In this document: positions 1 to 64,000 of the stretch, piece after piece | Position numbering within the stretch: the first letter of the stretch is position 1 | Layout: each line of letters begins with the position of its first letter | Source: Spirochaetes bacterium ADurb.Bin133 | GTDB lineage: Bacteria; Spirochaetota; GWE2-31-10; MWDO01 | Direction of reading: 5' to 3' | Length of the DNA stretch: 64,000 bases | NCBI GenBank assembly: GCA_002070605.1 | Contig: MWDO01000002.1 | Coordinates: forward strand, 40,723 to 104,722 | Notes under the pieces: model-generated | What the model was told of the DNA's origin: nothing | Seen by the model: the letters and a program-made list of their open reading frames with translations, nothing else | The model's database searches: none | Made by a program: the position numbers and the translations under genes

Positions 1-5
1 GCTTT

Positions 6-1013
6 ATGGATAATTTTGATAAACAAGAAGTAAAAGATTCTGCAAATAAGATAAAAGCTATCGCTCTTTTTTCAGGCGGTTTAGACTCTATATTAGCGAT
101 AAAACTTGTAGAGAGTCAGGGAATAGAGTGCGTCGCCGTTAATTTCTCCACCCCTTTTTATAAATTAAAAAATTTAGAAAAAATCAAATCTAAGCATGGT
201 ATCGACGTTTTGGACGTAGACGTAACCAAAGATTTTATCGACGTCCTGCAAAATCCAAAATACGGATACGGCTCGGCGATAAATCCTTGCATAGACTGTA
301 AAATTTTAATGATGAAGAAAGCGAAAGAAATGATGATAGAATTCGGCGCCGCTTTTATCGTTACCGGGGAGGTCGAAGGTCAAAGACCTATGTCCCAACA
401 AAAAAGAGCGATGGACATAATTGAACGGGAAGCGGAAGTTAAGGGGATACTATTGCGTCCCCTCTCGGCGTTAATTTTCCCTGAAACAGAAATTGAAAGA
501 AAAAAAATAATCGACAGATCCCTTTTGTTGAATATTTCGGGAAGATCCAGAAAGATTCAAACTGAACTTGCCCGTAAATTTGATATAACAAATTATGAAC
601 AGCCGTCCGGCGGTTGTATTTTGACCGAAAAGTCGTTCAAATATAAACTTATCGACTACTTTAAGCGCGCAAAAAATATTGATTATAACGAACTTAAATT
701 ATTAAAATACGGTAGACACTTTAGAATCGGCGAAAATAAATTTATTGTGGGTAGAAATAAAATCGAAAACGATACGCTTCTAAGTTTGAAAAACGCGTCG
801 GATATTGAGTTTAGCGTAAAAAACTTTATGGGACCGGTAACAATCTTGCAAGGAAAACCGGACGAGCAATCGATAAAAACCGCCGCCTCTTTAACTTTAT
901 CGTATTCGGACTGCAATACGCGCTCCGCGGTTGTCGTTTACGATAATGACAAAGAAATTTTGACCGAATACGTCGATAAAAGCGCTTTTAACGACTTCAA
1001 TATTACTAAATAA
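6..1013 (+). CDS. PP-loop superfamily ATPase (ThiI/MnmA/LarE-like tRNA thiolation-type enzyme)
   Basis: N-terminal SGGLDS PP-loop motif, CxxC pair (NPCIDCK), 335 aa; exact subfamily not resolvable by eye. Confidence 0.55.
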   Translation: MDNFDKQEVKDSANKIKAIALFSGGLDSILAIKLVESQGIECVAVNFSTPFYKLKNLEKIKSKHGIDVLDVDVTKDFIDVLQNPKYGYGSAINPCIDCKILMMKKAKEMMIEFGAAFIVTGEVEGQRPMSQQKRAMDIIEREAEVKGILLRPLSALIFPETEIERKKIIDRSLLLNISGRSRKIQTELARKFDITNYEQPSGGCILTEKSFKYKLIDYFKRAKNIDYNELKLLKYGRHFRIGENKFIVGRNKIENDTLLSLKNASDIEFSVKNFMGPVTILQGKPDEQSIKTAASLTLSYSDCNTRSAVVVYDNDKEILTEYVDKSAFNDFNITK

Positions 1014-1116
1014 TTTTTTTTGTTTTGTATTACTTATTTGACAATCTGGTTTTTTTTTGATATTTATATCATTAGTAGCGCAGTTTTATCTCGCTATCTA
1101 AAAATAATTTATAAGG

Positions 1117-2094
1117 ATGGGAAAAATGGCTATATCTTACAAAAATTTAGGATTAGTTAATACTAAAGAGATGTTTAAAAAGGCTATGGCGGGCAAATAC
1201 GCTATACCGGCTTTCAACTTTAATAATATGGAGCAGATGCAGGCGATAATAACCGCATGCGCCGAAACAAAGTCTCCCGTAATATTGCAAGTATCTAAAG
1301 GGGCAAGAGACTACGCGAATCAAACTCTTCTTAAATATATGGCTCAAGGCGCCGTTCAGATGGCAAAAGAGCTGGGTTGGGAAAATCCTCAAATAGCTTT
1401 ACACTTAGATCACGGCGACACTTTCGAATTAGCTCAGTCCTGTATTGAATCGGGATTTTCTTCAGTTATGATAGACGGATCGCATCACCCATACGAGAAA
1501 AACGTCGAATTGACCAAAAAGGTTGTAGATTTCGCTCACAAATACGACGTTACCGTCGAGGGCGAGCTTGGAATTCTTGCCGGTATAGAGGACGAGGTTT
1601 CAGCGGAAAGCCACACATATACAAAACCGGAAGAGGTAGAAGATTTTGTTAAGAAAACCGGCGTCGATTCGTTGGCTATCTCTATCGGCACCTCTCATGG
1701 AGCTTACAAATTCAAGCCCGGTTCTAATCCTCAAATAAGATTGGATATTCTTGCCGAGATTGAAAAAAGAATACCGGGATTCCCAATAGTTTTACATGGC
1801 GCCTCTTCGGTACCTCAAGATTTGGTAGCTATCGTAAATAAATTCGGCGGAAAAATGGACGACGCCATAGGCATTCCCGAAGATCAATTAAGAAAAGCCG
1901 CCGCTTCAGCCGTTTGCAAGATCAATATCGATTCCGACGGTAGAATTGCAATGACGGCCGCTATTAGAAAAGTTTTTGCCGAAAAACCAAGCGAATTTGA
2001 TCCTAGAAAATATTTGGGACCGGCTCGAGATTCTTTAAAACAACTTTATATACATAAGATAAAAAATGTCTTGGGAAGCGACAATAAAGCGTAA
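1117..2094 (+). CDS. fba: class II fructose-bisphosphate aldolase
   Basis: LHLDHGD and VLHGASS zinc-ligand motifs, 325 aa, upstream sigma70-like promoter and SD. Confidence 0.9.
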   Translation: MGKMAISYKNLGLVNTKEMFKKAMAGKYAIPAFNFNNMEQMQAIITACAETKSPVILQVSKGARDYANQTLLKYMAQGAVQMAKELGWENPQIALHLDHGDTFELAQSCIESGFSSVMIDGSHHPYEKNVELTKKVVDFAHKYDVTVEGELGILAGIEDEVSAESHTYTKPEEVEDFVKKTGVDSLAISIGTSHGAYKFKPGSNPQIRLDILAEIEKRIPGFPIVLHGASSVPQDLVAIVNKFGGKMDDAIGIPEDQLRKAAASAVCKINIDSDGRIAMTAAIRKVFAEKPSEFDPRKYLGPARDSLKQLYIHKIKNVLGSDNKA

Positions 2095-2126
2095 ACAAAA
2101 AACCGGCTAACCGCCGGTTTTTTTAT
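2095..2126. terminator. bidirectional rho-independent terminator between convergent fba and add
   Basis: AACCGGC-taacc-GCCGGTT stem flanked by A-run and T-run. Confidence 0.7.
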
Positions 2127-2127
2127 T

Positions 2128-3165
2128 TTAAGTTAAGCCTTTAAATTCTTTATCCCAAGCTTTGACCGCTCTCTTTACCATCTTCTTCTTTAGTTTATCA
2201 GGCGCAAAACTGGCGTTAAATCCGTTTATTATTACTTTTAAAATGTCGTCTAAACTGAAGCCCAATTTACTATATAAATTCCAATATTCGTCTAAGATAT
2301 TAATATTAAAAAAAGCCGGATCGTCCGTATTTAACGTAACCATTATCCCATTATCAAAAAAATACTTTATCGGATGCTCTTCAATTTTTTGCACGAACCT
2401 CTTAGTAAAAACGTTGCTTGTAGGACACAATTCCAACGGAATTTTATTGTCCGCCAGATATTTTACCAATTCTTTATCCTCGACAGCCGCTATGCCGTGT
2501 CCGATTCTTTCAGCGTCAAGTAAATTTAAAGCGTCCCATACGGAGTCGGGACCGTCGTCCTCTCCGGCGTGAGCCACTCTACGAAACCCGTACGCTTTCG
2601 CTTTTTGAAATACTTCTTGAAATTCCTTTGCGGGACCATTTAGCTCGCTTCCGCCAAGCCCTATCCCTATAATATTCTCCCTGTCGTTATACTCAATAAC
2701 TTTATCCAGATTTTTCATCGCATTCTCTTTACCAAATGTTCTCGAAACGTCGACGATGATCTTAGCAATTAATCTGTTTTTCTTTTTCATCTTTTTTATT
2801 TTTTTAATAAATTGCTCGATAATGTCCTCAAACTGCCAACCGTTATTTAAAAACATGGATGGGGAAAAATAGAGTTCGGTATATACGATACCGTTTGACA
2901 ACATATAATCTTTTATACAGTCAAACAACTCGCTAAAATCGCTTATCTCTTCGTAAGAATTTTGAACTTTTAAAAACGCGTCGATAAATTCATCCAGACT
3001 ATTATAACTAAAAAATTTATCAACATTTTTCATATCTTTAAATTCTGGTTCTTTTCTTGACAAAATTTTAGATACGGTCTTTCTATCGACTACGGCTTCC
3101 GAATGAAGATGAATTTCGGATTTTGGTATTTTTTTTAATTTCTTATAAAAAAGCTCTTTTTCCAT
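2128..3165 (-). CDS. add: adenosine deaminase family protein
   Basis: HLHSE metal site, HAGE motif, SLNTDDPAFF motif, 345 aa. Confidence 0.85.
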   Translation of the reverse strand: MEKELFYKKLKKIPKSEIHLHSEAVVDRKTVSKILSRKEPEFKDMKNVDKFFSYNSLDEFIDAFLKVQNSYEEISDFSELFDCIKDYMLSNGIVYTELYFSPSMFLNNGWQFEDIIEQFIKKIKKMKKKNRLIAKIIVDVSRTFGKENAMKNLDKVIEYNDRENIIGIGLGGSELNGPAKEFQEVFQKAKAYGFRRVAHAGEDDGPDSVWDALNLLDAERIGHGIAAVEDKELVKYLADNKIPLELCPTSNVFTKRFVQKIEEHPIKYFFDNGIMVTLNTDDPAFFNINILDEYWNLYSKLGFSLDDILKVIINGFNASFAPDKLKKKMVKRAVKAWDKEFKGLT

Positions 3166-3266
3166 CTATTAATTCCTGATATAGTTTCTTATCGGTTGCG
3201 CAAATTATAAGATTTAATTAAGTAGGAATATTTTTTAATAAATATCCCTTTTTGTAATAAAAAAGC

Positions 3267-3363
3267 TCTCCGTCGGTTTTTTTGGGCGTGGAAATTCGAC
3301 GCATATGAAACAAATATCTTTAAATAGTAATTTTTTTTATTTCCCAAAAAACCGACGGATTAC
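3267..3363. mobile_element. MITE-like repeat copy 1 (short variant, core degenerate, orientation B)
   Basis: CCGTCGGTTTTTTTGGG ... CCCAAAAAACCGACGG inverted arms around core GACGCATATGAAACAAATAT; flanked by near-identical ATAAAAAAGC / ATAAAAAAAGC direct repeats. Confidence 0.6.
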
Positions 3364-3398
3364 ATAAAAAAAGCGTCAAAAAATGACGCTTTTTTTAT
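3363..3398. terminator. rho-independent terminator downstream of rny (bidirectional form)
   Basis: AGCGTCA-aaaaa-TGACGCT hairpin with A-run 5' and T-run 3'. Confidence 0.65.
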
Positions 3399-3399
3399 T

Positions 3400-4932
3400 C
3401 TATCTTGCATACTCCACATACCTGGATTCCCTTACTACGGTAACTTTAATCTTACCGGGGTATCTCAGTTCCGATTCTATTCTCTTAGCGACGTTCTTTG
3501 CAAGCCCCTCCGCTCCGACGTCGCTAGTCGAAGCGCTATTAAGAACTACTCTCAACTCTCTACCCGCTTGTATAGCGTAAGCCTTCTCAACCCCTTCGTA
3601 GCTTTCGGCTATCTGCTCAAGATTTTCCAATCTTTTAATGTAGCTGTCTATACTCTCTCTTCTCGCCCCCGGTCTGCTTGCGCTAATAGCGTCCGCCGCT
3701 TGAACGATCATCGATTCTAAACAACTCGGTTCCACATCTCCATGGTGACTGACAATTGCGTTCAATATCTTGTCAGATTCCCCCATCTTCTTAGCCATTT
3801 CGTACCCGGCTTCTGTGTGACTACCGTCTCCATCTGAAGCGGCGCCTTTTCCTATATCGTGCAATAATCCGCCTCTTTTTGCAATGTTTACATCGCAACC
3901 TAATTCTGCCGCTAGAGCTCCAGCTATTTTTGCAACCTCTACAGAATGTTGTAAAACATTCTGTCCATAGCTGGTTCTAAAATGCAACCTACCTAAGTTA
4001 ATAATCCCCTCGGTAGATATACCCGGAATACCAATACTTAAAACTGCTTTTTCTCCCTCTTCATAAATCATCTCGTTGACTTCATTGATAACTTTGTTTA
4101 TAACCTCTTCGATTCTAGCCGGGTGTATTCTACCGTCTGCAATCAATCTGGTTAAAGCTATCTTTGCAATCTCTCTTCGCACGGGATCAAAGCTGGAAAT
4201 TACAACCGCTTCAGGCGTATCGTCGATAATAATATCTACTCCGATCAATGTCTCAAGCGTTCGTATGTTCCTTCCTTCTCGTCCAATAATTCTCCCTTTC
4301 ATCTCGTCGTTCGGTAAAGAAACGCTGGTTGTCGTTACGTCGGAAGTTACCTCCGACGCTATTCTTTGAATTGTCGTTACTAAGATCTCTCGAGCCTTTT
4401 TGTTAGCGGTAATATTTGCTTCGTCTTCAATCTTATTAATTAAAATTTGAGCTTCTTGTTTTGCTTTTTCTTCAAGCTCTTTAATCAATAAATTTTTAGC
4501 CTGCTCCGAAGTCATTCCGGATATTCTCTCTAAGTCTTTTAACCACCTATTTTGTAGTTTAACAACTTCGTCGAGTTTATCCGTTAATTCCCTATCTTTG
4601 TCGCCAACGCTTCGCTCTCTTTTCTCTAAATCTCCTACTTTCCTGTCTAATTGCTCCTCTTTTTGTATAATACGCTTTTCTTGTCTTTGTAACTCAACTC
4701 TTCTCTCTTTCGTCTCTTTTTCAAAATTATTGCGCTCTTGAATCAAAAAAGTTTTTGCTTCCAAAAGCAACTCTTTTTTCTGAGAATCAGCTTCAAGTTT
4801 TGCTTCCCTTAATATAATATCAGCTCTATTTTCGGCAGAATTTAGCTTGTTTTTTGCAATCAACATTCTTACAAAAAAACCAACCGCGCCGCCTGAGAGG
4901 AGGGATATAGTCCCAATAATAAAATACCACAT
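3400..4932 (-). CDS. rny: ribonuclease Y
   Basis: N-terminal TM helix, coiled-coil, KH domain (GREGRNIRTLE), HD domain (HHGD), 510 aa. Confidence 0.92.
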   Translation of the reverse strand: MWYFIIGTISLLSGGAVGFFVRMLIAKNKLNSAENRADIILREAKLEADSQKKELLLEAKTFLIQERNNFEKETKERRVELQRQEKRIIQKEEQLDRKVGDLEKRERSVGDKDRELTDKLDEVVKLQNRWLKDLERISGMTSEQAKNLLIKELEEKAKQEAQILINKIEDEANITANKKAREILVTTIQRIASEVTSDVTTTSVSLPNDEMKGRIIGREGRNIRTLETLIGVDIIIDDTPEAVVISSFDPVRREIAKIALTRLIADGRIHPARIEEVINKVINEVNEMIYEEGEKAVLSIGIPGISTEGIINLGRLHFRTSYGQNVLQHSVEVAKIAGALAAELGCDVNIAKRGGLLHDIGKGAASDGDGSHTEAGYEMAKKMGESDKILNAIVSHHGDVEPSCLESMIVQAADAISASRPGARRESIDSYIKRLENLEQIAESYEGVEKAYAIQAGRELRVVLNSASTSDVGAEGLAKNVAKRIESELRYPGKIKVTVVRESRYVEYAR

Positions 4933-5018
4933 CCTATCCTCCAGAAATATATTAATATTTCCATGTTAATTCAATTCTAAATTATTGTCAAGTAAATTTG
5001 TAAATATTTGAGACGCCC

Positions 5019-5078
5019 GCGGTTTCTTGAAGGAAAAAATTGACACATATGGAACAAATATTTTTAATTAGTAAATTA
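5019..5078 (+). promoter_or_regulatory. partial repeat copy 2 carrying candidate promoter TTGACA(5040-5045)-N17-TTTAAT(5063-5068) for ORF 5168
   Basis: core TTGACACATATGGAACAAATATTTTTAAT; the same arrangement is duplicated upstream of paralog at 60984-61499. Confidence 0.5.
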
Positions 5079-5167
5079 TTTATTATTTATTAAAAATTAT
5101 CCGAGTTTTTGTAAAGAGTTTTCTACTTTTAGTTGTTATATATATAAAAGAAAAAGGAGAAAATTTT

Positions 5168-5683
5168 ATGAAAAACAAAAAACATTTATTTCACTTTATA
5201 GTATCTGAATCTATGAATACCAATGTTATAGATTTTTTGCTAAAGGAGTTCAAAATTAATACGTTTAGCAAGTTATTTGAAACTATGTTTCGTCTCGTTA
5301 ACAAAAAAATCCCAAAAATGAAGAGAATAGTCGGAAATCATCGCTCCGAATACGCCGTTATAGATAGCTCCGACGATAAAAGAGTGGATAAATATCTTAG
5401 AATCAGCGAAGCGGACTATCTTCAAATAAAAAGATGGCATTCTTTGTATAACGAATTCGGTATGGCTTCGACGGTTCGCGATATTATCCTGTTTTTCTAT
5501 AACGGCGTTGTAAAATACGGGCTAGAAGGATTTCTTGAGCTTGTTGGCAAGAAATTGAAGGTTGATAAATTGAAAAACGACTTTTTGGATAAAATGACAC
5601 AACTGTTAAATATAACCGCTCGGAAACAGCTATTACACACGCTCGTAATCGAAAATTATCCCAAATACGTTTACTGTACTTAA
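5168..5683 (+). CDS. hypothetical protein, paralog family (171 aa), copy A
   Basis: complete ORF with AAGGAG SD; about 90% aa identity to ORF 60984-61499 on the other strand; no recognisable motif. Confidence 0.7.
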   Translation: MKNKKHLFHFIVSESMNTNVIDFLLKEFKINTFSKLFETMFRLVNKKIPKMKRIVGNHRSEYAVIDSSDDKRVDKYLRISEADYLQIKRWHSLYNEFGMASTVRDIILFFYNGVVKYGLEGFLELVGKKLKVDKLKNDFLDKMTQLLNITARKQLLHTLVIENYPKYVYCT

Positions 5684-6181
5684 AACTATTTGTCATTTTA
5701 TAAAAAACCGGCGAGGCGCCAAATTTATTCATAAAAACATTGACTTTAAATCTATTTTGCAATACAAGTATGCTGGATAGATGTTATGAAATTTTATAAA
5801 TTATTTTTATTTCTGATAATTCTTTTATTCGCTTTCCAACCCGCGTTTGTTAAAGAGAGCGCTTTTATGGATTTTTTCAAGATAAATATCGAGAATGAAT
5901 TAAGAGAGTCTCCTTTAAATAACTTTAATATTTTGGCAAATATAAGAATAACTAAATTATTAAAAATGTTTTTCTTATTTTTGTCTTCGTCTATAAAACA
6001 TATTATTACGGCTATTTCCTTTATTATTGTTTCAAAAATATTTTTTAATAAGATCTTAATACTCTATTCATTATTTTTGAGATCTCCCCCTATTATTTAA
6101 TATAAAAATATTTCATTATTTTCTTTTCGCTAACTTTAATCGATTTTTTTATTATTTGTTTTAAAAAAGGGGGAATTTATA

Positions 6182-6661
6182 ATGAGACTAAAAGATATGT
6201 TAAAAGTCGAGCATTGCAAAATAGGGATTAACGCAAAATCTAAGGACGATATTCTTCATGAATTAGCGGAGTTTTTATCAGCTTCTCATAAAGGAATAAT
6301 TGACAAAGAAGACGCTTATAAATCGTTAAAAGAGAGGGAAAATAAAGGTTCTACCGGAATTGGTAAAGGTCTGGCGGTTCCGCACGGTCAAAGCGATAAA
6401 TTAAACGGAATAGCGTTAATTATCGCTTACGATAAAAATGGCAAAGATTTTAACTCCTACGACAACCGCCCTACGCATCTTTTTTTTGTCGGAATAACCT
6501 CAAGCGAATATAACCCCAACGATCATCTTAAGCTTTTAAAGATTATAGCGGCTATATTTGAAAAATCCAACATCGCTCAACAATTGGAAACGGTAAAAGA
6601 GCCTGCGGATATATACAATCTAATAATAAAAAAAGAGGAAGAGATACTATATAAATTTTAA
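6182..6661 (+). CDS. ptsN: PTS EIIA-Ntr / fructose-type EIIA domain protein (PtsN-like)
   Basis: GKGLAVPHG phosphorylation-site motif, 159 aa. Confidence 0.75.
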   Translation: MRLKDMLKVEHCKIGINAKSKDDILHELAEFLSASHKGIIDKEDAYKSLKERENKGSTGIGKGLAVPHGQSDKLNGIALIIAYDKNGKDFNSYDNRPTHLFFVGITSSEYNPNDHLKLLKIIAAIFEKSNIAQQLETVKEPADIYNLIIKKEEEILYKF

Positions 6662-6667
6662 TAAATC

Positions 6668-6700
6668 GGACTTAATAAAAAATTAATTTTTATTAAGTCC
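6668..6700. terminator. perfect 14-bp-stem hairpin between convergent genes (putative terminator)
   Basis: GGACTTAATAAAAA-attaa-TTTTTATTAAGTCC; no clean U-run so terminator function uncertain. Confidence 0.45.
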
Positions 6701-6710
6701 CGTAAAACAG

Positions 6711-6962
6711 TTATTTTTTGAATTTATCAAAAAGAAATCTAAAAAAAATCAGTAATGCGCTAGCTATCATAGTTATTCCGCCAATAATAAGTGAATTAAC
6801 ATTTTTCATAGATATTCCATACAAAATAGGAATCAGCGAACAACATAGTATCAATATTCCGATAGCGTATGTCATCGGGGTCTCTTTTTGATTGTCTTCT
6901 TCTAAATTTTTTTGAAATTCAGACATTTTCAACCTCCATTTATTGTGAAATGAGAAACGCAA
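6711..6962 (-). CDS. small hypothetical membrane protein (83 aa, 2 TM)
   Basis: ORF with hydrophobic segments; no homology recognised. Confidence 0.4.
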   Translation of the reverse strand: MRFSFHNKWRLKMSEFQKNLEEDNQKETPMTYAIGILILCCSLIPILYGISMKNVNSLIIGGITMIASALLIFFRFLFDKFKK

Positions 6963-6979
6963 ATTAAATAAACAATAGA

Positions 6980-7369
6980 TTAAAAGCGCGCTCTTGGAGG
7001 AGATCTTGAGTAAAGACGGAAAGATATGTCGAAAAAGTAATTGAGACCGATAAATATAATATTATTATATCTAAAACAAGATTGTTTAATTAAAGAAAAA
7101 ATACATGGGGGAACAAATAATCTTTGTTCGGCTCTTTTTTTTATAAAATAATTAGTCGAGAAATTTTCATTTTGTTTTATATGCGATAAAAAATATATCG
7201 ATTTTGATATAGATATAAATTCGTTAGGATATTGATATTTTTTAGTCCATTTCGGATATTTACCGTCTTCAAAAAGAGTAAAAATAAGAACAAAGATTAT
7301 TAACAAAAAAGGAAGAGCAAAATTAGATTTTATTGAAAGATTTTGTCTATTTAGGGCTTTAAATTTCAT
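6980..7369 (-). CDS. hypothetical membrane protein (129 aa)
   Basis: ORF with one TM segment; low complexity; uncertain. Confidence 0.3.
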   Translation of the reverse strand: MKFKALNRQNLSIKSNFALPFLLIIFVLIFTLFEDGKYPKWTKKYQYPNEFISISKSIYFLSHIKQNENFSTNYFIKKRAEQRLFVPPCIFSLIKQSCFRYNNIIFIGLNYFFDISFRLYSRSPPRARF

Positions 7370-7434
7370 TATCGCTATTTACGTAAAATTATTTTATACG
7401 AGCAAAATATTATAAAAAATATTAATAGTCAAGG

Positions 7435-7544
7435 GTAATCCGTCAGTTTTTTGAGGAATAAAAAATATTTGTTCCATATGTGTCATTTTTTTTGAGATAG
7501 AGTCGCGTTACCTATTTTCTTACCCCAAAAAACTGACGGGACAC
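7435..7544. mobile_element. MITE-like repeat copy 3 (long variant, orientation A)
   Basis: GTAATCCGTCAGTTTTTTGAGG ... CCCCAAAAAACTGACGGGACAC; core AAATATTTGTTCCATATGTGTCA; flanked by 8-bp direct repeat AGTCAAGG (7427-7434 and 7545-7552). Confidence 0.7.
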
Positions 7545-7587
7545 AGTCAAGGTTTTATAAAAAATAATGTTAAAATGTTGTATCAAA

Positions 7588-7977
7588 TTACTCCATTACC
7601 GTAATCTTAAAGTACTTAGGCGAAATCGCTTCTAAAATTTTAAAGTTGCCGTATTGCCAATGATATTCTTTTGCGCATAGGAGGTTCAGAAAATATACTT
7701 CGTTGAATTTTAAAGATCGGGTTTTAAGTATCCAGTAAATAAATGATTTCAGTCCGTTGGAATTAATAAAGCGAAGTTTGTAAACGTCTATAACTATATT
7801 TTTAATATTATATTTTAGGGCTTTGTCGTGAATATTGTCAAAAAAAGGTATCAAAACTTCGTCGGGATGAGCGTCTTCAATCGAGCCTTCAACCGATATT
7901 TTAATCGAGTCGTCTTCGCAAACTGTCGAAATTGTATATTTAGGAAATTTAATATCTTCAATTACAAAATTTTCCAT
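7588..7977 (-). CDS. DUF1987/SiaC-like (STAS-like partner-switch fold) protein, tentative
   Basis: MENxxIE start, IxxEGSIED and IVIDVYKLRFINSNGLKSF pattern reminiscent of DUF1987; 129 aa; weak by-eye call. Confidence 0.35.
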   Translation of the reverse strand: MENFVIEDIKFPKYTISTVCEDDSIKISVEGSIEDAHPDEVLIPFFDNIHDKALKYNIKNIVIDVYKLRFINSNGLKSFIYWILKTRSLKFNEVYFLNLLCAKEYHWQYGNFKILEAISPKYFKITVME

Positions 7978-7994
7978 AATTTTTTCTTATTCGT

Positions 7995-10178
7995 TTACCT
8001 TGATATAATTTTTGTAAAAACTCTACCGTTTTCGTCGTATATTTCAAATTTGATCGTTCGAATATCGTTTTTATATTCGGCTGATTCTTCGTCGTTAAAA
8101 TAAACCTCATAGTCCCCGTCGGATTTTTCTATAAAAATATTTAGATTAATAAATTTGCCTTTTTGAAAATCGTACGTTTCGCCGTCGTCGTCGTAATACA
8201 TATACGACGCTCTATCCGTTACAAAAGCAACCGCTAATAATTCGGTAATTTTTTTCTCTCCGACGTAATTTTGCGGACGCGTCAATACTACTATAGAATT
8301 TTCTTTAACGAAGGTTAACGTTTCGTCAAGTTCGCAATTAATAAAGTAACTTCCGGGATTATATATAGAAACGTCTCTGTCGTCGAAATTTTTTACCTTC
8401 CAACAGAGCCACTTTACATCCGGCAACGTTACGTATCTCCCTCCAGAATTTGGCGTATATATCGGCGCCGCCATAATCGATTCGCCGAACATAAATTGAT
8501 CCTCGATATTCTTTAGTATAGGATCGTCAAAAACAAAAGATACCGGAAGTATCAAACATCTAGAGTTGATAATTGATTTTAAATATTCCGAATAGATATA
8601 CGGTATCAATGCGTATCGAAATTTAATAATATCTCTGATAATGTCCGTAGTCGCGCTATCGAACGCCCAAGGTTCTTGATTTCTAGTTCCTAGAGCGGAG
8701 TGATTTCTAAATAACGGAGAAAAAATTCCAAGTTGCGACCACCTGATAACGAGTTCGGCGCTTGAGTTACACCCAAACCCGCCGATATCGGCCCCCGTAT
8801 AAAAAAAACCGCACATATTAAGAGATTGAAGCATCCTGATATTGACTATGATATGCTCCCACCAGCTTTGATTGTCCCCCATCCATATCGAAGTAAAGCG
8901 GTGAGCGCCGATATAACTGCTTCTTGATAATAAAAGGTATCTTTTATTTCCTAAAAGTTTTTTTAGTCCGTCGGAAGTAGCTAAAGCCATAAAAAATCCA
9001 TATAGATTATGTATTTTATCGTGGCAGATAACTTTCCCGTCGTCTAAATTGTGAAAAAAACTTTGATAATCTTCTCTTTTATTGGACAAACCGTTAACGG
9101 CGTCTTTAATCGAAAAAAAATCAAACCCGGGGTCTTTTTTCTCTTTGATTTTATCGACAAGAGAATAAAAATTTTTTAAACCGTCCGGAGTAAAGAATAT
9201 CGCGGGTTCGTTCATATCGTTCCAAAAAGCGCATATCCCCGACTTTACCATCTCCTCATATAATCCTCCCCACCACTCTCTGACTTTTGAGTTGGCAAAG
9301 TCGGGATAACATGTCGCTCCGGGCCAAACCGTTCCTACAAAATCTAAGCCGTTTTCTTTTTTACAGAAATATCCTTTGCTTTTTCCTTCTTCATAAACTT
9401 CATACCCGTCTTCGATTTTTACCCCCGGATCGATTATAGGAGCTATTTTAAATCCTTTTTCAAGCATTTTAGCTATAAAATCTTCAAAGTCGGGAAATTT
9501 ATTCTCGTCGACGGTAAAAACCTTATAATCCTTCATATAATCTATATCAAGATAGATAACGTCGCATGGTATGTCAAGCGATCTAAATTGATTGCCGATA
9601 GATTCTACCGTTTCCCTATTGGGATAACTCCACCTGCACTGTTGATAACCAAAAGCCCATTTTGGCGGTATATACGGAGTTCCGACAAGACTAAGAAAAG
9701 AGCCGATAATATCAATTTTGTTTTTTGATCTGAATATGTATAAATCAATATCCGTAGAGCTTACTTCGATAGAGAGTAAATTTGTATCCTTAAAGCCGGC
9801 GTCGATTTTTATTTCGGAAGGAGAGTCGATAAAAACCCCGACCGTTTCGTCGCCGTCGATAATAAAGAACGGATGCGAACCGTAGAGCGCTTCTTTTTCA
9901 GGAGTATGCAAAAAATCGTCGCTGGAATAGCACCTATATATCTTTCCTCGTTTATTTAACGAACCGAGATTTTCGCCGAGACCGTATATCGAGTCTCCGG
10001 CGGAGAGCGTTTTGTTGAAAACGACTTTATCAAGTCCGACGTTTTTATCAAAAAGGTAAATATCTTTAACCTCTTTAAAATTTATCTGATCGACGTCGAC
10101 AACTACCGCCCCTGTTTTGAAAGGGTCGCCAAATCTGAAAAGAGTAATGTTTTTAAAAATTTCATATTTTTTGATCAT
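7995..10178 (-). CDS. glycoside hydrolase family 31 alpha-glucosidase
   Basis: WNDMNEP catalytic nucleophile motif, GADIGGF, 727 aa. Confidence 0.88.
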   Translation of the reverse strand: MIKKYEIFKNITLFRFGDPFKTGAVVVDVDQINFKEVKDIYLFDKNVGLDKVVFNKTLSAGDSIYGLGENLGSLNKRGKIYRCYSSDDFLHTPEKEALYGSHPFFIIDGDETVGVFIDSPSEIKIDAGFKDTNLLSIEVSSTDIDLYIFRSKNKIDIIGSFLSLVGTPYIPPKWAFGYQQCRWSYPNRETVESIGNQFRSLDIPCDVIYLDIDYMKDYKVFTVDENKFPDFEDFIAKMLEKGFKIAPIIDPGVKIEDGYEVYEEGKSKGYFCKKENGLDFVGTVWPGATCYPDFANSKVREWWGGLYEEMVKSGICAFWNDMNEPAIFFTPDGLKNFYSLVDKIKEKKDPGFDFFSIKDAVNGLSNKREDYQSFFHNLDDGKVICHDKIHNLYGFFMALATSDGLKKLLGNKRYLLLSRSSYIGAHRFTSIWMGDNQSWWEHIIVNIRMLQSLNMCGFFYTGADIGGFGCNSSAELVIRWSQLGIFSPLFRNHSALGTRNQEPWAFDSATTDIIRDIIKFRYALIPYIYSEYLKSIINSRCLILPVSFVFDDPILKNIEDQFMFGESIMAAPIYTPNSGGRYVTLPDVKWLCWKVKNFDDRDVSIYNPGSYFINCELDETLTFVKENSIVVLTRPQNYVGEKKITELLAVAFVTDRASYMYYDDDGETYDFQKGKFINLNIFIEKSDGDYEVYFNDEESAEYKNDIRTIKFEIYDENGRVFTKIISR

Positions 10179-10191
10179 ATATTATCCTTTT

Positions 10192-10902
10192 TTAAGAGAT
10201 ATTTATTTTACTTTTACCGGAAATATATCCGTCGTAGCCGTTTTTTCTCAATATACACGCGGGACAAGCTCCGCACCCTTTGCCGTACGGCCGCATAGTC
10301 TCGACTCCGTTGTAACAAGTCATGGTTTTTAATAGAACGACGTCGAGACATCCCAGCTCTTCGGCTAACCGGAATTCATCCGACTTTGTAAGACGCATAA
10401 GGGGGGTATGTATCTCTAAGTTTTTACCCTCAAAATCGGTAGAGAGATTTAACGCTACCTGACACGCTTTGATAAAGACGTCCCTGCAATCGGCGTATCC
10501 CGAATAGTCCGTTTCGCATACCCCTATTACGAGATTCTGCGCGCCTATTGTCGACGCGTACCCCGCCGCTACGGTTAAAAAAAGCATATTTCTATAAGGA
10601 ACAAAACTTGACGGGAGGTTCGCGTCTAATTTGTGCTTTTCATTTACGTCGTCTTTTCCTATAAAAAGATTGGATATCAATATATCCTTTATAAAAGAGA
10701 GGTCGACGATCTTATGGCTTAAACTCAAGTCTAAACATATATTCTTTATTACGTCGAGTTCGATTTTGTGTTTTTGGTTGTAATCAAAAGATATAACGTC
10801 TACCTGTTTGAAACGTCGTAGAGCCCAATAAAGCGACACCGTAGAATCCATGCCTCCGCTTGCCAATACAAGAGCGCTCTCGTTTGCAAGAAGATTTATC
10901 AT
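10192..10902 (-). CDS. queC: 7-cyano-7-deazaguanine synthase
   Basis: LASGGMDSTV PP-loop, C-terminal CGACPAC zinc motif, 236 aa. Confidence 0.9.
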   Translation of the reverse strand: MINLLANESALVLASGGMDSTVSLYWALRRFKQVDVISFDYNQKHKIELDVIKNICLDLSLSHKIVDLSFIKDILISNLFIGKDDVNEKHKLDANLPSSFVPYRNMLFLTVAAGYASTIGAQNLVIGVCETDYSGYADCRDVFIKACQVALNLSTDFEGKNLEIHTPLMRLTKSDEFRLAEELGCLDVVLLKTMTCYNGVETMRPYGKGCGACPACILRKNGYDGYISGKSKINIS

Positions 10903-11558
10903 ACGCCTCTCCTCTCCCCCCAGATAATCTTATGAAGTTGAATGGAGAGTTTTACCGGCAGTCGGTTATTAATAATAAACTCCGCGAGGCGAAACAATTC
11001 GATTTTTCCCCATTGCGGCGATAGATATATGCTTATGAAGGGATTTCTTTTTAGAATATAGTCGATTTTATCGCGAGTCCAATCAAGGTCCTCCTCGCCG
11101 ACTACAAATTTTACGCAGTCGTTATACATCCTCAAATTTTTAACGTTTCCCTTGCAAAAGCTATTTGCGCAGCCGGACGACGGCGTTTTCCAATCCAACA
11201 CATAATGGACGTTCTTATTTGAGAAGTCGGATATCTCTATAGACCCGTTTGTTTCAATATAGAAATTCAGGTAATCAAAATATTCGGCAATTTTATTTAT
11301 TACTATCTCTTTTTTATTTAAAAGCGGTTCGCCTCCGGTAAAAAGTATCTTAATATCGGAATAAATTCTAACGATCTGTTCGATATCTTCAATTATATCT
11401 TCCAAACTCATCCGATATTGAACTTCGTCCTTATAAATAGAGTCGCAATAAGAACACGACAGATTGCACCCGGAAAATCTAACGAGATACGTAGGTTCGC
11501 CGATTATCGGAGCCTCTCCGCTAATAGTTATATACTTCTCGCAAATATTCAACATCAA
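10899..11558 (-). CDS. queE: 7-carboxy-7-deazaguanine synthase (radical SAM)
   Basis: CNLSCSYCDS cluster motif, 219 aa, overlaps queC and queD by 4 nt (operon). Confidence 0.88.
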   Translation of the reverse strand: MMLNICEKYITISGEAPIIGEPTYLVRFSGCNLSCSYCDSIYKDEVQYRMSLEDIIEDIEQIVRIYSDIKILFTGGEPLLNKKEIVINKIAEYFDYLNFYIETNGSIEISDFSNKNVHYVLDWKTPSSGCANSFCKGNVKNLRMYNDCVKFVVGEEDLDWTRDKIDYILKRNPFISIYLSPQWGKIELFRLAEFIINNRLPVKLSIQLHKIIWGERRGV

Positions 11559-11944
11559 AAACCGCCTATTTCGCAGTAAGATTTTTTAGATACAACTTTT
11601 TCATACACCCGAACTTTAAAGCTTAGTTCCGGTCTGGCGTCGATTAATTCGGTATAAATATATTTAGCAATATTTTCGACGCTGGGACTTTCGGTAAATA
11701 GTTCGTTTAAATTTGCATGGTCAATTTTTTTTATTATTCGTTTAAGATTGCCGAAATCCCATAATATCCCGGACTTGTCTTTATACTTTTCGTCCCCTCT
11801 GACCCAGACCGAGACTTTCCACGTATGTCCGTGAGGAAAAGCGCACTTGCCTTCATAATTGCAAAGATGATGTGAAGAATCAAAAAAATCTTCCGTATAC
11901 AGCGTTAAAATCATTAAAAGATTCCTAGAATTTATAAGTATCAT
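11555..11944 (-). CDS. queD: 6-carboxy-5,6,7,8-tetrahydropterin synthase
   Basis: CAFPHGHTW zinc motif, 129 aa, operon with queE/queC. Confidence 0.85.
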   Translation of the reverse strand: MILINSRNLLMILTLYTEDFFDSSHHLCNYEGKCAFPHGHTWKVSVWVRGDEKYKDKSGILWDFGNLKRIIKKIDHANLNELFTESPSVENIAKYIYTELIDARPELSFKVRVYEKVVSKKSYCEIGGF

Positions 11945-11990
11945 TTTTTATTTTACTTTTCAATATAATTGTAGTACTATTTATTTTATT

Positions 11991-12371
11991 ATGAGAAAGA
12001 CAAAAATAGAATCGAAAGATATCGCGCCGCCGGTCGGACCTTACAATCACGCCGTATCAGTATCTAAGTTGATATTTCTATCGGGGCAGATACCTCTTGA
12101 TAAAAACGGTTCGCTTGTTGCCGAAGGCGTAAAAGAGCAAACTCTCCAATGTTTAAATAATATTGAAGCCGTTTTAAAAACGGTAGGTAAAAATAGAGAA
12201 GATATAGTTAAAACTACGATATTTTTGGTTAATATGAATGATTTTAACGAAGTTAACGCCGTTTATAGCGCTTTTTTTGAAAATACCGTATACCCTGCGA
12301 GAACTACCGTCGAAGTCGGCCGTCTCCCAAGAGAGGCAAAGATAGAGATTGAGGCGATAGCGGCTTATTAA
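11991..12371 (+). CDS. ridA: RidA/YjgF family reactive-enamine deaminase
   Basis: 126 aa; GPYNHAV and PARTTVEVGRLP signature regions. Confidence 0.85.
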   Translation: MRKTKIESKDIAPPVGPYNHAVSVSKLIFLSGQIPLDKNGSLVAEGVKEQTLQCLNNIEAVLKTVGKNREDIVKTTIFLVNMNDFNEVNAVYSAFFENTVYPARTTVEVGRLPREAKIEIEAIAAY

Positions 12372-13597
12372 TTGGCTATTATCTCTTCAATATTTATATC
12401 TTCTTTTCGCGTAAAATAATATTTTTCGAGGCGCGAACTGATTACTGAAAACTCTTTTGTAGTCATATAGTGAACGTTTAACAGCCTTTTGATAACGATA
12501 TTTTCTATGTCGGACAATTTTAGATGAGAGACGTCTTTTCTTAAAAAAAAGCGTTTCATACCGTCGTCGTCTGATATAACGATTCTTTCGGTTTCAAGAA
12601 TATCAAAAATTAATGATATGTCGTCTTTGTTGGAGTTGTATTTACTGGATAAAAGTTCGATAGATATACCGTTTCCGACGTACATAAAGTCTTTGTAAAA
12701 ATCGCTGAGGATTAGCAAGATATATGCGACGTCGAAGATGAAATTTCGTTTGAATTTTATATTTTCAATATACAACTTGTTTTGCCAGACGTTGAGAAAC
12801 TCCGCGCCAAAAATAAGCGTCGTCCAGTTAAAAGAAATCCAAAGCATGAAAAATATCAGCGCGACGATAGAGCCGTATATAGTCCACGTTTGTATAAAAA
12901 ATTTTGAATAGTATGTAAAAATTAATCTTAATACTATCCAGCTTAAAGAAACTAACGCCGAAACAACCAACGCTTTGCCGATATGAACTTTTGTATTTGG
13001 TATCGCGAAAAACAGAAAAAAAATAAACGCTTCCAGTAAAAGCAGAATAAAAAAGGAGTAGTAAATCTCGTCTGTATTTATAATAGAAGTTAATGGGATA
13101 ACGAAAGATCTAACGATACCGGAATAGTAAAAATATCCGCCAAGTATGATGGGAGTAACGGTTAGTAGCGCCCAATAAATAAGGAATTTTTGTAAAAAAG
13201 TTCTTCTCGAGCTTATAGACCATATTTTATTTATGGCGTTATCGAGAGATATGAATAAATCAAGCGATATGTACAAAGTAGCGATTATCCCGACGACGCT
13301 CAAAACGTTGATTTTTGATAAAAAGGAATCCACAAATTCGTTTATATCGTCTACGTATGTAGGAAGAACATATTTTAGCACGATTTCAATTATTTTTTCT
13401 CTATAAAGCGCAAAAGAAGGAAATATAGAGGATATGGCTAAAATTATCGCCAAAACCGGAATAATAGCGAATATTGTTTTGTAAGCCAATCCGTTTGATA
13501 TAAGGATGTCGCGGTTTTCATTGAATCTTAAGATCGTAACTTTTAGCATCTTAACCGTTTTCAACGTTTTTTCTTTAAAAATATTGAAAAGGTTCAT
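12368..13597 (-). CDS. YihY/BrkB family inner-membrane protein with C-terminal extension
   Basis: characteristic YihY N-terminal region and 6 TM helices; 409 aa. Confidence 0.7.
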   Translation of the reverse strand: MNLFNIFKEKTLKTVKMLKVTILRFNENRDILISNGLAYKTIFAIIPVLAIILAISSIFPSFALYREKIIEIVLKYVLPTYVDDINEFVDSFLSKINVLSVVGIIATLYISLDLFISLDNAINKIWSISSRRTFLQKFLIYWALLTVTPIILGGYFYYSGIVRSFVIPLTSIINTDEIYYSFFILLLLEAFIFFLFFAIPNTKVHIGKALVVSALVSLSWIVLRLIFTYYSKFFIQTWTIYGSIVALIFFMLWISFNWTTLIFGAEFLNVWQNKLYIENIKFKRNFIFDVAYILLILSDFYKDFMYVGNGISIELLSSKYNSNKDDISLIFDILETERIVISDDDGMKRFFLRKDVSHLKLSDIENIVIKRLLNVHYMTTKEFSVISSRLEKYYFTRKEDINIEEIIAN

Positions 13598-14013
13598 GGC
13601 TCCTCCTTATTAGAATTTAGATCTCGCAGAGAATCGTAAGGATATAGCGCGCCTATCGACAGTATTTCATATTCCATGCTTTTATTAGCCATTATTATCG
13701 TAACGTCCGATCCAAATTCGCTGATAAATTGTCTGCATATCCCGCACGGCGGTAAAATCTCCGCGCTGTCAAGACCGATTACGGCTAGAGCCGAATAATC
13801 TTTGACCCCCTCGGATACCGCTTTGACGATAGCCGTCCGTTCGGCGCAAATCGTTCCGCCGAACGACCTGTTTTCGACGTTTGTTCCGGTAAATATCCTT
13901 CCGTCTTTTGCGAGAAGAGCCGCTCCGACTCGGAATAAAGAATAGGGAGAATAACTATTTAGAGCGGCTTGAGAAGCCGTCGTTATCAAATTAATTATAT
14001 CCTTTTCCTTCAT
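13594..14013 (-). CDS. cdd: cytidine deaminase
   Basis: CAERTAI and PCGICRQ zinc-binding motifs, 139 aa. Confidence 0.9.
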   Translation of the reverse strand: MKEKDIINLITTASQAALNSYSPYSLFRVGAALLAKDGRIFTGTNVENRSFGGTICAERTAIVKAVSEGVKDYSALAVIGLDSAEILPPCGICRQFISEFGSDVTIIMANKSMEYEILSIGALYPYDSLRDLNSNKEEP

Positions 14014-14022
14014 TGTATATTC

Positions 14023-15120
14023 TTAATTTGTAATATTTTCTTTTGGTTTAATACTTATCAGTTTACTGATAGGCTTCAAGAATTCTATGTTTTGGCATAT
14101 GGAGTTTATAGCGCTCATTAATGGAACGGCAAGAAAAACGCCGACTATGCCCCAGACGAATCCCCACACCAGTAAAGATACGAAAATAATAAACGGAGTG
14201 AGATTTACTCCTTTGCTCATAAATTTTGGTTCGATTATATTTCCCATTACAATTTGTACTACGATGAGGCAAATCGAAAGAAATATAAGATGCAGGATGT
14301 TCTGATACTGCGCGAAAGATATCATTATAGGAAACATAACCGCAATGATCGATCCGAGAATCGGAATATAATTTAACAAAAATATTGTAAAACTCCATAA
14401 AAATGCGTATTTTACTCGAAATAGCGCTAATATTACAAAACTTATCAATGCGGTAACTAAGCTTATTATAGTTTTGACAACCATATAATTTTGAATCTGT
14501 CCTTTAATTTTAATAATTATCTTGTTGATTTTATTACCCTTATCCCCGGGAAAAGAGTCGGATATTCTATCGCTAATCTTCCCCATACCCGGCAATATAA
14601 ATATCAAAGCCAGCGCGTATAAACCGAAACTTCTTAGAACGTCTATAGTTTTACCTAAAGGAGCGACTATGTAATTCTTAAAATTCTCAATAGAAAATAT
14701 AGCCGCCGCTAAATTAAAAATAATTTGATTAATCCTCTCTTGATCTATGTATTTTTTAACAAATTCGATTTTTGAAAGGTCTTTGACAAAATTTACAAAA
14801 TTAGACTGAAAATTATCCGCTATACCGCCGGACTTTGTAAAATCTACGACAAAACTTCCAAACGAAAGCCCGAATATAGTAAGAAGTATAGCGACAATCA
14901 GTATAGCCGACGAAACCACAATGACGGCGGAGAGCCATTTGGGAAGTTTTGTTTTATATAGTTTCTCGATAAAAGGCTGTATAACTAGAGACGTAAAAAA
15001 AGCTATGAATATTGGGACGACAAATGACTTCATTTTATGAGTCAAAAAGAGTAGAATCAAAATAATTAGTAAGCATAGAATAAACAGCATATTTATTAAA
15101 ATTTTTCTAAAAGATATCAT
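14023..15120 (-). CDS. AI-2E family transporter (UPF0118/PerM-like)
   Basis: 365 aa polytopic membrane protein with typical AI-2E topology and conserved C-terminal region. Confidence 0.65.
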   Translation of the reverse strand: MISFRKILINMLFILCLLIILILLFLTHKMKSFVVPIFIAFFTSLVIQPFIEKLYKTKLPKWLSAVIVVSSAILIVAILLTIFGLSFGSFVVDFTKSGGIADNFQSNFVNFVKDLSKIEFVKKYIDQERINQIIFNLAAAIFSIENFKNYIVAPLGKTIDVLRSFGLYALALIFILPGMGKISDRISDSFPGDKGNKINKIIIKIKGQIQNYMVVKTIISLVTALISFVILALFRVKYAFLWSFTIFLLNYIPILGSIIAVMFPIMISFAQYQNILHLIFLSICLIVVQIVMGNIIEPKFMSKGVNLTPFIIFVSLLVWGFVWGIVGVFLAVPLMSAINSICQNIEFLKPISKLISIKPKENITN

Positions 15121-15327
15121 TCTTAATTAACTTCCCCAAAACAAATTTGCCGGCGGAGACTTTTTCCCCGGTCCGACATAACCTATATATCGAAATTTAT
15201 CTTTATAATATTGAAGAAAATCAGAAATTATTATATCCTGTAGCCATATTAGAGTCGAGCGCTTTCTACCGATTCTCTTAAATTTTCAAGGTTTGGTAAA
15301 ATGAATTGGTAAAATAAAATCGATAAT

Positions 15328-17574
15328 TTGACTATGAAAAAAATTTTATTACTCTTTTCTTTTTTTTTATATATTTTTTCAATTTTTTCAAACGAACCGG
15401 ATAAAATAAATTTTCACAAAGACTACTCTTTTCTGTATTCTCTGTATCATCCTTGCGACGAAGGCTCGAATAACGAAAAAAAATTAATTAATTACGTTAA
15501 AACCGTCTGCGAAGAGAATAATCTAAACTATCAAATAAAAGATATATCTTTTGAAAACGAATACGTATCTTACTCAAAGAATATAGAAATTGAAATAAAT
15601 GATAATCCGGATCAAGAGCGCGTCGTTTTTATCTGCCCGTTAAATTCTATCTCTATAAACCAAAAAACATTAGATAATTCTCTATCAATTCAAGTTGCGC
15701 TAGAATTAATGTTAAAAATTAATGAAACGAAAGATTCTTTTAATAAAAACTATCTCTTTCTGTTTTCCGGAGCGGTGGGTTACGACGACGACGCTTATTT
15801 GGGATTTCAGAAATTTCTTGAAGATTCGGAGCGTTATAAAAACTCAGTCGTCAATATAATCGACGTCTTAAGCATAAATAACGCGATAAAATTCAAGGGA
15901 AGTATGAATAACCGGAAAATTCCTGAAAATTTACTTGAAATATTTTTGAAGGTCTTTTCCGATTCCAAATCGGTATTTCTCGACGTCGAAGAGATCGACA
16001 GAACCAGATTTAATCTTATATCTTACGATAATTACGCAACTTATTTTTTAAAAAACGATATAACTACGGTAATATTTTCAAATCGGGAAAATATTACCGT
16101 AGATCAATTTTATTTTAATTTAGGACTTCAAAAAGAATTAATTAATTATTTATACTTATGGGCGCTAAACTTAGACAATTTAAAATTTCCCGTTGAAAAA
16201 AGTTATAACTACCAAATATTTAAATTTTTTGGCAAATACTTCATATTAAAAGAGAAGTATCAAATACTATTATTTGTCGTTCTAATTTTTGCAGTAATTT
16301 TGGTAAGAACGTTTATTCCGCTTTTTCAAAGGGTTAGAATAGTATTTATTCTAAAAATACTGCCAAATTTTTTATTTCTATTTATTTTATTCTATATTTT
16401 AAGCCTTATCCCGTTTATATTGACGTTTCCGATAGGTTTGATAATAAAAAGCCGTCAGATTTATATGAATATGCCGCTTTTGTATCTATGCAGTATTTTT
16501 TTTATTCCTCTTGTGATTATTCTTATATTAAAGGACTCAAAACTATCCTTTTTTTTCCCAAAACACAACTATTTATATATTATCGCGTCGCTCATTTTTT
16601 TAACGATAAATATATTTTTAATTGCGCTAATAGATTTTTCGATGATATATATTTTTCTTTGGTCTATAATAATGATTACGTTTTCCAATTTTACAGGTAG
16701 AAATTTTATTTTAAAACTACTTTTTTATCTATTGTCCCCTCTTCCGATGATTTTATTAATTATCAAACTTTTTTATTTTAGCGACGTCCAACTTGTAAAA
16801 AACATATTGGAAAATATTTTCTTGCAAAATTTCTTTTTTTGCATAATATTTTATCCGTTTATACTACTGGCGATAAGAACAATTATTATATTAAAAAGCG
16901 TTTTTAAAATATTCGTCAACAGAGCGAGATACGCGGTAATTTTATCCGTTTTCTTAACGGCAATGTTGATCTTTTTTATTTTGATCTCCTTAAATCTCAG
17001 TTTGGAAGAGCGGGAAATAAAAATAACCAAAACTTCAAATCTTATAAAAAATTCCACCTCCATCGATATTAATTCTAATCTAAATATCGGCGAATTATCC
17101 ATAGACGGCAGTTCGGATATTCTCAAGACGAATATAAAAGACAAAGAATTCCACTATGAAATTATCTCTTACGAGAAACCCTACGAAGTTTACTACAAAA
17201 CAAGAAACATAGGATCAAACAAAAAAATTACCGTCAAATTTAGCGCCGAATCAAAAATTAAGTATTTGGATCTCTACGTTTTATTACAAAAAAACGGATA
17301 TCCGTATGAATCAAATTTTAACGTTAAAAAAATCGAAAATCTATTCTTTACTTACGATAAGAATTTATTCGACGTATTTAAGTTTATGATCCCTAGAAAT
17401 CCTCGTCCCGATATTGAAATATCGTTTAATATTATGAGAAATAAAAATTTCGAGTTGTATTTGAAAGTTGAAACAGACGATATAAAATCTCCAAAAATTT
17501 TAATTCGTAGCGATAATAATTTGATAATCCAAAAAAGCGTCTATTACGATACGATATATCAATCTTTAGATTAA
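15328..17574 (+). CDS. large polytopic membrane protein with N-terminal signal peptide and degenerate M28-peptidase-like periplasmic domain
   Basis: 748 aa; FLFSGAVGYDDDAYLGF resembles M28 FxxGAEExGLxGS region but lacks EE; about 10 TM helices; soluble C-terminal domain. Confidence 0.4.
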   Translation: MTMKKILLLFSFFLYIFSIFSNEPDKINFHKDYSFLYSLYHPCDEGSNNEKKLINYVKTVCEENNLNYQIKDISFENEYVSYSKNIEIEINDNPDQERVVFICPLNSISINQKTLDNSLSIQVALELMLKINETKDSFNKNYLFLFSGAVGYDDDAYLGFQKFLEDSERYKNSVVNIIDVLSINNAIKFKGSMNNRKIPENLLEIFLKVFSDSKSVFLDVEEIDRTRFNLISYDNYATYFLKNDITTVIFSNRENITVDQFYFNLGLQKELINYLYLWALNLDNLKFPVEKSYNYQIFKFFGKYFILKEKYQILLFVVLIFAVILVRTFIPLFQRVRIVFILKILPNFLFLFILFYILSLIPFILTFPIGLIIKSRQIYMNMPLLYLCSIFFIPLVIILILKDSKLSFFFPKHNYLYIIASLIFLTINIFLIALIDFSMIYIFLWSIIMITFSNFTGRNFILKLLFYLLSPLPMILLIIKLFYFSDVQLVKNILENIFLQNFFFCIIFYPFILLAIRTIIILKSVFKIFVNRARYAVILSVFLTAMLIFFILISLNLSLEEREIKITKTSNLIKNSTSIDINSNLNIGELSIDGSSDILKTNIKDKEFHYEIISYEKPYEVYYKTRNIGSNKKITVKFSAESKIKYLDLYVLLQKNGYPYESNFNVKKIENLFFTYDKNLFDVFKFMIPRNPRPDIEISFNIMRNKNFELYLKVETDDIKSPKILIRSDNNLIIQKSVYYDTIYQSLD

Positions 17575-18530
17575 TATAAAGGAGCGTTAATCATTTTTTC
17601 GTTTTTTAAATCAAATCTACATAGATAAAACTGATTTTGGGATTTATAAAAATTGTAACCTATAAAATAAACGGCATCCTCGACGATCTTAATTATCTTA
17701 TAAACCCCGGTATAAGTCTGTATTGTCTCTAAATATTTCAAATTCTTATCATACTTAATAAAAAACGTATTATACTCGTCGTCGATAATCGGTATATACA
17801 AATTATCTTTGTAAAATCCTTTTCCAAAATAGTAGTAATCGTTATTAAATATTTGTTCCGCCAATAAATCTATTTTCTCAATTTTATTATTTTTTATAAT
17901 ACGAGTTTTTTTGAATTTTGACCCTTTAGGCGTCGACGAATTATAAACTATTAACGAATCGTCGATTTTTATATATTTAAAAAAATCGCGTTCATGTTTC
18001 TCGCTAATTACTTCGGTTATTTGAAAATTATTTAAGCCGATTTTATAAATAATATTGTTGTTTTTATAACTATTTCCAAATAAATATAAATCTTCGTCGT
18101 TTATAAAATAATCGGTATAGATAACGTTTACGTTAACGACCCGACCGACTGAAAAATTTTTACAACGATTATGCGAATAAATTTTAATTTCGGATTGATA
18201 AGCGCTATTTAGTCTGTTAGGTATGAAAAATAGATGTTTTTCGGTCAATATATATGTCAAACCGTCGTTATCGGAAATAATAGGGATCAATTTGTTATTT
18301 TCAAATTTTGACAGACTTATCCCCCCCTTAAAACTTTCGATAAAATAATACTCCCCTTCGACGAAGTAAAAATCTTTTAAAATAAGATTGTTTCCTTTAT
18401 ATAATCTTTTAAAATTGACGTCTTCCGAGTCCGAAATATAAATACTATTTTCGTACGGAAAAATTATTTTCTCGCCAAAAACGTAATTCGCAGATAAAAA
18501 CGCAATAAGCAATAACAAATATTTTTTCAT
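17571..18530 (-). CDS. secreted hypothetical protein (Tyr/Asn-rich, beta-rich)
   Basis: signal peptide MKKYLLLLIAFLSANYVFG; no homology recognised. Confidence 0.45.
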   Translation of the reverse strand: MKKYLLLLIAFLSANYVFGEKIIFPYENSIYISDSEDVNFKRLYKGNNLILKDFYFVEGEYYFIESFKGGISLSKFENNKLIPIISDNDGLTYILTEKHLFFIPNRLNSAYQSEIKIYSHNRCKNFSVGRVVNVNVIYTDYFINDEDLYLFGNSYKNNNIIYKIGLNNFQITEVISEKHERDFFKYIKIDDSLIVYNSSTPKGSKFKKTRIIKNNKIEKIDLLAEQIFNNDYYYFGKGFYKDNLYIPIIDDEYNTFFIKYDKNLKYLETIQTYTGVYKIIKIVEDAVYFIGYNFYKSQNQFYLCRFDLKNEKMINAPLY

Positions 18531-18643
18531 TTTTACCTCCCCTAAACTATTCTTTCAAACAAATTATATAACGCCGAGATTTATATCGAACGATGAACGA
18601 TATAATACGCCCGGCGTTTTTTAAATTTTAACAATTATATATT

Positions 18644-19603
18644 TCAGTTTCGTATGATCTCAAACCCTTTATACAAAAATGGGGAGTAATACAACTCGTC
18701 CGCTACTATTAAAGTTTTTTTAATAGTAGATATATAACTCTCCAATTTAGCCGCCGCTATATCTTGGTTGTAAAAATAAATAGTCTTATAATACGATTTG
18801 ACGAAGTTGTAAAGCCCCGACGAAGACCAATCTATAACCGACGAATTCGTATCTAAGTTTATACCCAACTCATTATAAATCCTCCAAACGACTTTAGTAC
18901 AATACCACCAGTAGTTATCTTCCTTAGTCGTCGCCGAAAAAATATTCGCAAAATTATTAAAAAATCCGTATCTCATATTGGTATTTCTCGCGTCGCAGTA
19001 ATAATCCATTTTTTTTTGAGATAAATCAAGTTTATTTTTATCTATATAACTGCGCGAATATAAAACGGCGACGTTAGGCTTACGCATCCATTGATTTGGA
19101 GTTTCAAAGCCGGCGCCTTTTATTACGGCGCTATGCAGACACGGAGAGTCCAGATTAGTCGGGTCAAATTTATCCAGATCGAGCGTCGCCGCGTGATAGT
19201 ATTTGCCTCTCGTCGATTTGGGAGAGACGTATGTAATAATAGCGGACAAAATCCCGTCGTAACCCCCGCTAAGATACACCGCTCCGTCTTTATTGAATGG
19301 AAGAGAGCTAATCGGAGAGTAACTCCCTTCGCCGGACAATCTATCGATCGCGGCGTTTTTCTCCATAATAAAATTTTCATAAAGATCGGAATTATATTTT
19401 CCATCATACTCTTGGAGTAGATTTTCAAACTCCTCTTCAACTTTTTCATCTCCCTCTTGAAAAGCTCTTGAGTAAAGTTCGAACATTTTTGACACTTCGG
19501 CATTGAGAGTTTCTTCTTCGGCCGTCTCATTTTCGTCAAAAACGTTTGTCCGACAAGATATCAAAGCTAACGTAAGCGCGATAAATAGTAATACTTTTTT
19601 CAT
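18644..19603 (-). CDS. hypothetical lipoprotein
   Basis: signal peptide with LISC lipobox; 319 aa. Confidence 0.5.
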   Translation of the reverse strand: MKKVLLFIALTLALISCRTNVFDENETAEEETLNAEVSKMFELYSRAFQEGDEKVEEEFENLLQEYDGKYNSDLYENFIMEKNAAIDRLSGEGSYSPISSLPFNKDGAVYLSGGYDGILSAIITYVSPKSTRGKYYHAATLDLDKFDPTNLDSPCLHSAVIKGAGFETPNQWMRKPNVAVLYSRSYIDKNKLDLSQKKMDYYCDARNTNMRYGFFNNFANIFSATTKEDNYWWYCTKVVWRIYNELGINLDTNSSVIDWSSSGLYNFVKSYYKTIYFYNQDIAAAKLESYISTIKKTLIVADELYYSPFLYKGFEIIRN

Positions 19604-19765
19604 AATAATCTCCTCTTTGTTATTTATATATAAATAACAACTAAAAGTTGATTTCGTTATACAGATTTTACAAAAATTAATTAATTATTTTTATGTTAAT
19701 ATTTATGTTAATATAAAGATAAAAAGCCGAACGCAATAAATTAACGCCAAAATTTTTAAGAAATT

Positions 19766-20395
19766 TTAAAATTTATACTCGCAAATATTTTCAATAATAT
19801 CTATTAGAGATTCTGATAATAATTTCGAGGCAGCGTCGAGATTATTTAAGAAATCGCTATCGACCTCCCCGTATCCATAGTCCGTCCCGACTAAGAGAGG
19901 GATAAAAACTGCGCCGCTTAGATTTTGCGCAACGTAATAACATTCCATATCGACAAAAGCTCCGTCTGTTTTTGCATAATTCTGCCTTAAATCTTTATTA
20001 TTCAGAGCTTTTTCCAAAGAAATAACCTTTTTCTCCGCTAAAGTTATTTTTTTTTGATCTTTAATATAATTCTCAGCTTTTTTATCGATAGCTATTACTT
20101 CGTCGCCGTCGGAGATAAAAAGCGGGACGTAACGCCTAAGAATATCAAAATCGTCGTCTAAAACGGCGCAAGTTCCGGCTTTGATGAAGATAGAATTTTC
20201 CGTATCAAAACTTGAGTTTGAGAAAAAATTCTCAACGGCGCTTTTTCCGACTCCGGTAATAAAAACTTTTATCGACGCGTCTTTATATTCGCCATTATAA
20301 GCGGCGCTTGAAATCTTAGAAAATTTTATCTTTGAACGATATAAGAAATTATTCGCTTCGTTCGGAAGAGCAAAAAAAATAATTATTTTTTTCAA
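19766..20395 (-). CDS. phosphorylase-family-1 nucleosidase (MTA/SAH nucleosidase Pfs / futalosine hydrolase-like)
   Basis: GVGKSAV, AGTCAVLDDD, VDMECYYVAQN correspond to MTAN GIGKVAAA / GSAGGL / VEMEATAIA motifs; 209 aa. Confidence 0.6.
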   Translation of the reverse strand: MKKIIIFFALPNEANNFLYRSKIKFSKISSAAYNGEYKDASIKVFITGVGKSAVENFFSNSSFDTENSIFIKAGTCAVLDDDFDILRRYVPLFISDGDEVIAIDKKAENYIKDQKKITLAEKKVISLEKALNNKDLRQNYAKTDGAFVDMECYYVAQNLSGAVFIPLLVGTDYGYGEVDSDFLNNLDAASKLLSESLIDIIENICEYKF

Positions 20396-20405
20396 TATAT
20401 CCCGC

Positions 20406-21728
20406 CTACAACAAATTCGACGCTAGTTCGGCGAGCTCCGATCGTTCCCCTTTATCGAGAGTAACGTGCGCGTATAACTTTTGCCCTTTAAACTTATCTA
20501 TCAGATAACTAAGTCCGTTCGATTTCGAGTCAAGATAAGGGGTGTCGATCTGATAAGGGTCGCCGGTAAAAACTATCTTAGTATTGGCTCCGACCCTGGT
20601 GATTATCGTTTTTATCTCGTGCGGAGTAAGATTTTGCGCTTCGTCCACTATAAAAAATATTCTTTCAAGCGATCTGCCCCTGATATACGCCAACGGCTCT
20701 ATAGCCAACTTTTTGTTCTCGGTAAGTTCGGTAATCTTTGCGTAATTGGTATCCGTCTCTTGAAATTGATTTTTTATGACCTTTAGGTTGTCCCAAAGCG
20801 GTTGCATATACGGATTAAGTTTTGATTGAATATCTCCCGGTAAATATCCGATATCTTTATTGCCAAGCGGTATAATCGGGCGGGAAAGATATATCTGCTT
20901 ATAGTCGGATCTTCTTTCTATAGCGCAAGCTAACGCCAACAACGTCTTTCCCGTCCCGGCTTTACCCGCAAGAGTTACTATTGGAATATCGTTATTCAAA
21001 AGCGCGTCCATAGCGAATATCTGTTCGGCGTTTCTCGGTTTGATCCCATAAGCAAAACGCTTATCAACTTTTACAATTTTTTGCGTTGCAAAATCATATC
21101 TGGCTAGAGCGGAATTTTTATTCGCCCGTAAAATAAAATATTGATTCGGATAAATACTCTCTTTTGGAATAAAAAAATCTTCTATATCTAACTCAAAGGG
21201 GGACGCGTAAAGTTTATCTATTATAGACGAATCGACGTCGTCGTAAAGAGCTTTGCCAATATAAAGTTCGTCGATATTTCGCACCGTTCCCGTTATATAA
21301 TCTTCGGAAGGTATGCCGATCGATTTGGCTTTCATTCTAAGATTGATGTCTTTCGTAACTATAACGACGTTCTCAATCTTATCGCGATTTATCATCGTAT
21401 AAGCCGCGCCCAATATCCTGTGGTCGGGCGAGTCTTCGTAAAAATATTTCTTAAAATCGTGGTTAGCATAATCCGAAGGAATTATCTTGAGATATCCCAG
21501 CCCGTTTCCTAAAGGGGCTCCGGCTTCAAAGTCGGCGTCCGTAAAAAGAGCGTCCAACTCCCTTATAAACTCTCTCGCATGAAAATTTTTGAGATCGTCT
21601 CCCTTTTTAAATTTATCAATTTCTTCGAGAACTACCATCGGGATGACAATATTATTATTCTGAAAACTATATATACAACTTGCGTCGTGCAGAATTACGT
21701 TCGTGTCTAAAATAAAATTTTTAACCAT
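20406..21728 (-). CDS. PIN-domain PhoH-like ATPase (YlaK/PhoH2 family)
   Basis: N-terminal PIN (ILDTNVILHD), C-terminal P-loop LAGKAGTGKT and PhoH region; 440 aa. Confidence 0.85.
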   Translation of the reverse strand: MVKNFILDTNVILHDASCIYSFQNNNIVIPMVVLEEIDKFKKGDDLKNFHAREFIRELDALFTDADFEAGAPLGNGLGYLKIIPSDYANHDFKKYFYEDSPDHRILGAAYTMINRDKIENVVIVTKDINLRMKAKSIGIPSEDYITGTVRNIDELYIGKALYDDVDSSIIDKLYASPFELDIEDFFIPKESIYPNQYFILRANKNSALARYDFATQKIVKVDKRFAYGIKPRNAEQIFAMDALLNNDIPIVTLAGKAGTGKTLLALACAIERRSDYKQIYLSRPIIPLGNKDIGYLPGDIQSKLNPYMQPLWDNLKVIKNQFQETDTNYAKITELTENKKLAIEPLAYIRGRSLERIFFIVDEAQNLTPHEIKTIITRVGANTKIVFTGDPYQIDTPYLDSKSNGLSYLIDKFKGQKLYAHVTLDKGERSELAELASNLL

Positions 21729-21741
21729 AATCCGTCCAATA

Positions 21742-22179
21742 TCAAAATTTTATCTCTTCGTTCAAAGTCGTCGTAGTTTCGTAAATTGTTACCGACCGCA
21801 TAAACTTATATTCCCAAATACCCGGACCAGACTTTCTGACGTAGAAATCCATTACGGTCGAGCCGTACGTATTAATACTATTTTCGTATACTTCGTCGAT
21901 CCACTTGAGATTTTGAGTATATGTATAAGTACTATTAGCGGGAACTGTAAAAGGATTTTTCTTTATCGTATAACACTCGATATCTTTAGCTTCCTGCGTC
22001 AAATCTTCGTTTTTATTAAAACCGTAATAACTCGCCTGAATTTCGGCGTTATAATCCGTATTGTTCGTTAACGTTACTTCCAGCGTCGTTTCGAATATTT
22101 CGTAATGAAAGTCTAAATTTGTCAAGAGAAAACAGGATGAATTTATCAGCGCTAAAAATAAAATTATAACTAATCTCAT
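21742..22179 (-). CDS. small hypothetical lipoprotein
   Basis: signal peptide with INSSC lipobox; 145 aa. Confidence 0.45.
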   Translation of the reverse strand: MRLVIILFLALINSSCFLLTNLDFHYEIFETTLEVTLTNNTDYNAEIQASYYGFNKNEDLTQEAKDIECYTIKKNPFTVPANSTYTYTQNLKWIDEVYENSINTYGSTVMDFYVRKSGPGIWEYKFMRSVTIYETTTTLNEEIKF

Positions 22180-22247
22180 ATCTTAGTATTATAACCAATA
22201 TTTTCAAAAAATCTAAAAAATTTGCGCATATTAATAACGCGCAAATT

Positions 22248-23003
22248 TTATCTCAGCCATTTATTTTCAAGTTGGCTAACTATCTCCGTTCCAAGAATTT
22301 TTTTTAACCCTGCGTTTATCGTATTTAAAACTTTTATATTCCCTTTTTTTACTACTATGCCGTAATACTCTTCCGTAAAAGGCGCTCCGACTATCTTTAA
22401 TTTGCCCTTATATTTATCGTTATGAAAAACATAACTAGCCGCAATCGGCGTATCCGAAACCACGCAGTCTATCGCGCCGTTAGCAAGATCCTCTATGGCA
22501 AAGCCCAGCTCGCCGTAACTTTTCAATTTAACCCCGTCAATTTTCTCTATCTCGTAAACGCCGGTCGTCCCTATCTGAGTTCCAACCGATCTTCCGACTA
22601 AGTCCTGTAAAGAGTTGCAATCGTCTTCTTCATCTCTTACTATCAATACTTGCCCGGCGTTTATATACGGAATTGAGAAATCGTATTGCTTTTTTCGCTC
22701 TTCGGTTATGGTAACGGAAGATATAATGGCGTCGTATTCTCCCGATTCAAGTCCGACAAATATGTTTTCCCATGCGACGCTTCTGATTTCCACTTTAAAT
22801 CCCCCCGCTTCCGCCGCCGCGTTTATCAAATCTATGTCAAATCCGACAATATTCCCGTTTGAGTCGATCATCTCCATAGGAGGCCACGTCGCGTCGGTCG
22901 CAACAGATATTACCCTCTCGGAAGATGCTTTTTTACATCCAAGAGTAAATAACAGAGATACTGCTACAAACGCCGTTAAAATAAATTTAATAAATTTTCC
23001 CAT
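22248..23003 (-). CDS. amino-acid ABC transporter substrate-binding lipoprotein (SBP family 3)
   Basis: TLGC lipobox; SBP_bac_3 pattern GFDIDLINAAAEAGG...YDAIISSVTIT. Confidence 0.8.
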   Translation of the reverse strand: MGKFIKFILTAFVAVSLLFTLGCKKASSERVISVATDATWPPMEMIDSNGNIVGFDIDLINAAAEAGGFKVEIRSVAWENIFVGLESGEYDAIISSVTITEERKKQYDFSIPYINAGQVLIVRDEEDDCNSLQDLVGRSVGTQIGTTGVYEIEKIDGVKLKSYGELGFAIEDLANGAIDCVVSDTPIAASYVFHNDKYKGKLKIVGAPFTEEYYGIVVKKGNIKVLNTINAGLKKILGTEIVSQLENKWLR

Positions 23004-23126
23004 TCTACGTCTCCCTAAATTCTCGCAAATAAAATATAAAGAATATTATATTAATATAAACTCAAAAAGTCAAAGATAATTAACAAATTATGAAAATTTT
23101 CTTATTTTTGTTGTTATTTTCCAACT

Positions 23127-23738
23127 TTGAAGATAATATATTTTGCCGGAGTTAATGAAAATTTTATTTTGAGAAATAGTATGGATTATAAATCAAGCGG
23201 AGATAAATCGAATAAAATTCGACTCAGAAAGGAATTCTTAAAAATCAGAAATAGTATGGATAAAAAAGAGATAATCCGGAAATCAAAACTAATATTTGAA
23301 AATATTATTCAAAACGGCGACTTTAAAGCGGCTCAAACGGTTTTCTGTTTTTTATCGTTTGGAAGCGAAGTCGTTACCGACGATATTATTTCGTATTGTC
23401 TCGAAAACAAAAAAACAGTCGCCGTACCTAAAATTAGAGACGGAATAATGACGGCTTGCGAGATAGATAAAAAAACTGAATTTTTTGTAAATAAATACGG
23501 AATTAGCGAGCCGACCGACGATAAAATTATCTTAAAAGCAAATATTGATTTAACGATAGTCCCGGCGCTAGTATATAACTCCGGCGGCTTTAGAATAGGT
23601 TACGGCGGCGGCTTTTACGACAAATTTTTAAGCGGCTATCCGGGACGTTCAATCGGGATTATATTTAAAGAGTTTATATCTGATAATTTTATACCCGACG
23701 AGAACGACGAGCCGGTCGGATACGTTATAACGGATTAA
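23127..23738 (+). CDS. 5-formyltetrahydrofolate cyclo-ligase
   Basis: GYGGGFYDKFL motif; true start may be an internal Met (23181 or later). Confidence 0.8.
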   Translation: MKIIYFAGVNENFILRNSMDYKSSGDKSNKIRLRKEFLKIRNSMDKKEIIRKSKLIFENIIQNGDFKAAQTVFCFLSFGSEVVTDDIISYCLENKKTVAVPKIRDGIMTACEIDKKTEFFVNKYGISEPTDDKIILKANIDLTIVPALVYNSGGFRIGYGGGFYDKFLSGYPGRSIGIIFKEFISDNFIPDENDEPVGYVITD

Positions 23739-23856
23739 AACTACGTTAAATGTTAAAAGAAAAACTCAAGCAATAACCGACTACGGCTCTATACGCCTTT
23801 AAAACTTTGATACTTCCGGTAAAACAATCCGTTTAAGATATTATTCAGATAAAATA

Positions 23857-23885
23857 TTGACAATTCCGTTATACTTTTTTATAAT
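23857..23885 (+). promoter_or_regulatory. sigma70-like promoter for smc: TTGACA-N17-TATAAT
   Basis: consensus hexamers read directly 33 nt upstream of the smc ATG. Confidence 0.6.
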
Positions 23886-23917
23886 GCATTAATCTACTGG
23901 GGCGGGATTCTTACGAT

Positions 23918-26716
23918 ATGTTTATAAAAAAACTCACAATTAACGGATTCAAATCATTTTGCGATCAAGCTGAAATATCTTTCGATAAAGGAATTTCGGC
24001 TATAGTCGGTCCCAACGGTTGCGGTAAATCGAATATTGTCGACGCCATCAAATGGGTAGTAGGCGAACAAAAAACCAGAGCGCTTAGAGCGAACAATATG
24101 ACGGACGTCATTTTTAAGGGGACCGAAGAACGTCGGGGGCTTGGACGCGCCGAAGTAAAACTTGTCATAGTAAACGAGAATAATATTCTCCCGATAGAAT
24201 TCAACGAAGTGGAAATATCGAGAGTAATATTCGCCAGCGGAGAGAGCGAATACTATATCAATAAACAAAAAGTCAGATTAAAAGATATTCAGGAGTTGTT
24301 CTTTGATACCGGAGTCGGCAAATCCGCATATTCCGTTATGGAACAGGGCAAAATCGATATGATTCTATCCAACAAACCTGAAGACAGAAGATACATTATA
24401 GAAGAAGCGGCGGGCATCACAAAATATAGGGTGAAAAGAGAGGAGGCCGACTCAAAATTGTATCAAGCCGAAGAGAATATAATAAGGATTAAAGACATAG
24501 TAAAAGAGGTAAAGACTCAATTCGAGCGCTCTTCGGATCAAGCTAAAAAAGCCGACGAATATAGAAGACTATACGATAGGGAAAAAGAGCTTGAAATTGA
24601 GCTTAATTTGAACAGAATAGTAAAACATAAACAAAATAAGAGCGAATTAACCGACGAACTTGAGAAAGCGACAAAAGATCTGGAACAGGTAAAAAAGCAG
24701 ATCGACTCTCTGGAAGACGGACTTGAGGAGAGAATGATTTTCTTAAACGATATGGAAAATCAAAAAATTGACAAACAGAGAGAAATATTCCAGATAGAGA
24801 GCGAAATTAGAATTTTAACGTCGAGAAATTCGTCGTTAAAAGAGCAATTGATAACGCATATATCCGGCCTCAAGTCCGAAAAAGAAAAAATAGATATGGC
24901 GGATAAAAAAATTGCCGAATTGTCCGACGAAGTCAAAGGAATCGAAGACGCTAGAATCGAAATGGAAGAGAAACTTTTAAATCTTGTAAAAGACGAAGGG
25001 TTTTACAATTCCAGCGTTACGGATATAGAAACGAGAGTTAAAAATAACGAAGAGACGATCTTAAATATCAAAAAAGAGGTCGACTCTTTAAACCGGCGCG
25101 TAGAAGAGAGACGGGTTGAACACAAAAATATAACGGATAAAATGATCGAAAGAATCGATCAGATATTGAATTTAATCGACGTAGACTCTTCCGAAATTAT
25201 TAAAATAAAAGAGAATCTAAAGATAAAAATTAAAAATATAAGCGAAGAATTGCCAAAAAGAAGAGCTTTTATAGACGATATTGTTAATTCGGGGTTTATA
25301 TCTAAAAATTCATCTGAAATAATCAATATTCTTAAGGAATTAAAAGAAAAAATTGTATCCATTGAAACAAATTTATTTGAAGTTGATAGAGACTTAAACG
25401 CCTATATAAAATCTACCGAAGTTTTTATGGACGATCTCTTTAATCCCGAAGGGATAATTCAGACAAAGAAAAGAATAGAGATCGATATAAATAAAACAAT
25501 TGAAAATATCAAAAAATCAAACGAACATATCGAAAGACTGCAAATAGAAAACAGAGAGAACAACGTAAAGAAAGAGGAGTATAAAGACGTTTTACACAAT
25601 ATCCGAATAAACATTTCCACTATAAGAGAAAAAACCAACTCGATGGATAAAGAGTTGTCGAGAATTCTCTATCTCAAAGATAGTATAGAAAACGGCAAAG
25701 ACGAAGCGGCTCGAAAAGCGGAATTTCTTGAATCGAAGATAGACGATATTAGGGACGAACTTGCCGATATTGAGACTAAGTTAAACTCGATGAAAAACGA
25801 CAAAGAGGGTTTAGAAAAAAGAATCAGAGAGCTAGACCTCGGAATACAAAAAGAGAATTCTAAAATGTCCGAAGAACAAAAATACGTCAAAGAAGTTAAT
25901 CAACGATGGGAAAATAAAAAAGGTCAAATCGAGAGATTGAATTTAAAAATTACGGAAGCGACTACTACCATCAACAATATTTACGACAGTTTTTACGAAA
26001 ATCTATCAATAAATTTATCCGAATACGAATCTAAAGGGGGATATATAACAAACAGATCCTACGAAGAGGTAAGAAAAGAGCTCTCGGAGGTAAGAAACGG
26101 GAGACAGAGTCTCGGAAACGTCAACCTAATGGCTATAGAAGAGTGTAAAGCGTTGGAAGACAGATATAAATTGCTAAGCGAACAGTTAGATGATCTAGAA
26201 AAATCTAAAAAAGATACTATCCAGATGATTTCAGAAATAAATAAAATTTCTGAAGAGATGTTTTTAAAAACTTTCAATCAAATTAAGATTAATTTTCATA
26301 AAATTTTTAGAAAATTATTCGACGGCGGCAACGCTGAAATAACTTTGACCGATCCAAAAAATCTTTTAGAGACGGGAATCGATATCATCGCTCATCCCCC
26401 CGGACAAAAATTCCAGAATATTACCCTGCTTTCCGGCGGGCAACGAACGATGACGGCTATATCGCTAATGTTTGCCACCTTTTTAGTTAAGCCCTCTCCG
26501 TTTTGTATTTTGGACGAAATAGACGCGGCTCTCGACGAAGAAAACGTCGCGCGATTTATAAACTTGCTAAAAGAATTTAAAGAGACCAGTCAATTTGTTA
26601 TTATTACGCATAATAAAAAAACAATAACAGCTTCGGACGTTATGTATGGAGTAACTCAGGAGCAAAAGGGGATATCAAAAATTGTTTCCGCAAAATTTGT
26701 TGAAAAAGTCGAGTGA
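23918..26716 (+). CDS. smc: chromosome segregation protein SMC (short form, 932 aa)
   Basis: Walker A GPNGCGKSN, long coiled coils, signature LSGGQRTMTAISL, Walker B ILDEIDAALD. Confidence 0.92.
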   Translation: MFIKKLTINGFKSFCDQAEISFDKGISAIVGPNGCGKSNIVDAIKWVVGEQKTRALRANNMTDVIFKGTEERRGLGRAEVKLVIVNENNILPIEFNEVEISRVIFASGESEYYINKQKVRLKDIQELFFDTGVGKSAYSVMEQGKIDMILSNKPEDRRYIIEEAAGITKYRVKREEADSKLYQAEENIIRIKDIVKEVKTQFERSSDQAKKADEYRRLYDREKELEIELNLNRIVKHKQNKSELTDELEKATKDLEQVKKQIDSLEDGLEERMIFLNDMENQKIDKQREIFQIESEIRILTSRNSSLKEQLITHISGLKSEKEKIDMADKKIAELSDEVKGIEDARIEMEEKLLNLVKDEGFYNSSVTDIETRVKNNEETILNIKKEVDSLNRRVEERRVEHKNITDKMIERIDQILNLIDVDSSEIIKIKENLKIKIKNISEELPKRRAFIDDIVNSGFISKNSSEIINILKELKEKIVSIETNLFEVDRDLNAYIKSTEVFMDDLFNPEGIIQTKKRIEIDINKTIENIKKSNEHIERLQIENRENNVKKEEYKDVLHNIRINISTIREKTNSMDKELSRILYLKDSIENGKDEAARKAEFLESKIDDIRDELADIETKLNSMKNDKEGLEKRIRELDLGIQKENSKMSEEQKYVKEVNQRWENKKGQIERLNLKITEATTTINNIYDSFYENLSINLSEYESKGGYITNRSYEEVRKELSEVRNGRQSLGNVNLMAIEECKALEDRYKLLSEQLDDLEKSKKDTIQMISEINKISEEMFLKTFNQIKINFHKIFRKLFDGGNAEITLTDPKNLLETGIDIIAHPPGQKFQNITLLSGGQRTMTAISLMFATFLVKPSPFCILDEIDAALDEENVARFINLLKEFKETSQFVIITHNKKTITASDVMYGVTQEQKGISKIVSAKFVEKVE

Positions 26717-27116
26717 TTTTTTCAGGAAAATAAAAAAACTTGTTCTCGATTTAGTAAATAATAACTTCGCCGAAGTTATGAAAATTATTCTGGTTATCGG
26801 CGGAGTCGTTATTGCAATAACTTTAATATTATCTTTCATGATATCCGGCGGCGTTAAAAAGGTCGATACGACGGCTATCGAATCTATAAAGGAAGATTTT
26901 GGAATCGAATCGGAAATAGATTTCTTAACCAATAACGAACTTTTATTTCCCCAAAACAGCGTCTTCGACCTTTCGCTCGATTATATTGATTTAATGTCAA
27001 TTAAGGAGTTTAAATTGCCGAAAATAGATATAATAATACAAGATTACGAAAATATTTTAAAAGATTCCATAGAGGAGGATCTAAAGTTTAATTTTGAAAA
27101 GAGGGGGGGAAAATGA
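26682..27116 (+). CDS. hypothetical membrane-anchored protein (start probably internal, near 26780)
   Basis: single TM helix IILVIGGVVIAITLILSFMI; overlaps smc 3' end in listed frame. Confidence 0.4.
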   Translation: MFPQNLLKKSSDFFRKIKKLVLDLVNNNFAEVMKIILVIGGVVIAITLILSFMISGGVKKVDTTAIESIKEDFGIESEIDFLTNNELLFPQNSVFDLSLDYIDLMSIKEFKLPKIDIIIQDYENILKDSIEEDLKFNFEKRGGK

Positions 27117-28633
27117 GGTTCTTAAAAAACATCGGCGCTTTGCTCGTCTGTCTATCGCTTGTAGCGTGCGGCGCTACCGGACCCGCCGTGAAAGAGTCTA
27201 TTCGTCCGAACGTCGACTCGGATACCTTCCATTCAAAGAAAATAACTAAAGATACCATAATAAGCGTCGACGACGAAGATTATTATCTCCCGGTTCCTAA
27301 GTCCTCTCCGGTAAGTTATCAGAAGAAGCGGGATAATATTAACATTTATAGAATTGACGATTATATCGTAGATGTAAGCCCGAAAAAAACTAATAAAATT
27401 GAAACTCAAGTCGACGCAATAAATAAAACAGATATTTTTTCAAGCGCCTCCGCAAATGAAACGGTCGATAAAAATATTTTAAATAAAAAAGTCAAAGACA
27501 ATCCAATTATTACAAACTCGACAATCAAAGAACTAACCGAAGAGAAAACGCCGTTTTCCGCCGAAATCGATTCAAATTTCCCTAACGACTTTAGCAGTCT
27601 TGATAGCGACAAAAATATTTTAAGCTACGCTATCGAAATTGAAGATAAAAATTACGATCTTTCTAACAACGAAAAAATCAGAGACGTTAAAATAATCGAA
27701 AATAAAATAATAGAGATTGCGGGGGAAGAGAACGGCGAACTTTCAATCTCTTTAAAGGGATCAAATTGGATTCTGAGAAAGATCGAGCCGGATTATATAA
27801 AATTAACGGAAAGAACAAATACTGAAAATAATACCGCTTTTATCTTTAATATTTTATCGGTAGGGAAAGTAGATGCGTTGTTTACAAGATTTGACGCAAA
27901 AAACAACTATATTGAGAGACAAAGCTATGTTATTGTAATAAAACCGAAAGAATTTGTCGTAAAGAACGCAAATTCTAAAGAAAATAATAATACAACTAAA
28001 ACGAATACTTTGACGGATAAAAATCTAACCAACGAAAACAATAAAAAAATCGCCCTAGACTTGTTTAATTCGAAAAAATATGGCGAATCTAAAGATATTT
28101 ACGAAAAAATATTAAAAAACGGAGGCGTCGACGGCGAAATATATTATAACCTCGGTAAAATTAATTACGCCTTAGGAGATAAGGAGAAAGCCGTCGATAA
28201 CTTTACGCTTAATCTTGGTATAAAGGATAACCCGTTTTATAAAAAATCTTTTTTTGAACTCATAAATACCTATAAAGAAACAAAAAGATACAGAGAAGCC
28301 GTCGACGCTTTTAACAAACATAAAAAAGACGAGTTTTCCGGCGATAAAGATGTCGCGATAATTTTGGCAGATTTATATTATCTGATCGAAAGTTACGGTC
28401 CGGCTATTGCGGAATATAGGAAGATATTAAATATGTTTCCTGAAACTAATATTGAAGACAAAGCGCTGTTTTATCTGGCAAATTCTCTTGAAAAAGATAA
28501 AATTAATCCCGATTATAAAGAATCTTACAGATTATATAAGATTTTAGTAAACAAATTTCCGGAGTCCAAATATTACCAGATCAGTAAAAACAGACTTCTA
28601 TTTCTTGAAAGGCATTATTTAAAGGTAAATTAA
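27113..28633 (+). CDS. TPR-repeat lipoprotein
   Basis: LVAC lipobox; Asn/Lys-rich linker; C-terminal TPR-like repeats. Confidence 0.6.
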   Translation: MRFLKNIGALLVCLSLVACGATGPAVKESIRPNVDSDTFHSKKITKDTIISVDDEDYYLPVPKSSPVSYQKKRDNINIYRIDDYIVDVSPKKTNKIETQVDAINKTDIFSSASANETVDKNILNKKVKDNPIITNSTIKELTEEKTPFSAEIDSNFPNDFSSLDSDKNILSYAIEIEDKNYDLSNNEKIRDVKIIENKIIEIAGEENGELSISLKGSNWILRKIEPDYIKLTERTNTENNTAFIFNILSVGKVDALFTRFDAKNNYIERQSYVIVIKPKEFVVKNANSKENNNTTKTNTLTDKNLTNENNKKIALDLFNSKKYGESKDIYEKILKNGGVDGEIYYNLGKINYALGDKEKAVDNFTLNLGIKDNPFYKKSFFELINTYKETKRYREAVDAFNKHKKDEFSGDKDVAIILADLYYLIESYGPAIAEYRKILNMFPETNIEDKALFYLANSLEKDKINPDYKESYRLYKILVNKFPESKYYQISKNRLLFLERHYLKVN

Positions 28634-28644
28634 ACAAAAAAGAC

Positions 28645-28674
28645 TTGACAAATAGCGTCGTTAAATTTTACAAT
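28645..28674 (+). promoter_or_regulatory. sigma70-like promoter TTGACA-N18-TACAAT upstream of LolA-like gene
   Basis: read directly; followed by AAGGAG SD and GTG start at 28713. Confidence 0.55.
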
Positions 28675-28712
28675 AGCGCTATCGCGGCGATTTTAAGGAG
28701 ACCGTTATCTTA

Positions 28713-29423
28713 GTGAAAAAATATTTTTTTATTTTCTGTTTTGTCGTTTTTATCTTTTCGGCGTACGGCGAAGACGAGCTTTTAAGCGCAAAAGATTTAC
28801 TTCAAAAATACTCGGACAGTTTCAAGAAAAATGTCGCGGACTATGAAGCCGACATAACCTGGACTCAAGATAATAACGTCCAAAAAGGCAAAGTATATTT
28901 TAAAAACCCTCAAAAGTTAAGAATAAATTTTACGGAACCAAACAGACAGGTAATATGTACAAACGGATACTATCTCTGGGTATATATCGACTATTTGAGT
29001 CTTGTACTTAAACAGGAAATTTTAGCGAAAGAAAAGACTAAAAATTCCGACGGAAAAATAGAAACCGTCGTCAATCCGATATTAATTAATCCTATGGGTT
29101 TTGATAAATTTTTAACCTCTTACTCCATAGAATATTTTGAAACTAAAAATGTATCGGAATACAAAGACGGTTCGAAAGTTTATACGTTGAAATTATTAAG
29201 ATGGCGCTCCTCAAAAAACGGATTTAATACCGTTTTTCTTACTATTCAAGACAACGGTATAATCAGAAAAATAGAGGGAATTACCGCGGCTTACAAAAAA
29301 ATTACTTTAGAAATAGATAATTTAAAATTAAACTCAAAAATTAGCGATTTGTTATTTAACTATGAACCGCCCGCGTCGGCTAACGTTGTAGATAACTTTA
29401 TATCAAATCAGGGAGATAGTTGA
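28713..29423 (+). CDS. LolA-like outer-membrane lipoprotein carrier / sorting-fold protein
   Basis: signal peptide; N-terminal LolA-like pattern (KGKVYFKNPQKLRINFTEPNRQVICTNGYYLWVY); GTG start. Confidence 0.55.
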   Translation: MKKYFFIFCFVVFIFSAYGEDELLSAKDLLQKYSDSFKKNVADYEADITWTQDNNVQKGKVYFKNPQKLRINFTEPNRQVICTNGYYLWVYIDYLSLVLKQEILAKEKTKNSDGKIETVVNPILINPMGFDKFLTSYSIEYFETKNVSEYKDGSKVYTLKLLRWRSSKNGFNTVFLTIQDNGIIRKIEGITAAYKKITLEIDNLKLNSKISDLLFNYEPPASANVVDNFISNQGDS

Positions 29424-29427
29424 AAGT

Positions 29428-30516
29428 ATGGAAGCTCTAGGAGAATTTCTTAAAGAAGCTAGAATAAAAGCCAATTTATCGATTATGAACATAGCCGAAG
29501 AGACTCATATAATGAAAAAGTTTATCGAAGCGATCGAAAAAGAAGAGTTTTCGGCGTTCCCCGGAGACGCTTATTTGAAAGGCTTCTTAAGAACTTATTC
29601 GGAATACTTAGGATTAGATAGCGAAGAGATCATAAGAAAATACGAAAGAATCAAAATGGCCGAAACTCCGACCCCTATGGAACAATTAATACCTAAGCCC
29701 AAATATGACTTCAGACCTATAATAGTCGTTATTTTGATAATCTTGACGGCGGTCGGTTTAGTCGTCGGCGGTTTTTTCGGAGTTAGAAAAATTATTAGAG
29801 CCGCTAAGACCAACGACAAAAACAAGATTGAAAAAGTAAAAGATACGACCGCAGTTAAAGAGACTAAAGCGAACGTTTATAAGTTGTCGGAAAAAGAAAA
29901 GTCTCTAAACTCTCTTAAAAAAGGAGATATTATCGAATTTACCATTGACTCAAATGATTACAGAATATCCGTCGCGGAGCTATCGCCTACCGTGATTTTA
30001 AACTACGGATCGGGAATGGAGCTCTTTTTAGTCCACAACTATCAGCATAAATTAGATATGAACGGAGACGAGAGAAACGATATAGAGATTGTTTTAAATC
30101 AATGGGACAAATCCGGAGCCAATATCGCTTTTAAATTATACGATCAAAGCGAATCCACTTTATCAAGTTTGGACGGGAAAAATCTCAGAGGAGAAAATCC
30201 TGAGACAATCGTTACAAGAGATATAATAGAAGAGCTGTCGTTTTCGCTAAATTTCTCCAACGATCAGTTTCTTAGATATCAAATCGACGATAAGGAAGCC
30301 GTTGAAAGTTATTTTAACGCCGGAGCTTCGCTAAATATAAAAGCCGCCAAATACGTTATTCTTTGGTTAACGAACGCCGGAGCCGCCTCGCTGAATTTTT
30401 TTAATTACGGCAAAATCTTTTCCCCGGGCGAATCCGGCAAATGCGAAGTAAAACTTATCAGATGGGAGAAAAATAATCTGGGAGGTTACGACCTACAATC
30501 AAGCTCGTTAAAATAA
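29428..30516 (+). CDS. rodZ: RodZ-like cytoskeleton protein (HTH_XRE + TM + C-terminal DUF4115-like)
   Basis: N-terminal LGEFLKEARIKANLSIMNIAEETHIMKKFIEAIEKEEFSAFPGDAYLKGFLRTYSEYLGLD, classic RodZ; TM near residue 100. Confidence 0.75.
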   Translation: MEALGEFLKEARIKANLSIMNIAEETHIMKKFIEAIEKEEFSAFPGDAYLKGFLRTYSEYLGLDSEEIIRKYERIKMAETPTPMEQLIPKPKYDFRPIIVVILIILTAVGLVVGGFFGVRKIIRAAKTNDKNKIEKVKDTTAVKETKANVYKLSEKEKSLNSLKKGDIIEFTIDSNDYRISVAELSPTVILNYGSGMELFLVHNYQHKLDMNGDERNDIEIVLNQWDKSGANIAFKLYDQSESTLSSLDGKNLRGENPETIVTRDIIEELSFSLNFSNDQFLRYQIDDKEAVESYFNAGASLNIKAAKYVILWLTNAGAASLNFFNYGKIFSPGESGKCEVKLIRWEKNNLGGYDLQSSSLK

Positions 30517-31821
30517 ATGGAAAACATCTATTTAGAAACGCTTGGGTGTAATAAAAATCAGGTAGATTCGGAGAAAATGTTATACGTTCTCGAAACCGCC
30601 GGATATAATATTGTATCGACGCCGGATTTGGCGGATATAATAATCGTTAATACTTGCGCTTTTATAAAATCAGCCAAAGAAGAAGCTATAGAGGTAACGC
30701 TTGATTTATTAAAATTTAAAGAGTCCGGTAAATGTAAAAAACTAGTCGCGGCGGGTTGTCTTGCTCAAAGATATAAAAATGAATTGATCAAAGAAATTCC
30801 TGAAATAGATCTCATTTTTGGAGTAGGCGACGTTTCTACCATAGCCGCCGCTCTTAACTCGCCGGAAAAAGTTTGCGCGCCGCCGTTTTCAAGCAACGTT
30901 ACGATCGGGCGGAAAAACCTGAGTTATCCCGGAAGCGCGTATTTAAAAATAAGCGACGGCTGCTCAAATAGATGTTCTTACTGTTCGATACCAATTATTC
31001 GGGGCGACCTCAGATCGATTGATATCGACTATCTAATAGAGGAGTTAAAGTTTTTACAAAAAGGAAATCTAAAGGAATTAATATTAATTTCGCAAGATAC
31101 TTCCAGCTATGGTAAAGACATATATCGGCAATCTAAACTTGGAGACTTAATAAAAGAGTTGTCCAACTATTTGAACGCGACGGATTGGCTAAGAGTTCTC
31201 TATCTACATCCGGATCGCGTCGATCTTGAACTTCTACATAAACTTAAAGATACGCCAAATTTTATTCCATATTTCGACATACCGTTTCAATCGGGATCGA
31301 ATGCGATTTTGAAAAAAATGAACAGAAAAAGGACGTCCGAAGAGTATATAACGCTCGTTGAGAATATTAGAAAAGTTTTTGATAATCCCGTTATAAGATC
31401 GACTTTCATAGTAGGTTTTCCGGGCGAAAGCGATTCTGATTTTATAGACACTATAAATTTTATAAAACAAATCGAAATAGATTGGATTGGAGCGTTCGCA
31501 TATTCAAGGGAAGAAGATACGATTGCCGGCTCGATGAAAAATCAAATTAAATCGAAAGTAAAAACCGATAGATTAGACCATCTATTATCCGTTTCAGAAG
31601 AAATTTCCCAAAATAAATTAAAACGATTTGTAGGAACTAATCAAAAAATACTTATTGAAGAAAAAGTAGAAAATGAAGAGTTATATATAGGAAGGTTTTG
31701 GGGACAAGCCCCCGAAGTAGACGGATTGGTTGTGATTGAGTCGGATTCCGCTCAAATAGGCGAATTCTGCGCTTGTAAGATCGTTAAACAAAACGGAAAC
31801 GACTTTTTTGGTATAGCGTAA
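30517..31821 (+). CDS. rimO: ribosomal protein S12 methylthiotransferase RimO
   Basis: MTTase N-domain, radical SAM CSNRCSYCSIP, YLKISDGC and LISQDTSSYG closely match E. coli RimO, C-terminal TRAM. Confidence 0.85.
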   Translation: MENIYLETLGCNKNQVDSEKMLYVLETAGYNIVSTPDLADIIIVNTCAFIKSAKEEAIEVTLDLLKFKESGKCKKLVAAGCLAQRYKNELIKEIPEIDLIFGVGDVSTIAAALNSPEKVCAPPFSSNVTIGRKNLSYPGSAYLKISDGCSNRCSYCSIPIIRGDLRSIDIDYLIEELKFLQKGNLKELILISQDTSSYGKDIYRQSKLGDLIKELSNYLNATDWLRVLYLHPDRVDLELLHKLKDTPNFIPYFDIPFQSGSNAILKKMNRKRTSEEYITLVENIRKVFDNPVIRSTFIVGFPGESDSDFIDTINFIKQIEIDWIGAFAYSREEDTIAGSMKNQIKSKVKTDRLDHLLSVSEEISQNKLKRFVGTNQKILIEEKVENEELYIGRFWGQAPEVDGLVVIESDSAQIGEFCACKIVKQNGNDFFGIA

Positions 31822-32051
31822 TTATTAAAAAAATTTGTTTGATATGCGTTAAAAAGTTTGCCATAATTTTAGCGACGATTGTCGATTTATACAAAGATTA
31901 TATTCTTGGGTAATTTACGTTAAAACGATACGTGGAAAAACAAAATGATTTATCTAATTGATACCGGATTACCTTTTTTCTTAATCTTGAAAACAGATAC
32001 GTATTTGATATATCTAGAAAACCGACGGGCGCCTAAAAATTCTTAATTTTC

Positions 32052-32540
32052 TTGACTAAAATGATATATTATTATAAACCATTACATATGGAAGCAAATT
32101 TTGTCGAATCAGAGCTAAATAGAATTGAAAATAGTTACCAAAATCTCAGAAAAAGGAGAGAAAATATTTATCTTATAGTTATAAGTTTGTATTTTATGAT
32201 TCCTTTATTGTCAATGTTTATTTTAAGCAGATTTTATAACGAAGTTTACAACAGACTTTCAACGAGAATAGTTTTGTTTACTTTAACGGCTATCGGCGTA
32301 GTAATACATTTTATTATAAAATTCTATATTAAACAGAAAGGTAAAATTAATCAGACTTTAAGAAATGAAATTGATAGTTTAAAATATAAATACGGCTCGG
32401 ACGATTTTGAAAACATAGTCTTGAAAATTTCTCAAGAAAACTATGAAAACAGAGGGATAGTATTTTCTAAAAACAGCATAAAAAAAGATTTTTTCTGGAA
32501 TATTGTTTTTGAACATTTAAAAATTAGCATTGCCGACTAA
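32052..32540 (+). CDS. hypothetical membrane protein (start uncertain: TTG at 32052 or ATG 32061/32088)
   Basis: two TM helices; no homology recognised. Confidence 0.4.
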   Translation: MTKMIYYYKPLHMEANFVESELNRIENSYQNLRKRRENIYLIVISLYFMIPLLSMFILSRFYNEVYNRLSTRIVLFTLTAIGVVIHFIIKFYIKQKGKINQTLRNEIDSLKYKYGSDDFENIVLKISQENYENRGIVFSKNSIKKDFFWNIVFEHLKISIAD

Positions 32541-32564
32541 ATTAATTAATAGTAAGGAAATATT

Positions 32565-33740
32565 ATGAATATAGCCATTTTTACAGACTGCTACAAACCG
32601 ATAAAAAACGGAGTGGTTACGTCGATTTCTCAATTAAAAGACGGACTAGAAAAACGCGGGCATGAAGTAATTATTATAACCGTAGACGTTCCAAATTATG
32701 AAGAGAAAGATGAAAATATTTTTCGATTGCCTTCGATAAAAGCCGGATTCGGATCGGGAACAGAACAAAGGTTTGGTATTTTCAACCAGGGCGCAATCAA
32801 TAGATTTTTAAAGAAAAAAAATATTCAATTAATCCATACGCATACGGAATTTCCAATAGGATATTGCGGTAAATGGGCGGCTAAGAAATTAAAGATTCCT
32901 CACATACATACGACTCATACAATGTGGGAAGATTATACGCACTATCTGATGAACGGAAAACTAATTTCAAAAAAATTAGCCAGAAAAATATTATCTACAT
33001 ATTTGAAAGGGGTTACTTCGATAATCGCCCCGTCTATAAAAGCAAAAAATTATTATAGTATGTTAGTTCCTCATACGCATATAGAAATTATTCAAAATGG
33101 AATTGACGAACTAAAATTTAAGTCGTCAAATATTACCGATAATGAAATATTGCAACTAAGAAAAGAGTTTGGTTTAAAGAAAAACGATTTAATTTTGATT
33201 TTTGTCGGTAGAATAGGACGGGAAAAAAGAGTTATGGAGTTGCTTATCTCTCTGTCGCCCGTAATAAAAACGGCAAATAACATTAAAATACTGTTTGTCG
33301 GCGACGGTCCTCAATTGGAAGAATTGAAAAAGAAAGCCGTTGAGATGAACCTCGCTAAAGAGGCTATATTTACGGGATTTGTGAATTGGGATATAGTTTA
33401 TAGACTTTATTCAATATCTGACATTTTCGTAACGGCTTCCTTAAGCGAAGTCCATCCGATGACTCTAATAGAAGCTTCTATGTGTAAACTGGCTATAGTC
33501 GCTCGAAAGGACGATAGTTATTTGGATCTTGTTCGCGACGGAGTTAACGGATTTTTAGTAGAAAACGACGAAGAGATAACAAATAAAATAAAAATGCTTA
33601 CAAAAGATAAAGAGTTGCTGAATAGTTTTAAAAGAGAAAGTTTTTTGATTTCGAAACAATTTTCGTCGGAAAATCATGTAGCGAGAGTTGAGAAATTTTA
33701 TCAAAGAGTATTAAAAACTTATCCAAATAAATTAAAATAA
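32565..33740 (+). CDS. GT4 glycosyltransferase, likely 1,2-diacylglycerol 3-glycosyltransferase (alMGS-like glycolipid synthase)
   Basis: N-terminus MNIAIFTDCYKPIKNGVVTSISQLKDGLEKRGHEV resembles Acholeplasma MGS; GT4 EX7E motif VHPMTLIEASMC. Confidence 0.7.
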   Translation: MNIAIFTDCYKPIKNGVVTSISQLKDGLEKRGHEVIIITVDVPNYEEKDENIFRLPSIKAGFGSGTEQRFGIFNQGAINRFLKKKNIQLIHTHTEFPIGYCGKWAAKKLKIPHIHTTHTMWEDYTHYLMNGKLISKKLARKILSTYLKGVTSIIAPSIKAKNYYSMLVPHTHIEIIQNGIDELKFKSSNITDNEILQLRKEFGLKKNDLILIFVGRIGREKRVMELLISLSPVIKTANNIKILFVGDGPQLEELKKKAVEMNLAKEAIFTGFVNWDIVYRLYSISDIFVTASLSEVHPMTLIEASMCKLAIVARKDDSYLDLVRDGVNGFLVENDEEITNKIKMLTKDKELLNSFKRESFLISKQFSSENHVARVEKFYQRVLKTYPNKLK

Positions 33741-33812
33741 TATTTATTTTATGTTATGCGTTAATAATAAACTATTGATTCTAAAAATATTATATATACA
33801 AGGGGAAGTTTT

Positions 33813-35108
33813 ATGAATTATTATAGTACCGAGAAAAATACTCCTCCCGTTAGTTTTGAAGAAGCTCTTTTCATAGGGCTTCCTCCCGATAACGGATTAT
33901 ATATGCCGGAAGAATTTAGAGAGGTCGACAACTCTTTTTATAGCGTCGACAATTTTGTAGATTTATCATATTTGATCGCTAAAACGTTCCTTGATAATTT
34001 AATAAAAGAAGAGGATTTATATAATATAATAAGCGATTGTTATAATTTTCCCGTTCCTCTCATAGAGCTTAAAGATAATATTTTTTCTCTAGAACTTTTT
34101 CACGGTCCTACCGCGGCTTTTAAAGATTTTGGAGCCAGATTTATGTCTAGAATTATGAGTTGCTTCCTAAAAGGACAAAAAAAGAAAATCACAATACTTG
34201 TCGCTACTTCGGGCGATACGGGATCGGCTGTGGCGAACGGATTTTATAAAGTAGATAATATCGACGTTGTGATATTATATCCCAAAGGAAAAGTCTCGTT
34301 ATTACAAGAGAAACAATTAACTACCCTTGGCGAGAATATAACGGCTTTGGAAGTGAACGGTAATTTTGACGATTGCCAAAGAATGGTAAAAGAGGCTTTT
34401 TTAGATCAAGAATTATGCTCTAAAATAAATTTATCTTCGGCAAACTCGATAAATATCGGCAGGCTATATCCGCAATCCTTCTATTACTTTTGGTCGTTTA
34501 ACGTATTATATAGAAAAAAAGGGGTAAAAGAGGTTGTTTTTTGCGTTCCGTCGGGAAACTTTGGCAACCTTACCGCCGGCGTTTTTGCCAAAAAAATGGG
34601 AACGCCTGTAAAGAAATTTATCGCCGGAACGAATATTAACGACGTTGTTCCGGAGTTTTTATATACCGGCGTTTACGCTCCAAGAGCGTCAAAACAGACG
34701 CTTTCTAACGCAATGGACGTTGGCAATCCGTCTAACTTTAAGAGATTAATAGATATTTATAAAACTAAAGAAAATATGGTAAAAGAGATTATAGGTTATA
34801 AAGTTACGGACGCCGAAACTTTAAATACGATTGAGAGAGTATACAAAACAGATAAATATCTATTAGACCCGCACGGCGCCGTTGGATATAAAGCGATAGA
34901 AATGTATAAAAAGGATAATACTGATAATATACCCGTAATATTGCTTGAAACTGCCCATCCGGCAAAATTCAAGGACTCTATAGAAAATAATTTAAAAATT
35001 AATGTCGATATTCCCGAATCGTTAAAAAAATGTCTTAACAAAGATAAAAAATCGATAGAAATTGATAATAAATACGGCGAATTAAAAAATTATCTGACTA
35101 CCAGATAG
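33813..35108 (+). CDS. thrC: threonine synthase
   Basis: PLP-lysine motif FHGPTAAFKDFGA; 431 aa. Confidence 0.88.
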   Translation: MNYYSTEKNTPPVSFEEALFIGLPPDNGLYMPEEFREVDNSFYSVDNFVDLSYLIAKTFLDNLIKEEDLYNIISDCYNFPVPLIELKDNIFSLELFHGPTAAFKDFGARFMSRIMSCFLKGQKKKITILVATSGDTGSAVANGFYKVDNIDVVILYPKGKVSLLQEKQLTTLGENITALEVNGNFDDCQRMVKEAFLDQELCSKINLSSANSINIGRLYPQSFYYFWSFNVLYRKKGVKEVVFCVPSGNFGNLTAGVFAKKMGTPVKKFIAGTNINDVVPEFLYTGVYAPRASKQTLSNAMDVGNPSNFKRLIDIYKTKENMVKEIIGYKVTDAETLNTIERVYKTDKYLLDPHGAVGYKAIEMYKKDNTDNIPVILLETAHPAKFKDSIENNLKINVDIPESLKKCLNKDKKSIEIDNKYGELKNYLTTR

Positions 35109-35109
35109 T

Positions 35110-36387
35110 TTATTTTTTACAAAAAATATTTTCAGAAGCAAATATTTTTAATTCGCCCGGCGACAATTCGAAATCAAGGTTATGTATATATCCCTTGATT
35201 CTGTCCTCCGGCGAATAGTCTTTGATCTTTTCGCTTTTTAAGATATCGTTAAGGTTATTTAAGACTATTTTTTGATTTTTATAAACGTCTTTATTTAATA
35301 TAATCAAAACTTTTTGACTATTCCACTCTTTGATAAAACAAAATACGTTCATCCAATTGGATTGATCGACTATTTGGATAGGGCTCTCTTCCTTTAGAGG
35401 TAATAAAGAGTCTTTAATAGACAGTATTTTTTTGATCTTATCGGAAAAATCAGTTCCGGTATCTTCCCAGTCGGCGGGGGTCGTATCAACGGTATTAATA
35501 GCTTTAAGAAAACCAAATTCAAAACCGGTCGTAATCATAAATCCTTTAGAAAAAATCGCCTCAAAATAAAGTCTTTGTAAAAAGGCGTTTATATTTTTAT
35601 TGACATCGGCCATTAATCTTGGCGTATCATGCGATTCGGGGAAAGATATAGAGGGGGCAATATCTTTCGTTATGTTGTACTGTTCCAAGCACCAAGAATC
35701 GTTAAAATTCCACCATTTTGACGAGTTAAAAATATAATCGAATCCGCAACTAGATAAAGTTTGAATTTGTATCGGAGTGCAACCCAACGTTTCGGCAAGA
35801 AATAAGATATCCGGATACAATTTTTTTAAAGAGGGTATAACAAACGACCAAAATTCGCTAGGAACTTGATACGCGGCGTCGCATCTAAATCCTTTAAAAC
35901 CAAGTTTTAGGTAGTATTTGCATACGTTAAGCAAATAGTCCCATAAATTATCCCTATCTTCGCTTGATTCTAGATTAAACGTAGCTAGATCGCCCCAAGT
36001 AACGTATTGACCGTTTTCCCATGCTCCGGGTCTTTTAACGTCTCCGTTTTCAAGAATATACCAATTTTTATGGTCTTTAATCAAAGGAGAGTCGATGGAA
36101 GTGTGATTAATAACAAGATCCATAAATACGCCGATATTTGATTCGGAACATTTCTTTATAAAAGAGGCTAACTGCTCTTCAGGCGAAGATTTATTCGTAA
36201 AAAAATTTTCATTAAATAGATAATAGTCTTTTGGGGCGTATAAGCTTCCCGAAAAACCCGGATAATGAAACGGATTTATATAAATGGAATTAAAACCCAT
36301 CGCGGCAATTTTTTTAATATTCTTTTCCCACTCTTCCGTATTTTTATATAATTTTGGAAACAAATTATATATATACAAAGATTTCAT
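35110..36387 (-). CDS. GH13 alpha-amylase-family catalytic-domain protein
   Basis: region II GFKGFRCDAA, region IV FPESHD; 425 aa; specificity unknown. Confidence 0.75.
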   Translation of the reverse strand: MKSLYIYNLFPKLYKNTEEWEKNIKKIAAMGFNSIYINPFHYPGFSGSLYAPKDYYLFNENFFTNKSSPEEQLASFIKKCSESNIGVFMDLVINHTSIDSPLIKDHKNWYILENGDVKRPGAWENGQYVTWGDLATFNLESSEDRDNLWDYLLNVCKYYLKLGFKGFRCDAAYQVPSEFWSFVIPSLKKLYPDILFLAETLGCTPIQIQTLSSCGFDYIFNSSKWWNFNDSWCLEQYNITKDIAPSISFPESHDTPRLMADVNKNINAFLQRLYFEAIFSKGFMITTGFEFGFLKAINTVDTTPADWEDTGTDFSDKIKKILSIKDSLLPLKEESPIQIVDQSNWMNVFCFIKEWNSQKVLIILNKDVYKNQKIVLNNLNDILKSEKIKDYSPEDRIKGYIHNLDFELSPGELKIFASENIFCKK

Positions 36388-37343
36388 ACCTTCCCTCCAA
36401 GTAGCGTAACAAGCAAAGCCTTTATTGTATGTAAACGATTTCCAGCCTGTTCAAAAACATACGACTGTTTAGATTCAAAAACCTCTTCGGAAACTTCAAG
36501 ATAGTGGCTCTCTTCTTCGTGAGAAGCCGGAAGACAATGAAGAAAAATGCTATCGGCTAGTCCCGTCTGATCCATAACGAACTTATTGACTTGATAATTC
36601 TTTAAAAGTTTTATCCTTTCATCTATATCCGGAGCGTTTTCCTCTCCCATGCTAACCCAAACGTCGGTATATACTACGTTAGAATTTTTTACCGCCTCTA
36701 AAGGATCTTCGGTTAAATAAAGACCTGCCTTTTTAGATAACAATTTGGCGGAAACAATAAAACTATCGCTAGGCCAAAGCGATTTAGGCGCGGCGACAAA
36801 AATATCGACGTTCATCTTTAGACACCCTACTATCAAACTGCAAGCCACGTTATTTCTAGCGTCTCCAATATAACAAACTTTTAGTCCCTCTAATTTATTG
36901 AATTTTTCTTTTATTGTCATAAGATCCGCAATAATCTGAGTCGGATGCTCTTCGTCCGTTAGTCCGTTTATTACCGGAATACCGGAATACTCTGAAAGTA
37001 TTTTGACAGTCTCCTGTTTATATCCTCGATAAATAATCGAATCAAAAATCTTTCCAAGAACCCGAGCCGTATCTCTTACGGACTCTTTTTTACCCATCTG
37101 TATATCGTTCTTACCCAAAAATTCGGCGTGCCCCCCCTCGTCAAAACATGCGACGCTCGCCGCGCAACGCGTGCGAGTAGAAGTTTTTTCAAACAAAAGC
37201 GCGATATTCTTATTTTTTAACCTATATTTGTATATTCCGTTTTTTTTTTCAGCTTTTAGCTCTATTGAGAGATCTATTAATCGATCAATCTCGTCCTTAC
37301 TTAAATCGTATAAAGATAAAAAACTCTTATTACCTAACTTCAA
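36384..37343 (-). CDS. argF: ornithine carbamoyltransferase
   Basis: STRTR carbamoyl-phosphate motif, HCLP motif; 319 aa. Confidence 0.85.
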   Translation of the reverse strand: MKLGNKSFLSLYDLSKDEIDRLIDLSIELKAEKKNGIYKYRLKNKNIALLFEKTSTRTRCAASVACFDEGGHAEFLGKNDIQMGKKESVRDTARVLGKIFDSIIYRGYKQETVKILSEYSGIPVINGLTDEEHPTQIIADLMTIKEKFNKLEGLKVCYIGDARNNVACSLIVGCLKMNVDIFVAAPKSLWPSDSFIVSAKLLSKKAGLYLTEDPLEAVKNSNVVYTDVWVSMGEENAPDIDERIKLLKNYQVNKFVMDQTGLADSIFLHCLPASHEEESHYLEVSEEVFESKQSYVFEQAGNRLHTIKALLVTLLGGKV

Positions 37344-37582
37344 ATCCTTTCCTTACAACCGTCGATATTGATAAATTACAAAATAAATAATATTTTGTCA
37401 ATATTCAATTAATAAAATCGTAATAGTCGTTATTTATTTAATTTTATAGCCTTCTAAATTAAAGAAAAAGTCAAGAATTTGTCCTACGCGGACGGCGCAA
37501 AGGGCTACCGCCCTTTGACCGGGTAATTAAATTAAACCCGTAGAGATTAAAAAAAATCAAGAGCGTTTTACAATAAATTTAT

Positions 37583-37627
37583 AAAAAAAGAGAAACTTGT
37601 AAAGCCTCAAGTTTCTCTTTTTTTTTG
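37583..37627. terminator. bidirectional rho-independent terminator (htrA 3' end)
   Basis: AGAGAAACTTG-taaagcct-CAAGTTTCTCT with A7 before and T9 after. Confidence 0.75.
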
Positions 37628-37642
37628 TTGTCAAAAATAGAG

Positions 37643-39124
37643 TTACATCATCACAATAAATTCTTTTTTATCTCTATATATAAAGAAATAAGCGCTTTGA
37701 TTCTCGGAAGCTTTCAATATTTTTTCTACCTCTTCGATATTTTTAACAGGCTTATTATTGATTTTCGTAATAACGTCGCCCGCTTGCAGTCCCGCCTCTT
37801 TGGATATTCCGCTTGGATTAACTCTAAGTATCATAACGCCTGAGATGTTTTTATCTATTTTATACTTATTTCTAGCCGTTGCGCTAAGTTCGGCAAGTTC
37901 AAATCCATATTTTTTAAACGCGCTGCCTTTTTCTTCGGGAACGGTCGACGCTATTTGAGTTTCGTCGCGAGCCCCCAAAGTAACGGGAATATTTTTAATC
38001 TCGCCGTTTCTGCTGATTTTAAGTTGGATTTTTGTTCCCGGAAAAAGATTGCCGATAGTTATAACCATATCGCTGGAGGTACGAATTTTTTTACCGTCGA
38101 CTTCCAAAACGACGTCGCCCGCTAAAATGCCGGCTTTTTCCGCCGGGCTGTCGTCGAATACTTGATTAACTAACATTCCGTAAGTAATATTTTTTAGATT
38201 TAAAGTTTTTATACTCTCTTCCGTAAGTTCCTGGAAATATATCCCAAGATATCCATGCTCGACTTTGCCGAACTCGATGATTTGATCCGCCGTTTTTTTG
38301 GCTATGTTTACAGGTATAGCAAAACCAATCCCAATACTGCCGCCGGTTTGAGAATAAATCATATTGTTAATACCTATTACTTCGCCGGAAATATTGATGA
38401 GCGGTCCGCCGGAATTACCCGGATTTATAGCGGCGTCGGTTTGAATAAAACTGGTCAAATTTACCTGATCCGAATTGATATTGCTTCTGCCTATCGCGCT
38501 AATAATGCCAAAAGTCATAGTTCCGTATAGACCGAAAGGGTTTCCTATAGCGATAACGAAGTCGCCTACGGTTATCGTATCCGAATCGCCGAATTTAGCG
38601 ACTTGCAATTCGTCTTTTGTAGTAATTTTAACCACAGAAATATCTACTCTAGGATCGGACCCAAGGATTTTTCCGTCGTAAAATTTCTTCTGATCGACGG
38701 TTATTTTTATCTTATCGGCGCCTTCCGTTACGTGATTGTTAGTGATGATAAAATAGTCTGATCCGTTTTTTTTATAAATAACTCCCGAACCAAGCCCTTC
38801 CTGCTTGAATTCTTTTTCCGGAACGTCGCTCTTTGGACCCCTGTTATTCGGATATCCAAAAAAGAATTCAAAAGGATCGATCATTTTCTGTTTAATTATT
38901 TTTTCGGTCCCGATAAAAACTACCGACGGCGTTTCGTTTTTCGATATGCTGCGCAATCGGCTTTGTAAATCAGAAATATTCTGCATATTTAAATTTGTAA
39001 AAACCGGTTTGGTTGAGTTGGAATTATCGGCGCGATTTGAACCGGAAATGTCCAAATTGCTCTCTTTACAAGATAATAGTAATAGAGGTAAGACGACGAT
39101 AATTAATGCTCTAATACGATTCAT
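37643..39124 (-). CDS. htrA: HtrA/DegP-family serine protease with two PDZ domains (lipobox LLSC)
   Basis: catalytic GNSGGPL; trypsin-like domain followed by 2 PDZ; 493 aa. Confidence 0.9.
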   Translation of the reverse strand: MNRIRALIIVVLPLLLLSCKESNLDISGSNRADNSNSTKPVFTNLNMQNISDLQSRLRSISKNETPSVVFIGTEKIIKQKMIDPFEFFFGYPNNRGPKSDVPEKEFKQEGLGSGVIYKKNGSDYFIITNNHVTEGADKIKITVDQKKFYDGKILGSDPRVDISVVKITTKDELQVAKFGDSDTITVGDFVIAIGNPFGLYGTMTFGIISAIGRSNINSDQVNLTSFIQTDAAINPGNSGGPLINISGEVIGINNMIYSQTGGSIGIGFAIPVNIAKKTADQIIEFGKVEHGYLGIYFQELTEESIKTLNLKNITYGMLVNQVFDDSPAEKAGILAGDVVLEVDGKKIRTSSDMVITIGNLFPGTKIQLKISRNGEIKNIPVTLGARDETQIASTVPEEKGSAFKKYGFELAELSATARNKYKIDKNISGVMILRVNPSGISKEAGLQAGDVITKINNKPVKNIEEVEKILKASENQSAYFFIYRDKKEFIVMM

Positions 39125-39269
39125 AAGTATCTCCTAAATATTAGATTTTGATAAAAGATTTTTGTTTATAATATAATAAAAAATAAATCTAATAAAAGTA
39201 AAATTTATTTATTTTTACCGAATTTAAAATTTAATATAAATTTCTTTACAATATGGAGTTTAAAAAAAT

Positions 39270-39313
39270 TGTTTTATATGCGTCAATTTTCCTCTCCTAA
39301 AAAACCGGCGGGT
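39270..39313. repeat. partial MITE-like repeat copy 8 (core + one arm)
   Basis: TTTATATGCGTCAATTTTCCTCTCCTAAAAAACCGGCGGG matches core plus short-variant arm. Confidence 0.5.
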
Positions 39314-39393
39314 TATTTTTGATTTTCAATATTTTCTTGACTTATTTTCTAAAATATATTTTATTATTTATTCGATTATAAAAGGAATAAAAA

Positions 39394-40416
39394 GTGGCAA
39401 ATAAAACAGACAACATAGTAATTCCGAAAGGATACGATCCGTTATTGAGTATTAAAGAAACGGAAGAAGCGATTAAAGAGATAAAAGATTTTTTTGAAAA
39501 AAGTTTGGCGGAAAGGTTAAATCTTACTCGGGTTTCAGCCCCATTATTCGTTCTACCTGAAACAGGGTTAAACGACAATTTAAACGGAACAGAACGACCG
39601 GTTTCTTTCGACGTAAAAGATATTGACGGTAAATCGGTTGAAATTGTCCAGTCTTTGGCTAAGTGGAAAAGAATGGCTCTAAAAAAATACAATTTCGATA
39701 AAAACGAAGGCATATATGCAGATATGAACGCAATAAGACGCGACGAAGATCTCGATAATCTTCATTCGATTTACGTCGATCAATGGGATTGGGAAAAGAT
39801 TATTTCAAAAGAGGAAAGAAATATAGAAACTTTAAAATCTATAGTAAAAACTATATATAAAGTTTTTAAGGATACCGAAGAATTCCTATCTTCAAAATAT
39901 AAAGCGTTAAAAACTTATCTTCCGGACGAAATATTTTTTATCACTACGCAAGAGTTGGAAAATAGATATCCTAAATTAACTCCTAAAGAGAGAGAGAATG
40001 AAATCGCGAAGAAATTTGGAGCCGTGTTTTTAATGAAAATAGGAGATAAACTTAACTCCGGTATCCGACACGACGGAAGAGCGCCCGATTACGACGATTG
40101 GGAGCTAAACGGCGATATTATATTTTGGTATCCGGTTTTAGAAAAGGCGTTTGAAGTTTCTTCTATGGGTATAAGAGTAGACGAATTTTCTATTGTGAAA
40201 CAATTAGAAAAAGCCAAATGCGAGGAGAGAATACATCTCCCTTTTCATAAAGATATAATAAATCGCGTTTTACCGTACACAATCGGGGGCGGTATAGGTC
40301 AATCTAGAATCTGTATGTTTTTTCTTAATAAAGCTCATATCGGAGAAGTTCAAAGTTCGGTTTGGTCGGAAGAGACCGTCGAATATTGTCATAAAAATAA
40401 TATAAATTTATTATAA
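39394..40416 (+). CDS. asnA: aspartate--ammonia ligase
   Basis: AsnA-type class II synthetase-like fold, 340 aa, GTG start, conserved SAPLFV...QSRICMFFL regions. Confidence 0.88.
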
Positions 40417-40430
40417 TCGGAGAAGATAAA

Positions 40431-41819
40431 ATGGAGTCAATAAAAAGATTATTCATAGACCCGTCTAAGTTTTACAATAAAAATATTGAAGTTTCCGGTT
40501 GGATAAGAACGATAAGAGATTCAAAGTCGTTTGGTTTTATAGAGATTAATGACGGCTCGTTTTTTAAAAATCTTCAAATTGTAGCGGACGAGAAAGATAC
40601 GTCTAATTATCAAGAAGTATTAAAACTATCTATTGGTTCCGCCATAAGCGTTCAGGGAATATTATTGGAAACCCCTAACGCAAAGCAGCCGTTTGAACTT
40701 AGAGCCAGTTCAATAACAATCGAAGGTTATTCGGCAAACGACTATCCTTTGCAAAAGAAAAAACACTCTTTTGAATTTCTAAGAACAATAGCTCATTTGC
40801 GACCGAGAACAAATACCTTCTCCGCGGTTTTTAGAATTCGATCGGTAGCCTCCTACGCAATACATAAATTTTTTCAAGATAGAGGCTTTGTTTACGTTCA
40901 AACTCCGATAATTACAACCAGCGATTGCGAAGGCGCGGGTCAGATGTTCAGAGTAACTACGCTGGATCTTAATAACGTTCCCAAAAACAAAAATTCAACA
41001 GTGGATTATTCCAAAGATTTTTTTGGTAAAGAGACCAGTTTGACTGTCAGCGGTCAATTAGCCGGCGAAGCTTACGCAATGGCGTTTAAAAATATATATA
41101 CGTTCGGTCCAACTTTTAGAGCGGAAAACTCAAATACGGCAAGACATGCGGCTGAATTTTGGATGATTGAACCTGAAATCGCCTTTGCAGATCTTAACGA
41201 CGATATGGCGCTCGCCGAGGATATGATAAAGTATATAATTAATTATGTTTTAGAAAATTGTCCCGAGGAAATGAAATTTTTCAACGATTTTATAGATAAT
41301 TCGGTTTTAGATAGATTAAACAATATCGTTAGTTCTAAATTCGGCGTTATAACCTACACAGAAGCCGTAGACCTGCTAAAAAAAGAGTCTGCTACTTTTG
41401 AATATCCCGTAGAATGGGGTATAGACCTTCAAACGGAGCATGAGAAATATTTGACGGAAAAGATTTTCAAAAAACCTCTTTTTGTTATTAATTATCCAAA
41501 AGAGATCAAGGCGTTTTATATGCGTCAAAACGACGACGGTAAAACGGTAGCCGCTATGGATCTGTTAGTCCCCGGCGTCGGAGAAATTATAGGGGGCAGT
41601 CAAAGAGAAGAAAGAATTGATATTCTTGAAAAAAAATTATCAGATTTTGATCTAAAGAAAGAAGATTACTGGTGGTATTTGGACTTGAGAAAATACGGCG
41701 GAGTCAAACATTGCGGATTTGGTTTAGGATTTGAAAGAATGATAATGTATCTTACCGGTATGACTAACATTAGAGACGTTATTTCTTTTCCGCGAACTAC
41801 TAAACAAGCTGATTTTTAA
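40431..41819 (+). CDS. asnS: asparagine--tRNA ligase
   Basis: OB anticodon domain then class II motifs ([21 protein letters not shown]); 462 aa. Confidence 0.9.
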
Positions 41820-42059
41820 ATATATTTTTTCTCTCACCTATTCAAATTTATTAGCGGAGCCGCGGTAGTAGTCGGAGTAATTTTGTTAATTCTTTATTTT
41901 ATTACCTCCTTGTCCGGCAAGAACTAAGATACGCATTCCGAGAAATCCGAATAATATTTGTAAAATTTAAAATTTCGTTATTTTTCTCAGTTTTTCTATT
42001 AGTTTAATAAATCGGGAAAAGTAGTTGAATAATTTTAAAATATTTCTTATAATAGTTCT

Positions 42060-42656
42060 ATGAAAATAATATCAGAGTATTGTAAAAATTTAGGATCAAC
42101 CGAGCCGACTCCCGGCGGCGGTTCGGCCGCCGGAGTCGTTCTTAGTCTTTCGGCGTCTTGCGCTGAAAAAGCGGCTAGATTTTCCATACACGATCATTTA
42201 GAAAAATATATAGAGTCGTTTGTAGAAATCAGAGAAGCCGGTTTGAAATTATCGGACGAAGATGAAGCGGCGTTTCTTGGTTGGAAGAAAGCGAGAGAAT
42301 TACCTAAAAGTACCGATAAAGAAAAAAAAGATCGAATCGACCTTATAAATTTATACGTTGAGCAATGCGTATTAGTTCCTTTTACTATCGCTGAAAAAGC
42401 GTTATATTTATCGGAAGTTATACTTGATTTTGTTCCATTCTGCAATAAGTGGCTAATTAGCGACTTACAAATAAGCGCCTCGTTTGCCCAAGCGGCGTTT
42501 GACTCGGCAATTTATAATATAACAATAAACATCCCTTATTTAAAAGACGAGAAACTTTTGAAAAGGTCCAAGGGTTTCATAAATACAAATAAAAAATATT
42601 TACCAAAATTATATAAAAATATTATTAAGAGTTGCCAATTAAGACTAAAGAATTAA
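42060..42656 (+). CDS. formiminotransferase-cyclodeaminase C-domain family protein (methenyl-THF cyclohydrolase-like)
   Basis: TPGGGSAAG motif typical of FTCD_C; 198 aa; TATAAT 6 nt upstream of ATG (leaderless candidate). Confidence 0.65.
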   Translation: MKIISEYCKNLGSTEPTPGGGSAAGVVLSLSASCAEKAARFSIHDHLEKYIESFVEIREAGLKLSDEDEAAFLGWKKARELPKSTDKEKKDRIDLINLYVEQCVLVPFTIAEKALYLSEVILDFVPFCNKWLISDLQISASFAQAAFDSAIYNITINIPYLKDEKLLKRSKGFINTNKKYLPKLYKNIIKSCQLRLKN

Positions 42657-43253
42657 ATTCTGAATTATCAGCCCGGTCGATATTGGCAATATCAGGTTAT
42701 CAAAATCCCCCGTTGGAAACGCTTCAATAACAGCTCCCGCGGCGGAGATTACTAGCGCTTGAGAAATATCGAGACCGCATAACAAATATACCGAACAAAG
42801 AGTAATAAAACATCCCATAGAACCGCTCATTGTTTTACCAAACGTAAATGGAATTTTAACTCCTCCAATTATCTTTCCAAATAAGCTTGCCACTCCGTCG
42901 CCAAAAGACACCGCAAAAATAGCTAAAGTCGCCGTCCTATAATCGAATAAAGTAAACGTTAAGAATATTCCGATAGATAAAGTGATTGGCCCTAATACCA
43001 ATTTGCCTTCGTCTCTCGATCTCGAAGCTATTTCGGTAATTCTGGATATTATCGGTATACGAATATTTTTACTACGTAAAACTTCGGACAAAAAATATAT
43101 TAACGTTACGATCAATAATCCGACTAAAACTAAACTTCTTGAAAAAAAATATAAAAAGGGCGTAAACGATGAAAACATATGAATAGCTTTACGAAAAAAT
43201 TCTTTTTTTAGCGTTTTTGAAATAAATAGAAGATTCTTAATAAAATGCGCCAA
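42645..43253 (-). CDS. CTP-transferase-1 family polytopic membrane protein (dolichol/phytol kinase or CDP-alcohol synthase-like)
   Basis: FRKAIHMF N-terminal motif and glycine-rich TM helices typical of PF01148-like kinases; 202 aa. Confidence 0.45.
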   Translation of the reverse strand: MAHFIKNLLFISKTLKKEFFRKAIHMFSSFTPFLYFFSRSLVLVGLLIVTLIYFLSEVLRSKNIRIPIISRITEIASRSRDEGKLVLGPITLSIGIFLTFTLFDYRTATLAIFAVSFGDGVASLFGKIIGGVKIPFTFGKTMSGSMGCFITLCSVYLLCGLDISQALVISAAGAVIEAFPTGDFDNLILPISTGLIIQNLIL

Positions 43254-43267
43254 TTTTTCCCCTTAAA

Positions 43268-43627
43268 TTATAGATCCCAAAAAACGGTAATTTTATATTT
43301 GAATTTGTTTTCTCTAAATTTAAGACTTATTATACATAGATTAAAAGCCATATCTATAGTAATATTGTCGCCTTCGCAGCTTTTATCGGTAAAAGTTAAA
43401 TCTCCAAATTTTTGAATCGCTTCTTTAATCATTTCATCTAAAGTAAATTTTTCGTCTGAAATTATATTGAACTCTTTATCTATCTTTTTTATTTTAACCA
43501 AGAATTTTTCAATATACTTCTCTTTTTCCTGTTCCAACTTTAAAACTTTTTGAAGAGGCAGCAGACCGGAATATTTACTTGCTTTAATTCTTTCATATTC
43601 CTGAGTTATTTTTTGAGCGTCAAACAT
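43268..43627 (-). CDS. hypothetical protein (119 aa)
   Basis: ORF in apparent operon with 43654-45180 and 42645-43253. Confidence 0.45.
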   Translation of the reverse strand: MFDAQKITQEYERIKASKYSGLLPLQKVLKLEQEKEKYIEKFLVKIKKIDKEFNIISDEKFTLDEMIKEAIQKFGDLTFTDKSCEGDNITIDMAFNLCIISLKFRENKFKYKITVFWDL

Positions 43628-43653
43628 ATTTACGTCCTTAAATAAATTATTTT

Positions 43654-45180
43654 TTATAAATCTTCAAAATTTTCAACCTTTAAAGCGTCCTCTATCGCGT
43701 TATTAATAATCACGCTATATTTTACATTTTTATTATATTTTTCCTCAATAACCTCTTTAATTAACTCTTTTACTCTCTCTCTATTTTCAAAGACTCTATC
43801 TTCGCTCAATTCGTCGCGTAATTCATTTATAATATTTGTAGCCAACGCCGACAAATCATTTTTTGATTTATCAGAATTAACAACTATTTTATCGTTCTCG
43901 TTTACCCCGTTTTCATTAATCAAACGGTCGTCGTCTACCTCTATGCCTTCTGAAAGGCTATTTTCAACATCCGATATTATTTCGAGATCCCTCTTACTCT
44001 GAATGTTATACGCCGCCTCCAGATCATTAATGGCTTCCCCAAGATAGACGTCTAAACTATCGTTTAACGGACCTATCAAGTTTTCCTCGTTTGACAAATC
44101 GCCGTCAAAAGCGACATTTTTTATATCGCTATCCATCAACAAACTTAACGCTTTATAATAACTATCCTCAATACTTCCTAAATTCTCAAAAATAAAATTA
44201 TTTTGGTAGTCGATCGTACTTTTAAAATTAAGAATTACTTTATTAACAACGTTTATTGCAAATTCATTTAATCCGTCGGACCAATCGTAATTTATTTCTC
44301 TTTCGCAATTTTCTTCAAATAAATATTCCGAAATTTTTTCTAGCGTATTATATATAGATTTCATAAGAATATTATATTTTTGAAAACAGCGCTCCATTAT
44401 CGCGTCGATATTTTTCAAAAACTCCATTTTATCTAAGACATTTTTAAACGCTTCCGATACGTCGTCCGTCATATCGCAAAGATGCCATAAATCGCACTCC
44501 TCTATACCTTTAAATATATCCCGAACGCTATCAAAGTCGTTTTCTTTTTCGGCAATTTTAGTTATGATATGATTTCTGATTTGCGAAAATACCCTATCTC
44601 TTACCGCAAATAAACTATTCCAAATATTTTTCCGAATATAATCGCAAATCGTTTTTTTTTTGATTAACATCCCGGTAAAAATAAAATAAGAGGCGTTGGT
44701 CAAATTATTTTTTAAAAGAAAATTTAGTTTTAATATAACGCCGTAATACATGTTATCTAAATAGCCGGGGCTTTTAATAATATTAAAATTTGATTTTACT
44801 ATAGCGTTTAAGATAGCAATTAATGTTTCATTATCGTCAATCTCTTTAAATATCCGATTAAATTGAACAAAACGCATTTCATCGATAGAGATAAAATTTA
44901 GTAAATTAATAATAAGATTTTCGTTATTTGTTTTAAATATTTCTAAAGGCATACGGCTATCTAAAAATTTTTGATAAGAAAACTCTCTTATGTTATTATA
45001 TAGAGTCTCTTCATCTTTTTTCCGTTTTAGAAACTCTATAAAAACATCGCTTTTTATTCCTCGATAATCCCCTTTCTTAATGAACGATAATATTTTCCTG
45101 AGAGTTAATTTATTATTGATTAATGTAAAATTTCTTAAAAATATATTAATCCCATTAATATTTTTCTTTAAATCAATCAT
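43654..45180 (-). CDS. hypothetical protein (508 aa, predicted all-alpha, acidic C-terminus)
   Basis: long ORF, no recognisable motif. Confidence 0.5.
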   Translation of the reverse strand: MIDLKKNINGINIFLRNFTLINNKLTLRKILSFIKKGDYRGIKSDVFIEFLKRKKDEETLYNNIREFSYQKFLDSRMPLEIFKTNNENLIINLLNFISIDEMRFVQFNRIFKEIDDNETLIAILNAIVKSNFNIIKSPGYLDNMYYGVILKLNFLLKNNLTNASYFIFTGMLIKKKTICDYIRKNIWNSLFAVRDRVFSQIRNHIITKIAEKENDFDSVRDIFKGIEECDLWHLCDMTDDVSEAFKNVLDKMEFLKNIDAIMERCFQKYNILMKSIYNTLEKISEYLFEENCEREINYDWSDGLNEFAINVVNKVILNFKSTIDYQNNFIFENLGSIEDSYYKALSLLMDSDIKNVAFDGDLSNEENLIGPLNDSLDVYLGEAINDLEAAYNIQSKRDLEIISDVENSLSEGIEVDDDRLINENGVNENDKIVVNSDKSKNDLSALATNIINELRDELSEDRVFENRERVKELIKEVIEEKYNKNVKYSVIINNAIEDALKVENFEDL

Positions 45181-45437
45181 TCCGTCTTTTTGATTTTGTC
45201 CTTATTTTTATTTATTATATAACGCTTTTTTCTACTTAGTTTATTGTACCATATTTATAAAAAATAGGGAATTTTTTTATCTCTTTTATTAAGTATATAG
45301 ATTTGATCTTTTTTTGAAAATTTTAGTATTTATATCTTTTATTTAACATTTAGTTATGTTATAAATTCACTTTGTAAAGATTTTTATATCTTTTAAACGT
45401 TGTATTAATATACAAATAATCATAAAGGAGAATTTTG

Positions 45438-46667
45438 ATGATTAAAATTAATTCTAATTATCTAAAGTTGCAAGGAAGTTATCTTTTTTCCGAAATAGCG
45501 CGATTAGTAAAGGAGTATCAAGAAAAAAATAGAGACAAAAAAATAATTCGTCTTGGAATTGGAGACGTAACGGAACCTTTGCCTCAATCGATAGTGGGCG
45601 CTATAAAAAAAGCCGCAAACGAAATGGGCGTAAGAGAGTCTTTTAAAGGTTACAGATCGGACGAAGGTTATGAATTTTTAAGAGAAAAGATAAAAAATCA
45701 CGATTTTTCAAGTAGAGGGATAAACATAGATATTGACGAGATATTTATCTCTACCGGCGCAAAAGAAGACGTCGCAAATATTCAAGAGATACTTTCCGCA
45801 GACTCTAAAATCGCAATAACGGATCCCGTTTATCCGGTCTATATAGATAGCAACGTAATGGCGGGAAGAACGGGGGATTTTAAAAACGGAAGATTTGAGA
45901 ATGTATGCTATTTGGATTGTTTAGAATCTAATAACTATATTCCGGATTTGCCAAAGGAAAAAGTTGATTTGATATATCTGTGCTTTCCAAACAATCCAAC
46001 CGGGCAAGTAGCAACAAAAGAAATTCTAAAAAAATGGGTAAACTACGCAAAAGAGAATAAATCTTTAATAATTTACGACGCGGCTTACGAAGCTTTTATT
46101 ACGGATCCTTCAATACCTAAAAGTATTTTTGAAATAGAGGGGGCGAAAGAGGTCGCCATAGAATTTAGAAGTTTGTCTAAAACGGCCGGCTTTACGGGCG
46201 TTCGTCTCTCTTACGCAATTGTCCCAAAAGAATCCAGAGCTTTTGACGAAAACGGCGTAGCGCATTCTTTGAATAAATTATGGAACAGAAGGCAATCTAC
46301 AAAATTTAACGGCGTAGCCTATATTATTCAAAGAGCCGGAGAGGTAGTTTTTACAAAAGAAGGAAGAGAAGAGGTCGATAAAATTATTAAATACTATTTA
46401 GGAAACGCCAAAATCATAGGGGAAGGAATAAAAAAACTAGGCATTAGGTATTCGGGAGGCGTTAACGCCCCGTACGTTTGGTTGAAAACGCCTAATAATC
46501 TCTCTTCGTGGGATTTTTTCAATAAGCTGCTCTCGGAGTGCCAAGTAGTCGGAACTCCCGGCGTCGGTTTTGGTAAGTGCGGCGAAGGCTACTTTAGATT
46601 ATCCTCTTTTGGTAAAAGGGAAGACGTAGAAGAAGCGATTGATAGAATACAAAAATTGTCGTTGTGA
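45438..46667 (+). CDS. dapL: LL-diaminopimelate aminotransferase
   Basis: class I aminotransferase with PLP lysine region SLSKTAGFTG; DapL-type N-terminus; AAGGAG SD 7 nt before ATG 45438. Confidence 0.85.
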   Translation: MIKINSNYLKLQGSYLFSEIARLVKEYQEKNRDKKIIRLGIGDVTEPLPQSIVGAIKKAANEMGVRESFKGYRSDEGYEFLREKIKNHDFSSRGINIDIDEIFISTGAKEDVANIQEILSADSKIAITDPVYPVYIDSNVMAGRTGDFKNGRFENVCYLDCLESNNYIPDLPKEKVDLIYLCFPNNPTGQVATKEILKKWVNYAKENKSLIIYDAAYEAFITDPSIPKSIFEIEGAKEVAIEFRSLSKTAGFTGVRLSYAIVPKESRAFDENGVAHSLNKLWNRRQSTKFNGVAYIIQRAGEVVFTKEGREEVDKIIKYYLGNAKIIGEGIKKLGIRYSGGVNAPYVWLKTPNNLSSWDFFNKLLSECQVVGTPGVGFGKCGEGYFRLSSFGKREDVEEAIDRIQKLSL

Positions 46668-46668
46668 T

Positions 46669-47091
46669 ATGAAAATTATTAAATTTTTTATTTTAGGGCT
46701 ATATTTACTACTTTTTATTAACTGTATTTCAAATAACGTCAAAGAAAAACCGTTAAACGTTACGCATGAAGGAACGTGGACGGGTAAAAACAACCTCGGG
46801 CAAAATTTCCATTTAAGACTTACGCCCGACGGTTATGCCGATTTGTCGATTGACAAAAAGAGCGCGGCTCCTTTTGACAACTATTCAAAAATATATTATG
46901 TGATAAATTATGATAAAAATCCTATTTTTTTGGATATAATTTATACAAGAAAAGAATCCAAAAGCGTAGTTTACAAATTTATAATAGAGTTCCTAAGTAA
47001 AAATATGTTTAGAATTTCCGGAAATTTGGACGGCAACAGACCTATAAATTTTGAAGACGATAAAACTTTTCTGTTAAAAAAGAAATTCTAA
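46669..47091 (+). CDS. small hypothetical lipoprotein
   Basis: signal peptide MKIIKFFILGLYLLLFINC (lipobox FINC); start moved to internal Met. Confidence 0.5.
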   Translation: MKIIKFFILGLYLLLFINCISNNVKEKPLNVTHEGTWTGKNNLGQNFHLRLTPDGYADLSIDKKSAAPFDNYSKIYYVINYDKNPIFLDIIYTRKESKSVVYKFIIEFLSKNMFRISGNLDGNRPINFEDDKTFLLKKKF

Positions 47092-47191
47092 CTAAAATAA
47101 TTTAAGTTCAAATTTCTGATTTAAATTTAAGTTTATTGTTATTATTGATAAGTAAATGAAAATTATTTAAATTTTAAAAAAAGAGAGAAAG

Positions 47192-48472
47192 ATGAGCAAA
47201 AAATACCTAATAGAAGGCGGTTATCCGCTAAAAGGAATTATCAAACCGAATGGGAACAAAAACGCCGCTCTTCCGGCTATTGCGGCGGCGTTATTAACGG
47301 ACGAAGAGGTAATTCTAAGAAATATTCCTAACATCGAAGACGTTAATATAATGTTAGAAATATCAACGCAGCTGGGAGCGACCGTAAAAAAAATAGATAA
47401 AAATACGTTAAGTATAAAAGGCGGTATATCGTCGACGACAATCAATCCGGATTTAGGAAAAAAAATCCGAACGTCAATTTTATTTGCCGGACCTCTTCTT
47501 GCAAGAGCCGGAGAAGCGATCCTCCCGCCTCCGGGCGGCGACGTTATAGGTCGAAGAAGACTCGATACGCACTTTATTGCGCTTTCCGAACTCGGTTGTA
47601 GAATAGAAATTTCTACTAATTTTAAAATGACCGCCAATAAATTAGTAGGAAAAGAAATATTTTTAGACGAAATGTCGGTAACCGCTACCGAAAACGCCGT
47701 AATGGCGGCCGTACTAGCCGAAGGCAATACCACGATACTTAACGCGGCGAGCGAACCGCACGTTCAAGATTTATGCAATATGTTAATCTCTATGGGGGCA
47801 AAAATTGACGGAGTCGGTTCTAATATTATTAGAATAACGGGCGTTGAAAAACTTCATGGAACAGATTTCACAATAGGCACAGATTTTATGGAAGTCGGTT
47901 CATTAATAGGACTCGCCGCCGTTACGAGAGGGGAAATAGAGATTACTAACGCAAATCCTGAAAACATGAGGATGTCCCGTCTTGTTTTTGGAAAACTAGG
48001 CATCAGATGGGAGACGGACGGCAGCTCGATCTTCGTCCCCGCGCATCAAGAGCTCAAAGTAATCTCCGACATAGGAGGGATGATACCAAAAATCGACGAT
48101 TCGCCCTGGCCGGGTTTTCCGCCGGACTTGATAAGCATTATAATAGTTACAGCTACCCAAGTTGAAGGAACGGTGTTAATTTTTGAGAAAATGTTTGAAT
48201 CCAGAATGTTTTTTGTCGATAAATTGGTTTCTATGGGAGCGAGAATTATTTTATGCGATCCTCACAGAGCCGTCGTTAGCGGTCCCGCAAGACTAAAAGG
48301 ATTAGAACTATCTAGTCCGGATATAAGAGCGGGAATGGCGTTAGTGCTAGCGGCGCTTTGCGCCGAAGGGCGTAGCGTTATTAATAACATAATACAAATT
48401 GAGAGGGGCTACGAGAGTCTGCCTGAAAGATTGCATAATTTAGGCGCAAAGATTAGCGTCGTAGATAATTAA
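47192..48472 (+). CDS. murA: UDP-N-acetylglucosamine 1-carboxyvinyltransferase
   Basis: EPSP-synthase fold; KGG motifs; ACTIVE-site region [18 protein letters not shown]; 426 aa. Confidence 0.9.
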
Positions 48473-48474
48473 AT

Positions 48475-49059
48475 ATGAATGAAATAATTTTTGCAACGTT
48501 TAATAACCATAAAGTTTACGAAATTAATAAAATTATAAATAATTATAAGATCGTCTCGCTAAAAGAGGTAAACTTTACGGACGAGATTATTGAAAACGAT
48601 AATACGTTTATCGGAAATTCTCTTATTAAATGCAAGGCAGTGTATGAGTGTTATAAAAAGCCGGTTTTAGCCGACGACTCCGGTATTTGCGTAAATCAAC
48701 TTAACGGGGATCCCGGAATCCATTCCGCTCGATACGGATCCCCCGAATTTAACGATAAAGAGAGATATCAATTCTTATTGAGCCGACTTGATAAAAATAA
48801 AGATCTATCAGCATCTTTTGTTTGCGCCTTAGTTTTGTTTATAAATCCGAACAGAATTTATATTGCGCAAGAAGAAACAAAGGGATCGATAACCTTTAAT
48901 CCAAAAGGAAATAACGGTTTCGGATACGATCCGATTTTCTATCTTAGCGAATACGATAAAACTATGGCGGAACTATCCGATGAAGAGAAAAATTTTATAT
49001 CTCATAGAGGTAAAGCGGCAAGAATTCTAAAAAAATTTTTAGAAGAGAATAAAATATAA
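48475..49059 (+). CDS. rdgB: non-canonical purine NTP pyrophosphatase (RdgB/HAM1)
   Basis: FATFNNHKV, LADDSGICV, GFGYDPIF, FISHRGKA motifs; 194 aa. Confidence 0.88.
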   Translation: MNEIIFATFNNHKVYEINKIINNYKIVSLKEVNFTDEIIENDNTFIGNSLIKCKAVYECYKKPVLADDSGICVNQLNGDPGIHSARYGSPEFNDKERYQFLLSRLDKNKDLSASFVCALVLFINPNRIYIAQEETKGSITFNPKGNNGFGYDPIFYLSEYDKTMAELSDEEKNFISHRGKAARILKKFLEENKI

Positions 49060-49335
49060 ACGTTTTCTATTTGAATCTTAAATTTCAATAAATTTAAACA
49101 AAACGCTTTAAATCTATTGAAATTTGGGAAATTTTTATAAATTTGTCGTTATCCAAATTTTTCTCAGTTGTTTTTTATTTTCAAATTACGAAAATTTATT
49201 TTTTCTGTAACTTGTTTATATAAAACGAATTATATCATCGCAATAAAACTATAATTTTTTTGATAGCGATTTGGTATTTATAATCGGCGCTTTTTTTTAT
49301 ATCATAACGTTTTATAGAAAATTATAAGGCTTATT

Positions 49336-50715
49336 ATGAAAAATACGGATTATAAAATATATTGGGACGAAATAAAAAAAGAATTAGAACTCGTAATAAG
49401 AAAATCAGATTACAAATTGTGGATTAGTAGAATAGAATATTACGACTTTAAAATAAAAGATAAAGTTATGTACTTATCCGTTCCCTCTAATTTTATAAAA
49501 GATAATGCTTTAAGATTTAAGGAAGATATAGAAAGCATATTAACAAGAATTTTTGGACAAACGGCGTATATTGAATTTGTTATTTTTATTCCAAACGACG
49601 AAGCCGTTGAAGAGATAAGAGAAAGCGCTCTTCCAAAAAAAGAAAAAATAGAATTAAAAAAACAGAACGGCGCGCAAAATGATAAAAATATTGACAATAT
49701 TGAAAACTTTTCATTCGATTCTTTTATAGTAGGAGCGTCTAACGAATTTGCTGCAGAAACGGCTAAAATTGTCGCTCAAAATCCCGGTATCAAATATAAC
49801 CCTTATTTTATATGGGGGGATAGCGGTTTAGGTAAAACTCATCTTTTAAGATCTATAGAAAAATATATCAAGGAGTATTTTCCCTCGAAAAAAGTATTAT
49901 ATTTAACCTCTGAGGATTTTTTAAACGATTTTGTTCATTCGTTTTTAAACAATACCCAACAGCAATTCAGAATAAAATATAGACAGCTAGACGTTTTGTT
50001 AATAGACGACGTTCAATTTTTTTCCAGTAAAGAAGCTATTCAAGCTGAATTATTTCATACTTTTAATAAACTTTCAAATTCTAATAAACAAATGGTTTTT
50101 TCTTGCGATCAACCAATAAACAAGGTAAAAAAAATAGAGAATAGGCTTCGAAGCAGATTTTCAATGGGATTAACCGTAGATTTGAGACCGCCTGATTTTG
50201 AGTTACGTATCGCCATTTTAAAAAGATTGTCTTCCGCGTATTCGTTGAATTTTACCAGCGAGGCGATGGAGTATATCTGTTCAAATTCATCCGGAAGCGT
50301 AAGAGATTTAAAGGGCTCTTTTAAAGATCTATTGGCGTATTCCAGCATAATGAAAATAGAAACGATTACAAAAGACGTTGCAATCGAAAGGCTAAAAGAT
50401 AAAATTACTACTAATTTATACTCTTCTCCAATTTCCGTAGATAAAATTATACTCTCCGTCTCTCAGTATTTCAACATTAAATCCCACGATATCACGGGAA
50501 TAAAAAGAACCAAATCAATTGTTCTTGCAAGACAAATTTCCATGTATTTAAGTAGAAAATTAACAAGACTGTCGACTACTCAAATAGGCGCTTTTTTTGG
50601 GGATAAAGAGCACGGAACCGTAATGCACGCTACAAAAAAAATTGACGATCTTATTATAAAAGACAGTAAAATAAAAAACGATATAGATTTTCTTATCAAT
50701 AGTATAAGAGATTAA
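49336..50715 (+). CDS. dnaA: chromosomal replication initiator DnaA
   Basis: AAA+ Walker A GDSGLGKTHLL, box VII, C-terminal DnaA-box-binding HTH; 459 aa. Confidence 0.93.
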   Translation: MKNTDYKIYWDEIKKELELVIRKSDYKLWISRIEYYDFKIKDKVMYLSVPSNFIKDNALRFKEDIESILTRIFGQTAYIEFVIFIPNDEAVEEIRESALPKKEKIELKKQNGAQNDKNIDNIENFSFDSFIVGASNEFAAETAKIVAQNPGIKYNPYFIWGDSGLGKTHLLRSIEKYIKEYFPSKKVLYLTSEDFLNDFVHSFLNNTQQQFRIKYRQLDVLLIDDVQFFSSKEAIQAELFHTFNKLSNSNKQMVFSCDQPINKVKKIENRLRSRFSMGLTVDLRPPDFELRIAILKRLSSAYSLNFTSEAMEYICSNSSGSVRDLKGSFKDLLAYSSIMKIETITKDVAIERLKDKITTNLYSSPISVDKIILSVSQYFNIKSHDITGIKRTKSIVLARQISMYLSRKLTRLSTTQIGAFFGDKEHGTVMHATKKIDDLIIKDSKIKNDIDFLINSIRD

Positions 50716-50931
50716 AAACAAGCAAAAAAATTGTTAATAACTTGTTTGAAAATATTTTTATTGTTTTTATTACAAAAATATGATAAATATATTTACATAG
50801 TTATTAACAATGTAAATATATTTATCATTACTATTTATATAGTTATTAACGTTATTGACAGACGTACTAATATATACTACTAAATTTATATTAATATTAA
50901 TAGGTAGGGTATAAAAAATACAGGAGATTGT
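50716..50931. promoter_or_regulatory. dnaA-dnaN intergenic region: AT-rich palindromes, candidate oriC / dnaN promoter
   Basis: 18-bp perfect inverted arms TGATAAATATATTTACAT / ATGTAAATATATTTATCA around GTTATTAAC; four GTTA(A/T)TAAC repeats. Confidence 0.4.
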
Positions 50932-52038
50932 ATGAAATTCATTTGTTCAAAAGAAAGCATCTTAAAAATCTTAAGTATAGCGGAGAGTATCATCTCTACA
51001 AGAAATAGTATTTCTATATTATCTAACGTTCTTCTAGAAGCAAAGAATAATTTGGTTAAAATAACGGCTTCTGAAACGTCGATTACCTTTGTATCGGAAA
51101 TAAATGCGGAGATTTTAGAAGAAGGTTCTGTTTCCGTATATTGCAACAGGCTATATACTCTCGTTAGAAAATTATCCGGAAACGAAATAGAAATTTTTTC
51201 CGACGAAGAAAATGTCGTTACAATTAATCCTAAAGAGAATAAAAAAATAGAATACAAATTAAAAGGAATTGATTCGGATAAATTTCCTCCCGTTAAAATC
51301 ACAGACGACGTTAAATATTTTTCAATTAAACAGGAGATATTTACAGAAATGACAAAAAAAACAATTTTTGCCATATCTCCGAGCGACAACAGAAAATTTA
51401 TTAATGGCGTTTTTTTTGAAAAAACGGAAGAAAGTATAAAGATGGTTTCTACCGACGGTAAGAGATTGGCGTTTATAAAAAAAGAATTATCTATACGGGA
51501 GATAGATAACGGAAGCGTTATTATACCCCCTAAGATACTGCACGAAACTATAAAATTATGTTCAAATAACGGCGATATCCAGATGGGATTAACTCAAAAA
51601 AACGTTTTTATAAAAATAGACAATTTCTTTTTTATTTCAAATTTATTAGATGGAAATTTTCCGCCTTATCAAAAGGTTATACCTACCGAGTTTGTAGGAA
51701 ATTTTAAAATAGACAGAAAAACTTTTTTAGAATCTTTAGATAGAATTTCTCTTATGGGAGACAAAGATTCAAATAAAGTAATTTTATCAATTTTTGATAA
51801 TGAGTTAAAAATATATACTGAAAATATAACGTTTGGATCGGGAAAAGAGATATTATCCGTGGATTATATAGGAAATAAATTTGAAATAGCTTTAAATATC
51901 ATGTATTTGATCGACGTTTTAAACGTTTTATCTGAAGACGACGTTTTAATCTATTTTAAAGATTCTCAATCGACAATTTCGGTAAGGCAAGATAAAGATA
52001 ACGATTATATCTATATTATGATGCCAATGACTATTTAA
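50932..52038 (+). CDS. dnaN: DNA polymerase III beta sliding clamp
   Basis: 368 aa, three-domain beta-clamp pattern, synteny dnaA-dnaN-recF. Confidence 0.85.
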   Translation: MKFICSKESILKILSIAESIISTRNSISILSNVLLEAKNNLVKITASETSITFVSEINAEILEEGSVSVYCNRLYTLVRKLSGNEIEIFSDEENVVTINPKENKKIEYKLKGIDSDKFPPVKITDDVKYFSIKQEIFTEMTKKTIFAISPSDNRKFINGVFFEKTEESIKMVSTDGKRLAFIKKELSIREIDNGSVIIPPKILHETIKLCSNNGDIQMGLTQKNVFIKIDNFFFISNLLDGNFPPYQKVIPTEFVGNFKIDRKTFLESLDRISLMGDKDSNKVILSIFDNELKIYTENITFGSGKEILSVDYIGNKFEIALNIMYLIDVLNVLSEDDVLIYFKDSQSTISVRQDKDNDYIYIMMPMTI

Positions 52039-52048
52039 TGGAGAAAAT

Positions 52049-53152
52049 TTGTTTGTTAAATCTATAAGCGCGACAAATTTTCGAAATTTTAGAAATTTAG
52101 AATTTTGTTTTAAAGAACAAGAGAGACATATAATAATAAAGTCCCCAAACGGAACGGGTAAAACTAACTTTCTCGAATTATTATACTATTTTACATATTT
52201 AAAATCCTTTAGAGCCGTTTCCGACGGCGAGTTAATAAATAAAGGGGAAAACTACTTTTCTATTTTAATTAATTACGATAACGACGAAGATAACGAAATA
52301 TCTGTTAAATATTTAAATAAATCTAAAGAGGTCGTTTACAACAATAAAAAGATAAAAAGATACTCTGAAATATTTGGAAAATATTGTTCGGTAGTTTTTT
52401 CAAGCGACGATATGTTAATTATTAAAGGAAATCCAAACTACAAGAGAAAATTTTTTGATATGTTTTTTTCAATAATCGATATCGAGTATTTTTATAGTAT
52501 TAAAAATTATAATTGCGTATTAAAACAAAAAAACGCTCTTTTAAAAAATAAGTCGTTTGATAAAAAATTGTTGGAAATTTATAACTATCAGTTGGCGCAA
52601 TATATAAATATTATTCAGCAAAAAAGAGACGAGTTTATTAAGATAACCAGTAAAGATTTTAACGATAAATATTTAGAAATAGGCGATTATAATTACAGCG
52701 CCAAAATTATCTATTATCCTTCAATTAAAATTAAAGAGTTTACTCAAGAAAATATTTTTAACTTTTTAATGGAATGTTGCAAAAAAGAAGTTGAACTTGG
52801 CTTTTCTTTTTACGGCGTCCATAAAGATAACTATCAATTTTTATTAAATAATCTGAATTTTAATAGTTACGCTTCTTTTGGTCAAACTAGATTGGCGTCG
52901 TTAATTATGAAAACCATACAAGCGGATAATTATAAAAAATATAACAATATTTCGCCGATTTTATTACTAGACGACGTGATTTTAGAGTTGGATAACTATA
53001 GGAAGGTCAAATTTGTTTCAAAAATATTTGATTATAAACAGTTTTTTATTACAATTAGCGACGATACTCTTTTAAAAATTTTTGAAAAAAGTTCGTATTT
53101 ATCATTTTTGGAGATTATAGATGGAAAAATACAAAAAAGTAACTTTAATTAA
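52049..53152 (+). CDS. recF: DNA replication and repair protein RecF
   Basis: Walker A SPNGTGKTNFLE, ABC signature region, LLLDDV Walker B; 367 aa. Confidence 0.88.
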   Translation: MFVKSISATNFRNFRNLEFCFKEQERHIIIKSPNGTGKTNFLELLYYFTYLKSFRAVSDGELINKGENYFSILINYDNDEDNEISVKYLNKSKEVVYNNKKIKRYSEIFGKYCSVVFSSDDMLIIKGNPNYKRKFFDMFFSIIDIEYFYSIKNYNCVLKQKNALLKNKSFDKKLLEIYNYQLAQYINIIQQKRDEFIKITSKDFNDKYLEIGDYNYSAKIIYYPSIKIKEFTQENIFNFLMECCKKEVELGFSFYGVHKDNYQFLLNNLNFNSYASFGQTRLASLIMKTIQADNYKKYNNISPILLLDDVILELDNYRKVKFVSKIFDYKQFFITISDDTLLKIFEKSSYLSFLEIIDGKIQKSNFN

Positions 53153-53432
53153 AGACGTTATACCGTACTGCTTTTATAAAGGGGAATATAAAAACGAATT
53201 TTATCTTGATTTAATAAAAAAAAATTGGAAAGTTATTGTGGGAGAAAGACTCGAAAATTTCATAACGCCGGATAAAATAATAAATAAAAAATTATATATA
53301 TCGTGCGCTCATACGGGTTTTATTCAATCTCTTAATTTTCAGAAGGAAAATATTATTAAAAATATTTCAAAAAATATTGAAAAAGAAATAATTCTTGATA
53401 TTAAATATTTTATAGGAAAATCAAAGCGCTAA
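53121..53432 (+). CDS. DUF721-family protein (recF-associated)
   Basis: 103 aa; conserved position after recF with 32-nt overlap. Confidence 0.55.
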   Translation: MEKYKKVTLIKDVIPYCFYKGEYKNEFYLDLIKKNWKVIVGERLENFITPDKIINKKLYISCAHTGFIQSLNFQKENIIKNISKNIEKEIILDIKYFIGKSKR

Positions 53433-53448
53433 ATATAATAGCGCTGCT

Positions 53449-53550
53449 CCGTCGGTTTTTTGGGGAATAAAAAATATTTGTTCCATATGCGTCGAATTTT
53501 TTTGAAACAGGCTCGCGTTGTCTATTTCTTTACCCCAAAAAACTGACGAG
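53449..53550. mobile_element. MITE-like repeat copy 4 (long variant, orientation A)
   Basis: CCGTCGGTTTTTTGGGG ... CCCCAAAAAACTGACGAG; core AAATATTTGTTCCATATGCGTCG. Confidence 0.65.
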
Positions 53551-53656
53551 CTACTTAAAATAAATTATTTAATCTTGACATAAATTGTATAAAAATGGTA
53601 TAATTCTTTTCTTTAATGGAAATAACAATTAAGTTTATAAAATATAGGAGATAAAT

Positions 53657-53797
53657 ATGAAAAGAACGTATCAACCGTCGAACGTGAAAAAATTTAGAAC
53701 TCACGGCTTTAGAAGCAGGATGTCGACAAAAAGCGGAAGATTAATTTTAAAGAGAAGAAGACTTAAGGGAAGAAAAAGATTAACGGTATCGGCTTAA
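53657..53797 (+). CDS. rpmH: 50S ribosomal protein L34 (not in ORF track, 46 aa)
   Basis: translation [46 protein letters not shown]; GGAG SD; canonical position before rnpA. Confidence 0.92.
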
Positions 53798-53803
53798 TAA
53801 ATT

Positions 53804-54138
53804 ATGAAAAAGGAAGAAAGAATAAAAAAAAGTTATGAGATAAAAAATATACTCGACAAAGGGGCGGTAGAAAAAACGGCTCGATACGCTTTTTATTTCG
53901 TTAAGAACGAATTAAATATAAATAGACTCTGTATAGCGGTAAAAAAAAAATCGGTAATTCTGTAGAAAGAAACTACGAGAAGCGAGTCGTTCGCGAATTT
54001 TTTGACAAGATAAAAAACGAGATAAATAATACGGACATAGTTATCTCCGTAAAATCTAGAAAAGGAAATTTTTCGGAGAAAAAAGAAGATTTTTTATTTA
54101 TTCTAGAAAAGATGAAAAAAAATGCTATTTTTAAATAA
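53804..54138 (+). CDS. rnpA: ribonuclease P protein component RnpA, reading frame interrupted at A10 tract (53941-53950)
   Basis: frame 1 gives MKKEERIKKSYEIKNILDKGAVEKTARYAFYFVKNELNINRLCIAVKKK then stop; shifting by one base after the A-run restores IGNSVERNYEKRVVREFFDKIKNE...MKKNAIFK. Confidence 0.7.
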
Positions 54139-54364
54139 GATTGTAATCCTATTTATAAATATTTATAAAAAATTTATTTCGCCTTTATTTGTTTCTTCTT
54201 GTAGATTTTACCCTTCTTGCTCCGAATATGCAAGACAGGCTTTTGTTAAGTATAATTTTTTTAAAGCGTTTTTTTATACATTGTATAGATTGATTAGATG
54301 CGGTCCCTGGAGTAAAGGGGGATACGATCCGTTAGAGCGACATTGGAGAGACGATGGACAATAA
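54122..54364 (+). CDS. yidD: membrane protein insertion efficiency factor YidD
   Basis: CRFYPSCSEYARQAF and RCGPWSKGGYDP motifs; 80 aa. Confidence 0.9.
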   Translation: MLFLNKIVILFINIYKKFISPLFVSSCRFYPSCSEYARQAFVKYNFFKAFFYTLYRLIRCGPWSKGGYDPLERHWRDDGQ

Positions 54365-56081
54365 TAGGACTTTTGTTTTTATGATAATACTTACCGTTAT
54401 TTTTGTAGGTATTAACGTTTATTTTATGTATAACGTAAAAGATGTAAAAAGCGATGCCGTTATATCGAACGGCGCTTCGGAAAAGAAAAATAGTAATATT
54501 GAATCAGAAACAACGCCGGAAATGGAATTTGAAGCGTTATATGAACAAAAAGAGACTTTAGAAGAGAATATTATATATGAAAATAGAAATATTTTACTTG
54601 AAATTAGTAGAGTAAACGGAGAAATAGTCAAAGCTTACGTAAAAGATAGTTTTTTGGACAAAAATCAAAATAAAAAATTTAGTATTGTAACAGGCAAACC
54701 AAATAATAACTCTCTCAAGTTAAAGTTTGGATCATGGTTAAACGGAAAAACAATTTCAGAATTAACCGGCGGTAAGGAGAGTTATACGTTAGAAAAAGTT
54801 GACGACAAGTTTATTTTTTCTACAAAGATAAAAGATATAAAAAACGAAAATATTTATAAAATTGAAAAAATTTATACGTTTGTGGAAGATGAAAATATTT
54901 TTAGGTTTGACGTAAAAATATCTAACGATAAAAACGAGCAGATGAACTTTGATAGCTCCGACGTCGCTTTTAGTCTGGGATGGGGACCGGATCTAAATTC
55001 CGACGGACAAAAGTTTAATAAAAGATACGATATGTATTCTTATTTTAATGGAAAGAAAGTTGAAAAAATTGATATTGATAATAAGCTCGTTAAAAGATCA
55101 ACCGTACCGGGATTTGGAGAAAAGTATAGACAAGGCGGGGAAAGTTGGATTGCCAGAGAAGATAGATATTTTGCGGCAATAATTTACCCGGACAGCCAGA
55201 ATTATAAATACTTTTTTGATTATAAAGATAGTCGGGAAAATAAGTATTATTGCGGTTTTGAGAGATATACGGAGAATTCAATGCTAGAATCTTCCTTTTA
55301 CATCTACATTGGTCCTAAAATTAGATCTATTGTTAGAAAGTATAATAATTTTAAAGATTTTAAGTTAAATGATACGAATTTTTCCAAAGTAGTTGAATAT
55401 AAATTTTTTGGATTTGGCGACGTTATGGGGGTTATCTTAAATTTTATCTATAAATTAGTAAAAAATTACGGATTAGCTATAATAATTTTAACAGTATTGA
55501 TAAAATTATTATTATCCCCTTTGACTTATAAAAGTATGGAGTCGCAGGAAAAAATGGGTAAATTACAGCCGAAACTTAAAGAACTGCAAGAAAAATATAA
55601 AGATAAACCGGAGATATTAAACAGAGAAACGATGAATCTATACAAGAAAGAAGGCGTTAATCCTTTTGGCGGTTGCTTCCCTTTGCTTTTACAGATGCCT
55701 TTATTGTTGGCGATGTATCAACTTTTAGATAAAATGGTCGAACTCAAAGGCGCCGGATTTTTATGGATAAAGGATTTATCTCTTCCGGACGCCGTTATAA
55801 ATTTTAATTTTACGATACCGTTTGTTAATATAAGCTCGTTTAATATTTTACCTATAGTTATGGTTGCAACGCAAATTTTTTCGAGCCTTATTATGCCCGA
55901 TATGCAATCTAATAAGCAGGCAAAAATGATGATGTGGATGATGCCCTTGTTGTTTTTCTTTATGTTTTATAACGTATCGTCCGGATTGGTTTTGTATTGG
56001 ACGGTAATGAATATATTGAACGTTATCCAACAATTGCTAAAAAATTCGATGAAAAATAAAAAGATTTTGAAAAAAGCTTAG
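54354..56081 (+). CDS. yidC: membrane protein insertase YidC
   Basis: N-terminal TM, large periplasmic domain, C-terminal 60-kDa IMP core (GCFPLLLQMPLLLAMY); 575 aa. Confidence 0.9.
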   Translation: MDNNRTFVFMIILTVIFVGINVYFMYNVKDVKSDAVISNGASEKKNSNIESETTPEMEFEALYEQKETLEENIIYENRNILLEISRVNGEIVKAYVKDSFLDKNQNKKFSIVTGKPNNNSLKLKFGSWLNGKTISELTGGKESYTLEKVDDKFIFSTKIKDIKNENIYKIEKIYTFVEDENIFRFDVKISNDKNEQMNFDSSDVAFSLGWGPDLNSDGQKFNKRYDMYSYFNGKKVEKIDIDNKLVKRSTVPGFGEKYRQGGESWIAREDRYFAAIIYPDSQNYKYFFDYKDSRENKYYCGFERYTENSMLESSFYIYIGPKIRSIVRKYNNFKDFKLNDTNFSKVVEYKFFGFGDVMGVILNFIYKLVKNYGLAIIILTVLIKLLLSPLTYKSMESQEKMGKLQPKLKELQEKYKDKPEILNRETMNLYKKEGVNPFGGCFPLLLQMPLLLAMYQLLDKMVELKGAGFLWIKDLSLPDAVINFNFTIPFVNISSFNILPIVMVATQIFSSLIMPDMQSNKQAKMMMWMMPLLFFFMFYNVSSGLVLYWTVMNILNVIQQLLKNSMKNKKILKKA

Positions 56082-56103
56082 TTTACATAGAAAGGAGAGA
56101 ATT

Positions 56104-56724
56104 ATGATAACTAGAGAATTTTCCGGTAAAACGGAAAAAGAAATAATAGACAACGCGTTAGATACGCTCAAACTCAAAGAGGATCAAGTCGTTTTTGATT
56201 TTGAAAACAAAGGAGGTATATTTTCTTTCGGGAAAAAGGATTTAACGGCAAAAGTTTCTTTTGAAGACGACTTGTTATTCGGAAACAGATGTCTAATGTT
56301 TGTCAAAGAACTACTAGAAAAAATGGATATTGAAGCAAAAATTTATTTAATTGAAGAAGACGATGAAAAAATAATCATTGAGATAGAATCGCCGGATTCA
56401 GCGCTTATAATAGGAAAACAAGGTAAAAACCTTGAAGCTATTCAAACTATAGTAAACGTCGCCCTTAACAGAAACTCTAATATATGGACCAAGGTGATAA
56501 TAGATATAGGAAATTACAGATCTCGAAAAGAGAAAATGCTAAAAAAAACCGCTCTTACCGCCGCTATGCAGGTAAGAAAATCCAAAGAAAGCGTTCTTTT
56601 AGATCCGATGAATCCTTTTGAAAGAAGAATTATACATATGACTTTAAAAGAAGAAAAAAACGTCGAAACGGAATCGGAGGGCGAAGGTTTGGTGAAAAGA
56701 GTTAGAGTATTTTATAAAGAATAG
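56104..56724 (+). CDS. jag: Jag/KhpB RNA-binding protein (KH + R3H)
   Basis: Jag_N, KH (IIGKQGKNLEAIQ) and R3H (ERRIIHM) regions; 206 aa; follows yidC. Confidence 0.8.
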   Translation: MITREFSGKTEKEIIDNALDTLKLKEDQVVFDFENKGGIFSFGKKDLTAKVSFEDDLLFGNRCLMFVKELLEKMDIEAKIYLIEEDDEKIIIEIESPDSALIIGKQGKNLEAIQTIVNVALNRNSNIWTKVIIDIGNYRSRKEKMLKKTALTAAMQVRKSKESVLLDPMNPFERRIIHMTLKEEKNVETESEGEGLVKRVRVFYKE

Positions 56725-56729
56725 TCGTT

Positions 56730-57440
56730 ATGAATCAATTAGATATATCTTATTGGAAAAATAAAAAGAAAAAGAGAATTAAAATTTTTGTCTCTTCTTT
56801 TATCAACTATAATTTTTATAATTCTATAAAGGATAAAAACATAGATATTTTTAGGATCGATATCGAAGAAATTGCGATAAACCATAATATTAATTCTGTA
56901 AATAAAGTTTCTTTAAACGATTTAATTATTAATTTTAAAAACAATTATATAAATAATGCGTTTTTAGCCGTTGATATACCGGTTATCGATTTGTATAACG
57001 AAGGTAAAGACGTATCCAACGTCGTCGATATATACAAAAAAAGCGACGTAGATTTTATAATATTAAATATAGAACATAATGTTACAAATATCGCTAAGAA
57101 ATTAACAAATTTTGGGATACCTTATATAATTTCGTTTAAAAACGGCTACGAAGACGGCGATTTAAGAATAAGCGTTTGTATAGAAGAGCTTATTCATTTA
57201 GGGAATACCGGAGCTTATTTGATTATAACAGAAAATTTAAACGAACCTTTATATAATAAAATACGTAATAGTTGTCCAATTCCGGTTATAAGCGATAGCT
57301 TAAATAAAGATAACGACGGTCATTATTTATTGTTATCTAAAATCATAGGGTTAATTGAAAATAAAAATAGTTTTTTAAATATTAAAGATCTTGTATCTCA
57401 GTCGTACGATATATATCTTAATAAAATTAATGAAAAATAG
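56730..57440 (+). CDS. hypothetical protein (236 aa, possible alpha/beta barrel)
   Basis: no motif recognised. Confidence 0.4.
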   Translation: MNQLDISYWKNKKKKRIKIFVSSFINYNFYNSIKDKNIDIFRIDIEEIAINHNINSVNKVSLNDLIINFKNNYINNAFLAVDIPVIDLYNEGKDVSNVVDIYKKSDVDFIILNIEHNVTNIAKKLTNFGIPYIISFKNGYEDGDLRISVCIEELIHLGNTGAYLIITENLNEPLYNKIRNSCPIPVISDSLNKDNDGHYLLLSKIIGLIENKNSFLNIKDLVSQSYDIYLNKINEK

Positions 57441-58770
57441 TAAAAAATATATATGCGTTGAATGCGCTTACGCCACCATGTCTTGGATTGGAAAATGTCC
57501 TCAATGTAACTCTTGGAATACGTTAATTGAGGAGAAACAACAAGAAAAAGAGTTTATATCTCGACAAGAGATAAAACTGAATTTATTAAAAGATATTAAA
57601 ATTGATCCTCATGAAATTATAAAAATTTCTGACAATGATTTGAATATGTTCTTTGGAGACGGCATTGTTTGCGGTTCAGTTATTTTGCTTTCGGGTGAGC
57701 CCGGAATAGGGAAATCTACCTTTCTTTTTTATTTAGCGGATAATATTGAAAGTAGTAGAAAAATATACTATTTTTCCGGCGAGGAAACTTTACAACAATT
57801 AAAAATTAGAGCGGAGCGACTTGAACTAAAAAAGGATAAATTTTTTTTATCAAATAATAATGATTTAACCGCAATTCTAGAGTTGTGTAAAAAAGAGAGA
57901 CCGGATATAATTTTTTTTGACTCCATTCAAACTTTGAAACATGAAAATATTGAAAACGACGGTTCTGTTAGTAGTTTATCTCAGATGAGGATTTGCGCTA
58001 ACGATATAGTCGAATTTTCAAAATCTTTCAATATTCCCGTTATTATAGTCGGTCATATTAATAAATCGGGCGAGATAGCCGGACCAAAAATTATCGAACA
58101 TTTGGTCGACGTCGTTTTGTATTTTGAATTTGACGCCAGAAATAACTATAGAATATTGAGATCGGTTAAAAACAGATTTGGAACTATCGATAATATTTTG
58201 TTTTTTGATATGTTGGCAAAAGGTTTAAAAGTTGTTGATAATAATCTTGAAACGCTGAAAGGGAAAAATATTTATAATAGCGTTGTTGGAAAGTGTAAAA
58301 CGATCGCCGTAGAGGGGATTCGTACTTTTTTGATAGAAATTGAAGCGTTGGTCGTACCTACGGTATTTGTTAATCCGAGAAGGTATTCTGAAGGGATAGA
58401 CGTAAGCAGAGTTAATAAAATTATTGGGGTAATCAATAAATATTTGAATGAAAATCTTAATAATTACGATATTTATGTTAATATAACTCAAGGAATAAGA
58501 ATTAAAGACGTGGGAATCGATTTGGCAATAGCTATGGCAATATATTCTTCAAAAATTAATGCGGCTATTAAAGGAGATACCTGTTTTATCGGAGAAATTT
58601 CTTTGACCGGAGAGATACTTAGCGTGAAAAAAATGTTCAATAGAGTAAAAGAGGCTGAGAAATATAATATTAATAAAACCTATTTATCAGAAAATATCGA
58701 TATTGAAAATAAGGAAAATTGTATTATAATTGAAAATGTTAGAGATATGAAAAATATTTTTAATAAATAA
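57430..58770 (+). CDS. radA: DNA repair protein RadA/Sms
   Basis: C4 zinc finger CVECAYATMSWIGKCPQCNSWNT, Walker A GEPGIGKST, KNRFG motif, C-terminal Lon-protease-like domain; start set to Met just before the zinc finger. Confidence 0.9.
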   Translation: MKNSKKYICVECAYATMSWIGKCPQCNSWNTLIEEKQQEKEFISRQEIKLNLLKDIKIDPHEIIKISDNDLNMFFGDGIVCGSVILLSGEPGIGKSTFLFYLADNIESSRKIYYFSGEETLQQLKIRAERLELKKDKFFLSNNNDLTAILELCKKERPDIIFFDSIQTLKHENIENDGSVSSLSQMRICANDIVEFSKSFNIPVIIVGHINKSGEIAGPKIIEHLVDVVLYFEFDARNNYRILRSVKNRFGTIDNILFFDMLAKGLKVVDNNLETLKGKNIYNSVVGKCKTIAVEGIRTFLIEIEALVVPTVFVNPRRYSEGIDVSRVNKIIGVINKYLNENLNNYDIYVNITQGIRIKDVGIDLAIAMAIYSSKINAAIKGDTCFIGEISLTGEILSVKKMFNRVKEAEKYNINKTYLSENIDIENKENCIIIENVRDMKNIFNK

Positions 58771-58773
58771 AGT

Positions 58774-58870
58774 CCCCTGTCAGTTTTTTTGGATGGGGAA
58801 ATGACACATATGGAACAAATATTTTTAATTATTAAATTATTTTTTATTCCCCAAAAAACCGGCGGGATAC
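58774..58870. mobile_element. MITE-like repeat copy 5 (short variant, orientation B) with candidate outward promoter ATGACA-N17-TTTAAT (58801-58829)
   Basis: CCCCTGTCAGTTTTTTTGGATGGGG ... CCCCAAAAAACCGGCGGG; core TGACACATATGGAACAAATATTTTTAAT; ORF 58881 begins 11 nt after the element. Confidence 0.65.
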
Positions 58871-58880
58871 GCGAATAAAA

Positions 58881-59882
58881 ATGAAAAAAATATTGTCTTT
58901 CTTAATTTTGATTTATTTCGTTTCATTTATCTGTAGCGAAGAAAATCCGAAAGCGTATATAGGCGTCTCTTCGCCTTTTATGAAAACGGACAACGCCACT
59001 GCGAAATTTTTTAATAAACAATTTATTTTTGAATTTTTATCGAATGAGACCGAAGTTAAATATAATTTTGTAATTTTAAACGATTATGAGACTACAAATA
59101 ACGACGAGTTTTATCGGTTGATCAAAAAAGAGGCTTTCGAAAAGCAAATTGATTATATACTATACGGCGAAACATATACAATTAATAATAGCGTAATACT
59201 TAAATGTTCCTTAATAAATCCATACGACGATTCTATTTTATTTATGAAAAATTTTAGGTCAAAGAACGATTATACTATAAACGATTTTCTTACGACAGTT
59301 TCAATTGAATTATTTAAAATATTAAATAATTCTACGTTGACGATTATTAAACAAAAGAAAGCGATCGTCAAAGACGCAAAAGAAGACGACGACTTATCCT
59401 TAGAAATAAAAGCGAATACAAAACATGAAATAATGGTTTTTAACGGCTTTTTAAAAACTACTCCAAGGGTTATCTCGTTTGTACATAGTTTTTATGGATA
59501 TTATTTTTCCCCGATTAATTTTTTTTCATTGGGCGGAGGTTTGTTCTGGGGATTTGGAATAAACGACGATAGATTATTATTTAATTATAGTATCGATAGC
59601 TCTAAAAGTTTCTTTATCGGGACTAGTACCGGAATTAGTTTTCATATTTCAGGATATGCGGTGGAGCCCTTTGTCGGATTAAAAATTGAATTGTGTTATA
59701 CTATAGATAAATATCTGGATTTATATATTCCGATAGAGACCGGTATAAAAATTCACATAAGGAAAATGAATTTTTTTAGTATATACAACTCTTTTCAGTT
59801 TACCGCTTATAATTTGTTTAACTATAAATGGGAAAACGTATATATCATAGGAATAAATATTGGATATGTTAAAAAAATATAA
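58881..59882 (+). CDS. secreted hypothetical protein (333 aa)
   Basis: signal peptide MKKILSFLILIYFVSFICS; no homology recognised. Confidence 0.5.
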   Translation: MKKILSFLILIYFVSFICSEENPKAYIGVSSPFMKTDNATAKFFNKQFIFEFLSNETEVKYNFVILNDYETTNNDEFYRLIKKEAFEKQIDYILYGETYTINNSVILKCSLINPYDDSILFMKNFRSKNDYTINDFLTTVSIELFKILNNSTLTIIKQKKAIVKDAKEDDDLSLEIKANTKHEIMVFNGFLKTTPRVISFVHSFYGYYFSPINFFSLGGGLFWGFGINDDRLLFNYSIDSSKSFFIGTSTGISFHISGYAVEPFVGLKIELCYTIDKYLDLYIPIETGIKIHIRKMNFFSIYNSFQFTAYNLFNYKWENVYIIGINIGYVKKI

Positions 59883-60951
59883 AATTCTAATGTTTTTGTG
59901 CTTCTCAGTATTTACGGTTTTTAACGGTCAAGAGGTTGATTATACTAAAGATATTTACATAATTAAGAATTTTACGGAAGAAATTACGGCTGAAAATAAC
60001 ATAATTGCCGATTATTTTTTTGACTTAGCTCTTGAAAAAACTCTAAATGAGCATAAAGAGTTAAGAGTTATTAAAAATAACGAGAGTTTAGAGGTAACCA
60101 GTATTAAACAAATTTCAAATTATGTTAATATAAATAACGCCAGCGGTTTTTTTTATATTATGTTGAACAAAAATAAATCCTTTATAATTATGGATATATC
60201 CTTGTATAATAATTTTGGAGAGATGTTATCGGTAAATCAGTTTATTTTAGAAGAGAAGACTGAAGTCGAAACAAATATTGAATATGTAGATAGCATGTAT
60301 AATTATATGGTAAAATGCGTAGAATTGTTAAAAACAAAAAGCGCATTATTAAAAAGAACTAAAAAAATTGAAAAAAATAAAACAAAACGAGATTTTCCAT
60401 ATATAAATATTTATCTCAACGCCGTTTCTTCGAAAATATACTTTGATAATAGAACAAACTCAAAAATATTTTCTTTTTTCCCGGTTAGTTTATTTTTTTC
60501 ATTTTATCCGGTTAAATATTTTGAAACCGGATTATTTGTAAAATTTGATTTTGACGACATGATTTACAAATATTATGATTTTACGCTGAACGATTATAGA
60601 TACTACCACACAACTTTTAATTTGGTTTATGGAGTTTTTTTTGGCGGATCATTCTTTTTTGATATATACCATTATTCGTTAGGGTTGAATTTATATAATA
60701 TTTTTTATTATCTTCCCGATAGTACGGAGTTCAAAAAAACAGAGGATTATCGTAGTTACCTTTTACCGCAAATATCGTTTTATCAACGGCTCGATATTAA
60801 AATATTTAAAATTATAAACTATTCTATTTATTTTATAATTAAGACAATACCTGAGTTTTTTTACAAAGATAAATATTTTTATTCCGAGCCTTTTAAATAT
60901 GATTTCATCGTTATAGAATTTTCTATACTTGGTTTCTCAATAAATCTCTAA
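59860..60951 (+). CDS. secreted hypothetical protein (363 aa)
   Basis: signal peptide; Phe/Tyr-rich; overlaps previous ORF by 23 nt. Confidence 0.45.
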   Translation: MDMLKKYKILMFLCFSVFTVFNGQEVDYTKDIYIIKNFTEEITAENNIIADYFFDLALEKTLNEHKELRVIKNNESLEVTSIKQISNYVNINNASGFFYIMLNKNKSFIIMDISLYNNFGEMLSVNQFILEEKTEVETNIEYVDSMYNYMVKCVELLKTKSALLKRTKKIEKNKTKRDFPYINIYLNAVSSKIYFDNRTNSKIFSFFPVSLFFSFYPVKYFETGLFVKFDFDDMIYKYYDFTLNDYRYYHTTFNLVYGVFFGGSFFFDIYHYSLGLNLYNIFYYLPDSTEFKKTEDYRSYLLPQISFYQRLDIKIFKIINYSIYFIIKTIPEFFYKDKYFYSEPFKYDFIVIEFSILGFSINL

Positions 60952-60983
60952 AGCCGTATCCTGTCGATTTCTTGCGAAAAAAA

Positions 60984-61499
60984 TTACGCGCAGTAAACGT
61001 ATCTGGGATAATTTTCGATTACGAGGGCGTATAACAGCTGTTTTCGAGCGGTTATATTCAACAGTTGTGTCATTTTACCCAAAAAGTCGTTTTTCAACTT
61101 ATCAATCCTTAATTTCTTGCCAACAAGCTCAAGAAATCCTTCCAACCCGTGTTTTGTAACGCCGTTATAAAAAAACAGTATAATATCTCGAACCGTCGAA
61201 GCCATACCGAATTCGTTATAAAAATAATGCCATCTTTTAAGTTGTATATAGTCCGCTTCGCTGATCCTAAGGTATTTATCCAACCTTTTATCGTCGGAGC
61301 TATCTATAACGGAGTATTCGGAGCGATGATTTCCTATTATTCTTTTCATTTTTGGCATTTTTTTGTTAATAAGGCGAAACATCGTTTCAAACAGTTTACT
61401 GAACGTATTAATTTTGAACTCTTTTAGTAAGAAATCTATGACGTTACTATTCATAGATTCAGACACTATAAAGTGAAATAAATGTTTTTTGTTTTTCAT
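60984..61499 (-). CDS. hypothetical protein, paralog family (171 aa), copy B
   Basis: about 90% aa identity to ORF 5168-5683 including identical MKNKKHLFHFIVSESMN N-terminus; same SD and leader. Confidence 0.7.
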   Translation of the reverse strand: MKNKKHLFHFIVSESMNSNVIDFLLKEFKINTFSKLFETMFRLINKKMPKMKRIIGNHRSEYSVIDSSDDKRLDKYLRISEADYIQLKRWHYFYNEFGMASTVRDIILFFYNGVTKHGLEGFLELVGKKLRIDKLKNDFLGKMTQLLNITARKQLLYALVIENYPRYVYCA

Positions 61500-61559
61500 A
61501 AAATTTTCTCCTTTTTCTTTTATATATATAACAACTAAAAGTAGAAAATTCTTTACAAA

Positions 61560-61650
61560 AACTCGGATAATTTTTTAGAAAATAACAAATATTTTGCTAG
61601 TTAAAACTATTTGTTCCATATGTGTCAATTTCTTTCCTCAAGAAACCTAC
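61560..61650 (-). promoter_or_regulatory. partial repeat copy 6 with candidate promoter for ORF 60984-61499 (TTGACA at 61623-61628, minus strand)
   Basis: reverse complement reads GAAATTGACACATATGGAACAAATAGTTTTAAC then a 100-nt leader almost identical to 5069-5167. Confidence 0.5.
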
Positions 61651-61754
61651 GGAACGCAAATCAAAAACAGAAATTAACTTTAATTTGAAATTAAGATATG
61701 CATTAAATATCCATATATAATAAGCGTATTTATAACGAGGGTAATTATCGTTTG

Positions 61755-62336
61755 TTAGAGTTTATCTTTTTCGCTAAAAACTATAGCCGTATAAGTTTCA
61801 ATAGACAAGTTGTTTTTTTTCCACTCCTGCGGATCTATCATAGCTTTCATACATAAATTAGAAAAAAAATCGTCAAAGTTTGGAAGTTGTTCCCATACCT
61901 GAGGTAAGAAAGTGGCAGAGTTCATTCCTTTTTTAATAATTACTCCGTCTTTATATGGAACAATTAAATTATATAACTCTTTATAATTTTCGTACTCAAC
62001 TTTTTTAGGCGGAGTTAAAATACTAATTTCAATACAAACGTCATTAATTTCTTCCGGGGACAACGGATTAAATCTATAATCGGAATAAGCGGCGTTATAG
62101 GCGTTTTCAATAACCGTTTGATAGATAGGAAATTCTGGAGCGATGTATCCGATGCAACCGCGGAGTTTGCCGTTTTTATGTAAAGTAACAAAACCTCCTC
62201 CATTACTTTTTAAATCTTTTGAAAGATCTTCAATCTCTTTTTTAGAGAGCCATATCTTTCGAGACTTAGTTTTAATTGTTTCTCTAGCTAAATGCAATAA
62301 ATATTTTTTACTTTCATTTGAAATAGTATTGTTCAT
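61755..62336 (-). CDS. AMMECR1 domain protein
   Basis: LRGCIGY motif and PYKDG region; 193 aa. Confidence 0.75.
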   Translation of the reverse strand: MNNTISNESKKYLLHLARETIKTKSRKIWLSKKEIEDLSKDLKSNGGGFVTLHKNGKLRGCIGYIAPEFPIYQTVIENAYNAAYSDYRFNPLSPEEINDVCIEISILTPPKKVEYENYKELYNLIVPYKDGVIIKKGMNSATFLPQVWEQLPNFDDFFSNLCMKAMIDPQEWKKNNLSIETYTAIVFSEKDKL

Positions 62337-62394
62337 AAATTTATCCTTAAGAGCGAAGATGTATCTATTATACCATATTTAACGACATATTTAT

Positions 62395-62438
62395 CTTTAT
62401 AGTTTAAATGTTTCACGTGAAACATTTAAACTATAAAG
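62395..62438. repeat. perfect 44-bp palindrome centred on CACGTG (arms extend to about 29 bp if the MITE insertion is removed)
   Basis: CTTTATAGTTTAAATGTTTCAC|GTGAAACATTTAAACTATAAAG read directly. Confidence 0.8.
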
Positions 62439-62547
62439 TGTCCCGTCAGTTTTTTGGGGAATAGAAAATATCTGTTTCATATGTGTCAATTTTTTTGAGA
62501 CAGACTCGCGTTATCCATTTCTTTACCCCAAAAAACTGACGGATTAC
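62439..62547. mobile_element. MITE-like repeat copy 7 (long variant) flanked by 10-bp direct repeat AACTATAAAG
   Basis: TGTCCCGTCAGTTTTTTGGGG ... CCCCAAAAAACTGACGGATTAC; direct repeats at 62429-62438 and 62548-62557. Confidence 0.75.
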
Positions 62548-62567
62548 AACTATAAAGATAAATACTC

Positions 62568-62596
62568 TTGACATTTGGGTAAAAAGAAATTATTAT
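62568..62596 (+). promoter_or_regulatory. sigma70-like promoter for serS TTGACA-N17-TATTAT
   Basis: read directly, 33 nt upstream of the serS ATG. Confidence 0.5.
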
Positions 62597-62628
62597 TGTG
62601 AAAATTTTTACGTTTAAGGAATATATAT

Positions 62629-63897
62629 ATGGTTGATATAAAATATATAAAAGAGAATGCGGATCTAGTCAAAAAAAATGCGGTCGACAGAAATGTCAAA
62701 ATTGACGTTGATAAAATTCTGGTTTTATATGAGAAAAAAGTTAACGCGCAGATAAAAGCCGACGGATTAAGGCAAAAAAGAAACGAAAATTCGCTAAAGA
62801 TGAAGAGTCAGCTTAGCCCGGGAGAGAGGTTAAAACTTGTAGAAGAAGGGAAGGAATTTAAAAATGCGATTTCCGTATGCGAAGAAGAAGAAAGAAAATT
62901 AGAAAGAGAACTGAATGAAGAGCTAAATAAAGTTCCAAATATGACGCACGAAACTACGCCGATAGGCAAAACGGATAAAGATAGTAAAGAATTAAGAAAA
63001 GTTGGGAAAATAAGAAATTTCAACTTTAAACCAAAAGACCACGTTGAGATAGGGCAAGATTTGGATTTAATTGATTTTGATAACGCTTCAATAGTATCGG
63101 GGCAGAAATTTTATTATTTGAAAAACGAAGGGGCGTTATTGGAATTGGCTTTGACGCAATATGGAATAAAAAAGTTAATAGAAAAAGGATTTACTCCTTA
63201 CTTGACTCCGGATTTGGCTAAAAATACAATTCTTGAGGGTATTGGTTTTAATCCTAGAGGAGATGAAACTAATATATATTCTATAGAGAACACAGATTTA
63301 TGTCTGGTTGGAACCGCTGAAATTACTCTTGGAGGATTATATTATAACAAGTTATTAAAAGAGGAAGATCTCCCGATAAAGATGGTTGGATTTAGTCACT
63401 GTTTTAGAACGGAAGCCGGAGCGGCCGGTCAGGCGACAAAAGGATTATATAGGGTTCATCAGTTTAGTAAAATTGAAATGTTTGTTATTTGTAAACCTGA
63501 AGATTCGGACGATATGCTTGAGTTTTTAAGAAATATTGAGGAAGAGATATATCAAGAAATAGGAATACCATACAGAGTTTTAGACGTAGCGTCGGGGGAT
63601 TTGGGCAATCCCGCTTATAAAAAATACGACTTAGAAGCATGGATGCCGGGAAGAAACGATTATGGCGAAATAACGTCGACTTCAAATTGTACCGACTTCC
63701 AATCGAGAAGATTAAATATCAAATATAAAAACACCGAAGGTAAAAATATTTTTGTTCATATGTTGAATGGAACGGTAATTGCGGTTCCAAGAGTTATTAT
63801 TTCGATTTTGGAAAATTTTCAAAATGAAGATGGAACTATAGATATACCAAAGATATTAATACCTTACATAGGTAAAGATAAAATAACAAAGAGATAG
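62629..63897 (+). CDS. serS: serine--tRNA ligase
   Basis: N-terminal coiled-coil arm, class II motifs (FRTEAGAAG, GRNDYGEITSTSNC); 422 aa. Confidence 0.92.
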   Translation: MVDIKYIKENADLVKKNAVDRNVKIDVDKILVLYEKKVNAQIKADGLRQKRNENSLKMKSQLSPGERLKLVEEGKEFKNAISVCEEEERKLERELNEELNKVPNMTHETTPIGKTDKDSKELRKVGKIRNFNFKPKDHVEIGQDLDLIDFDNASIVSGQKFYYLKNEGALLELALTQYGIKKLIEKGFTPYLTPDLAKNTILEGIGFNPRGDETNIYSIENTDLCLVGTAEITLGGLYYNKLLKEEDLPIKMVGFSHCFRTEAGAAGQATKGLYRVHQFSKIEMFVICKPEDSDDMLEFLRNIEEEIYQEIGIPYRVLDVASGDLGNPAYKKYDLEAWMPGRNDYGEITSTSNCTDFQSRRLNIKYKNTEGKNIFVHMLNGTVIAVPRVIISILENFQNEDGTIDIPKILIPYIGKDKITKR

Positions 63898-63900
63898 CTC

Positions 63901-64000
63901 ATGGAAAAAAAAGAACAACTTGAATCATTGTATTGGGAAGTTAAAAACTGTTCTAAATGTAAACTATACAGAGGAAGAAATAATCTTGTATTTGGAACAG
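63901..64000 (+). CDS. family 4 uracil-DNA glycosylase (5' partial, continues beyond window)
   Basis: N-terminus LYWEVKNCSKCKLYRGRNNLVFGT matches the UDG4 C-x2-C-L-x5-N-x-V-F-G pattern. Confidence 0.6.
   Translation, partial: MEKKEQLESLYWEVKNCSKCKLYRGRNNLVFGT

Follow-up and report, generated by a model that had tools for sequence, protein, structure and literature searches.

Repeats and gene cassettes in the window

The stretch of DNA analyzed here (64 kb; the window) carries a dispersed repeat family that represents genuine miniature transposable elements (MITEs) of an uncultured spirochaete, together with two gene cassettes bounded by the same repeats and several nearby host promoter elements. 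The features are as follows, the + strand of a MITE being that on which its core reads AAATATTTGTTCCATATGTGTCA.

3267–3363, −: short-variant MITE, 97 bp, with both arms (nhmmer 3270–3363, E 2e-18)
5012–5719, +: cassette 1 (nhmmer match 5017–5091, E 1e-11)
5168–5683, +: gene of cassette 1, encoding a 171-aa single-chain double ribbon-helix-helix (TraY-like) protein
5740–5745, +: TTGACT hexamer, exactly 20 nt past the end of cassette 1
7435–7544, +: long-A MITE, 110 bp (nhmmer E 1e-31)
31818–32035, +: possible decayed multi-module copy, not significant (nhmmer E 0.1–7.5)
39255–39314, +: remnant with half a core and the right arm, lacking the left arm (nhmmer 39258–39314, E 2e-8)
53444–53554, +: long-A MITE, 111 bp, with degenerate tips (nhmmer 53448–53554, E 8e-29)
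53575–53604, +: host σ70 promoter of rpmH, TTGACA then TATAAT, the −35 starting exactly 20 nt after the MITE end
58772–58870, −: short-variant MITE, 99 bp (nhmmer 58776–58870, E 1e-19)
60956–61657, −: cassette 2 (nhmmer match 61569–61654, E 4e-13)
62438–62547, +: long-A MITE, 110 bp (nhmmer 62439–62547, E 3e-33)
62568–62596, +: host σ70 promoter of serS, TTGACA-17-TATTAT, the −35 starting exactly 20 nt after the MITE end

In the 64-kb window, the core AAATATTTGTTCCATATGTGTCA had six matches with three or fewer mismatches against 0 expected, and the arm CCGTCAGTTTTTTGGGG had 10 matches against 0.11 expected, corresponding to five elements with both arms. An nhmmer profile whose training copies all came from outside the window recovered the eight repeat loci that an earlier note on this DNA had claimed, and no others (E 3e-33 to 2e-8). 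MAFFT alignment of these loci displayed the long and short variants described in that note, and the window copies were indeed strictly intergenic, many, dispersed and present in both orientations. The copy at 3267–3363 is flanked by ATAAAAAAGC (3257–3266) and ATAAAAAAAGC (3364–3374) and is shared with a 99%-identical contig (L119). Target duplications bracket the copies at 7435–7544 (AGTCAAGG at 7427–7434 and 7545–7552) and 62438–62547 (AACTATAAA at 62429–62437 and 62548–62556), and the copy at 53444–53554 has no clear duplication.

Some proposals of the earlier note had to be abandoned or revised. A weak remnant suggested at 15133–15160 was undetected by the profile, and another at 32018–32035 gave an insignificant match (32013–32031, E 7.5). 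The region 31818–32035 contains a degenerate core, a GCGACGATTGTCG spacer and an arm-like AAAACCGACGGGCGCC; since the degenerate core at 31818–31852 scored at E 0.1–0.4, a decayed copy may lie there but is unproven. Two loci listed as partial copies (5019–5078 and 61560–61650) are not truncated MITEs but the 5′ ends of the two ~705-bp cassettes, each of which is bounded by the family repeats and contains one 171-aa gene, with the second repeat lying past the stop codon. Cassette 1 comprises a degenerate terminal repeat (5012–5033), the core TTGACACATATGGAACAAATAT (5040–5061) and a second repeat (5698–5719), and is a 90% inverted duplicate of 60984–61594. Cassette 2 comprises a repeat (60956–60976), the 171-aa ORF on the − strand (60984–61499), a core (61606–61627) and a repeat (61636–61657).

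Structure and mobility of the family

The terminal inverted repeats, which had been put at roughly 17–22 bp, are 22 bp long (GTAATCCGTCAGTTTTTTGGGG), and their positions 8–18 are identical between both arms in 44–47 of 47 elements (32 of 47 at the A/G position 11). MITE length ranges from 82 to 310 bp and is typically 97–111 bp, and no ORF of at least 100 aa extends across any MITE. The long and short variants reported for the window hold, but they do not cover the full range of the family, as related contigs add a long-B form as well as multi-module elements as long as ~300 bp. The family is not restricted to the window: it is also present at ~80 loci in metagenome assemblies of anaerobic digesters and activated sludge, for which copy statistics are biased because the loci were fetched via the core motif; one 20-kb locus of a relative contains 4–5 copies. 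Scanning a genome-contig collection, in which the source species is not included, with the core yielded 25 isolated chance matches and one cassette, in a Spirochaetes MAG (L021). The repeat was unmatched in a plasmid collection, and the sole match of the arm among viral contigs was an unrelated conserved phage gene.

Flanking direct repeats of 8–10 bp, mostly exact 9-bp repeats, were found at 28 of 41 unique copies versus 1 of 41 in a shifted control, the remaining 13 having no recognizable duplication. In addition, one pair of related metagenome contigs presented a filled (L108) and an empty (L096) site. Together, the inverted repeats, target duplications, lack of ORFs, many dispersed copies and filled/empty polymorphism bear out the MITE-like reading first proposed. 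Using SerRS orthologues, no empty site for the window's own copies was obtained from the nearest relative (91% identical) because its contigs break at or just inside the MITE edge, its four Logan contigs starting 40–85 bp upstream of serS. The repeats break short-read assemblies of this Spirochaetota lineage at predictable places.

Twenty-four related cassettes, with sizes of ~705–760 bp across the family, share the same layout of repeat, core, 171-aa gene and repeat. Target duplications were found for the cassette at L037 and, by eye, for that at L033. All 18 cassette ORFs amenable to calling and comparison were intact and under purifying selection, and the copies are old (dS 0.44; at most ~93% nucleotide identity between loci). 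The predicted fold of the cassette protein is a pure double ribbon-helix-helix module followed by C-terminal helices, with the β-α-α units, antiparallel ribbon and likeness to solved members that define the ribbon-helix-helix superfamily, and the protein is putatively DNA-binding; PDB sequence searches gave no match and Foldseek gave no significant match. Tyr-62, Tyr-84, Arg-104 and Phe-109 are invariant across the divergent family. A wider-family HMM matched a 164-aa protein (L028) at 4.5e-51, although this protein was itself included in that HMM, and profile comparison of it with the main family was weak (hhalign probability 2%). A 46%-identical homologue of the cassette protein occurs without repeats or core. 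An extended −10-like TTGTTATATA is conserved ~30 nt ahead of the cassette gene's ATG and is retained even upstream of this core-less homologue.

The conserved core and insertion upstream of host promoters

The core, TGACRCATATG(R)AAC, is present in 1–6 iterations per element and is highly conserved within a contiguous 21-nt block, in agreement with the earlier description of a conserved core containing CATATG. We infer that it is most likely the operator of the cassette protein, a putative binding site, and not a promoter. As an outward σ70 promoter, the core agrees with TTGACA-N17-TTTAAT in 11 of 12 positions. However, the A that is essential in position 2 of the −10 is missing, a promoter scan did not call the core, and in tandem intergenic regions its orientation to 5′ gene ends was unbiased (6 versus 10); for the cassette gene, TTGTTATATA is already available as a promoter-like element.

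Insertion of the family is non-random: a substantial minority of element ends lie exactly 20 bp upstream of a host σ70 −35 hexamer. TTGAC occurred exactly 20 nt past element ends 11 times against 0.53 expected (p=1e-11), at real promoters such as those of rpmH and serS; about 12% of the ends have the promoter spacing. A self-contained system is conceivable, if rather unlikely, in which a σ70 promoter landmark, either RNA polymerase/sigma on TTGACA or an element-encoded factor recognizing TTGAC, would direct insertion 20 bp upstream of the −35 while the TraY-like protein would bind the iterated core, so that a network results. If this were the case, MITEs would plant operator arrays before rpmH, serS and other genes, forming a transposon-distributed regulatory network. 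Literature searches turned up no report of a bacterial DNA transposon that inserts at a set distance from promoters.

The core of the element itself, TTGACACATATG, likewise begins with TTGAC.

Probable transposition in trans and related systems

The family is very probably one of non-autonomous DNA transposons, comprising MITEs and transposase-less cassettes, in an uncultured Spirochaetota lineage of anaerobic digesters. MITEs of ~100–110 bp would rely for cutting and insertion on a transposase provided in trans, presumably a DDE-type enzyme, whose cuts in the target would be staggered by 9 bp, in keeping with the observed duplications and empty site. The ~705–760-bp cassettes are of the mobile-insertion-cassette (MIC) kind, having one ribbon-helix-helix gene and no transposase within the same bounding repeats. 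In the cassette, AAATTATTT occurs twice in direct orientation, in the 5′ leader and immediately past the stop codon, and judging from the sequence, the short MITE corresponds to a cassette that lost its gene by deletion between these two copies. No transposase bearing the family's repeats turned up in the window, between the members of any repeat pair, or among the multi-copy sequences of ~1.2 Mb of related contigs. ORFs inside repeat pairs 0.9–4 kb apart were housekeeping genes and one HNH-like ORF; in the all-against-all repeat comparison of related contigs, the cassette was the sole multi-copy sequence; and neither solo repeats nor a search for the long-A insert beyond MITEs led to a transposase. 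Multi-copy ISs are usually lost from short-read assemblies.

The negative search would also suit an autonomous ~705-bp cassette, its 171-aa protein acting either as a very small transposase of a new kind or as a cis-acting factor essential for transposition, and mobilizing the MITEs as well. Derivation of the short MITE by deletion from the cassette would be the usual IS-to-MITE relation, the intact, selected ORFs agree with such a role, and the nearest structural analogues of the protein, TraY and VirC2, assist DNA-processing enzymes as accessory factors. We nevertheless consider this improbable, since the protein has no RNase-H-like, HUH, serine or tyrosine recombinase fold and no conserved acidic triad, the cassette copies are old whereas the MITEs show recent insertion, and the 46%-identical homologue exists without repeats or core. 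Even less probable is that the repeats are immobile and serve as a conserved regulatory module, such as a promoter or operator common to a regulon, or belong to a family of structured RNAs or terminators. The promoter-like match of the core, arm hairpins that are very stable on folding (z −4 to −7.5) and the intergenic location would be in line with this; however, target duplications and the empty site demonstrate insertion, and the defective −10, the absence of a promoter call and the unbiased orientation also argue against it. As to RNA, the Rfam search that the earlier note had recommended returned 0 matches at the gathering threshold across the whole window, relaxed E-values yielded merely sub-threshold chance matches to miRNA-like hairpins, and one polymorphic arm position exhibited no clear compensatory change in the counts. 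The repeats may still have a secondary regulatory role.

Dense, short, intergenic inverted-repeat elements are also typical of the REP/REPIN type spread by a RAYT (Y1/HUH) transposase, and the C-terminal fragment of an IS200/IS605-type TnpA adjoins one copy (L135:2760–3059). This fragment, though, is a truncated remnant found at one locus, and no RAYT gene was seen. REPINs create no target duplication and their associated RAYT gene is single-copy, whereas 9-bp duplications are the rule here, which makes this explanation barely credible. The resemblance to Correia, RPE or BOX elements noted earlier extends to the kind of element but not to membership, as there is no sequence relation. Correia elements have a TA target duplication and a consensus with an IHF site, while the spirochaete duplication is 9 bp of varied sequence.

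Correia (Neisseria), ERIC, MITEAba12, BrickBuilt (Porphyromonas) and Coxiella QMITE are prokaryotic MITEs, of which BrickBuilt also has an internal repeat array (PMC10969869; PMC4596501). Like such MITEs, the spirochaete repeat is ~100 bp, AT-rich, intergenic and ORF-less; it also shares their terminal inverted repeats and flanking direct repeats, their division into size subfamilies, their potential for stable hairpins and their σ70-like internal sequences (PMC10969869, a review in which spirochaetes are not mentioned). It differs in having no sequence similarity to any named prokaryotic MITE, in an internal module that is an iterated 11–15-nt motif common to a gene cassette, and in fixed-distance insertion upstream of −35 hexamers. 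MICs such as MIC231 of Bacillus cereus combine IS-type inverted repeats with a passenger gene, lack a transposase and are thought to be mobilized in trans (PMC3129680). Our cassettes likewise resemble MICs and transporter ISs in that IS-type repeats with duplications bracket a passenger gene without a transposase; unlike in MICs, one and the same passenger is found throughout, an orphan ribbon-helix-helix gene that each genome carries in many diverged copies under selection, and its apparent operator lies inside the cassette and in the MITEs.

The IS66 family, including the ISBst12 group, has terminal repeats of 20–30 bp starting with GTAA(GCG) and 8-bp direct repeats (PMC11946415). The spirochaete tips read GTAATCC, GTATCCC or GTAACCC, and GTAAGCC at L085 and L199. 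The 22-bp repeat length falls within the IS66 range and duplications are 8–9 bp, but four to six of seven tip bases match and the duplication is mostly 9 bp, with some of 8 bp. The GTAA termini and duplication size may hint at IS66 and provide only a lead; IS1, the IS903 and IS10/IS50 groups and IS256 also make 8–9-bp duplications, and no IS66 TnpA, TnpB or TnpC gene was found in the window or related contigs. The 171-aa protein, for its part, shares the single-chain tandem ribbon-helix-helix arrangement with TraY of the F plasmid, VirC2, AvtR and single-chain Arc, but differs from them in its 4–10% identity, an extra helical C-terminal part of ~70 residues, and the location of its gene in a transposon cassette, not in a conjugation or viral locus.

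Because MITEs are common, a new MITE family in an uncultured spirochaete is by itself unremarkable. What is unusual is that the apparent parent element carries just an orphan, multi-copy TraY-like gene under selection, that the MITEs spread arrays of the apparent operator of the cassette protein, and that insertions form a sharp peak on the upstream side of real promoters, at exactly 20 bp from the −35 hexamer. If this peak is mechanistic, it would represent a new mode of target choice and a natural means of setting an array of binding sites beside promoters.

Detection of the repeat and its genomic setting

The repeat was real at all eight loci proposed in the earlier note, as a DNA profile derived exclusively from copies outside the window recovered exactly these loci (E 3e-33 to 2e-8). 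Within the window, the 23-nt core occurred six times at ≤3 mismatches (0 expected) and the 17-nt arm occurred 10 times (0.11 expected), making up five two-armed elements. When aligned with MAFFT, the eight loci showed the proposed long (7435, 53449, and 62439) and short (3267, 58774, and two gene-linked copies) variants. Two suspected weak remnants lacked statistical support: 15133-15160 was not found by the profile, and its matches at 31818-31852 and 32013-32031, around the one proposed near 32018-32035, were not significant. No Rfam family matched the repeat. The family was not restricted to the window, since about 80 of the 119 loci found in a metagenome scan with the core carried real elements.

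The window (GC content ~33%) contains dnaA-dnaN-recF, a DciA-like gene, rpmH, yidD, yidC, radA, RNase Y, and HtrA, and its proteins match uncultured Spirochaetota MAGs of anaerobic digesters, such as ADurb.Bin133. The source species is poorly sampled; the nearest SerRS relative is 91% identical and the next 76%, and the core motif gave only chance matches in a species-representative genome collection. A metagenomic contig (L119) was 99% identical to window 365-4290. An origin-type chromosomal cluster (dnaA, dnaN, recF, DciA-like, rpmH, rnpA-like ORF, yidD, yidC, jag-like, radA) spans 49336-58770; its rnpA-like ORF (53804-53965) is just 53 aa, possibly a frameshift or mis-call. GC skew was positive from ~24 kb and strongest beyond ~52 kb. 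All four Logan contigs with the 91%-identical SerRS relative (L201-L204) start 40-85 bp before serS, where the window has the right edge of its MITE or slightly inward of that point. Short-read assemblies of this lineage seem to break at the repeat.

Transposition of MITEs and gene cassettes

The elements ended 5'-GTAATCCGTCAGTTTTTTGGGG...CCCCAAAAAACTGACGGATTAC-3', and the displayed flanks carried short direct repeats on both sides. Direct repeats of 8-10 bp (≤1 mismatch) abutted the ends of 28 of 41 unique repeat-bounded elements, compared with 1 of 41 in a control with the right flank shifted by 25 nt. Exact repeats were mostly 9 bp (AAAATTTGC, TTTTAAATT, AAAATAGCC, CGATATTTT, TATTTATTT, GCGCTTTTT, and AATAGTCGC). 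The window MITEs were flanked as follows.

MITE 7435-7544: duplication AGTCAAGG at 7427-7434 and 7545-7552
MITE 62438-62547: duplication AACTATAAA
MITE 3267-3363: flanks ATAAAAAAGC / ATAAAAAAAGC

In the one filled/empty pair found, a 110-bp copy in contig L108 is bracketed by two GGAGAACTT repeats, and in contig L096 the same flanks (96-99% identical) meet at a single GGAGAACTT. This pair, and copies at different loci in different organisms that are up to ~97% identical by eye (e.g., window 7435 and L108), indicate that the family was recently active. MITEs and cassettes were very probably moved by transposition. Arm positions 8-18 (GTC[A/G]GTTTTTT) were almost invariant in both arms, and the single polymorphic arm position (raw counts 26/8/7/6) gave no clear sign of compensatory change, a pattern more in keeping with a protein recognising the arms than with a selected hairpin, even though the arms fold stably (z -4 to -7.5).

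The supposed partial copies at ~5019 and ~61560 do contain the repeat, yet they are the ends of 171-aa gene cassettes rather than mere partial copies. Window 5073-5683 and 60984-61594 are inverted duplicates (90% identical) that both encode the 171-aa protein, with a degenerate arm and core upstream of the gene and a second arm downstream of the stop codon. A common layout of arm, core(s), conserved leader, ORF, and TAAAATTATTTTTTATTCCCCAAAAAACCGACGGGGTAC was seen in 24 distinct cassettes of related contigs, and duplications flanked cassettes in L037 (GGAGTAAA) and L033 (YGTTTTGA, by eye). The leader contains AAATTATTT and an identical 9-mer follows the stop codon; since the short-MITE junction is exactly that expected of a deletion between these repeats, the short MITE is inferred to derive from a cassette by loss of the gene. 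The 171-aa protein had no Pfam or NCBIfam match, and its family is an orphan, for which 1.8 billion representatives yielded only 10 clusters at 50% identity. The gene is multi-copy (at least nine differently tagged genes in one MAG), each paralogue occupies a fixed chromosomal locus across many samples, and median dN/dS was 0.13 at dS 0.44 (18 copies).

Inspection of the window by eye revealed no transposase, and none turned up in the intervals of 0.9-4 kb between paired repeats, among multi-copy sequences, adjoining solo repeats, or linked to the long-A insert. IS66 elements are bounded by repeats of 20-30 bp that begin GTAAGCG, and their direct repeats are 8 bp long (PMC11946415). The GTAA termini and 8-9 bp duplications found here resemble these, the match being partial. 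Other families also make 9-bp duplications, and the relationship to IS66 is a lead only. In related contig L135 (2760-3059), an IS200/IS605-type TnpA C-terminal fragment (including WGGEFWTKGYFVSTVG) separates the repeat/core of a cassette from its 171-aa gene. In another, L106 (42-1097), two nearly identical MITE left halves enclose a 194-aa HNH-endonuclease-like ORF (sub-threshold Pfam HNH), which may represent a nested insertion or a gene of homing type within a MITE.

The core as a candidate operator

On the opposite strand, the core reads TTGACA-N17-TTTAAT. An outward promoter, as in Correia elements, was rejected as its main function: the -10 is missing the key A, a promoter scan gave no call, orientation was unbiased relative to neighbouring genes, and the conserved block is contiguous (TGACRCATATGRAACAAATAT). 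The motif CATATGYGTCA-ATTT was present in 1-6 copies per element, in the same orientation with variable spacers. Divergent relatives of the protein had a different palindrome at a similar place, within ~100-135 nt of their own start codon, and a promoter-proximal TTGTTA(T/A)(T/A)TA was kept upstream of main-family and divergent-relative genes alike.

L028 (164-aa relative): upstream palindrome GCGCATATGTGCC
~190-aa second subfamily (hmmsearch E ~1e-16): upstream perfect palindrome AAACGGGAATTCCCGTTT
Loci of the ~190-aa subfamily and associated MITE variants: L050:1249-1822, L062:141-732, L091:2075-2630 (- strand); L069:1207-1465, L089:1120-1428

Since protein and site co-vary as would be seen for an autoregulatory operator, the core may well be the site to which the ribbon-helix-helix protein binds. 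Two long MITE variants also contain a GGGAATTCCC-centred version of the AAACGGGAATTCCCGTTT palindrome, and half-MITEs (core and right arm) lie downstream of two ~190-aa subfamily genes. In the predicted fold, the long-A insert TGAGACAGA can pair with core TCTGTTTCA in an inner 9-bp stem (window 62466-62510 and other long-A copies).

Insertion upstream of promoters

When all 5-mers were scanned without bias at all offsets across 142 unique element-end flanks, TTGAC at offset 20, counted outward from the element, ranked first (11 vs 0.53 expected; p 1e-11 over 6388 tests). TTGAC lay at offsets 18-21 of 18 ends, 17 of which were followed by a co-oriented ORF, and TAnnnT lay 16-18 nt after it in nearly all of the 17 ends listed. 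The hexamer is host DNA, because the 9-bp duplication covers flank positions 0-8 and no two of the 20-nt spacers are alike; the empty site in L096 keeps TTGCTT at the hexamer position. Three such cases lie in the window.

rpmH promoter: TTGACA at 53575, MITE end 53554
serS promoter: TTGACA at 62568, MITE end 62547
Cassette 1: TTGACT at 5740, cassette end 5719

Either element end could face the promoter (11/67 vs 4/60). So sharp a peak at a single offset points to a mechanistic landmark more than to upstream insertions simply being tolerated, and chances are about even that the spacing reflects target selection rather than sampling or selection. We found no precedent for fixed-distance insertion upstream of promoters in the literature searched. 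At the 7435 MITE, the duplication AGTCAAGG contains, on the - strand, a TTGACT -35-like hexamer upstream of gene 6980-7369, so this insertion duplicated a -35 box and was not placed 20 bp from it. Directly left of the 62438 MITE lies a near-perfect ~40-nt palindrome (TATAGTTTAAATGTTTCACGTGAAACATTTAAACTATA, 62393-62437), the right arm of which overlaps the MITE's target duplication; located between the AMMECR1 gene and serS, it may act as a bidirectional terminator or an operator, and was the source of chance miRNA-like Rfam matches.

The element has all defining MITE features bar an identified autonomous partner, and the cassettes qualify as mobile insertion cassettes as defined in PMC3129680. 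The likeness to Correia, RPE, and BOX elements drawn earlier does not extend to membership, nor is the element a REP. A MITE review (PMC10969869) makes no mention of spirochaetes. The family represents an ordinary element class with three unusual traits: its parent cassette encodes nothing but a TraY-like protein, its operator-like modules are iterated, and it inserts at a fixed distance upstream of promoters.

Follow-up and report, generated by a model that had tools for sequence, protein, structure and literature searches.

What does a small gene encode that recurs, together with its upstream region, at two separate places in one stretch of spirochaete DNA, and what has spread it? The window, by which we mean the whole 64,000-nucleotide stretch analyzed here, contains two ORFs of 171 aa each, on opposite strands (copy A, 5168-5683, +; copy B, 60984-61499, -). 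The sequence-only reading had put their identity at about 90%, and this was borne out: 152 of the 171 residues are identical (89%, E 4e-119), and the DNA is ~89-90% identical from GGTTTCTTGA (5021 / 61647) to the stop codon, outside of which the flanks are unrelated and identity drops to background. The leader it described as nearly identical is so, with a single base difference in the 73 nt upstream of the ATG, and a 40-nt pattern over the upstream repeat core matched exactly at just these two sites, where shuffles expect 0. The concern that a duplicated or collapsed contig edge had created the pair can be practically discounted: many public family members are indeed partial genes at contig ends, showing that the repeat does break assemblies, but A and B differ at ~10% of positions and lie in separate, internally consistent gene neighbourhoods (RNase Y / PTS EIIA for A; AMMECR1 / seryl-tRNA synthetase for B) that stay constant across the 12 contigs with the exact copy A protein and the at least 23 with the exact copy B protein, which come from independent JGI, ENA and NCBI assemblies and reach 100 kb in length.

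Alignment of 10 paralogous copies revealed a unit with defined ends. The copies have in common the arms, a core, the promoter region, the ORF and the right arm, while their flanks show 26-34% identity, and homology breaks off sharply at inverted arms of ~22 nt, (GTAAT)CCGTCGGTTTTTTGGGG and its complement, which were present on both sides in most of the 10 copies. Judged by their sequence, the inverted-repeat ends of these ~705-bp cassettes are those of the genome's miniature transposable elements. The two cassettes in the window, A at ~5012-5720 (+) and B at ~60955-61657 (-), are 89-90% identical and are organized as follows.

5012-5033 (+): left arm of cassette A, GACGC CCGCGGTTTCTTGAAGG, a diverged copy of GTAAT CCGTCGGTTTTTTGGGG, placed by the 10-paralog alignment, the arm map and the flanks
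5034-5060 (+): repeat core of cassette A, candidate operator
5040-5045 (+): TTGACA within the core, doubtful as a -35 element
5040-5068: candidate promoter TTGACA-N17-TTTAAT
5041-5051 (+): half-palindrome TGACACATATG within the repeat core
5061-5167 (+): conserved non-coding region, from the alignment of paralogs
5133-5145 (+): TTGTTATATATAT, of the TGnTATATA extended -10 type
5156-5159 (+): ribosome-binding site GGAG
5168-5683 (+): gene of cassette A, 171-aa single-chain tandem ribbon-helix-helix protein according to predicted structure and remote homologues
5684-5720 (+): 3' tail and right arm, AACTATTTGTCATTTTATAAAAAACCGGCGAGGCGCC, complement of the left arm
5722-5708 (minus strand): predicted terminator-like hairpin at the right end of cassette A
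61636-61657 (-): left arm of cassette B, CCGTAGGTTTCTTGAGG plus a 5-nt terminus
61500-61635 (-): core and conserved promoter/leader region of cassette B, with TGACACATATG at 61627-61617
60984-61499 (-): gene of cassette B, 171-aa paralogue 89% identical to A
60955-60983 (-): 3' tail and degenerate right arm of cassette B, CGCAAGAAATCGACAGG ATACG

These boundaries amend the earlier description. Similarity does end at the stop codon for the A/B pair, because the right end of copy B is degenerate, but in the family it continues ~35 nt further to the arm CCCCAAAAAACCGRCGG. Upstream, the alignment starts at GGTTTCTTGA as proposed, but the true start lies a few bases earlier, inside the complementary arm CCGYCGGTTTTTTGGGG. 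The gene had also been thought to be linked to the repeat only by a promoter module; instead, the whole cassette lies inside the repeat, with the same arms on both sides, so that terminal inverted repeats of a mobile family enclose a gene that is not a transposase gene.

The same arms also bound the 99-111-nt repeats of the window. Arms numbered 5-9 per locus of 12-64 kb, against 0 in shuffles. The small elements, and one solo half-element, are the following.

3265-3363 (+): small element of 99 nt, with arm, TTCGAC-variant core, cassette 5'/3' remnants and arm
7435-7544 (-): small element of 110 nt with an additional 29-nt module, upstream of ORF 6980-7369 (-)
39270-39316 (+): solo right half-element, core complement TATATGCGTCA plus arm TCCTAAAAAACCGGCGG
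53444-53554 (-): small element of 111 nt with the TTCGAC core variant
58772-58870 (+): small element of 99 nt, of the same type as 3265-3363
62438-62547 (-): small element of 110 nt, flanked by the divergently transcribed AMMECR1 (-) and seryl-tRNA synthetase (+) genes, in their promoter region

Exact target-site duplications of 8-9 bp flank three of the five small elements: 8 bp (ATAAAAAA) on either side of 3265-3363, 8 bp (AGTCAAGG) at 7427-7434 and 7545-7552, and 9 bp (AACTATAAA) at 62429-62437 and 62548-62556. The flanks of 53444-53554 and of 58772-58870 show no clear duplication. At least three further exact duplications were found in related loci (AATAGTCGC, AAATTATC and ATTTTTTTC). Because of these duplications we class the small elements as MITEs, a class whose inverted repeats, small size, numerous copies and lack of an ORF they share, and conclude that a staggered-cutting transposase inserted them. 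Duplications of 8-9 bp with varied sequence, rather than TA, rule out an IS630 / Tc1-mariner MITE. On the same ground, and because it was available as a single copy, we rejected as the parent of the arms an IS630-like element found in one related locus (L015, 1691-2995), which interrupts a core at its central TA, between two paired arms, and looks like a nested insertion. A search of the whole window against Rfam matched no family, and the leader and small elements do not correspond to known RNAs.

The 99-nt elements consist of the 5' part of the cassette fused to its 3' tail at the direct repeat TAAA(A)TTATTT; that at 58772-58870 amounts to a cassette minus promoter and ORF, is 88% identical to 5038-5096 and ends ~10 nt upstream of ORF 58881-59882 (+). 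Either form, the 99-nt type or the cassette, could have come first. At cassette A and at a cassette of the related locus (L015:4398) we found no matching flanking 8-9-mers, merely AT-rich partial similarity. Transposition of the cassettes as whole units is therefore putative, and recombination into small elements already in place could have spread them instead.

The cassette had been described as present twice. The count is in the tens: the family comprises at least 50 paralogous loci, all from a narrow clade of Spirochaetota metagenome-assembled genomes (MAGs), with at least nine family locus tags within one MAG, and its 101 clusters at 90% identity come exclusively from Spirochaetota MAGs. 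The host itself is an uncultured digester spirochaete. The suggestion that the protein is lineage-specific held, with 19 matches when 1.84 billion representatives were searched exhaustively with HMMER; two of these (P0108 and P0119) were taken as spurious because they are long repetitive proteins. A search of genome contigs gave no match with a single protein as query and two loci only, both in one MAG, with the family alignment. Cassettes of a second species (L001, L002) showed no flank overlap with known loci, and orthologous placement failed; nothing recognisable surrounds the gene at the locus of a remote homologue (L024). Paralogous copies are 10-15% diverged, and those examined are all intact and under purifying selection. 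Across 10 paralogs mean dN/dS is 0.126 and mean dS 0.62; these are therefore old genes that are still kept.

Next, we asked what the gene encodes. The statement that the protein has no recognisable motif stood as far as sequence families are concerned, since searches of Pfam, NCBIfam, PHROGs and PDB sequences with the window protein gave no match, but it did not stand for the fold, in which a single-chain tandem ribbon-helix-helix (RHH) can be recognised. The window protein falls below every Pfam RHH threshold. RHH_3 matches 7 of 30 family members, all remote (best E 6.1e-7; P0112 reaches 24.4 bits, the cut-off being 21.6), these members themselves scoring E 1e-5 to 1e-3 against the window family profile in the 1.84-billion library. 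RHH_1, RHH_7, MatP_C and Arc also match remote members (Arc at E 0.08). The two protein halves align in register (hhalign, P = 4.3e-4). An AlphaFold2 model built from the 30-sequence alignment (pLDDT 78.3, pTM 0.75) contains strand-helix-helix twice (E5-13 H14-28 H33-45 and E72-80 H81-93 H99-117), which defines RHH1 at residues ~5-45, RHH2 at ~72-117 and a helical C-terminal region at 119-167; a model from close paralogues only (pLDDT 49.9) was set aside. Foldseek E-values against the PDB were weak (0.1 or above), and we judged the model to match solved RHH proteins structurally, TraY being the closest. Thus, remote homologues and predicted structure, on which the assignment depends, together show the gene product as a single-chain tandem RHH, folded like TraY, AvtR and single-chain Arc. 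The guess that the gene was a passenger, a regulator or a factor acting on the repeats pointed in the right direction.

Single-chain double RHH proteins are a rare architecture, known from TraY, AvtR and VirC2. TraY is a relaxosome accessory protein that binds near the nick site and assists the nuclease. With TraY of the F plasmid, AvtR of an archaeal lipothrixvirus, VirC2 and engineered single-chain Arc the family shares 4-9% sequence identity, and it has no TraY Pfam match; unlike the natural proteins, it lacks a relaxase, oriT, T4SS or viral context and has an extra C-terminal helical region and numerous chromosomal copies. We rejected a TraY-type relaxosome protein, as no relaxase, oriT or transfer genes lie nearby in nine paralogous loci, where the neighbours are housekeeping genes (RNase Y, GAPDH, PGK, ABC transporter, Thx, AMMECR1). 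A type II antitoxin of the RHH class was rejected as well, the cassette having a single ORF and the downstream genes differing at every locus. The strand residues HLFHFIV and DKYLRIS are almost invariant among paralogues, and all copies should therefore recognise the same DNA.

The candidate for that DNA is the core. We infer that the protein binds this near-palindrome, whose ideal 16-bp form is TGACACATATGTGTCA and whose half-site form is TGACACATATGGAACA; the link is drawn from co-occurrence and from one post-hoc observation in a distant homologue. The core TGACACATATG(TGTCA) co-occurs with family loci, and cores are over-represented, at 5-14 per locus versus 0.4-1.6 in shuffles. Full palindromes, TGAC(A/G)CATATG(T/C)GTCA, occur singly and in arrays in related loci, while at up to two mismatches the window holds half-sites only and no full palindrome. 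The distant homologue, 46% identical and from another organism, has no arms, and a perfect palindrome, TAACACATATGTGTTA, lies ~550 nt 3' of its gene (2 of 300 shuffles contained one equally good).

Whether all paralogs share a half-element upstream of the gene had been raised as a check. The core is common to all 10 aligned copies, 5-40 nt inside the left arm in every one, but is inverted in four of them. This inversion makes TTGACA doubtful as a -35 element with a 100-nt leader, as had been proposed, and its -10, TTTAAT, is weak, lacks the conserved A2 and is not called by a promoter scan. A better conserved motif, TGTTATATA, of the extended -10 type, lies ~25 nt 5' of the ATG and is a second candidate promoter, at 5134-5142 in cassette A. 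It is retained upstream of the 46%-identical homologue, which has no repeat, and is also found at 19628-19643, upstream of an unrelated ORF (18644-19603). The non-coding region 5061-5167 is 84-85% identical among paralogs, against 77% at third codon positions.

We give somewhat more credence than doubt to the following model, in which a cassette with a MITE frame, itself non-autonomous, encodes a regulator whose binding site is the core present in the elements. The order of the cassette is left arm GTAAT-CCGTCGGTTTTTTGGGG, at least one core derived from the palindrome TGACACATATGTGTCA, a TGnTATATA promoter, ribosome-binding site, gene, tail and right arm. The cassette would not be self-mobile and would owe its spread, an old event, to a transposase acting in trans. 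The protein would bind the core carried by every element and cassette, repressing or tuning the cassette's own promoter and element-borne sites near host genes, and it may also limit transposase access to the element ends. In the window and ~130 kb of related loci (~190 kb), we found no autonomous element combining these arms with a transposase. Tens of near-equivalent regulators, each under purifying selection, are not accounted for by this model.

The proposed repression would parallel that by Arc of the IS605 family, an RHH protein that binds and represses its transposon's own promoter (bioRxiv 10.64898/2026.09.24.754181). Both are RHH proteins, the one here by prediction, encoded inside a transposable element; however, Arc is a small, single-RHH, dimerising protein beside TnpA/TnpB (bioRxiv 10.64898/2026.09.24.754181), whereas the present protein fuses two RHH units, ends in a helical tail of 50 residues and is encoded by the sole gene of its element, and sequence similarity is limited to the one weak Pfam Arc match in a remote member. 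As a unit, the cassette resembles mobile insertion cassettes (MIC231 of Bacillus cereus; the qnrS2 MIC of Aeromonas, PMC5444012), which are likewise short, bounded by inverted repeats, endowed with a non-transposase gene and found alongside gene-less miniature versions with the same ends. Known MICs, however, carry assorted adaptive genes in few copies, whereas here the passenger is always the same gene, in tens of copies under purifying selection, no parent transposase element was found in the window and ~130 kb of related loci, and the cassettes lack clean target-site duplications. The small elements share with bacterial MITEs (Correia, RUP, TIMEs) inverted repeats of ~22 nt, 8-9-bp duplications and a high copy number, and like these they lie between genes and may contain promoters or operators; they differ in that the long form of the family encodes a predicted DNA-binding protein, not a transposase, and in that the core near-palindrome also occurs in arrays outside complete elements. 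Ends of the IS66 family are 20-30-bp inverted repeats starting GTAAGCG, with 8-bp direct repeats (PMC11946415). The termini GTAAT / GTATC / GTGTC and the 8-9-bp duplications fit these loosely, but only the first 4-5 bases are alike and no IS66-type transposase was seen. We therefore treat the resemblance, seen in end sequences, as a lead to the mobilising enzyme and not as a classification.

Ordinarily, it is a transposase gene that connects MITEs with their parent elements. The sole long form seen in this family encodes, by predicted fold, a DNA-binding protein and not a transposase. We tentatively raise, as improbable though worth stating, that this long form is a "master" encoding a tandem-RHH protein that recognises its own core. 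Transposition might then be split between specificity and catalysis, the protein bringing a nuclease, trans-acting or of the host, to the ends of the element, or the family might be a self-propagating regulon that spread a transcription factor along with its operators.

Rather than being mainly selfish, the elements might serve as operators upstream of host genes, with the RHH protein as their cognate factor, a possibility we hold with reserve. Transposition would then have wired unrelated genes into one regulon and amplified the regulator gene alongside its sites, and small elements may also bring an outward promoter. For three of the five window elements, a gene in the same orientation starts 10-107 nt downstream (58772-58870 before ORF 58881, 7435-7544 before ORF 7369, 62438-62547 before ORF 62336), the two with a degenerate TTCGAC core not being so placed, and six of eight cassettes have a co-oriented housekeeping gene within ~150 nt downstream (such as GAPDH, epimerase, ABC binding protein or ribosomal protein Thx); these numbers are small and do not depart significantly from chance or from what insertion favouring intergenic DNA in general would give. 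Downstream of ORF A the coding strand has no predicted terminator, and purifying selection on all paralogues would fit such a network, as would a palindrome like that of the core ~100 nt upstream of a neighbouring gene at the armless distant homologue. The TTGACA / TTT(A/T)AT promoter, however, is poor and uncalled by the scan. This explanation overlaps with the MITE-framed regulator and does not exclude it.

It is decidedly unlikely, in our judgement, that the protein is an accessory factor which bends DNA beside the arms so that an external transposase assembles there, as TraY acts at oriT, the cassette being the specificity-bearing master copy of the MITE family. TraY is the nearest solved structure, the core's place inside the left arm in every copy would suit this role, and the cassette is the sole long form seen, with short forms that resemble its deletion derivatives. 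Yet a like fold need not mean a like role, the cassettes are old (dS ~0.6) and without clean target-site duplications, the window and ~130 kb of related loci yielded no partner enzyme, and the homologue occurs as an ordinary single gene without arms.

We find it very hard to see the family as an ordinary, lineage-specific transcription-factor gene copied by segmental duplication or recombination, with arms that are simply widespread intergenic motifs, regulatory or terminator-like, and without any mobile element. The paralogues are old and stably placed over numerous assemblies, clear target-site duplications are missing at the cassettes, and the arm reads as a short GC stem followed by a T-run, one arm being called terminator-like. 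Against this, homology in 10 copies stops sharply at the inverted arms amid unrelated flanks; the same arms bound elements with exact 8-9-bp duplications, which segmental duplication does not produce; and element arms are ordered T-run then A-run, which is not a terminator arrangement.

Finally, that the 171-aa protein is a novel transposase and the cassette an autonomous minimal insertion sequence is highly improbable. In its favour, it is the sole ORF between the arms, the short elements resemble deleted versions of the cassette, these ends were seen with no other transposase, and the whole family keeps Y62, Y84 and K88 invariant and H91 almost so. Against it, the model shows helices and two RHH units but no domain of the RNase-H-like, HUH, serine-recombinase or tyrosine-recombinase kind, the transposase families of Pfam, NCBIfam and PHROGs, with their DDE, HUH, serine and tyrosine catalytic domains, gave no match, the copies are too diverged to be near-identical, and the homologue is a plain single-copy gene without arms.

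Taken together, a family listed as hypothetical in every database can now be classed, by remote homology and predicted structure, as single-chain double ribbon-helix-helix. If its protein binds the shared core, these cassettes and elements would exemplify, in nature, the joint amplification by transposition of a regulator and its sites. If true, the ways in which mobile elements keep themselves in check or rewire transcription in bacteria would become open to study here.

Both 171-aa ORFs that the sequence-only reading had paired are present in the window, each inside a cassette of about 705 bp:

Genes of the two cassette copies
5168-5683, + strand: copy A gene, ORF present
60984-61499, - strand: copy B gene, ORF present

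As claimed, the products are about 90% alike (152/171 residues identical), and the DNA aligns at about 89-90% from 5021 and 61647 to the stop codons, with unrelated flanks. A 40-nt pattern over the upstream repeat core matched copies A and B only, with 0 matches expected, and the last 73 nt 5' of the ATG differ at a single base. Together with the opening ~37 nt of the ORF, these form a near-identical stretch (5095-5210 and 61457-61572), while the rest of the copies is about 10% diverged; local gene conversion or stronger constraint on the 5' end may lie behind it. An assembly artefact, named beforehand as a possible refutation, is refuted. Independent JGI, ENA and NCBI assemblies carry the exact protein of copy A (12 contigs) and of copy B (at least 23 contigs). 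Copy A has RNase Y, adenosine deaminase and PTS EIIA as constant neighbours, and copy B has AMMECR1 and seryl-tRNA synthetase.

Searching 5.8 billion proteins by word index, with clusters cut at 90% identity, revealed a family of 101 clusters, every one from an uncultured Spirochaetota MAG ('Spirochaetes bacterium ADurb.Bin133' is an example). Identity to the query is 85-94% for most, and many are genes cut short by a contig end. Exhaustive HMMER with the family profile returned only 19 matches at E <= 1e-3 among 1.84 billion representatives, two of them spurious repetitive proteins, which bears out the suspicion of a lineage-specific family. The genome-wide copy count that the first reading had proposed came out in part: a single MAG carries at least nine locus tags (BWX91_00572, 01233, 01237, 01307, 01311, 01560, 01795, 01842 and 01895). 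Since paralogues differ by about 12% and clusters were cut at 90%, a full-length cluster stands for about one locus, and a genome would then hold tens of copies.

The window protein had shown no recognisable motif, and this holds for its own sequence, which matched nothing in Pfam, NCBIfam, PHROGs or PDB sequences, but not for its predicted fold. Remote relatives among the 19 matches (about 170 aa, 20-25% identical; P0110, P0112, P0114-P0120) include several that match Pfam ribbon-helix-helix (RHH) families, P0112 scoring 24.4 bits against RHH_3 (cut-off 21.6). RHH_3 was matched by 7 of the 30 sequences of the family set (best E 6.1e-7), and other members matched RHH_1, RHH_7, MatP_C and Arc. 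Family residues 1-58 align in register with 66-125 (strand, helix, helix; hhalign P = 4.3e-4). AlphaFold2 gave a pLDDT of 49.9 from close paralogues only, and of 78.3 (pTM 0.75) from a diverse alignment; the latter model comprises E5-13 H14-28 H33-45, a linker, E72-80 H81-93 H99-117, and four short helices to residue 167. DndE, NikR, Arc, AmrZ and VirC2 were among its lower-scoring structural matches. The remote matches, the half-to-half alignment and the model point to a double RHH in a single chain, extended by helices at the C-terminus and predicted to be without a catalytic domain. The strand residues HLFHFIV and DKYLRIS are near-invariant among paralogues, so a common DNA specificity is expected for all copies. 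One metagenome, JGI sample 3300075153, contains at least five distinct 171-172-aa paralogues of the remote RHH_3-matching branch (P0116, P0123-P0126). Two were looked up, and their surroundings differ: P0116 adjoins a methionine synthase gene, P0124 a DUF1275 gene. Amplification to many copies may be recurrent in the family, this branch included.

We aligned ten paralogous copies, eight from further loci, with 200-nt flanks. Homology begins at a left arm, (GCGCC)CCGYCGGTTTTTTGGGG, followed by a core containing TGACACATATG, in a single copy or several, then a conserved AT-rich region ending TTGTTATATATAT...AAAGGAG...ATG, and the ORF. Its far end, CCCCAAAAAACCGRCGG(GGCGC), reverse-complements the left arm and lies about 15-35 nt past the stop codon, where similarity had been read as stopping; that earlier end is apparent in the A/B pair because the right arm is degenerate in copy B (as in two others), but the ten-copy homology continues.

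Mean pairwise identity in the ten-copy alignment
Upstream flank: 26%
Left arm: 56%
Core: 70%
Two upstream non-coding segments: 84-85%
Codon positions 1 / 2 / 3: 88 / 93 / 77%
Tail plus right arm: 46%
Downstream flank: 34%

The genes are under purifying selection, with a mean dN of 0.078, a mean dS of 0.62 and a ratio of 0.126 (Nei-Gojobori, 45 pairs). Unlike the near-identical copies of a recently active insertion sequence, the paralogues are old, each one maintained.

The arms and core also occur in the window without the gene, in short elements whose core reads TTCGAC or intact (T)TGACA depending on the element:

Short elements in the window, with exact target-site duplications
3265-3363: 99-nt type, bounded by cassette arms; ATAAAAAA
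7435-7544: bounded by cassette arms; AGTCAAGG
53444-53554: bounded by cassette arms
58772-58870: 99-nt type, bounded by cassette arms
62438-62547: bounded by cassette arms; AACTATAAA
about 39270-39316: solo half of an element

These have inverted ends of about 22 nt (GTAATCCGTCAGTTTTTTGGGG) and are either 99 nt or 110-111 nt long, the longer class carrying an additional 29-nt module, GAGACAGACTCGCGTTATCCATTTCTTTA. Where the (T)TGACA core is intact, the element lies just 5' of a co-oriented gene; TTCGAC elements do not. With termini set at GT(A/G)(A/T)(T/C)-CCGTCAG..., three of the five have an exact direct repeat of unrelated sequence on either side, as do three more elements in related loci (AATAGTCGC, AAATTATC and ATTTTTTTC). 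These repeats are 8-9-bp target-site duplications, the signature of staggered-cut transposition, and arms number 5-9 per locus versus 0 in shuffles; the short forms are MITEs. The 99-nt form consists of the left arm, the core, the opening ~35 nt of the cassette's upstream part, and the right arm together with the final ~10 nt of the cassette. Its junction lies within TAAA(A)TTATTT, a direct repeat that flanks the promoter-plus-ORF segment in cassettes, so either the short form would be a cassette lacking its gene, or the segment with the gene entered a short element and gave a ~10-bp duplication. Whichever came first, the cassette reads as a MITE frame with a gene inside, comparable to a mobile insertion cassette. 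The inspected cassette flanks hold no clean target-site duplication, which fits the age of the cassettes and leaves their transposition as whole units unproven. Directly 3' of the 3265-3363 element, a perfect hairpin with A/T-runs on either side (3370-3397; AAAAAAAGCGTCAAAAAATGACGCTTTTTTT) probably serves the RNase Y gene as a bidirectional terminator.

The promoter first proposed, TTGACA (5040-5045) with a 17-nt spacer and TTTAAT, fares poorly: its -10 is weak and absent from the promoter scan calls. The core adjoining TTGACA is inverted in 4 of 10 paralogues, reading TCGACGCATATGTGTCAAT. The best-conserved candidate is TGTTATATA (5134-5142), of extended -10 form, about 25 nt 5' of the ATG. 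In its favour, TTGTTATATATAT is kept 5' of a 46%-identical homologue at an arm-less locus, and a 24-nt near-copy, ACTTTTAGTTGTTATTTATATATA, itself preceded by TTTTTGTAAA, lies at 19628-19651 (-), upstream of an unrelated ORF (18644-19603) with a signal-peptide-like start. Given this position, most of what had been called a 100-nt leader is probably promoter and operator DNA rather than 5' UTR. Rfam gave no match anywhere in the window.

The cassette core is half of a 16-bp palindrome, TGACACATATGTGTCA. The window holds half-sites only; related loci carry full or near-full palindromes, single and in arrays, at 2-5 per locus versus about 0.01 in shuffles. Examples are two palindromes 24 bp apart (L009 10294-10333) and six core copies, one a full palindrome (L015 19250-19492). 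A perfect palindrome, TAACACATATGTGTTA, lies at L021 5150-5165 (also L022 1186-1201), about 550 nt 3' of the 46%-identical homologue gene in its arm-less locus and about 100 nt 5' of the next large ORF (more than 1000 aa); this is a post-hoc observation, equalled in 2 of 300 shuffles. The enrichment and the arm-less locus point to the palindrome as the protein's cognate site, in place before the MITE frame captured it. Two to six copies of TGAC(A/G)CATATG(T/C)GTCA or its halves form intergenic arrays (L009 10294-10333, L009 9095-9250, L015 19250-19572, L017 9686-9877), some with 24-bp spacing and some outside complete elements. These resemble arrays of operators, or else element remnants with heavy nesting.

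A transposase moving the elements was not found in the window or in ~130 kb of related loci. Between one arm pair (L015 1691-2995) lies an IS630-like element whose two ORFs, HTH_32/HTH_33 and DDE_3, are probably joined by frameshift. Its ends, TA|TACTCCCTTCCAAG..., abut the central TA of a core, so it looks like an insertion nested at the core palindrome. As parent of the arms it was rejected: the IS630 family makes TA duplications, not 8-9-bp ones. A second assembly breaks inside this IS630-like element, so it is probably multi-copy. Termini of the GTAA type with 8-bp duplications loosely recall the IS66 family (PMC11946415), which is only a lead.

On balance, we lean towards a non-autonomous, MITE-framed cassette, moved in trans, whose tandem-RHH regulator would bind the core common to all elements and repress or tune the cassette's own promoter and element-borne sites. 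The Arc protein of the IS605 family offers a parallel for such a regulator (bioRxiv 10.64898/2026.09.24.754181). The weightiest alternative is a domesticated operator-plus-regulator network, followed by a TraY-like accessory factor for transposition. Below these ranks an ordinary paralogue family, contradicted by the target-site duplications and sharp boundaries, and lower still a novel minimal transposase, the protein having no predicted catalytic domain. MITEs, passenger cassettes and transposon-borne RHH repressors are each already known. Within the libraries and literature searched, their combination is undescribed: a MITE family whose sole long form encodes a predicted single-chain double RHH, its gene amplified to tens of conserved copies.

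Follow-up and report, generated by a model that had tools for sequence, protein, structure and literature searches.

Sigma-70-like promoters carried on MITEs, i.e., small non-autonomous transposable elements, are established in the Correia elements (CREE) of Neisseria, with further reports for MITEAba12, BrickBuilt, and QMITE1 (PMC10969869). Another group of described units, the mobile insertion cassettes (MICs) and transporter IS, consists of a passenger gene bounded by terminal inverted repeats (TIRs) without a transposase (PMC3129680). At the protein level, TraY comprises a whole ribbon-helix-helix (RHH) dimer in one chain, and three such molecules line up in a train on adjacent sites when they bind DNA (bioRxiv 10.1101/2024.12.19.629322). 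Here we compare with these systems a family of elements that has seven copies (numbered by position) in the window, i.e., the whole 64,000-nt stretch of Spirochaetota DNA analysed. A first-pass annotation had flagged one of them, copy 5, as an outward-facing promoter aimed at the adjacent gene.

Like the Correia elements, MITEAba12, BrickBuilt, and QMITE1, the elements are small, TIR-bounded, multi-copy, and intergenic; they contain sigma-70-like sequences, can lie immediately before a gene, and form hairpins when transcribed (PMC10969869). On the other hand, the promoters of Correia elements have been shown experimentally, whereas in the present family the -10 is non-canonical in every copy and no orientation bias is found. 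There is no sequence similarity to Correia or the other promoter MITEs, and what is conserved inside the present elements is an iterated box, with linkage to a gene for a predicted RHH protein. The target-site duplication (TSD) of Correia elements is TA, while the TSD here is 8–10 bp.

The long copies 2 and 6 resemble MICs as multi-copy TIR-bounded units of 0.7–0.9 kb with one non-transposase gene, some of them with a TSD. Unlike for MICs, no cognate IS or transposase was found in ~1 Mb of related loci. In addition, every cassette carries the same passenger, a predicted DNA-binding protein, in tens of selected copies, and the box upstream of the passenger gene is what the derived MITEs retain.

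The layout also recalls pneumococcal BOX and P. gingivalis BrickBuilt, the latter with an internal minisatellite, in which a left module, a variable number of internal repeats, and a right module follow each other (PMC4596501). In contrast to these, the same 12–15-nt box stands at the head of every module here, with tails that differ, and there are clear TSDs and a gene-carrying parent.

For the encoded protein of 171 aa, the systems compared are the single-chain tandem RHH proteins TraY, VirC2, and AvtR, and the RHH regulators omega, ParG, and MetJ, which bind repeat arrays. The 171-aa protein has no detectable sequence similarity to any of them. It differs from these systems further in an extra C-terminal helical region of ~60 aa, and in that its genes are chromosomal and lie in transposon-like cassettes, with no relaxase, oriT, or plasmid context. 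Overall, judged from these comparisons, the Spirochaetota family appears to resemble promoter MITEs and MICs in outline and to be a member of none of them, and the best reading is that this MITE/cassette family of uncultured Spirochaetota is new.

Element copies and the mobile family

Allowing up to 3 mismatches, the 23-nt core TTGACACATATGGAACAAATATT is matched 6 times in the window, while 0.01 would be expected, and a further copy with greater divergence, at 3294–3316, brings the total to seven. Except for the flagged copy, which is described in the next section, the elements are the following.

3265–3363, plus strand: copy 1, a short MITE with box TTCGACGCATATG and an exact 8-bp TSD ATAAAAAA
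5011–5719, plus strand: copy 2, a long cassette with left TIR, box/core at 5034–5062, conserved leader, gene at 5168–5683, and right TIR
5128–5146, plus strand: proximal leader motif of copy 2, AGTTGTTATATATATAAAA (TGnTATATA, extended -10-like), ~25–40 nt upstream of ATG 5168
7435–7544, minus strand: copy 3 (short MITE, subfamily B), carrying an additional module, GGTAACGCGACTCTATCTC, and an exact 8-bp TSD AGTCAAGG
53444–53554, minus strand: copy 4 (short MITE, subfamily B), with box TTCGACGCATATG
60956–61657, minus strand: copy 6 (long cassette), whose 171-aa gene, a paralogue, occupies 60984–61499
62438–62547, minus strand: copy 7 (short MITE, subfamily B), with an exact 9–10-bp TSD (A)ACTATAAAG and a fold z of -7.2

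The short copies are flanked by inverted repeats CCGTCAGTTTTTTGGGG...CCCCAAAAAACTGACGG. Exact TSDs are present in copies 1, 3, and 7, namely ATAAAAAA at 3257–3264 and 3364–3371, AGTCAAGG at 7427–7434 and 7545–7552, and, as the exact duplication at copy 7, AACTATAAAG. TIR hairpins are strong in copies 1, 3, 4, and 7, with RNA fold z values of -4.3 to -7.2 (copy 1: -5.1; copy 3: -4.3 to -5.0). The copies adjoin core genes, i.e., the radA operon, RNase Y, SerRS, and AMMECR1.

For the family survey, metagenome contigs were scanned with the degenerate core, which yielded >117 stretches (~1 Mb together); every one of them comes from a sample of an anaerobic digester or of activated sludge. Since a scan of species-representative genomes gave only one genuine relative (L005) and five chance matches, all family statistics come from the metagenome contigs. 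So far, uncultured Spirochaetota of digesters and sludge are the only bacteria in which the MITE family has been observed.

The TIRs are ~22 bp long (GTAWYCCGTCAGTTTTTTGGGG / CCCCAAAAAACTGACGGRWTAC), and the family termini read GTAWYCCGTCAG.../...CTGACGGRWTAC. An exact flanking direct repeat of at least 7 bp is observed in 48 of 88 unique elements, compared with 38 of 1760 (2%) when flanks are randomly re-paired. These TSDs are at a fixed offset and measure 8–10 bp, with a mode of 8–9 bp. Element lengths peak at 72–125 bp with a tail to 300 bp, and a second class occupies 730–890 bp. The short elements are therefore small (<~300 bp), non-coding, TIR-bounded units as expected for MITEs, with the left arm decayed in copy 5, and they are flanked by TSDs family-wide, copy 5 keeping 6 of 9 positions. 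TIRs, TSDs, many copies, and an empty site in relatives identify the flagged stretch as a MITE, i.e., as non-autonomous and transposable. The earlier suggestion of a mobile module is thus borne out by TIRs, TSDs, and the empty site; the -35-like hexamer that it named is perfect or near-perfect, with an A-tract before it.

Several other classes of repeats were considered. TSDs and TIRs rule out both REP/BIME with RAYT, where moreover the associated protein has a predicted RHH rather than HUH fold, and a CRISPR-like reading, for which the 'spacers' also form a small recurrent set. The gathering scan of the whole window against Rfam gave no match. A plasmid or phage origin was rejected, the cassette having no match in PLSDB and the protein none in phage records. 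As to a larger IS, four TIR pairs lie 3.5–5.5 kb apart, and they enclose housekeeping genes (Ddl, NadE, DinB, PepA, HflX, and others) without a transposase. No cognate autonomous IS or transposase with matching TIRs is present in ~1 Mb of related loci, and the only TIR-bounded coding unit there carries the RHH gene.

The flagged copy and its insertion site

The features of copy 5 and its target are as follows.

58763–58771, unstranded: left copy of a decayed 9-bp TSD, ATAAATAAA
58772–58870, plus strand: copy 5, a short MITE of subfamily A with TIR-like ends GTCCCCTGTCAGTTTTTTTGG...CCCCAAAAAACCGGCGGGATAC
58798–58823, plus strand: box and core, AAATGACACATATG then GAACAAATATT
58824–58829, plus strand: -10-like hexamer TTTAAT, 17 nt after ATGACA, with no A at position 2
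58871–58879, unstranded: right copy of the decayed TSD, GCGAATAAA, directly before ATG 58881

The element proper occupies 58772–58870, and 58871–58880 is host sequence. Its core (58801–58823, plus strand) contains the hexamer ATGACA, not TTGACA. The two TSD copies, ATAAATAAA and GCGAATAAA, agree at 6 of 9 positions, and the left one now provides the radA stop codon (58768–58770). The left TIR arm is also decayed, and the RNA fold z is only -1.0, versus -4 to -7 for other copies.

In three relatives (L128, L130, and L131), the element is absent at the orthologous radA/ORF333 junction. The uninterrupted junction reads AACGAGTTAAAATG, and radA and the downstream gene overlap there by 4 nt (ATGA). 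The orthologues of ORF 58881 in these relatives are 83–85% identical, and no box was found in 9 kb of their sequence. Such a presence/absence polymorphism is expected for a MITE. More distant relatives were needed for this comparison, since L075 and L116 (99% identical) share the same insertions.

The host context of copy 5 is the operon yidC-jag-...-radA-ORF333-ORF361. Copy 5 has inserted at the junction of two translationally coupled genes of this operon. Since the element at 58772 separates this coupled pair, any effect on ORF 58881 is as likely to be polar or disruptive as activating. In practice, this MITE is a caution against assuming activation of ORF 58881.

Long cassettes and their 171-aa cargo gene

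A long cassette is made up, in order, of the left TIR, 1–4 boxes, a ~100-nt leader, the 171-aa ORF, and the right TIR directly after the stop codon. Copies 2 and 6 share 90% nucleotide identity over 611 nt, and match >35 metagenomic cassettes at 87–91% identity. The TIR-bounded passenger-gene structure without transposase is observed in both of them and in >20 metagenomic copies. Exact TSDs occur in only 2 of ~14 long copies, i.e., CTCTCTATTA in L049 and GGAGTAAA in L017.

Comparison of short and long copies shows how the former arose. Copy 5 is 88% identical to the 5' part of copy 2 over 59 nt. It matches the start of the copy-2 leader (TTTAATTAGTAAATTATTT) and then the post-stop segment (TTTATTCCCCAAAAAAC...), so it is an internal-deletion derivative of the long cassette, formed across the AAATTATTT microhomology. 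In general, the short elements are internal-deletion derivatives of the 0.7–0.9-kb cassettes with the same terminal repeats.

The 171-aa ORF is intact in all 24 unique full-length copies, with a median pairwise dN/dS of 0.13 at a dS of 0.45. This substitution pattern shows the cargo gene to be under purifying selection. The leader motif TGnTATATA is at least 95% conserved in the 24 long copies although the dS of the ORF is 0.45, and it is kept in homologues of the 171-aa gene of 36–75% identity.

The protein has ~100 near-identical relatives, all from uncultured Spirochaetota, and one metagenome-assembled genome carries at least 9 paralogues of the gene. The family is narrow, forming 10 clusters among 1.84 billion representatives, and searches of the protein gave no Pfam family and no PDB sequence match. 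AlphaFold2 reached a pLDDT of 44 from near-identical sequences, and of 69 from a more diverse alignment. The latter model, of moderate confidence, contains two beta-alpha-alpha units (E5-13/H14-28/H33-45 and E72-80/H81-93/H99-129). Based on this model, the 171-aa protein is predicted to be a TraY-like single-chain tandem RHH DNA binder. We also considered the protein as a transposase, and rejected this: the predicted fold is RHH, not DDE, HUH, or recombinase, and there is no Pfam or PDB match.

The conserved unit is a short box

The conserved unit is a 12–15-nt box, AAAwTGACRCATATG, shorter than the core first described. In ~1 Mb of loci there are 600 unique GACRCATATG boxes, which make up 84% of all CATATG there. 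Their logo, AAAwTGACrCATATGnrnC, has a partial dyad; it is informative at -5 to +9 and at +13, and flat where a -10 would lie. Perfect palindromes, GACRCATATGYGTC, account for 61 of the boxes. The boxes occur in tandem and in the same orientation, 1–4 or more per element, with tails that come from a small recurrent set, and the distances between them cluster at 26–27, 36–39, 45–48, and 73–77 nt. Avoidance of an NdeI-like restriction site was rejected as a reading of this pattern, as CATATG outside boxes is not depleted (120 observed vs 140 expected).

The box is also linked to the gene across lineages. Homologues of 75% (L133), 43% (L136), and ~39% (L138) identity have AAATGACACATATG at 115–145 nt before the ATG, as the sole CATATG in the locus, and the sequence around it has diverged. 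What is kept upstream of these distant homologues is TGACACATATG, i.e., the hexamer (ATGACA) plus six bases of the supposed spacer. No box was found upstream of the homologues in L124 and L127 (46% and 36% identity). A short, (pseudo)symmetric, repeated site that is linked to a gene across lineages, as an operator should be, is therefore present, though two homologues lack it. By these comparisons, the pairing of box and gene is older than the mobile family, and the TGACACATATG pattern is what one expects where a protein recognises DNA, not what one expects of a -35 element.

For an operator, a cognate protein with an RHH fold would be expected as well, and the predicted fold of the 171-aa protein provides one. 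Overall, we give about even chances to the explanation that this is a MITE/cassette family whose core is the probable binding box of the encoded RHH protein, a predicted site; the link between box and protein is drawn from their co-occurrence and from the predicted fold. The first-pass annotation had itself offered the CATATG core as a regulator binding site, and this alternative fits better than its 'mobile promoter', with the 171-aa protein as the candidate regulator.

The core would then be the last of one to several iterated boxes AAAwTGACRCATATG, and the boxes would be recognition sites of the 171-aa protein, forming an array of the operator or iteron-like kind whose link to the gene is ancestral. 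The gene is probably transcribed mainly from the conserved proximal TGnTATATA promoter. When a cassette loses the gene, the box array would stay, and may be scattered round the genome by a transposase that acts in trans on the terminal repeats. The 8–10-bp staggered-cut signature suggests that such an enzyme would be of the DDE type.

Three observations do not sit well with an operator. The box is ~90–100 nt upstream of the putative proximal promoter, which is unusual for a simple autorepressor; TTGACA is perfect in 55% of cores, with a UP-element-like A-tract before it; and the two homologues in L124 and L127 have no box. The wider explanation is further weakened by the lack of a cognate transposase in ~1 Mb of related loci, by exact TSDs in only 2 of ~14 long copies, and by the moderate confidence of the AlphaFold2 model.

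Promoter signals and competing explanations

Part of the promoter-like geometry claimed at first, a -35 hexamer, a 17-nt spacer, and a -10-like hexamer, is real. In all seven window copies, a T-rich hexamer (TTTAAT, TTTTAT, TTCTAT, TTTAAA, or TTTAAC) stands exactly 17 nt after the core hexamer. The -35 itself holds less well, with TTGACA in only three of the seven copies (2, 6, and 7), ATGACA in copies 3 and 5, the latter being the flagged one, and TCGACG in copies 1 and 4. Among 154 unique family cores, TTGACA is found in 84 (55%), ATGACA in 32, and TCGACG in 19. The hexamer is thus close to TTGACA as a sigma-70 promoter requires, and an A-tract resembling an UP element precedes it. On the other hand, the hexamers at the -10 position are TTTAAT, TTTTAT, TTCTAT, and similar, and none of the 154 cores has a -10 hexamer with A2 and T6 at 16–18 nt. 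As background, the E. coli trp promoter works with T at position 2 of its -10 (TTAACT), and promoters with a perfect -35 can work with T at -11.

These signals bear on a combined explanation, in which the box is both the -35/UP part of a weak distal promoter and an overlapping RHH operator, so that the MITEs would spread a repressible outward promoter. The TTGACA in 84 of 154 cores at a fixed 17 nt from TTnnAT hexamers, the A-rich tract before it, the conserved linkage of box and gene, and the predicted RHH fold of the 171-aa protein are all in its favour, as is the fact that RHH operators commonly overlap -35 regions, e.g., those of CopG, Arc, and omega. However, A2 is missing from the -10 in 154 of 154 cores, and in distant homologues the hexamer is ATGACA and the sequence where the -10 would be is unrelated. 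Internal boxes also lack a -10 signal, and the elements show no preferred orientation towards host genes. We regard this explanation as unlikely.

The first-pass reading, a constitutive outward sigma-70 promoter delivered to adjacent genes, shares the geometry of -35-like hexamer, 17 nt, and T-rich hexamer. It can also point to the precedents of Correia, MITEAba12, BrickBuilt, and QMITE1 (PMC10969869), and to copy 5, which leaves no space for another promoter before ATG 58881. Several results contradict it. A sigma-70 consensus scan called none of the seven window cores, consistent with the 0 of 154 canonical -10 hexamers, while the same scan does detect canonical promoters in these regions; ordinary TTGACA/TATAAT signals thus seem to be in use in this organism. 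One of these, a 12/12 consensus promoter with TG, lies just outside copy 4 at 53575–53604.

The orientation of the elements also speaks against this reading. Family-wide, 48 elements are placed relative to flanking ORFs as 15 co-oriented, 11 anti-oriented, 11 divergent, and 11 convergent, and of the five short window copies two are co-oriented (copies 3 and 5), two are anti-oriented (copies 1 and 4), and one is in a divergent spacer (copy 7). The orientation towards genes is random, as chance gives, and the preferential placement and orientation upstream of gene starts that a mobile promoter or Correia-like element would have is not seen. Copies 1 and 4 are in fact directed at gene 3' ends, namely those of the RNase Y gene and of ORF 53121–53432. 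At least five copies had been described as aimed at the nearest gene start; the directions of copies 2, 3, 5, 6, and 7 are confirmed, but ORFs 5168 and 61499, the targets of copies 2 and 6, are the element's own cargo.

It had been stated beforehand that independent promoters further downstream would refute the claim, and promoter-like sequences of this kind are found for copies 2, 3, 6, and 7. In copies 2 and 6, the conserved TGtTATATA leader motif lies between the core and the cargo gene. TTGACT-17-TATTTT is located at 7432–7404, between copy 3 and ORF 7369, and AMMECR1 has its own TGgTATAAT at 62375–62367, downstream of copy 7. As for copy 5, there are promoter-like sites in the radA 3' end at 58703–58730, and since the element sits within an operon whose genes formerly overlapped, it needs no promoter of its own. 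Moreover, the conserved unit TGACRCATATG covers the hexamer and 6 nt of the supposed spacer, not a pair of -35 and -10. In silico, a complete sigma-70 promoter in the core is thus unsupported, and its delivery to adjacent genes is improbable. Weak outward transcription may still arise from TTGACA-17-TTTAAT copies. If the core is instead the box of the RHH protein, its likeness to a -35 with 17-nt spacing would be real and might give such transcription in the TTGACA copies, yet it would not be what the sequence is conserved for.

It is similarly improbable that the boxes are subterminal sites for the mobilising transposase (cf. Tn7, Mu, and Ac/Ds), with the RHH gene as mere cargo. Several boxes per element, all inside the TIRs, clear transposition signatures, and a non-catalytic RHH fold, which should require another enzyme, would suit this explanation. 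Nevertheless, the boxes are asymmetric and all point to one end, are absent beside the left TIR in many copies, and also occur upstream of solitary gene homologues not bounded by the family TIRs, and ~1 Mb of related loci contains no transposase.

An action at the RNA level, in which co-transcribed TIRs pair into a hairpin for processing, stability, or termination and the core is a loop filler, is very improbable: although copies 1, 3, 4, and 7 have strong hairpins (z -4.3 to -7.2), 11 of 48 elements lie between convergent genes, and RNase III/E act on the transcripts of Correia and ERIC (PMC10969869), it is the core/box and not the stem that is most conserved, also outside a hairpin context, copy 5 barely folds (z -1.0), and there is neither an Rfam family nor a U-tract after the stem.

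Implications

MITE-borne promoter-like sequences are well known, and the promoter claim for this family is therefore an ordinary one, and not convincing. The MITE lineage behind it is less ordinary: it is prolific, its parent cassettes encode a conserved, predicted single-chain RHH protein instead of a transposase, and its most conserved feature is the box upstream of the gene for that protein.

If the box is the binding site of the 171-aa protein, the family would be a bacterial transposable element that disperses binding sites for a factor it encodes itself, which raises the question of how such cassettes are mobilised. It is even conceivable, though we consider it rather doubtful, that the family is a self-spreading 'regulator plus binding-site' system, the protein being either a genome-wide factor (nucleoid-like or regulon-building) or a targeting or recruiting subunit for transposition. 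In such a system, tens of intact, selected copies per genome may encode the TraY-like tandem-RHH protein, and gene-less MITEs may have seeded hundreds of predicted boxes beside housekeeping genes.

Leader conservation and box organisation

A leader of ~85 nt (window positions 5084–5167 in copy 2) precedes the 171-aa gene, which is the cargo of the long copies and encodes a predicted tandem-RHH DNA binder. This leader is at least 95% conserved across 24 long copies, while the ORF itself shows a synonymous divergence of 0.45. That the leader has been kept while the synonymous sites have diverged to this extent indicates that it is under strong selection of its own, putatively as a promoter, an operator or a 5′-UTR structure. 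In addition, a few intact copies of the gene in the metagenome loci (L085 at 3192 and L070 at 5249) carry the conserved leader with neither a box, i.e., the 12–15-nt candidate RHH-protein site, nor a recognisable left repeat upstream. Absence of the box is thus compatible with persistence of the 171-aa gene.

When all boxes in the metagenome loci L007–L123 are considered, the distances between successive boxes peak at 26–27, 36–39, 45–48 and 73–77 nt, and these clusters step by about one helical turn. The boxes may be phased to allow cooperative binding by a protein, or the spacing may simply follow from how few module types exist. Certain elements, in loci that include L046 (e.g., at ~6515 on the minus strand), L017 and L040, have both boxes that are perfect palindromes, TTGACACATATGTGTCAA, and a second recurrent module, which is GC-rich and carries its own palindrome, CGCGTCGATAACGCGCGACAATTGTCGC.

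Sequence context of the insertions

Four features adjoin the short copies 1, 4 and 7 in the window:

3364–3398, hairpin with a 15-bp stem and A and T runs on its flanks, ATAAAAAAAGCGTCAAAAAATGACGCTTTTTTTAT, directly after copy 1
53575–53604, textbook promoter TTGACA-18-TATAAT with upstream TG (12/12), just outside copy 4
62395–62438, perfect 44-bp palindrome, ctttatagtttaaatgtttcac joined to gtgaaacatttaaactataaag, in the gap separating copy 7 from the putative AMMECR1 promoter
62568–62596, textbook promoter TTGACA-17-TATTAT, just outside copy 7

The hairpin, which overlaps the right target-site duplication of copy 1, looks like the RNase Y terminator, acting in both directions. The target-site duplication of copy 7 falls within the right arm of the 44-bp palindrome, which may serve the divergent AMMECR1/SerRS region as an operator or as a bidirectional signal.

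Insertion of copy 5 has altered the radA C-terminus (58763–58771), which ends in IFNK where relatives have IFNELK, and has done away with the start/stop overlap (ATGA) between radA and the following gene. Copy 5 has a decayed left terminal repeat, possibly through selection against a strong hairpin within the operon.

A host TTGACA also lies within a few tens of bases of many metagenomic insertions. Together with the textbook promoters beside copies 4 and 7, this suggests that the family prefers to insert into AT-rich, promoter-proximal DNA.

Follow-up and report, generated by a model that had tools for sequence, protein, structure and literature searches.

Among the short repeats known from bacteria, Correia elements of Neisseria duplicate only TA at their target, and REP/BIME sequences consist of 20-40-bp units whose movement, carried out by RAYT enzymes, leaves the target unduplicated. 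Mobile insertion cassettes (MICs) include MIC231 of Bacillus cereus, which is mobilised in trans by IS231. With regard to complete insertion sequences, GTAA ends together with 8-9-bp repeats are summarized in ISfinder as the hallmark of the IS66 family, and the ISfinder family table gives duplications of 8-9(-10) bp also for IS256, IS1 and ISAs1. MITEAba12 of Acinetobacter is an AT-rich element of 113 bp with 16-bp terminal repeats, a 9-bp duplication and outward sigma-70-like promoters (PMC6382973). The abundance of MITEs in spirochaetes has been described before (PMC11602168). ISDge4, a member of the ISBst12 group of the IS66 family, ends in the terminal repeats GTAACTGCTCAGCA / GTGACTACTCAGCA, and its direct repeat is 8 bp long (PMC12898284).

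We analyzed a window of 64 kb (the whole stretch of DNA presented here, 64,000 nucleotides) from an uncultured Spirochaetota bacterium of anaerobic digesters, whose lineage is known from metagenomes only. Between AMMECR1 and serS the window carries copy 7 of a dispersed repeat family, which a preliminary description had interpreted as a 109-bp element transposed into a palindrome with a 10-bp target-site duplication, asking for a comparison with empty sites, for the probability of the flanking matches by chance in an AT-rich background and for an inspection of other full copies. The element has every structural hallmark of a prokaryotic MITE and involves no new principle: it is short, lacks a transposase gene and is bounded by terminal inverted repeats, duplications of fixed length abut the termini, and the copies are dispersed, with an unoccupied orthologous site in relatives.

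Like Correia and REP/BIME sequences, the family is abundant, short, intergenic and hairpin-forming, with possible promoters and positions near terminators. Its duplications measure 8-9 bp and vary in sequence instead of being TA, which excludes the Correia type, and the presence of duplications together with the lack of a Y1_Tnp match speaks against membership in the REP/BIME or IS200/IS605 groups. Similarly to MITEAba12, the element is about 110 bp long, non-coding, intergenic and hairpin-forming, with inverted repeats and an outward promoter-like motif, and only a fraction of the copies has kept the duplication (40% in MITEAba12, about half here) (PMC6382973). The two families share no sequence similarity, however: the repeats of MITEAba12 (GGCTTTGTTGCA) match those of ISAba12, its identified parent, whereas those of the present family read GT(A/G)xxCCGTCAGTTTTTTGGGG and no parent insertion sequence was found for them. 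Also unlike MITEAba12, the present family has a modular interior with one or two core motifs, sometimes arranged in tandem arrays.

Table 1. Features of the 64-kb window, in order of position, followed by target duplications of family copies on related metagenome contigs
Feature	Positions	Strand	Details
Copy 1, type B, 99 bp	3265-3363	minus	In outer arm of RNase Y terminator hairpin (3364-3398); duplication ATAAAAAA, 8 bp
ORF171 cassette 1	~5012-5719	plus	ORF 5168-5683; includes partial copy 2
Copy 3, type A	7435-7544	plus	Duplication AGTCAAGG, 8 bp
Truncated element end	39241-39316	plus	Terminus 39305-39316
Inversion junction 1	39305-39325		...CCGGCGGGTTAT / TTTTGATTT; TTTTGATTT at 39317-39325
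Copy 4, type A	53444-53554	plus	No recognisable duplication; abuts hairpin AGCGCT-N9-AGCGCT
Copy 5, type B	58772-58870	minus	No clean duplication
ORF171 cassette 2	60956-61657	minus	ORF 60984-61499; includes partial copy 6; promoter-side terminus is an inversion junction
Inversion junction 2	61646-61666		...CCTACGGAACGC / AAATCAAAA; AAATCAAAA at 61658-61666, beside cassette terminus 61657
Putative AMMECR1 extended -10-like site TGGTATAAT	62367-62375	minus	Read from the sequence, conserved in relatives
Pre-existing palindrome	62388-62437		Left arm 62388-62416, centre CAC/GTG, inner 21 nt of right arm
Copy 7 target duplication, left, AACTATAAA	62429-62437		9 bp; G at 62438 also matches, giving an apparent 10-mer
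Copy 7, type A, 110 bp	62438-62547	plus	nhmmer 110.9 bits; without plausible coding capacity
Left terminal inverted repeat GTGTCCCGTCAGTTTTTTGGGG	62438-62459	plus
Conserved core motif ATATCTGTTTCATATGTGTCAA	62468-62489		Block invariant across all copies
Right terminal inverted repeat CCCCAAAAAACTGACGGATTAC	62526-62547	plus
Copy 7 target duplication, right, AACTATAAA	62548-62556
Palindrome right arm, outer 8 nt GATAAATA	62557-62564		Moved 119 bp by insertion
serS promoter-like site TTGACA-17-TATTAT	62568-62596	plus	11/12 consensus matches
Copy at L001:6263			Duplication TTGTACTTT, 9 bp
Copy at L142:9217			Duplication AAATTATC, 8 bp
Copy at L139:6081			Duplication ATCGGATC, 8 bp
Copy at L137:4589			Duplication GGATCAGG, 8 bp
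Copy at L149:7478			Duplication CGATATTTT, 9 bp

The terminal repeats of copy 7, each of ~22 bp, contain a 17-nt core (CCGTCAGTTTTTTGGGG, 62443-62459) that is perfectly complementary to positions 62526-62542 (17/17), and the same core occurs ten times in the window against an expectation of 0.11. Folded as a single strand the element reaches -24.4 kcal/mol (z = -6.9), with the two terminal repeats as its stem. The only open reading frame of at least 40 amino acids that overlaps it is a 42-codon frame on the minus strand (62446-62574), and a search of the whole window at Rfam gathering thresholds returned no family. Read on the minus strand, the core holds TTGACA-N17-TTCTAT, a weak promoter-like motif that would now face AMMECR1; a consensus promoter scan did not flag this outward motif, and its -10 box (TTCTAT) is weak.

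The palindrome into which copy 7 is set is the most extended of the window. As the preliminary description had it, a perfect palindrome of 44 bp with 22-nt arms, CTTTATAGTTTAAATGTTTCAC / GTGAAACATTTAAACTATAAAG, can be read directly at 62395-62438, and its arm is the longest in the 64 kb, compared with maxima of 0-12 nt (typically 10-12) in 20 Markov-1 random windows. The symmetry was also said to continue past the second repeat, which is borne out by ATAAATA on that side mirroring TATTTAT on the left, and when 62438-62547 and one 9-mer are removed in silico a perfect palindrome of exactly 58 bp with 29-nt arms is restored, where about 58 bp had been predicted. This palindrome occupies the interval from the AMMECR1 promoter to that of serS, and the -35 box of the serS promoter-like site begins 11 bp past the right duplication. 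Between species, three arm positions differ, and each change in one arm has its mirror image in the other (TTTAAAC vs TTAACGC), indicating that the symmetry itself is maintained. Insertion of copy 7 would have split the palindrome, leaving the 44-bp perfect remnant beside the AMMECR1 promoter, and would have displaced the serS promoter by 119 bp from that remnant.

To assess the unoccupied state of this site, we compared the nearest relatives (serS 91-92% identical), all of which lack the element there. In one of them (L147, MAG GCA_017998755.1, serS 92% identical), a single contig spans a 169-bp AMMECR1-serS spacer with no element and an unbroken 56-bp perfect palindrome, ATTTATCTTTATAGCGTTAATGTTTCAC / GTGAAACATTAACGCTATAAAGATAAAT; the predicted empty site of the window (173 bp) aligns with this spacer at 143 of 173 positions, free of gaps at the insertion point. 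In a second relative (serS 91%; Logan contigs L021/L025/L026), the terminal 30-mers of the flanking contigs are exact reverse complements of each other, and the contigs overlap at the palindrome centre, as expected of the de Bruijn signature of a 72-bp perfect palindrome if k = 31 is assumed. The empty-site comparison thus finds the palindrome intact and free of the element in two sister lineages. Within the population of the window, all 16 contigs that span the spacer with identical serS and/or AMMECR1, from various digesters, are filled and 100% identical, so that these 16 contigs show no polymorphism at the site; several assemblies of this population end inside the filled site.

The flanking repeat itself, AACTATAAAG, is directly read at 62429-62438 and again at 62548-62557, so the 10-mer of the preliminary description is real. 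The terminus GTGTCCCGTCAG, however, recurs in copy 3, at its right end, and in the copy at L001:6263, at its left end, and for this reason the element is best taken to begin with the G at 62438. On these family termini, copy 7 most likely has a 9-bp duplication, which agrees with the 8-9 bp of the family, and a length of 110 bp, instead of the 10 bp and 109 bp first given, and the tenth matching base cannot be told from coincidence. At copy 3 the 8-bp repeat reported earlier is exact (7427-7434 / 7545-7552). Copy 1 also has a duplication, yet the imperfect 10/11-mer assigned to it is better read as the perfect 8-mer listed in Table 1, which lies at 3257-3264 / 3364-3371 and abuts the termini GCTCTCCGTC...GACGGATTAC.

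When the family consensus is used to set the termini, perfect duplications of 8-9 bp directly abut the element in half (8/16) of the full-length copies from the window and related metagenome contigs; one further copy has an 8-bp duplication offset by one base, four have a partial or low-complexity one and three have none that is recognisable. As a control, left flanks were paired with right flanks of different copies, and matches of at least 8 were found in one of 210 pairs. Analytically, at 75% AT, abutting matches would arise by chance with a probability of ~9e-5 for 8/8, ~3e-5 for 9/9 and ~9e-6 for 10/10. Together with the empty sites, these recurrent abutting duplications support the proposed transposition with target duplication.

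Five full copies (1, 3, 4, 5 and 7) are present in the window, in both orientations and all intergenic, and at least 11 more were found outside it through a pattern scan of metagenomes (digester, sludge) and the flanks of related contigs, with some family copies lying antisense to gene 3' ends. The family spans 82-157 bp and is held together by a common core and common termini, which read GT(A/G)(A/T/C)(T/C)CCGTCAGTTTTTTGGGG at the start with the complement at the finish; other forms are GTAA(G/T/C)(C/T)CGTCAG or GTGTCCCGTCAG and GTAA/GTGxxCGTCAG. In the interior, the core CATATG(T/C)GTC(A/G)ATTT occurs once or twice, direct or inverted. The metagenome scan for core plus terminal repeat used a gap limit of 38, which is 2 bases short for 110-bp type A copies, and its 12 loci comprise shorter variants only. 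A scan of a genome collection (596 Gb) with a 16-mer of the terminal repeat, a pattern too short for specificity, gave single chance matches (L033-L112), a BLAST search of 72,556 plasmids with the MITE turned up nothing beyond chance matches in AT-rich sequence, and neither the MITE nor the ORF171 gene described below occurs in 31.3 kb of DNA from the sister species. Among nine reconstructed targets, two, those of copies 1 and 7, lie in strong hairpins or palindromes compared with 1.25% of control sites, a post hoc comparison on a small sample that at most hints at a preference for hairpin targets.

In addition to these small elements, the window contains two genes for a protein of 171 amino acids (ORF171), 89% identical to one another and located in a dispersed repeat of ~650 bp; partial copies 2 (~4993-5100) and 6 (61560-61660) are parts of the larger cassettes built around them. 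The cassettes are ~700 bp long and were recovered in six units, two in the window and four elsewhere, with family terminal repeats at both ends. Each follows the order of terminal repeat, core with TTGACA-N17-TTTAAT aimed at the gene, degenerate internal repeat, ORF171 and terminal repeat, and duplications flank the units on L149 (9/9, TCTCTATTA) and L136 (8/9). Given the terminal repeats at both ends and these duplications, the ORF171 units are transposable cassettes; they combine a passenger gene, insertion-sequence-type repeats and a duplication with the lack of a transposase, the make-up of a mobile insertion cassette. Like MICs, they are short, have MITE-type terminal repeats and target duplications and carry a passenger other than a transposase. 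They differ from MIC231 in insertion sequence family and host, in a lineage-specific passenger with ~100 clusters and in the internal, degenerate third terminal repeat.

The ~100 sequence clusters of ORF171 are confined to this lineage, and one MAG alone has at least nine paralogues; the protein has no sequence match in Pfam, NCBIfam or the PDB and no transposase domain. Its AlphaFold model, of moderate confidence (pLDDT 65.5), shows a beta-alpha-alpha unit twice and looks like a tandem ribbon-helix-helix protein; the best Foldseek hits, among them VirC2 and TraY (single-chain tandem ribbon-helix-helix) and AcaB, are not significant (E ~1) and are in line with the predicted topology. Housekeeping genes make up the neighbourhoods of two ORF171 homologues. 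One homologue, 46% identical and from another lineage, stands among such genes with no recognisable terminal repeats, which favours ORF171 as a putative captured passenger over a transposition protein.

The same termini mark a larger rearrangement. In relatives AMMECR1, asnA and aspS stand in a row, whereas in the window asnA and aspS occupy 39394-41819 on the plus strand and AMMECR1 61755-62336 on the minus strand, the result of an inversion of ~22.3 kb that has element ends at both junctions and a 9-bp duplication split between them, TTTTGATTT being the reverse complement of AAATCAAAA. The relatives' AMMECR1-asnA spacer contains one unbroken TTTTTGATTTTT, and in its place the window shows a pair of element termini, each with the 9-mer after it. 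The AMMECR1-asnA site is therefore a second, independent insertion validated by an empty site, with a 9-bp duplication. Both inversion junctions have the same, promoter-side kind of end, a misfit both for homologous recombination between two inverted copies and for standard intramolecular replicative transposition.

For copy 7, the whole is very probably explained by a transposase supplied in trans that placed the MITE into a pre-existing 58-bp palindrome with target duplication. Such an enzyme would bind both terminal repeats, cut the right palindrome arm in a staggered manner, 9 bp apart, in the interval flanked by the divergent AMMECR1 and serS promoters, and join the element ends to the target at this cut, and gap repair would then yield the flanking AACTATAAA duplication. 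The terminal repeats, the abutting duplications, the unoccupied orthologous sites and the spread of the family in the lineage are plain in the data, and DDE-type chemistry with a staggered cut is what they suggest. If the element were instead ancestral and had left the sister lineages by precise excision, their empty sites would be secondary; recombination between the two copies of the 9-bp duplication would restore the exact palindrome, and the 31.3 kb of sister DNA free of MITE and ORF171 could reflect loss of the family. We regard this as very unlikely, since the element would have to be excised precisely several times independently, or once in a common ancestor, since the perfect terminal repeats and perfect duplication of copy 7 point to a recent event, and since later invasion fits the absence of the family from the sister loci more simply. 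The element is mobile under either reading.

The long hairpin fold, and the two of nine targets that lie in strong hairpins, would also suit a REP/BIME-like or IS200/IS605-type element moved as single-stranded DNA by an HUH tyrosine transposase, the flanking repeat being a by-product of the palindrome. HUH systems make no target duplication, though, while half of the copies here have duplications of 8-9 bp of unrelated sequence; no Y1/RAYT gene is present by Y1_Tnp search, ORF171 lacks a Pfam or NCBIfam match, and the empty site displays simple insertion with duplication, leaving this reading extremely improbable. The probability is smaller still, and close to nil, that the 10-bp repeat arose by chance or by slippage of a palindrome arm and that the 110-bp segment, instead of being an insertion, acts as a conserved structured RNA or as a regulatory module. 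AT-rich DNA does inflate short matches, and the core's TTGACA-N17-TTTAAT-like motif is aimed at a gene start in three of the five window copies. Against this, the chance of the repeat is ~1e-5 per copy and yet it occurs at eight copies, there is no Rfam match, the copies are found in either orientation, some of them antisense to 3' ends, and what the relatives lack is precisely the segment bounded by the two duplication copies; the empty sites refute this reading.

The preferred explanation, insertion by a transposase acting in trans, leads to the question of which enzyme mobilised the family. Judged from termini and duplication length alone, it is perhaps an IS66/ISBst12-family transposase, an assignment that we hold tentatively and as just short of probable. 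GTAA ends (GTAATCC, GTAACTC, GTAAGCC) are found at many termini, combined with the 8-9-bp direct repeats that complete the IS66 hallmark; individual copies start GTAACTCGTCAG, GTAAGCCGTCAG or GTGTCCCGTCAG, and ten of the first 12 terminal bases agree with the documented ISBst12-group repeat (GTAACTCGTCAG vs GTAACTGCTCAG). As in the ISBst12 group and ISDge4, a GTAAC/GTGAC start is followed by ...TCAG, with repeats of 8 bp there and 8-9 bp here (PMC12898284). ISBst12-group elements are 1.3-3 kb long with a transposase of ~450-530 amino acids, whereas the present ones are gene-less units of 82-157 bp and cassettes of ~700 bp without transposase, and the T6-G4 part of the family terminal repeat is not reported for ISDge4.

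A different DDE transposase with staggered cuts of 8-10 bp, of the IS256, IS1, ISAs1 or IS4 type, is also quite possible, if further from probable, and would leave the rest of the explanation unchanged. Duplications of 8-9 bp do not tell these families apart, GTAA stands at the start of some copies only while others have GTAT, GTGT or GCGC, and no IS66-type gene was seen in the window and the lineage DNA examined; the agreement at ten of 12 terminal bases, and GTAA ends with 8-9-bp repeats as the IS66 hallmark, weigh on the other side. The window and ~300 kb of lineage DNA yielded no transposase gene with matching terminal repeats, no DDE_Tnp_IS66 transposase lies between family terminal repeats in the window or the retrieved lineage loci, and terminal-repeat matches with up to 3 mismatches in the retrieved loci consist only of MITE pairs and a few solo ends beside ordinary ORFs. 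It is very unlikely, though slightly less so than the readings dismissed above, that the ORF171 cassettes are themselves the autonomous form of the family, needing no conventional DDE transposase. In that case ORF171, as modelled, may bind the subterminal CATATG(T/C)GTCAA motifs (CATATG(T/C)GTCAATTT) and may be a new minimal transposition protein or a recruiter of a host nuclease or polymerase. Compatible with autonomous cassettes are the finding of no transposase, the termini and 9-bp duplications that cassettes and MITEs have in common and the limitation of ORF171 clusters to the lineage in which the family expanded.

Taken together, these data describe a previously undescribed and abundant MITE family, with ~1 copy per 10 kb in the window, and provide a fully documented transposition event, with filled site, empty site, duplication and terminal repeats, in a Spirochaetota lineage known from metagenomes only. 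What is known of the MITE mechanism is unchanged, and the value of the finding is descriptive and as a starting point for a transposase search. The family helps account for recurrent assembly breaks in this organism, and it reshapes the genome: it has split a conserved palindrome between two divergent promoters, spread a passenger gene to ~100 variants and marked both junctions of a 22-kb inversion.

The terminal repeats of the MITE family, otherwise gene-less elements, also flank ~700-bp cassettes encoding a 171-aa ORF (ORF171), one of which is surrounded by a perfect 9-bp target duplication. The 171-aa ORF is without known domain, forms about 100 sequence clusters and has been found only in this Spirochaetota lineage; from the structure model, it is predicted to contain two beta-alpha-alpha units resembling tandem ribbon-helix-helix proteins. 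Larger family members, of 134-330 bp, also occur; in these a ~50-bp unit around a CATATG(T/C)GTCGAATTT core is repeated in tandem or inverted arrays that resemble a minisatellite within a MITE. Copy 3, one of the ~110-bp (type A) elements, is flanked by two tandem 129-aa ORFs (window 6980-7369 and 7588-7977, both on the minus strand), the downstream of which has a weak match, under the curated cutoff, to the slr1659/anti-sigma-antagonist superfamily.

Coordinates of the palindrome, cassettes, larger elements and junctions (L numbers, related-genome or metagenome contigs)
Feature	Location	Strand	Remark
AMMECR1-serS palindrome	window 62388-62437 + 62557-62564
AMMECR1-serS palindrome	L147:2395-2450		sister-species MAG GCA_017998755.1
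AMMECR1-serS palindrome	L026/L021		second relative (Logan)
ORF171 cassette	window 5012-5719	+
ORF171 cassette	window 60956-61657	-
ORF171 cassette	L136:6050-6820
ORF171 cassette	L142:~3000-3720
ORF171 cassette	L142:~7570-8250
ORF171 cassette	L149:~9815-10555
Larger member	L149:1459-1787
Larger member	L145:5048-5204
Larger member	L142:13122-13255
Inversion junction	window 39305-39325		element terminus, then 9-mer
Inversion junction	window 61646-61666		element terminus, then 9-mer
Contig ends at AMMECR1-serS	L006, L007, L010, L017-L019, L021-L029

Relative to three related genomes, the segment ~39317-61657 of the window is inverted (~22.3 kb). The 9-mers at its two junctions are mutual reverse complements (TTTTGATTT / AAATCAAAA), and the AMMECR1-asnA spacer of the relatives contains this target once and unbroken. 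The element ends at both junctions are of the same kind, an arrangement not predicted by simple models.

The RNase Y terminator hairpin (window 3364-3398) carries copy 1, a 99-bp element, in its outer arm, and the copy's duplication ATAAAAAA makes up the opening 8 nt of that palindrome; the hairpin AGCGCT-N9-AGCGCT adjoins copy 4 (53444). With two of nine reconstructed targets in strong hairpins, compared with 1.25% of controls, the family may prefer hairpin flanks. Elsewhere, an 11-nt string, AAAAAAATCTT, is common to the left flank of one copy (L140:2977) and the right flank of another (L145:5048), and GGATC lies within two unrelated duplications, ATCGGATC and GGATCAGG; these similarities may be due to chance, or may hint at target preference or inter-copy recombination.

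At the AMMECR1-serS locus, assemblies break or fold back: one contig (L020:1-132) crosses the palindrome and then continues as its own left flank in reverse complement, and many contigs terminate inside the MITE or after exactly 30 nt of a palindrome arm. A more distant relative, whose AMMECR1 shows 76% identity, has a spacer of 214 bp (L030:2044-2257, JGI 3300002219; also L031 and L032) with an N run where the palindrome centre would fall. This spacer also holds ~45 bp of extra sequence (…GGTACGTCTGTATCGCGTTAGAGCGCATTTTTTATTATTCC…), which may be a decayed element and has TCGCGTTA in common with the type A interior. In three lineages the palindrome is conserved in perfect form, at 58, 56 and 72 bp, and three substitutions are each mirrored across both arms, which means that the symmetry as such is preserved, with an operator, a cruciform or another function as candidate roles.
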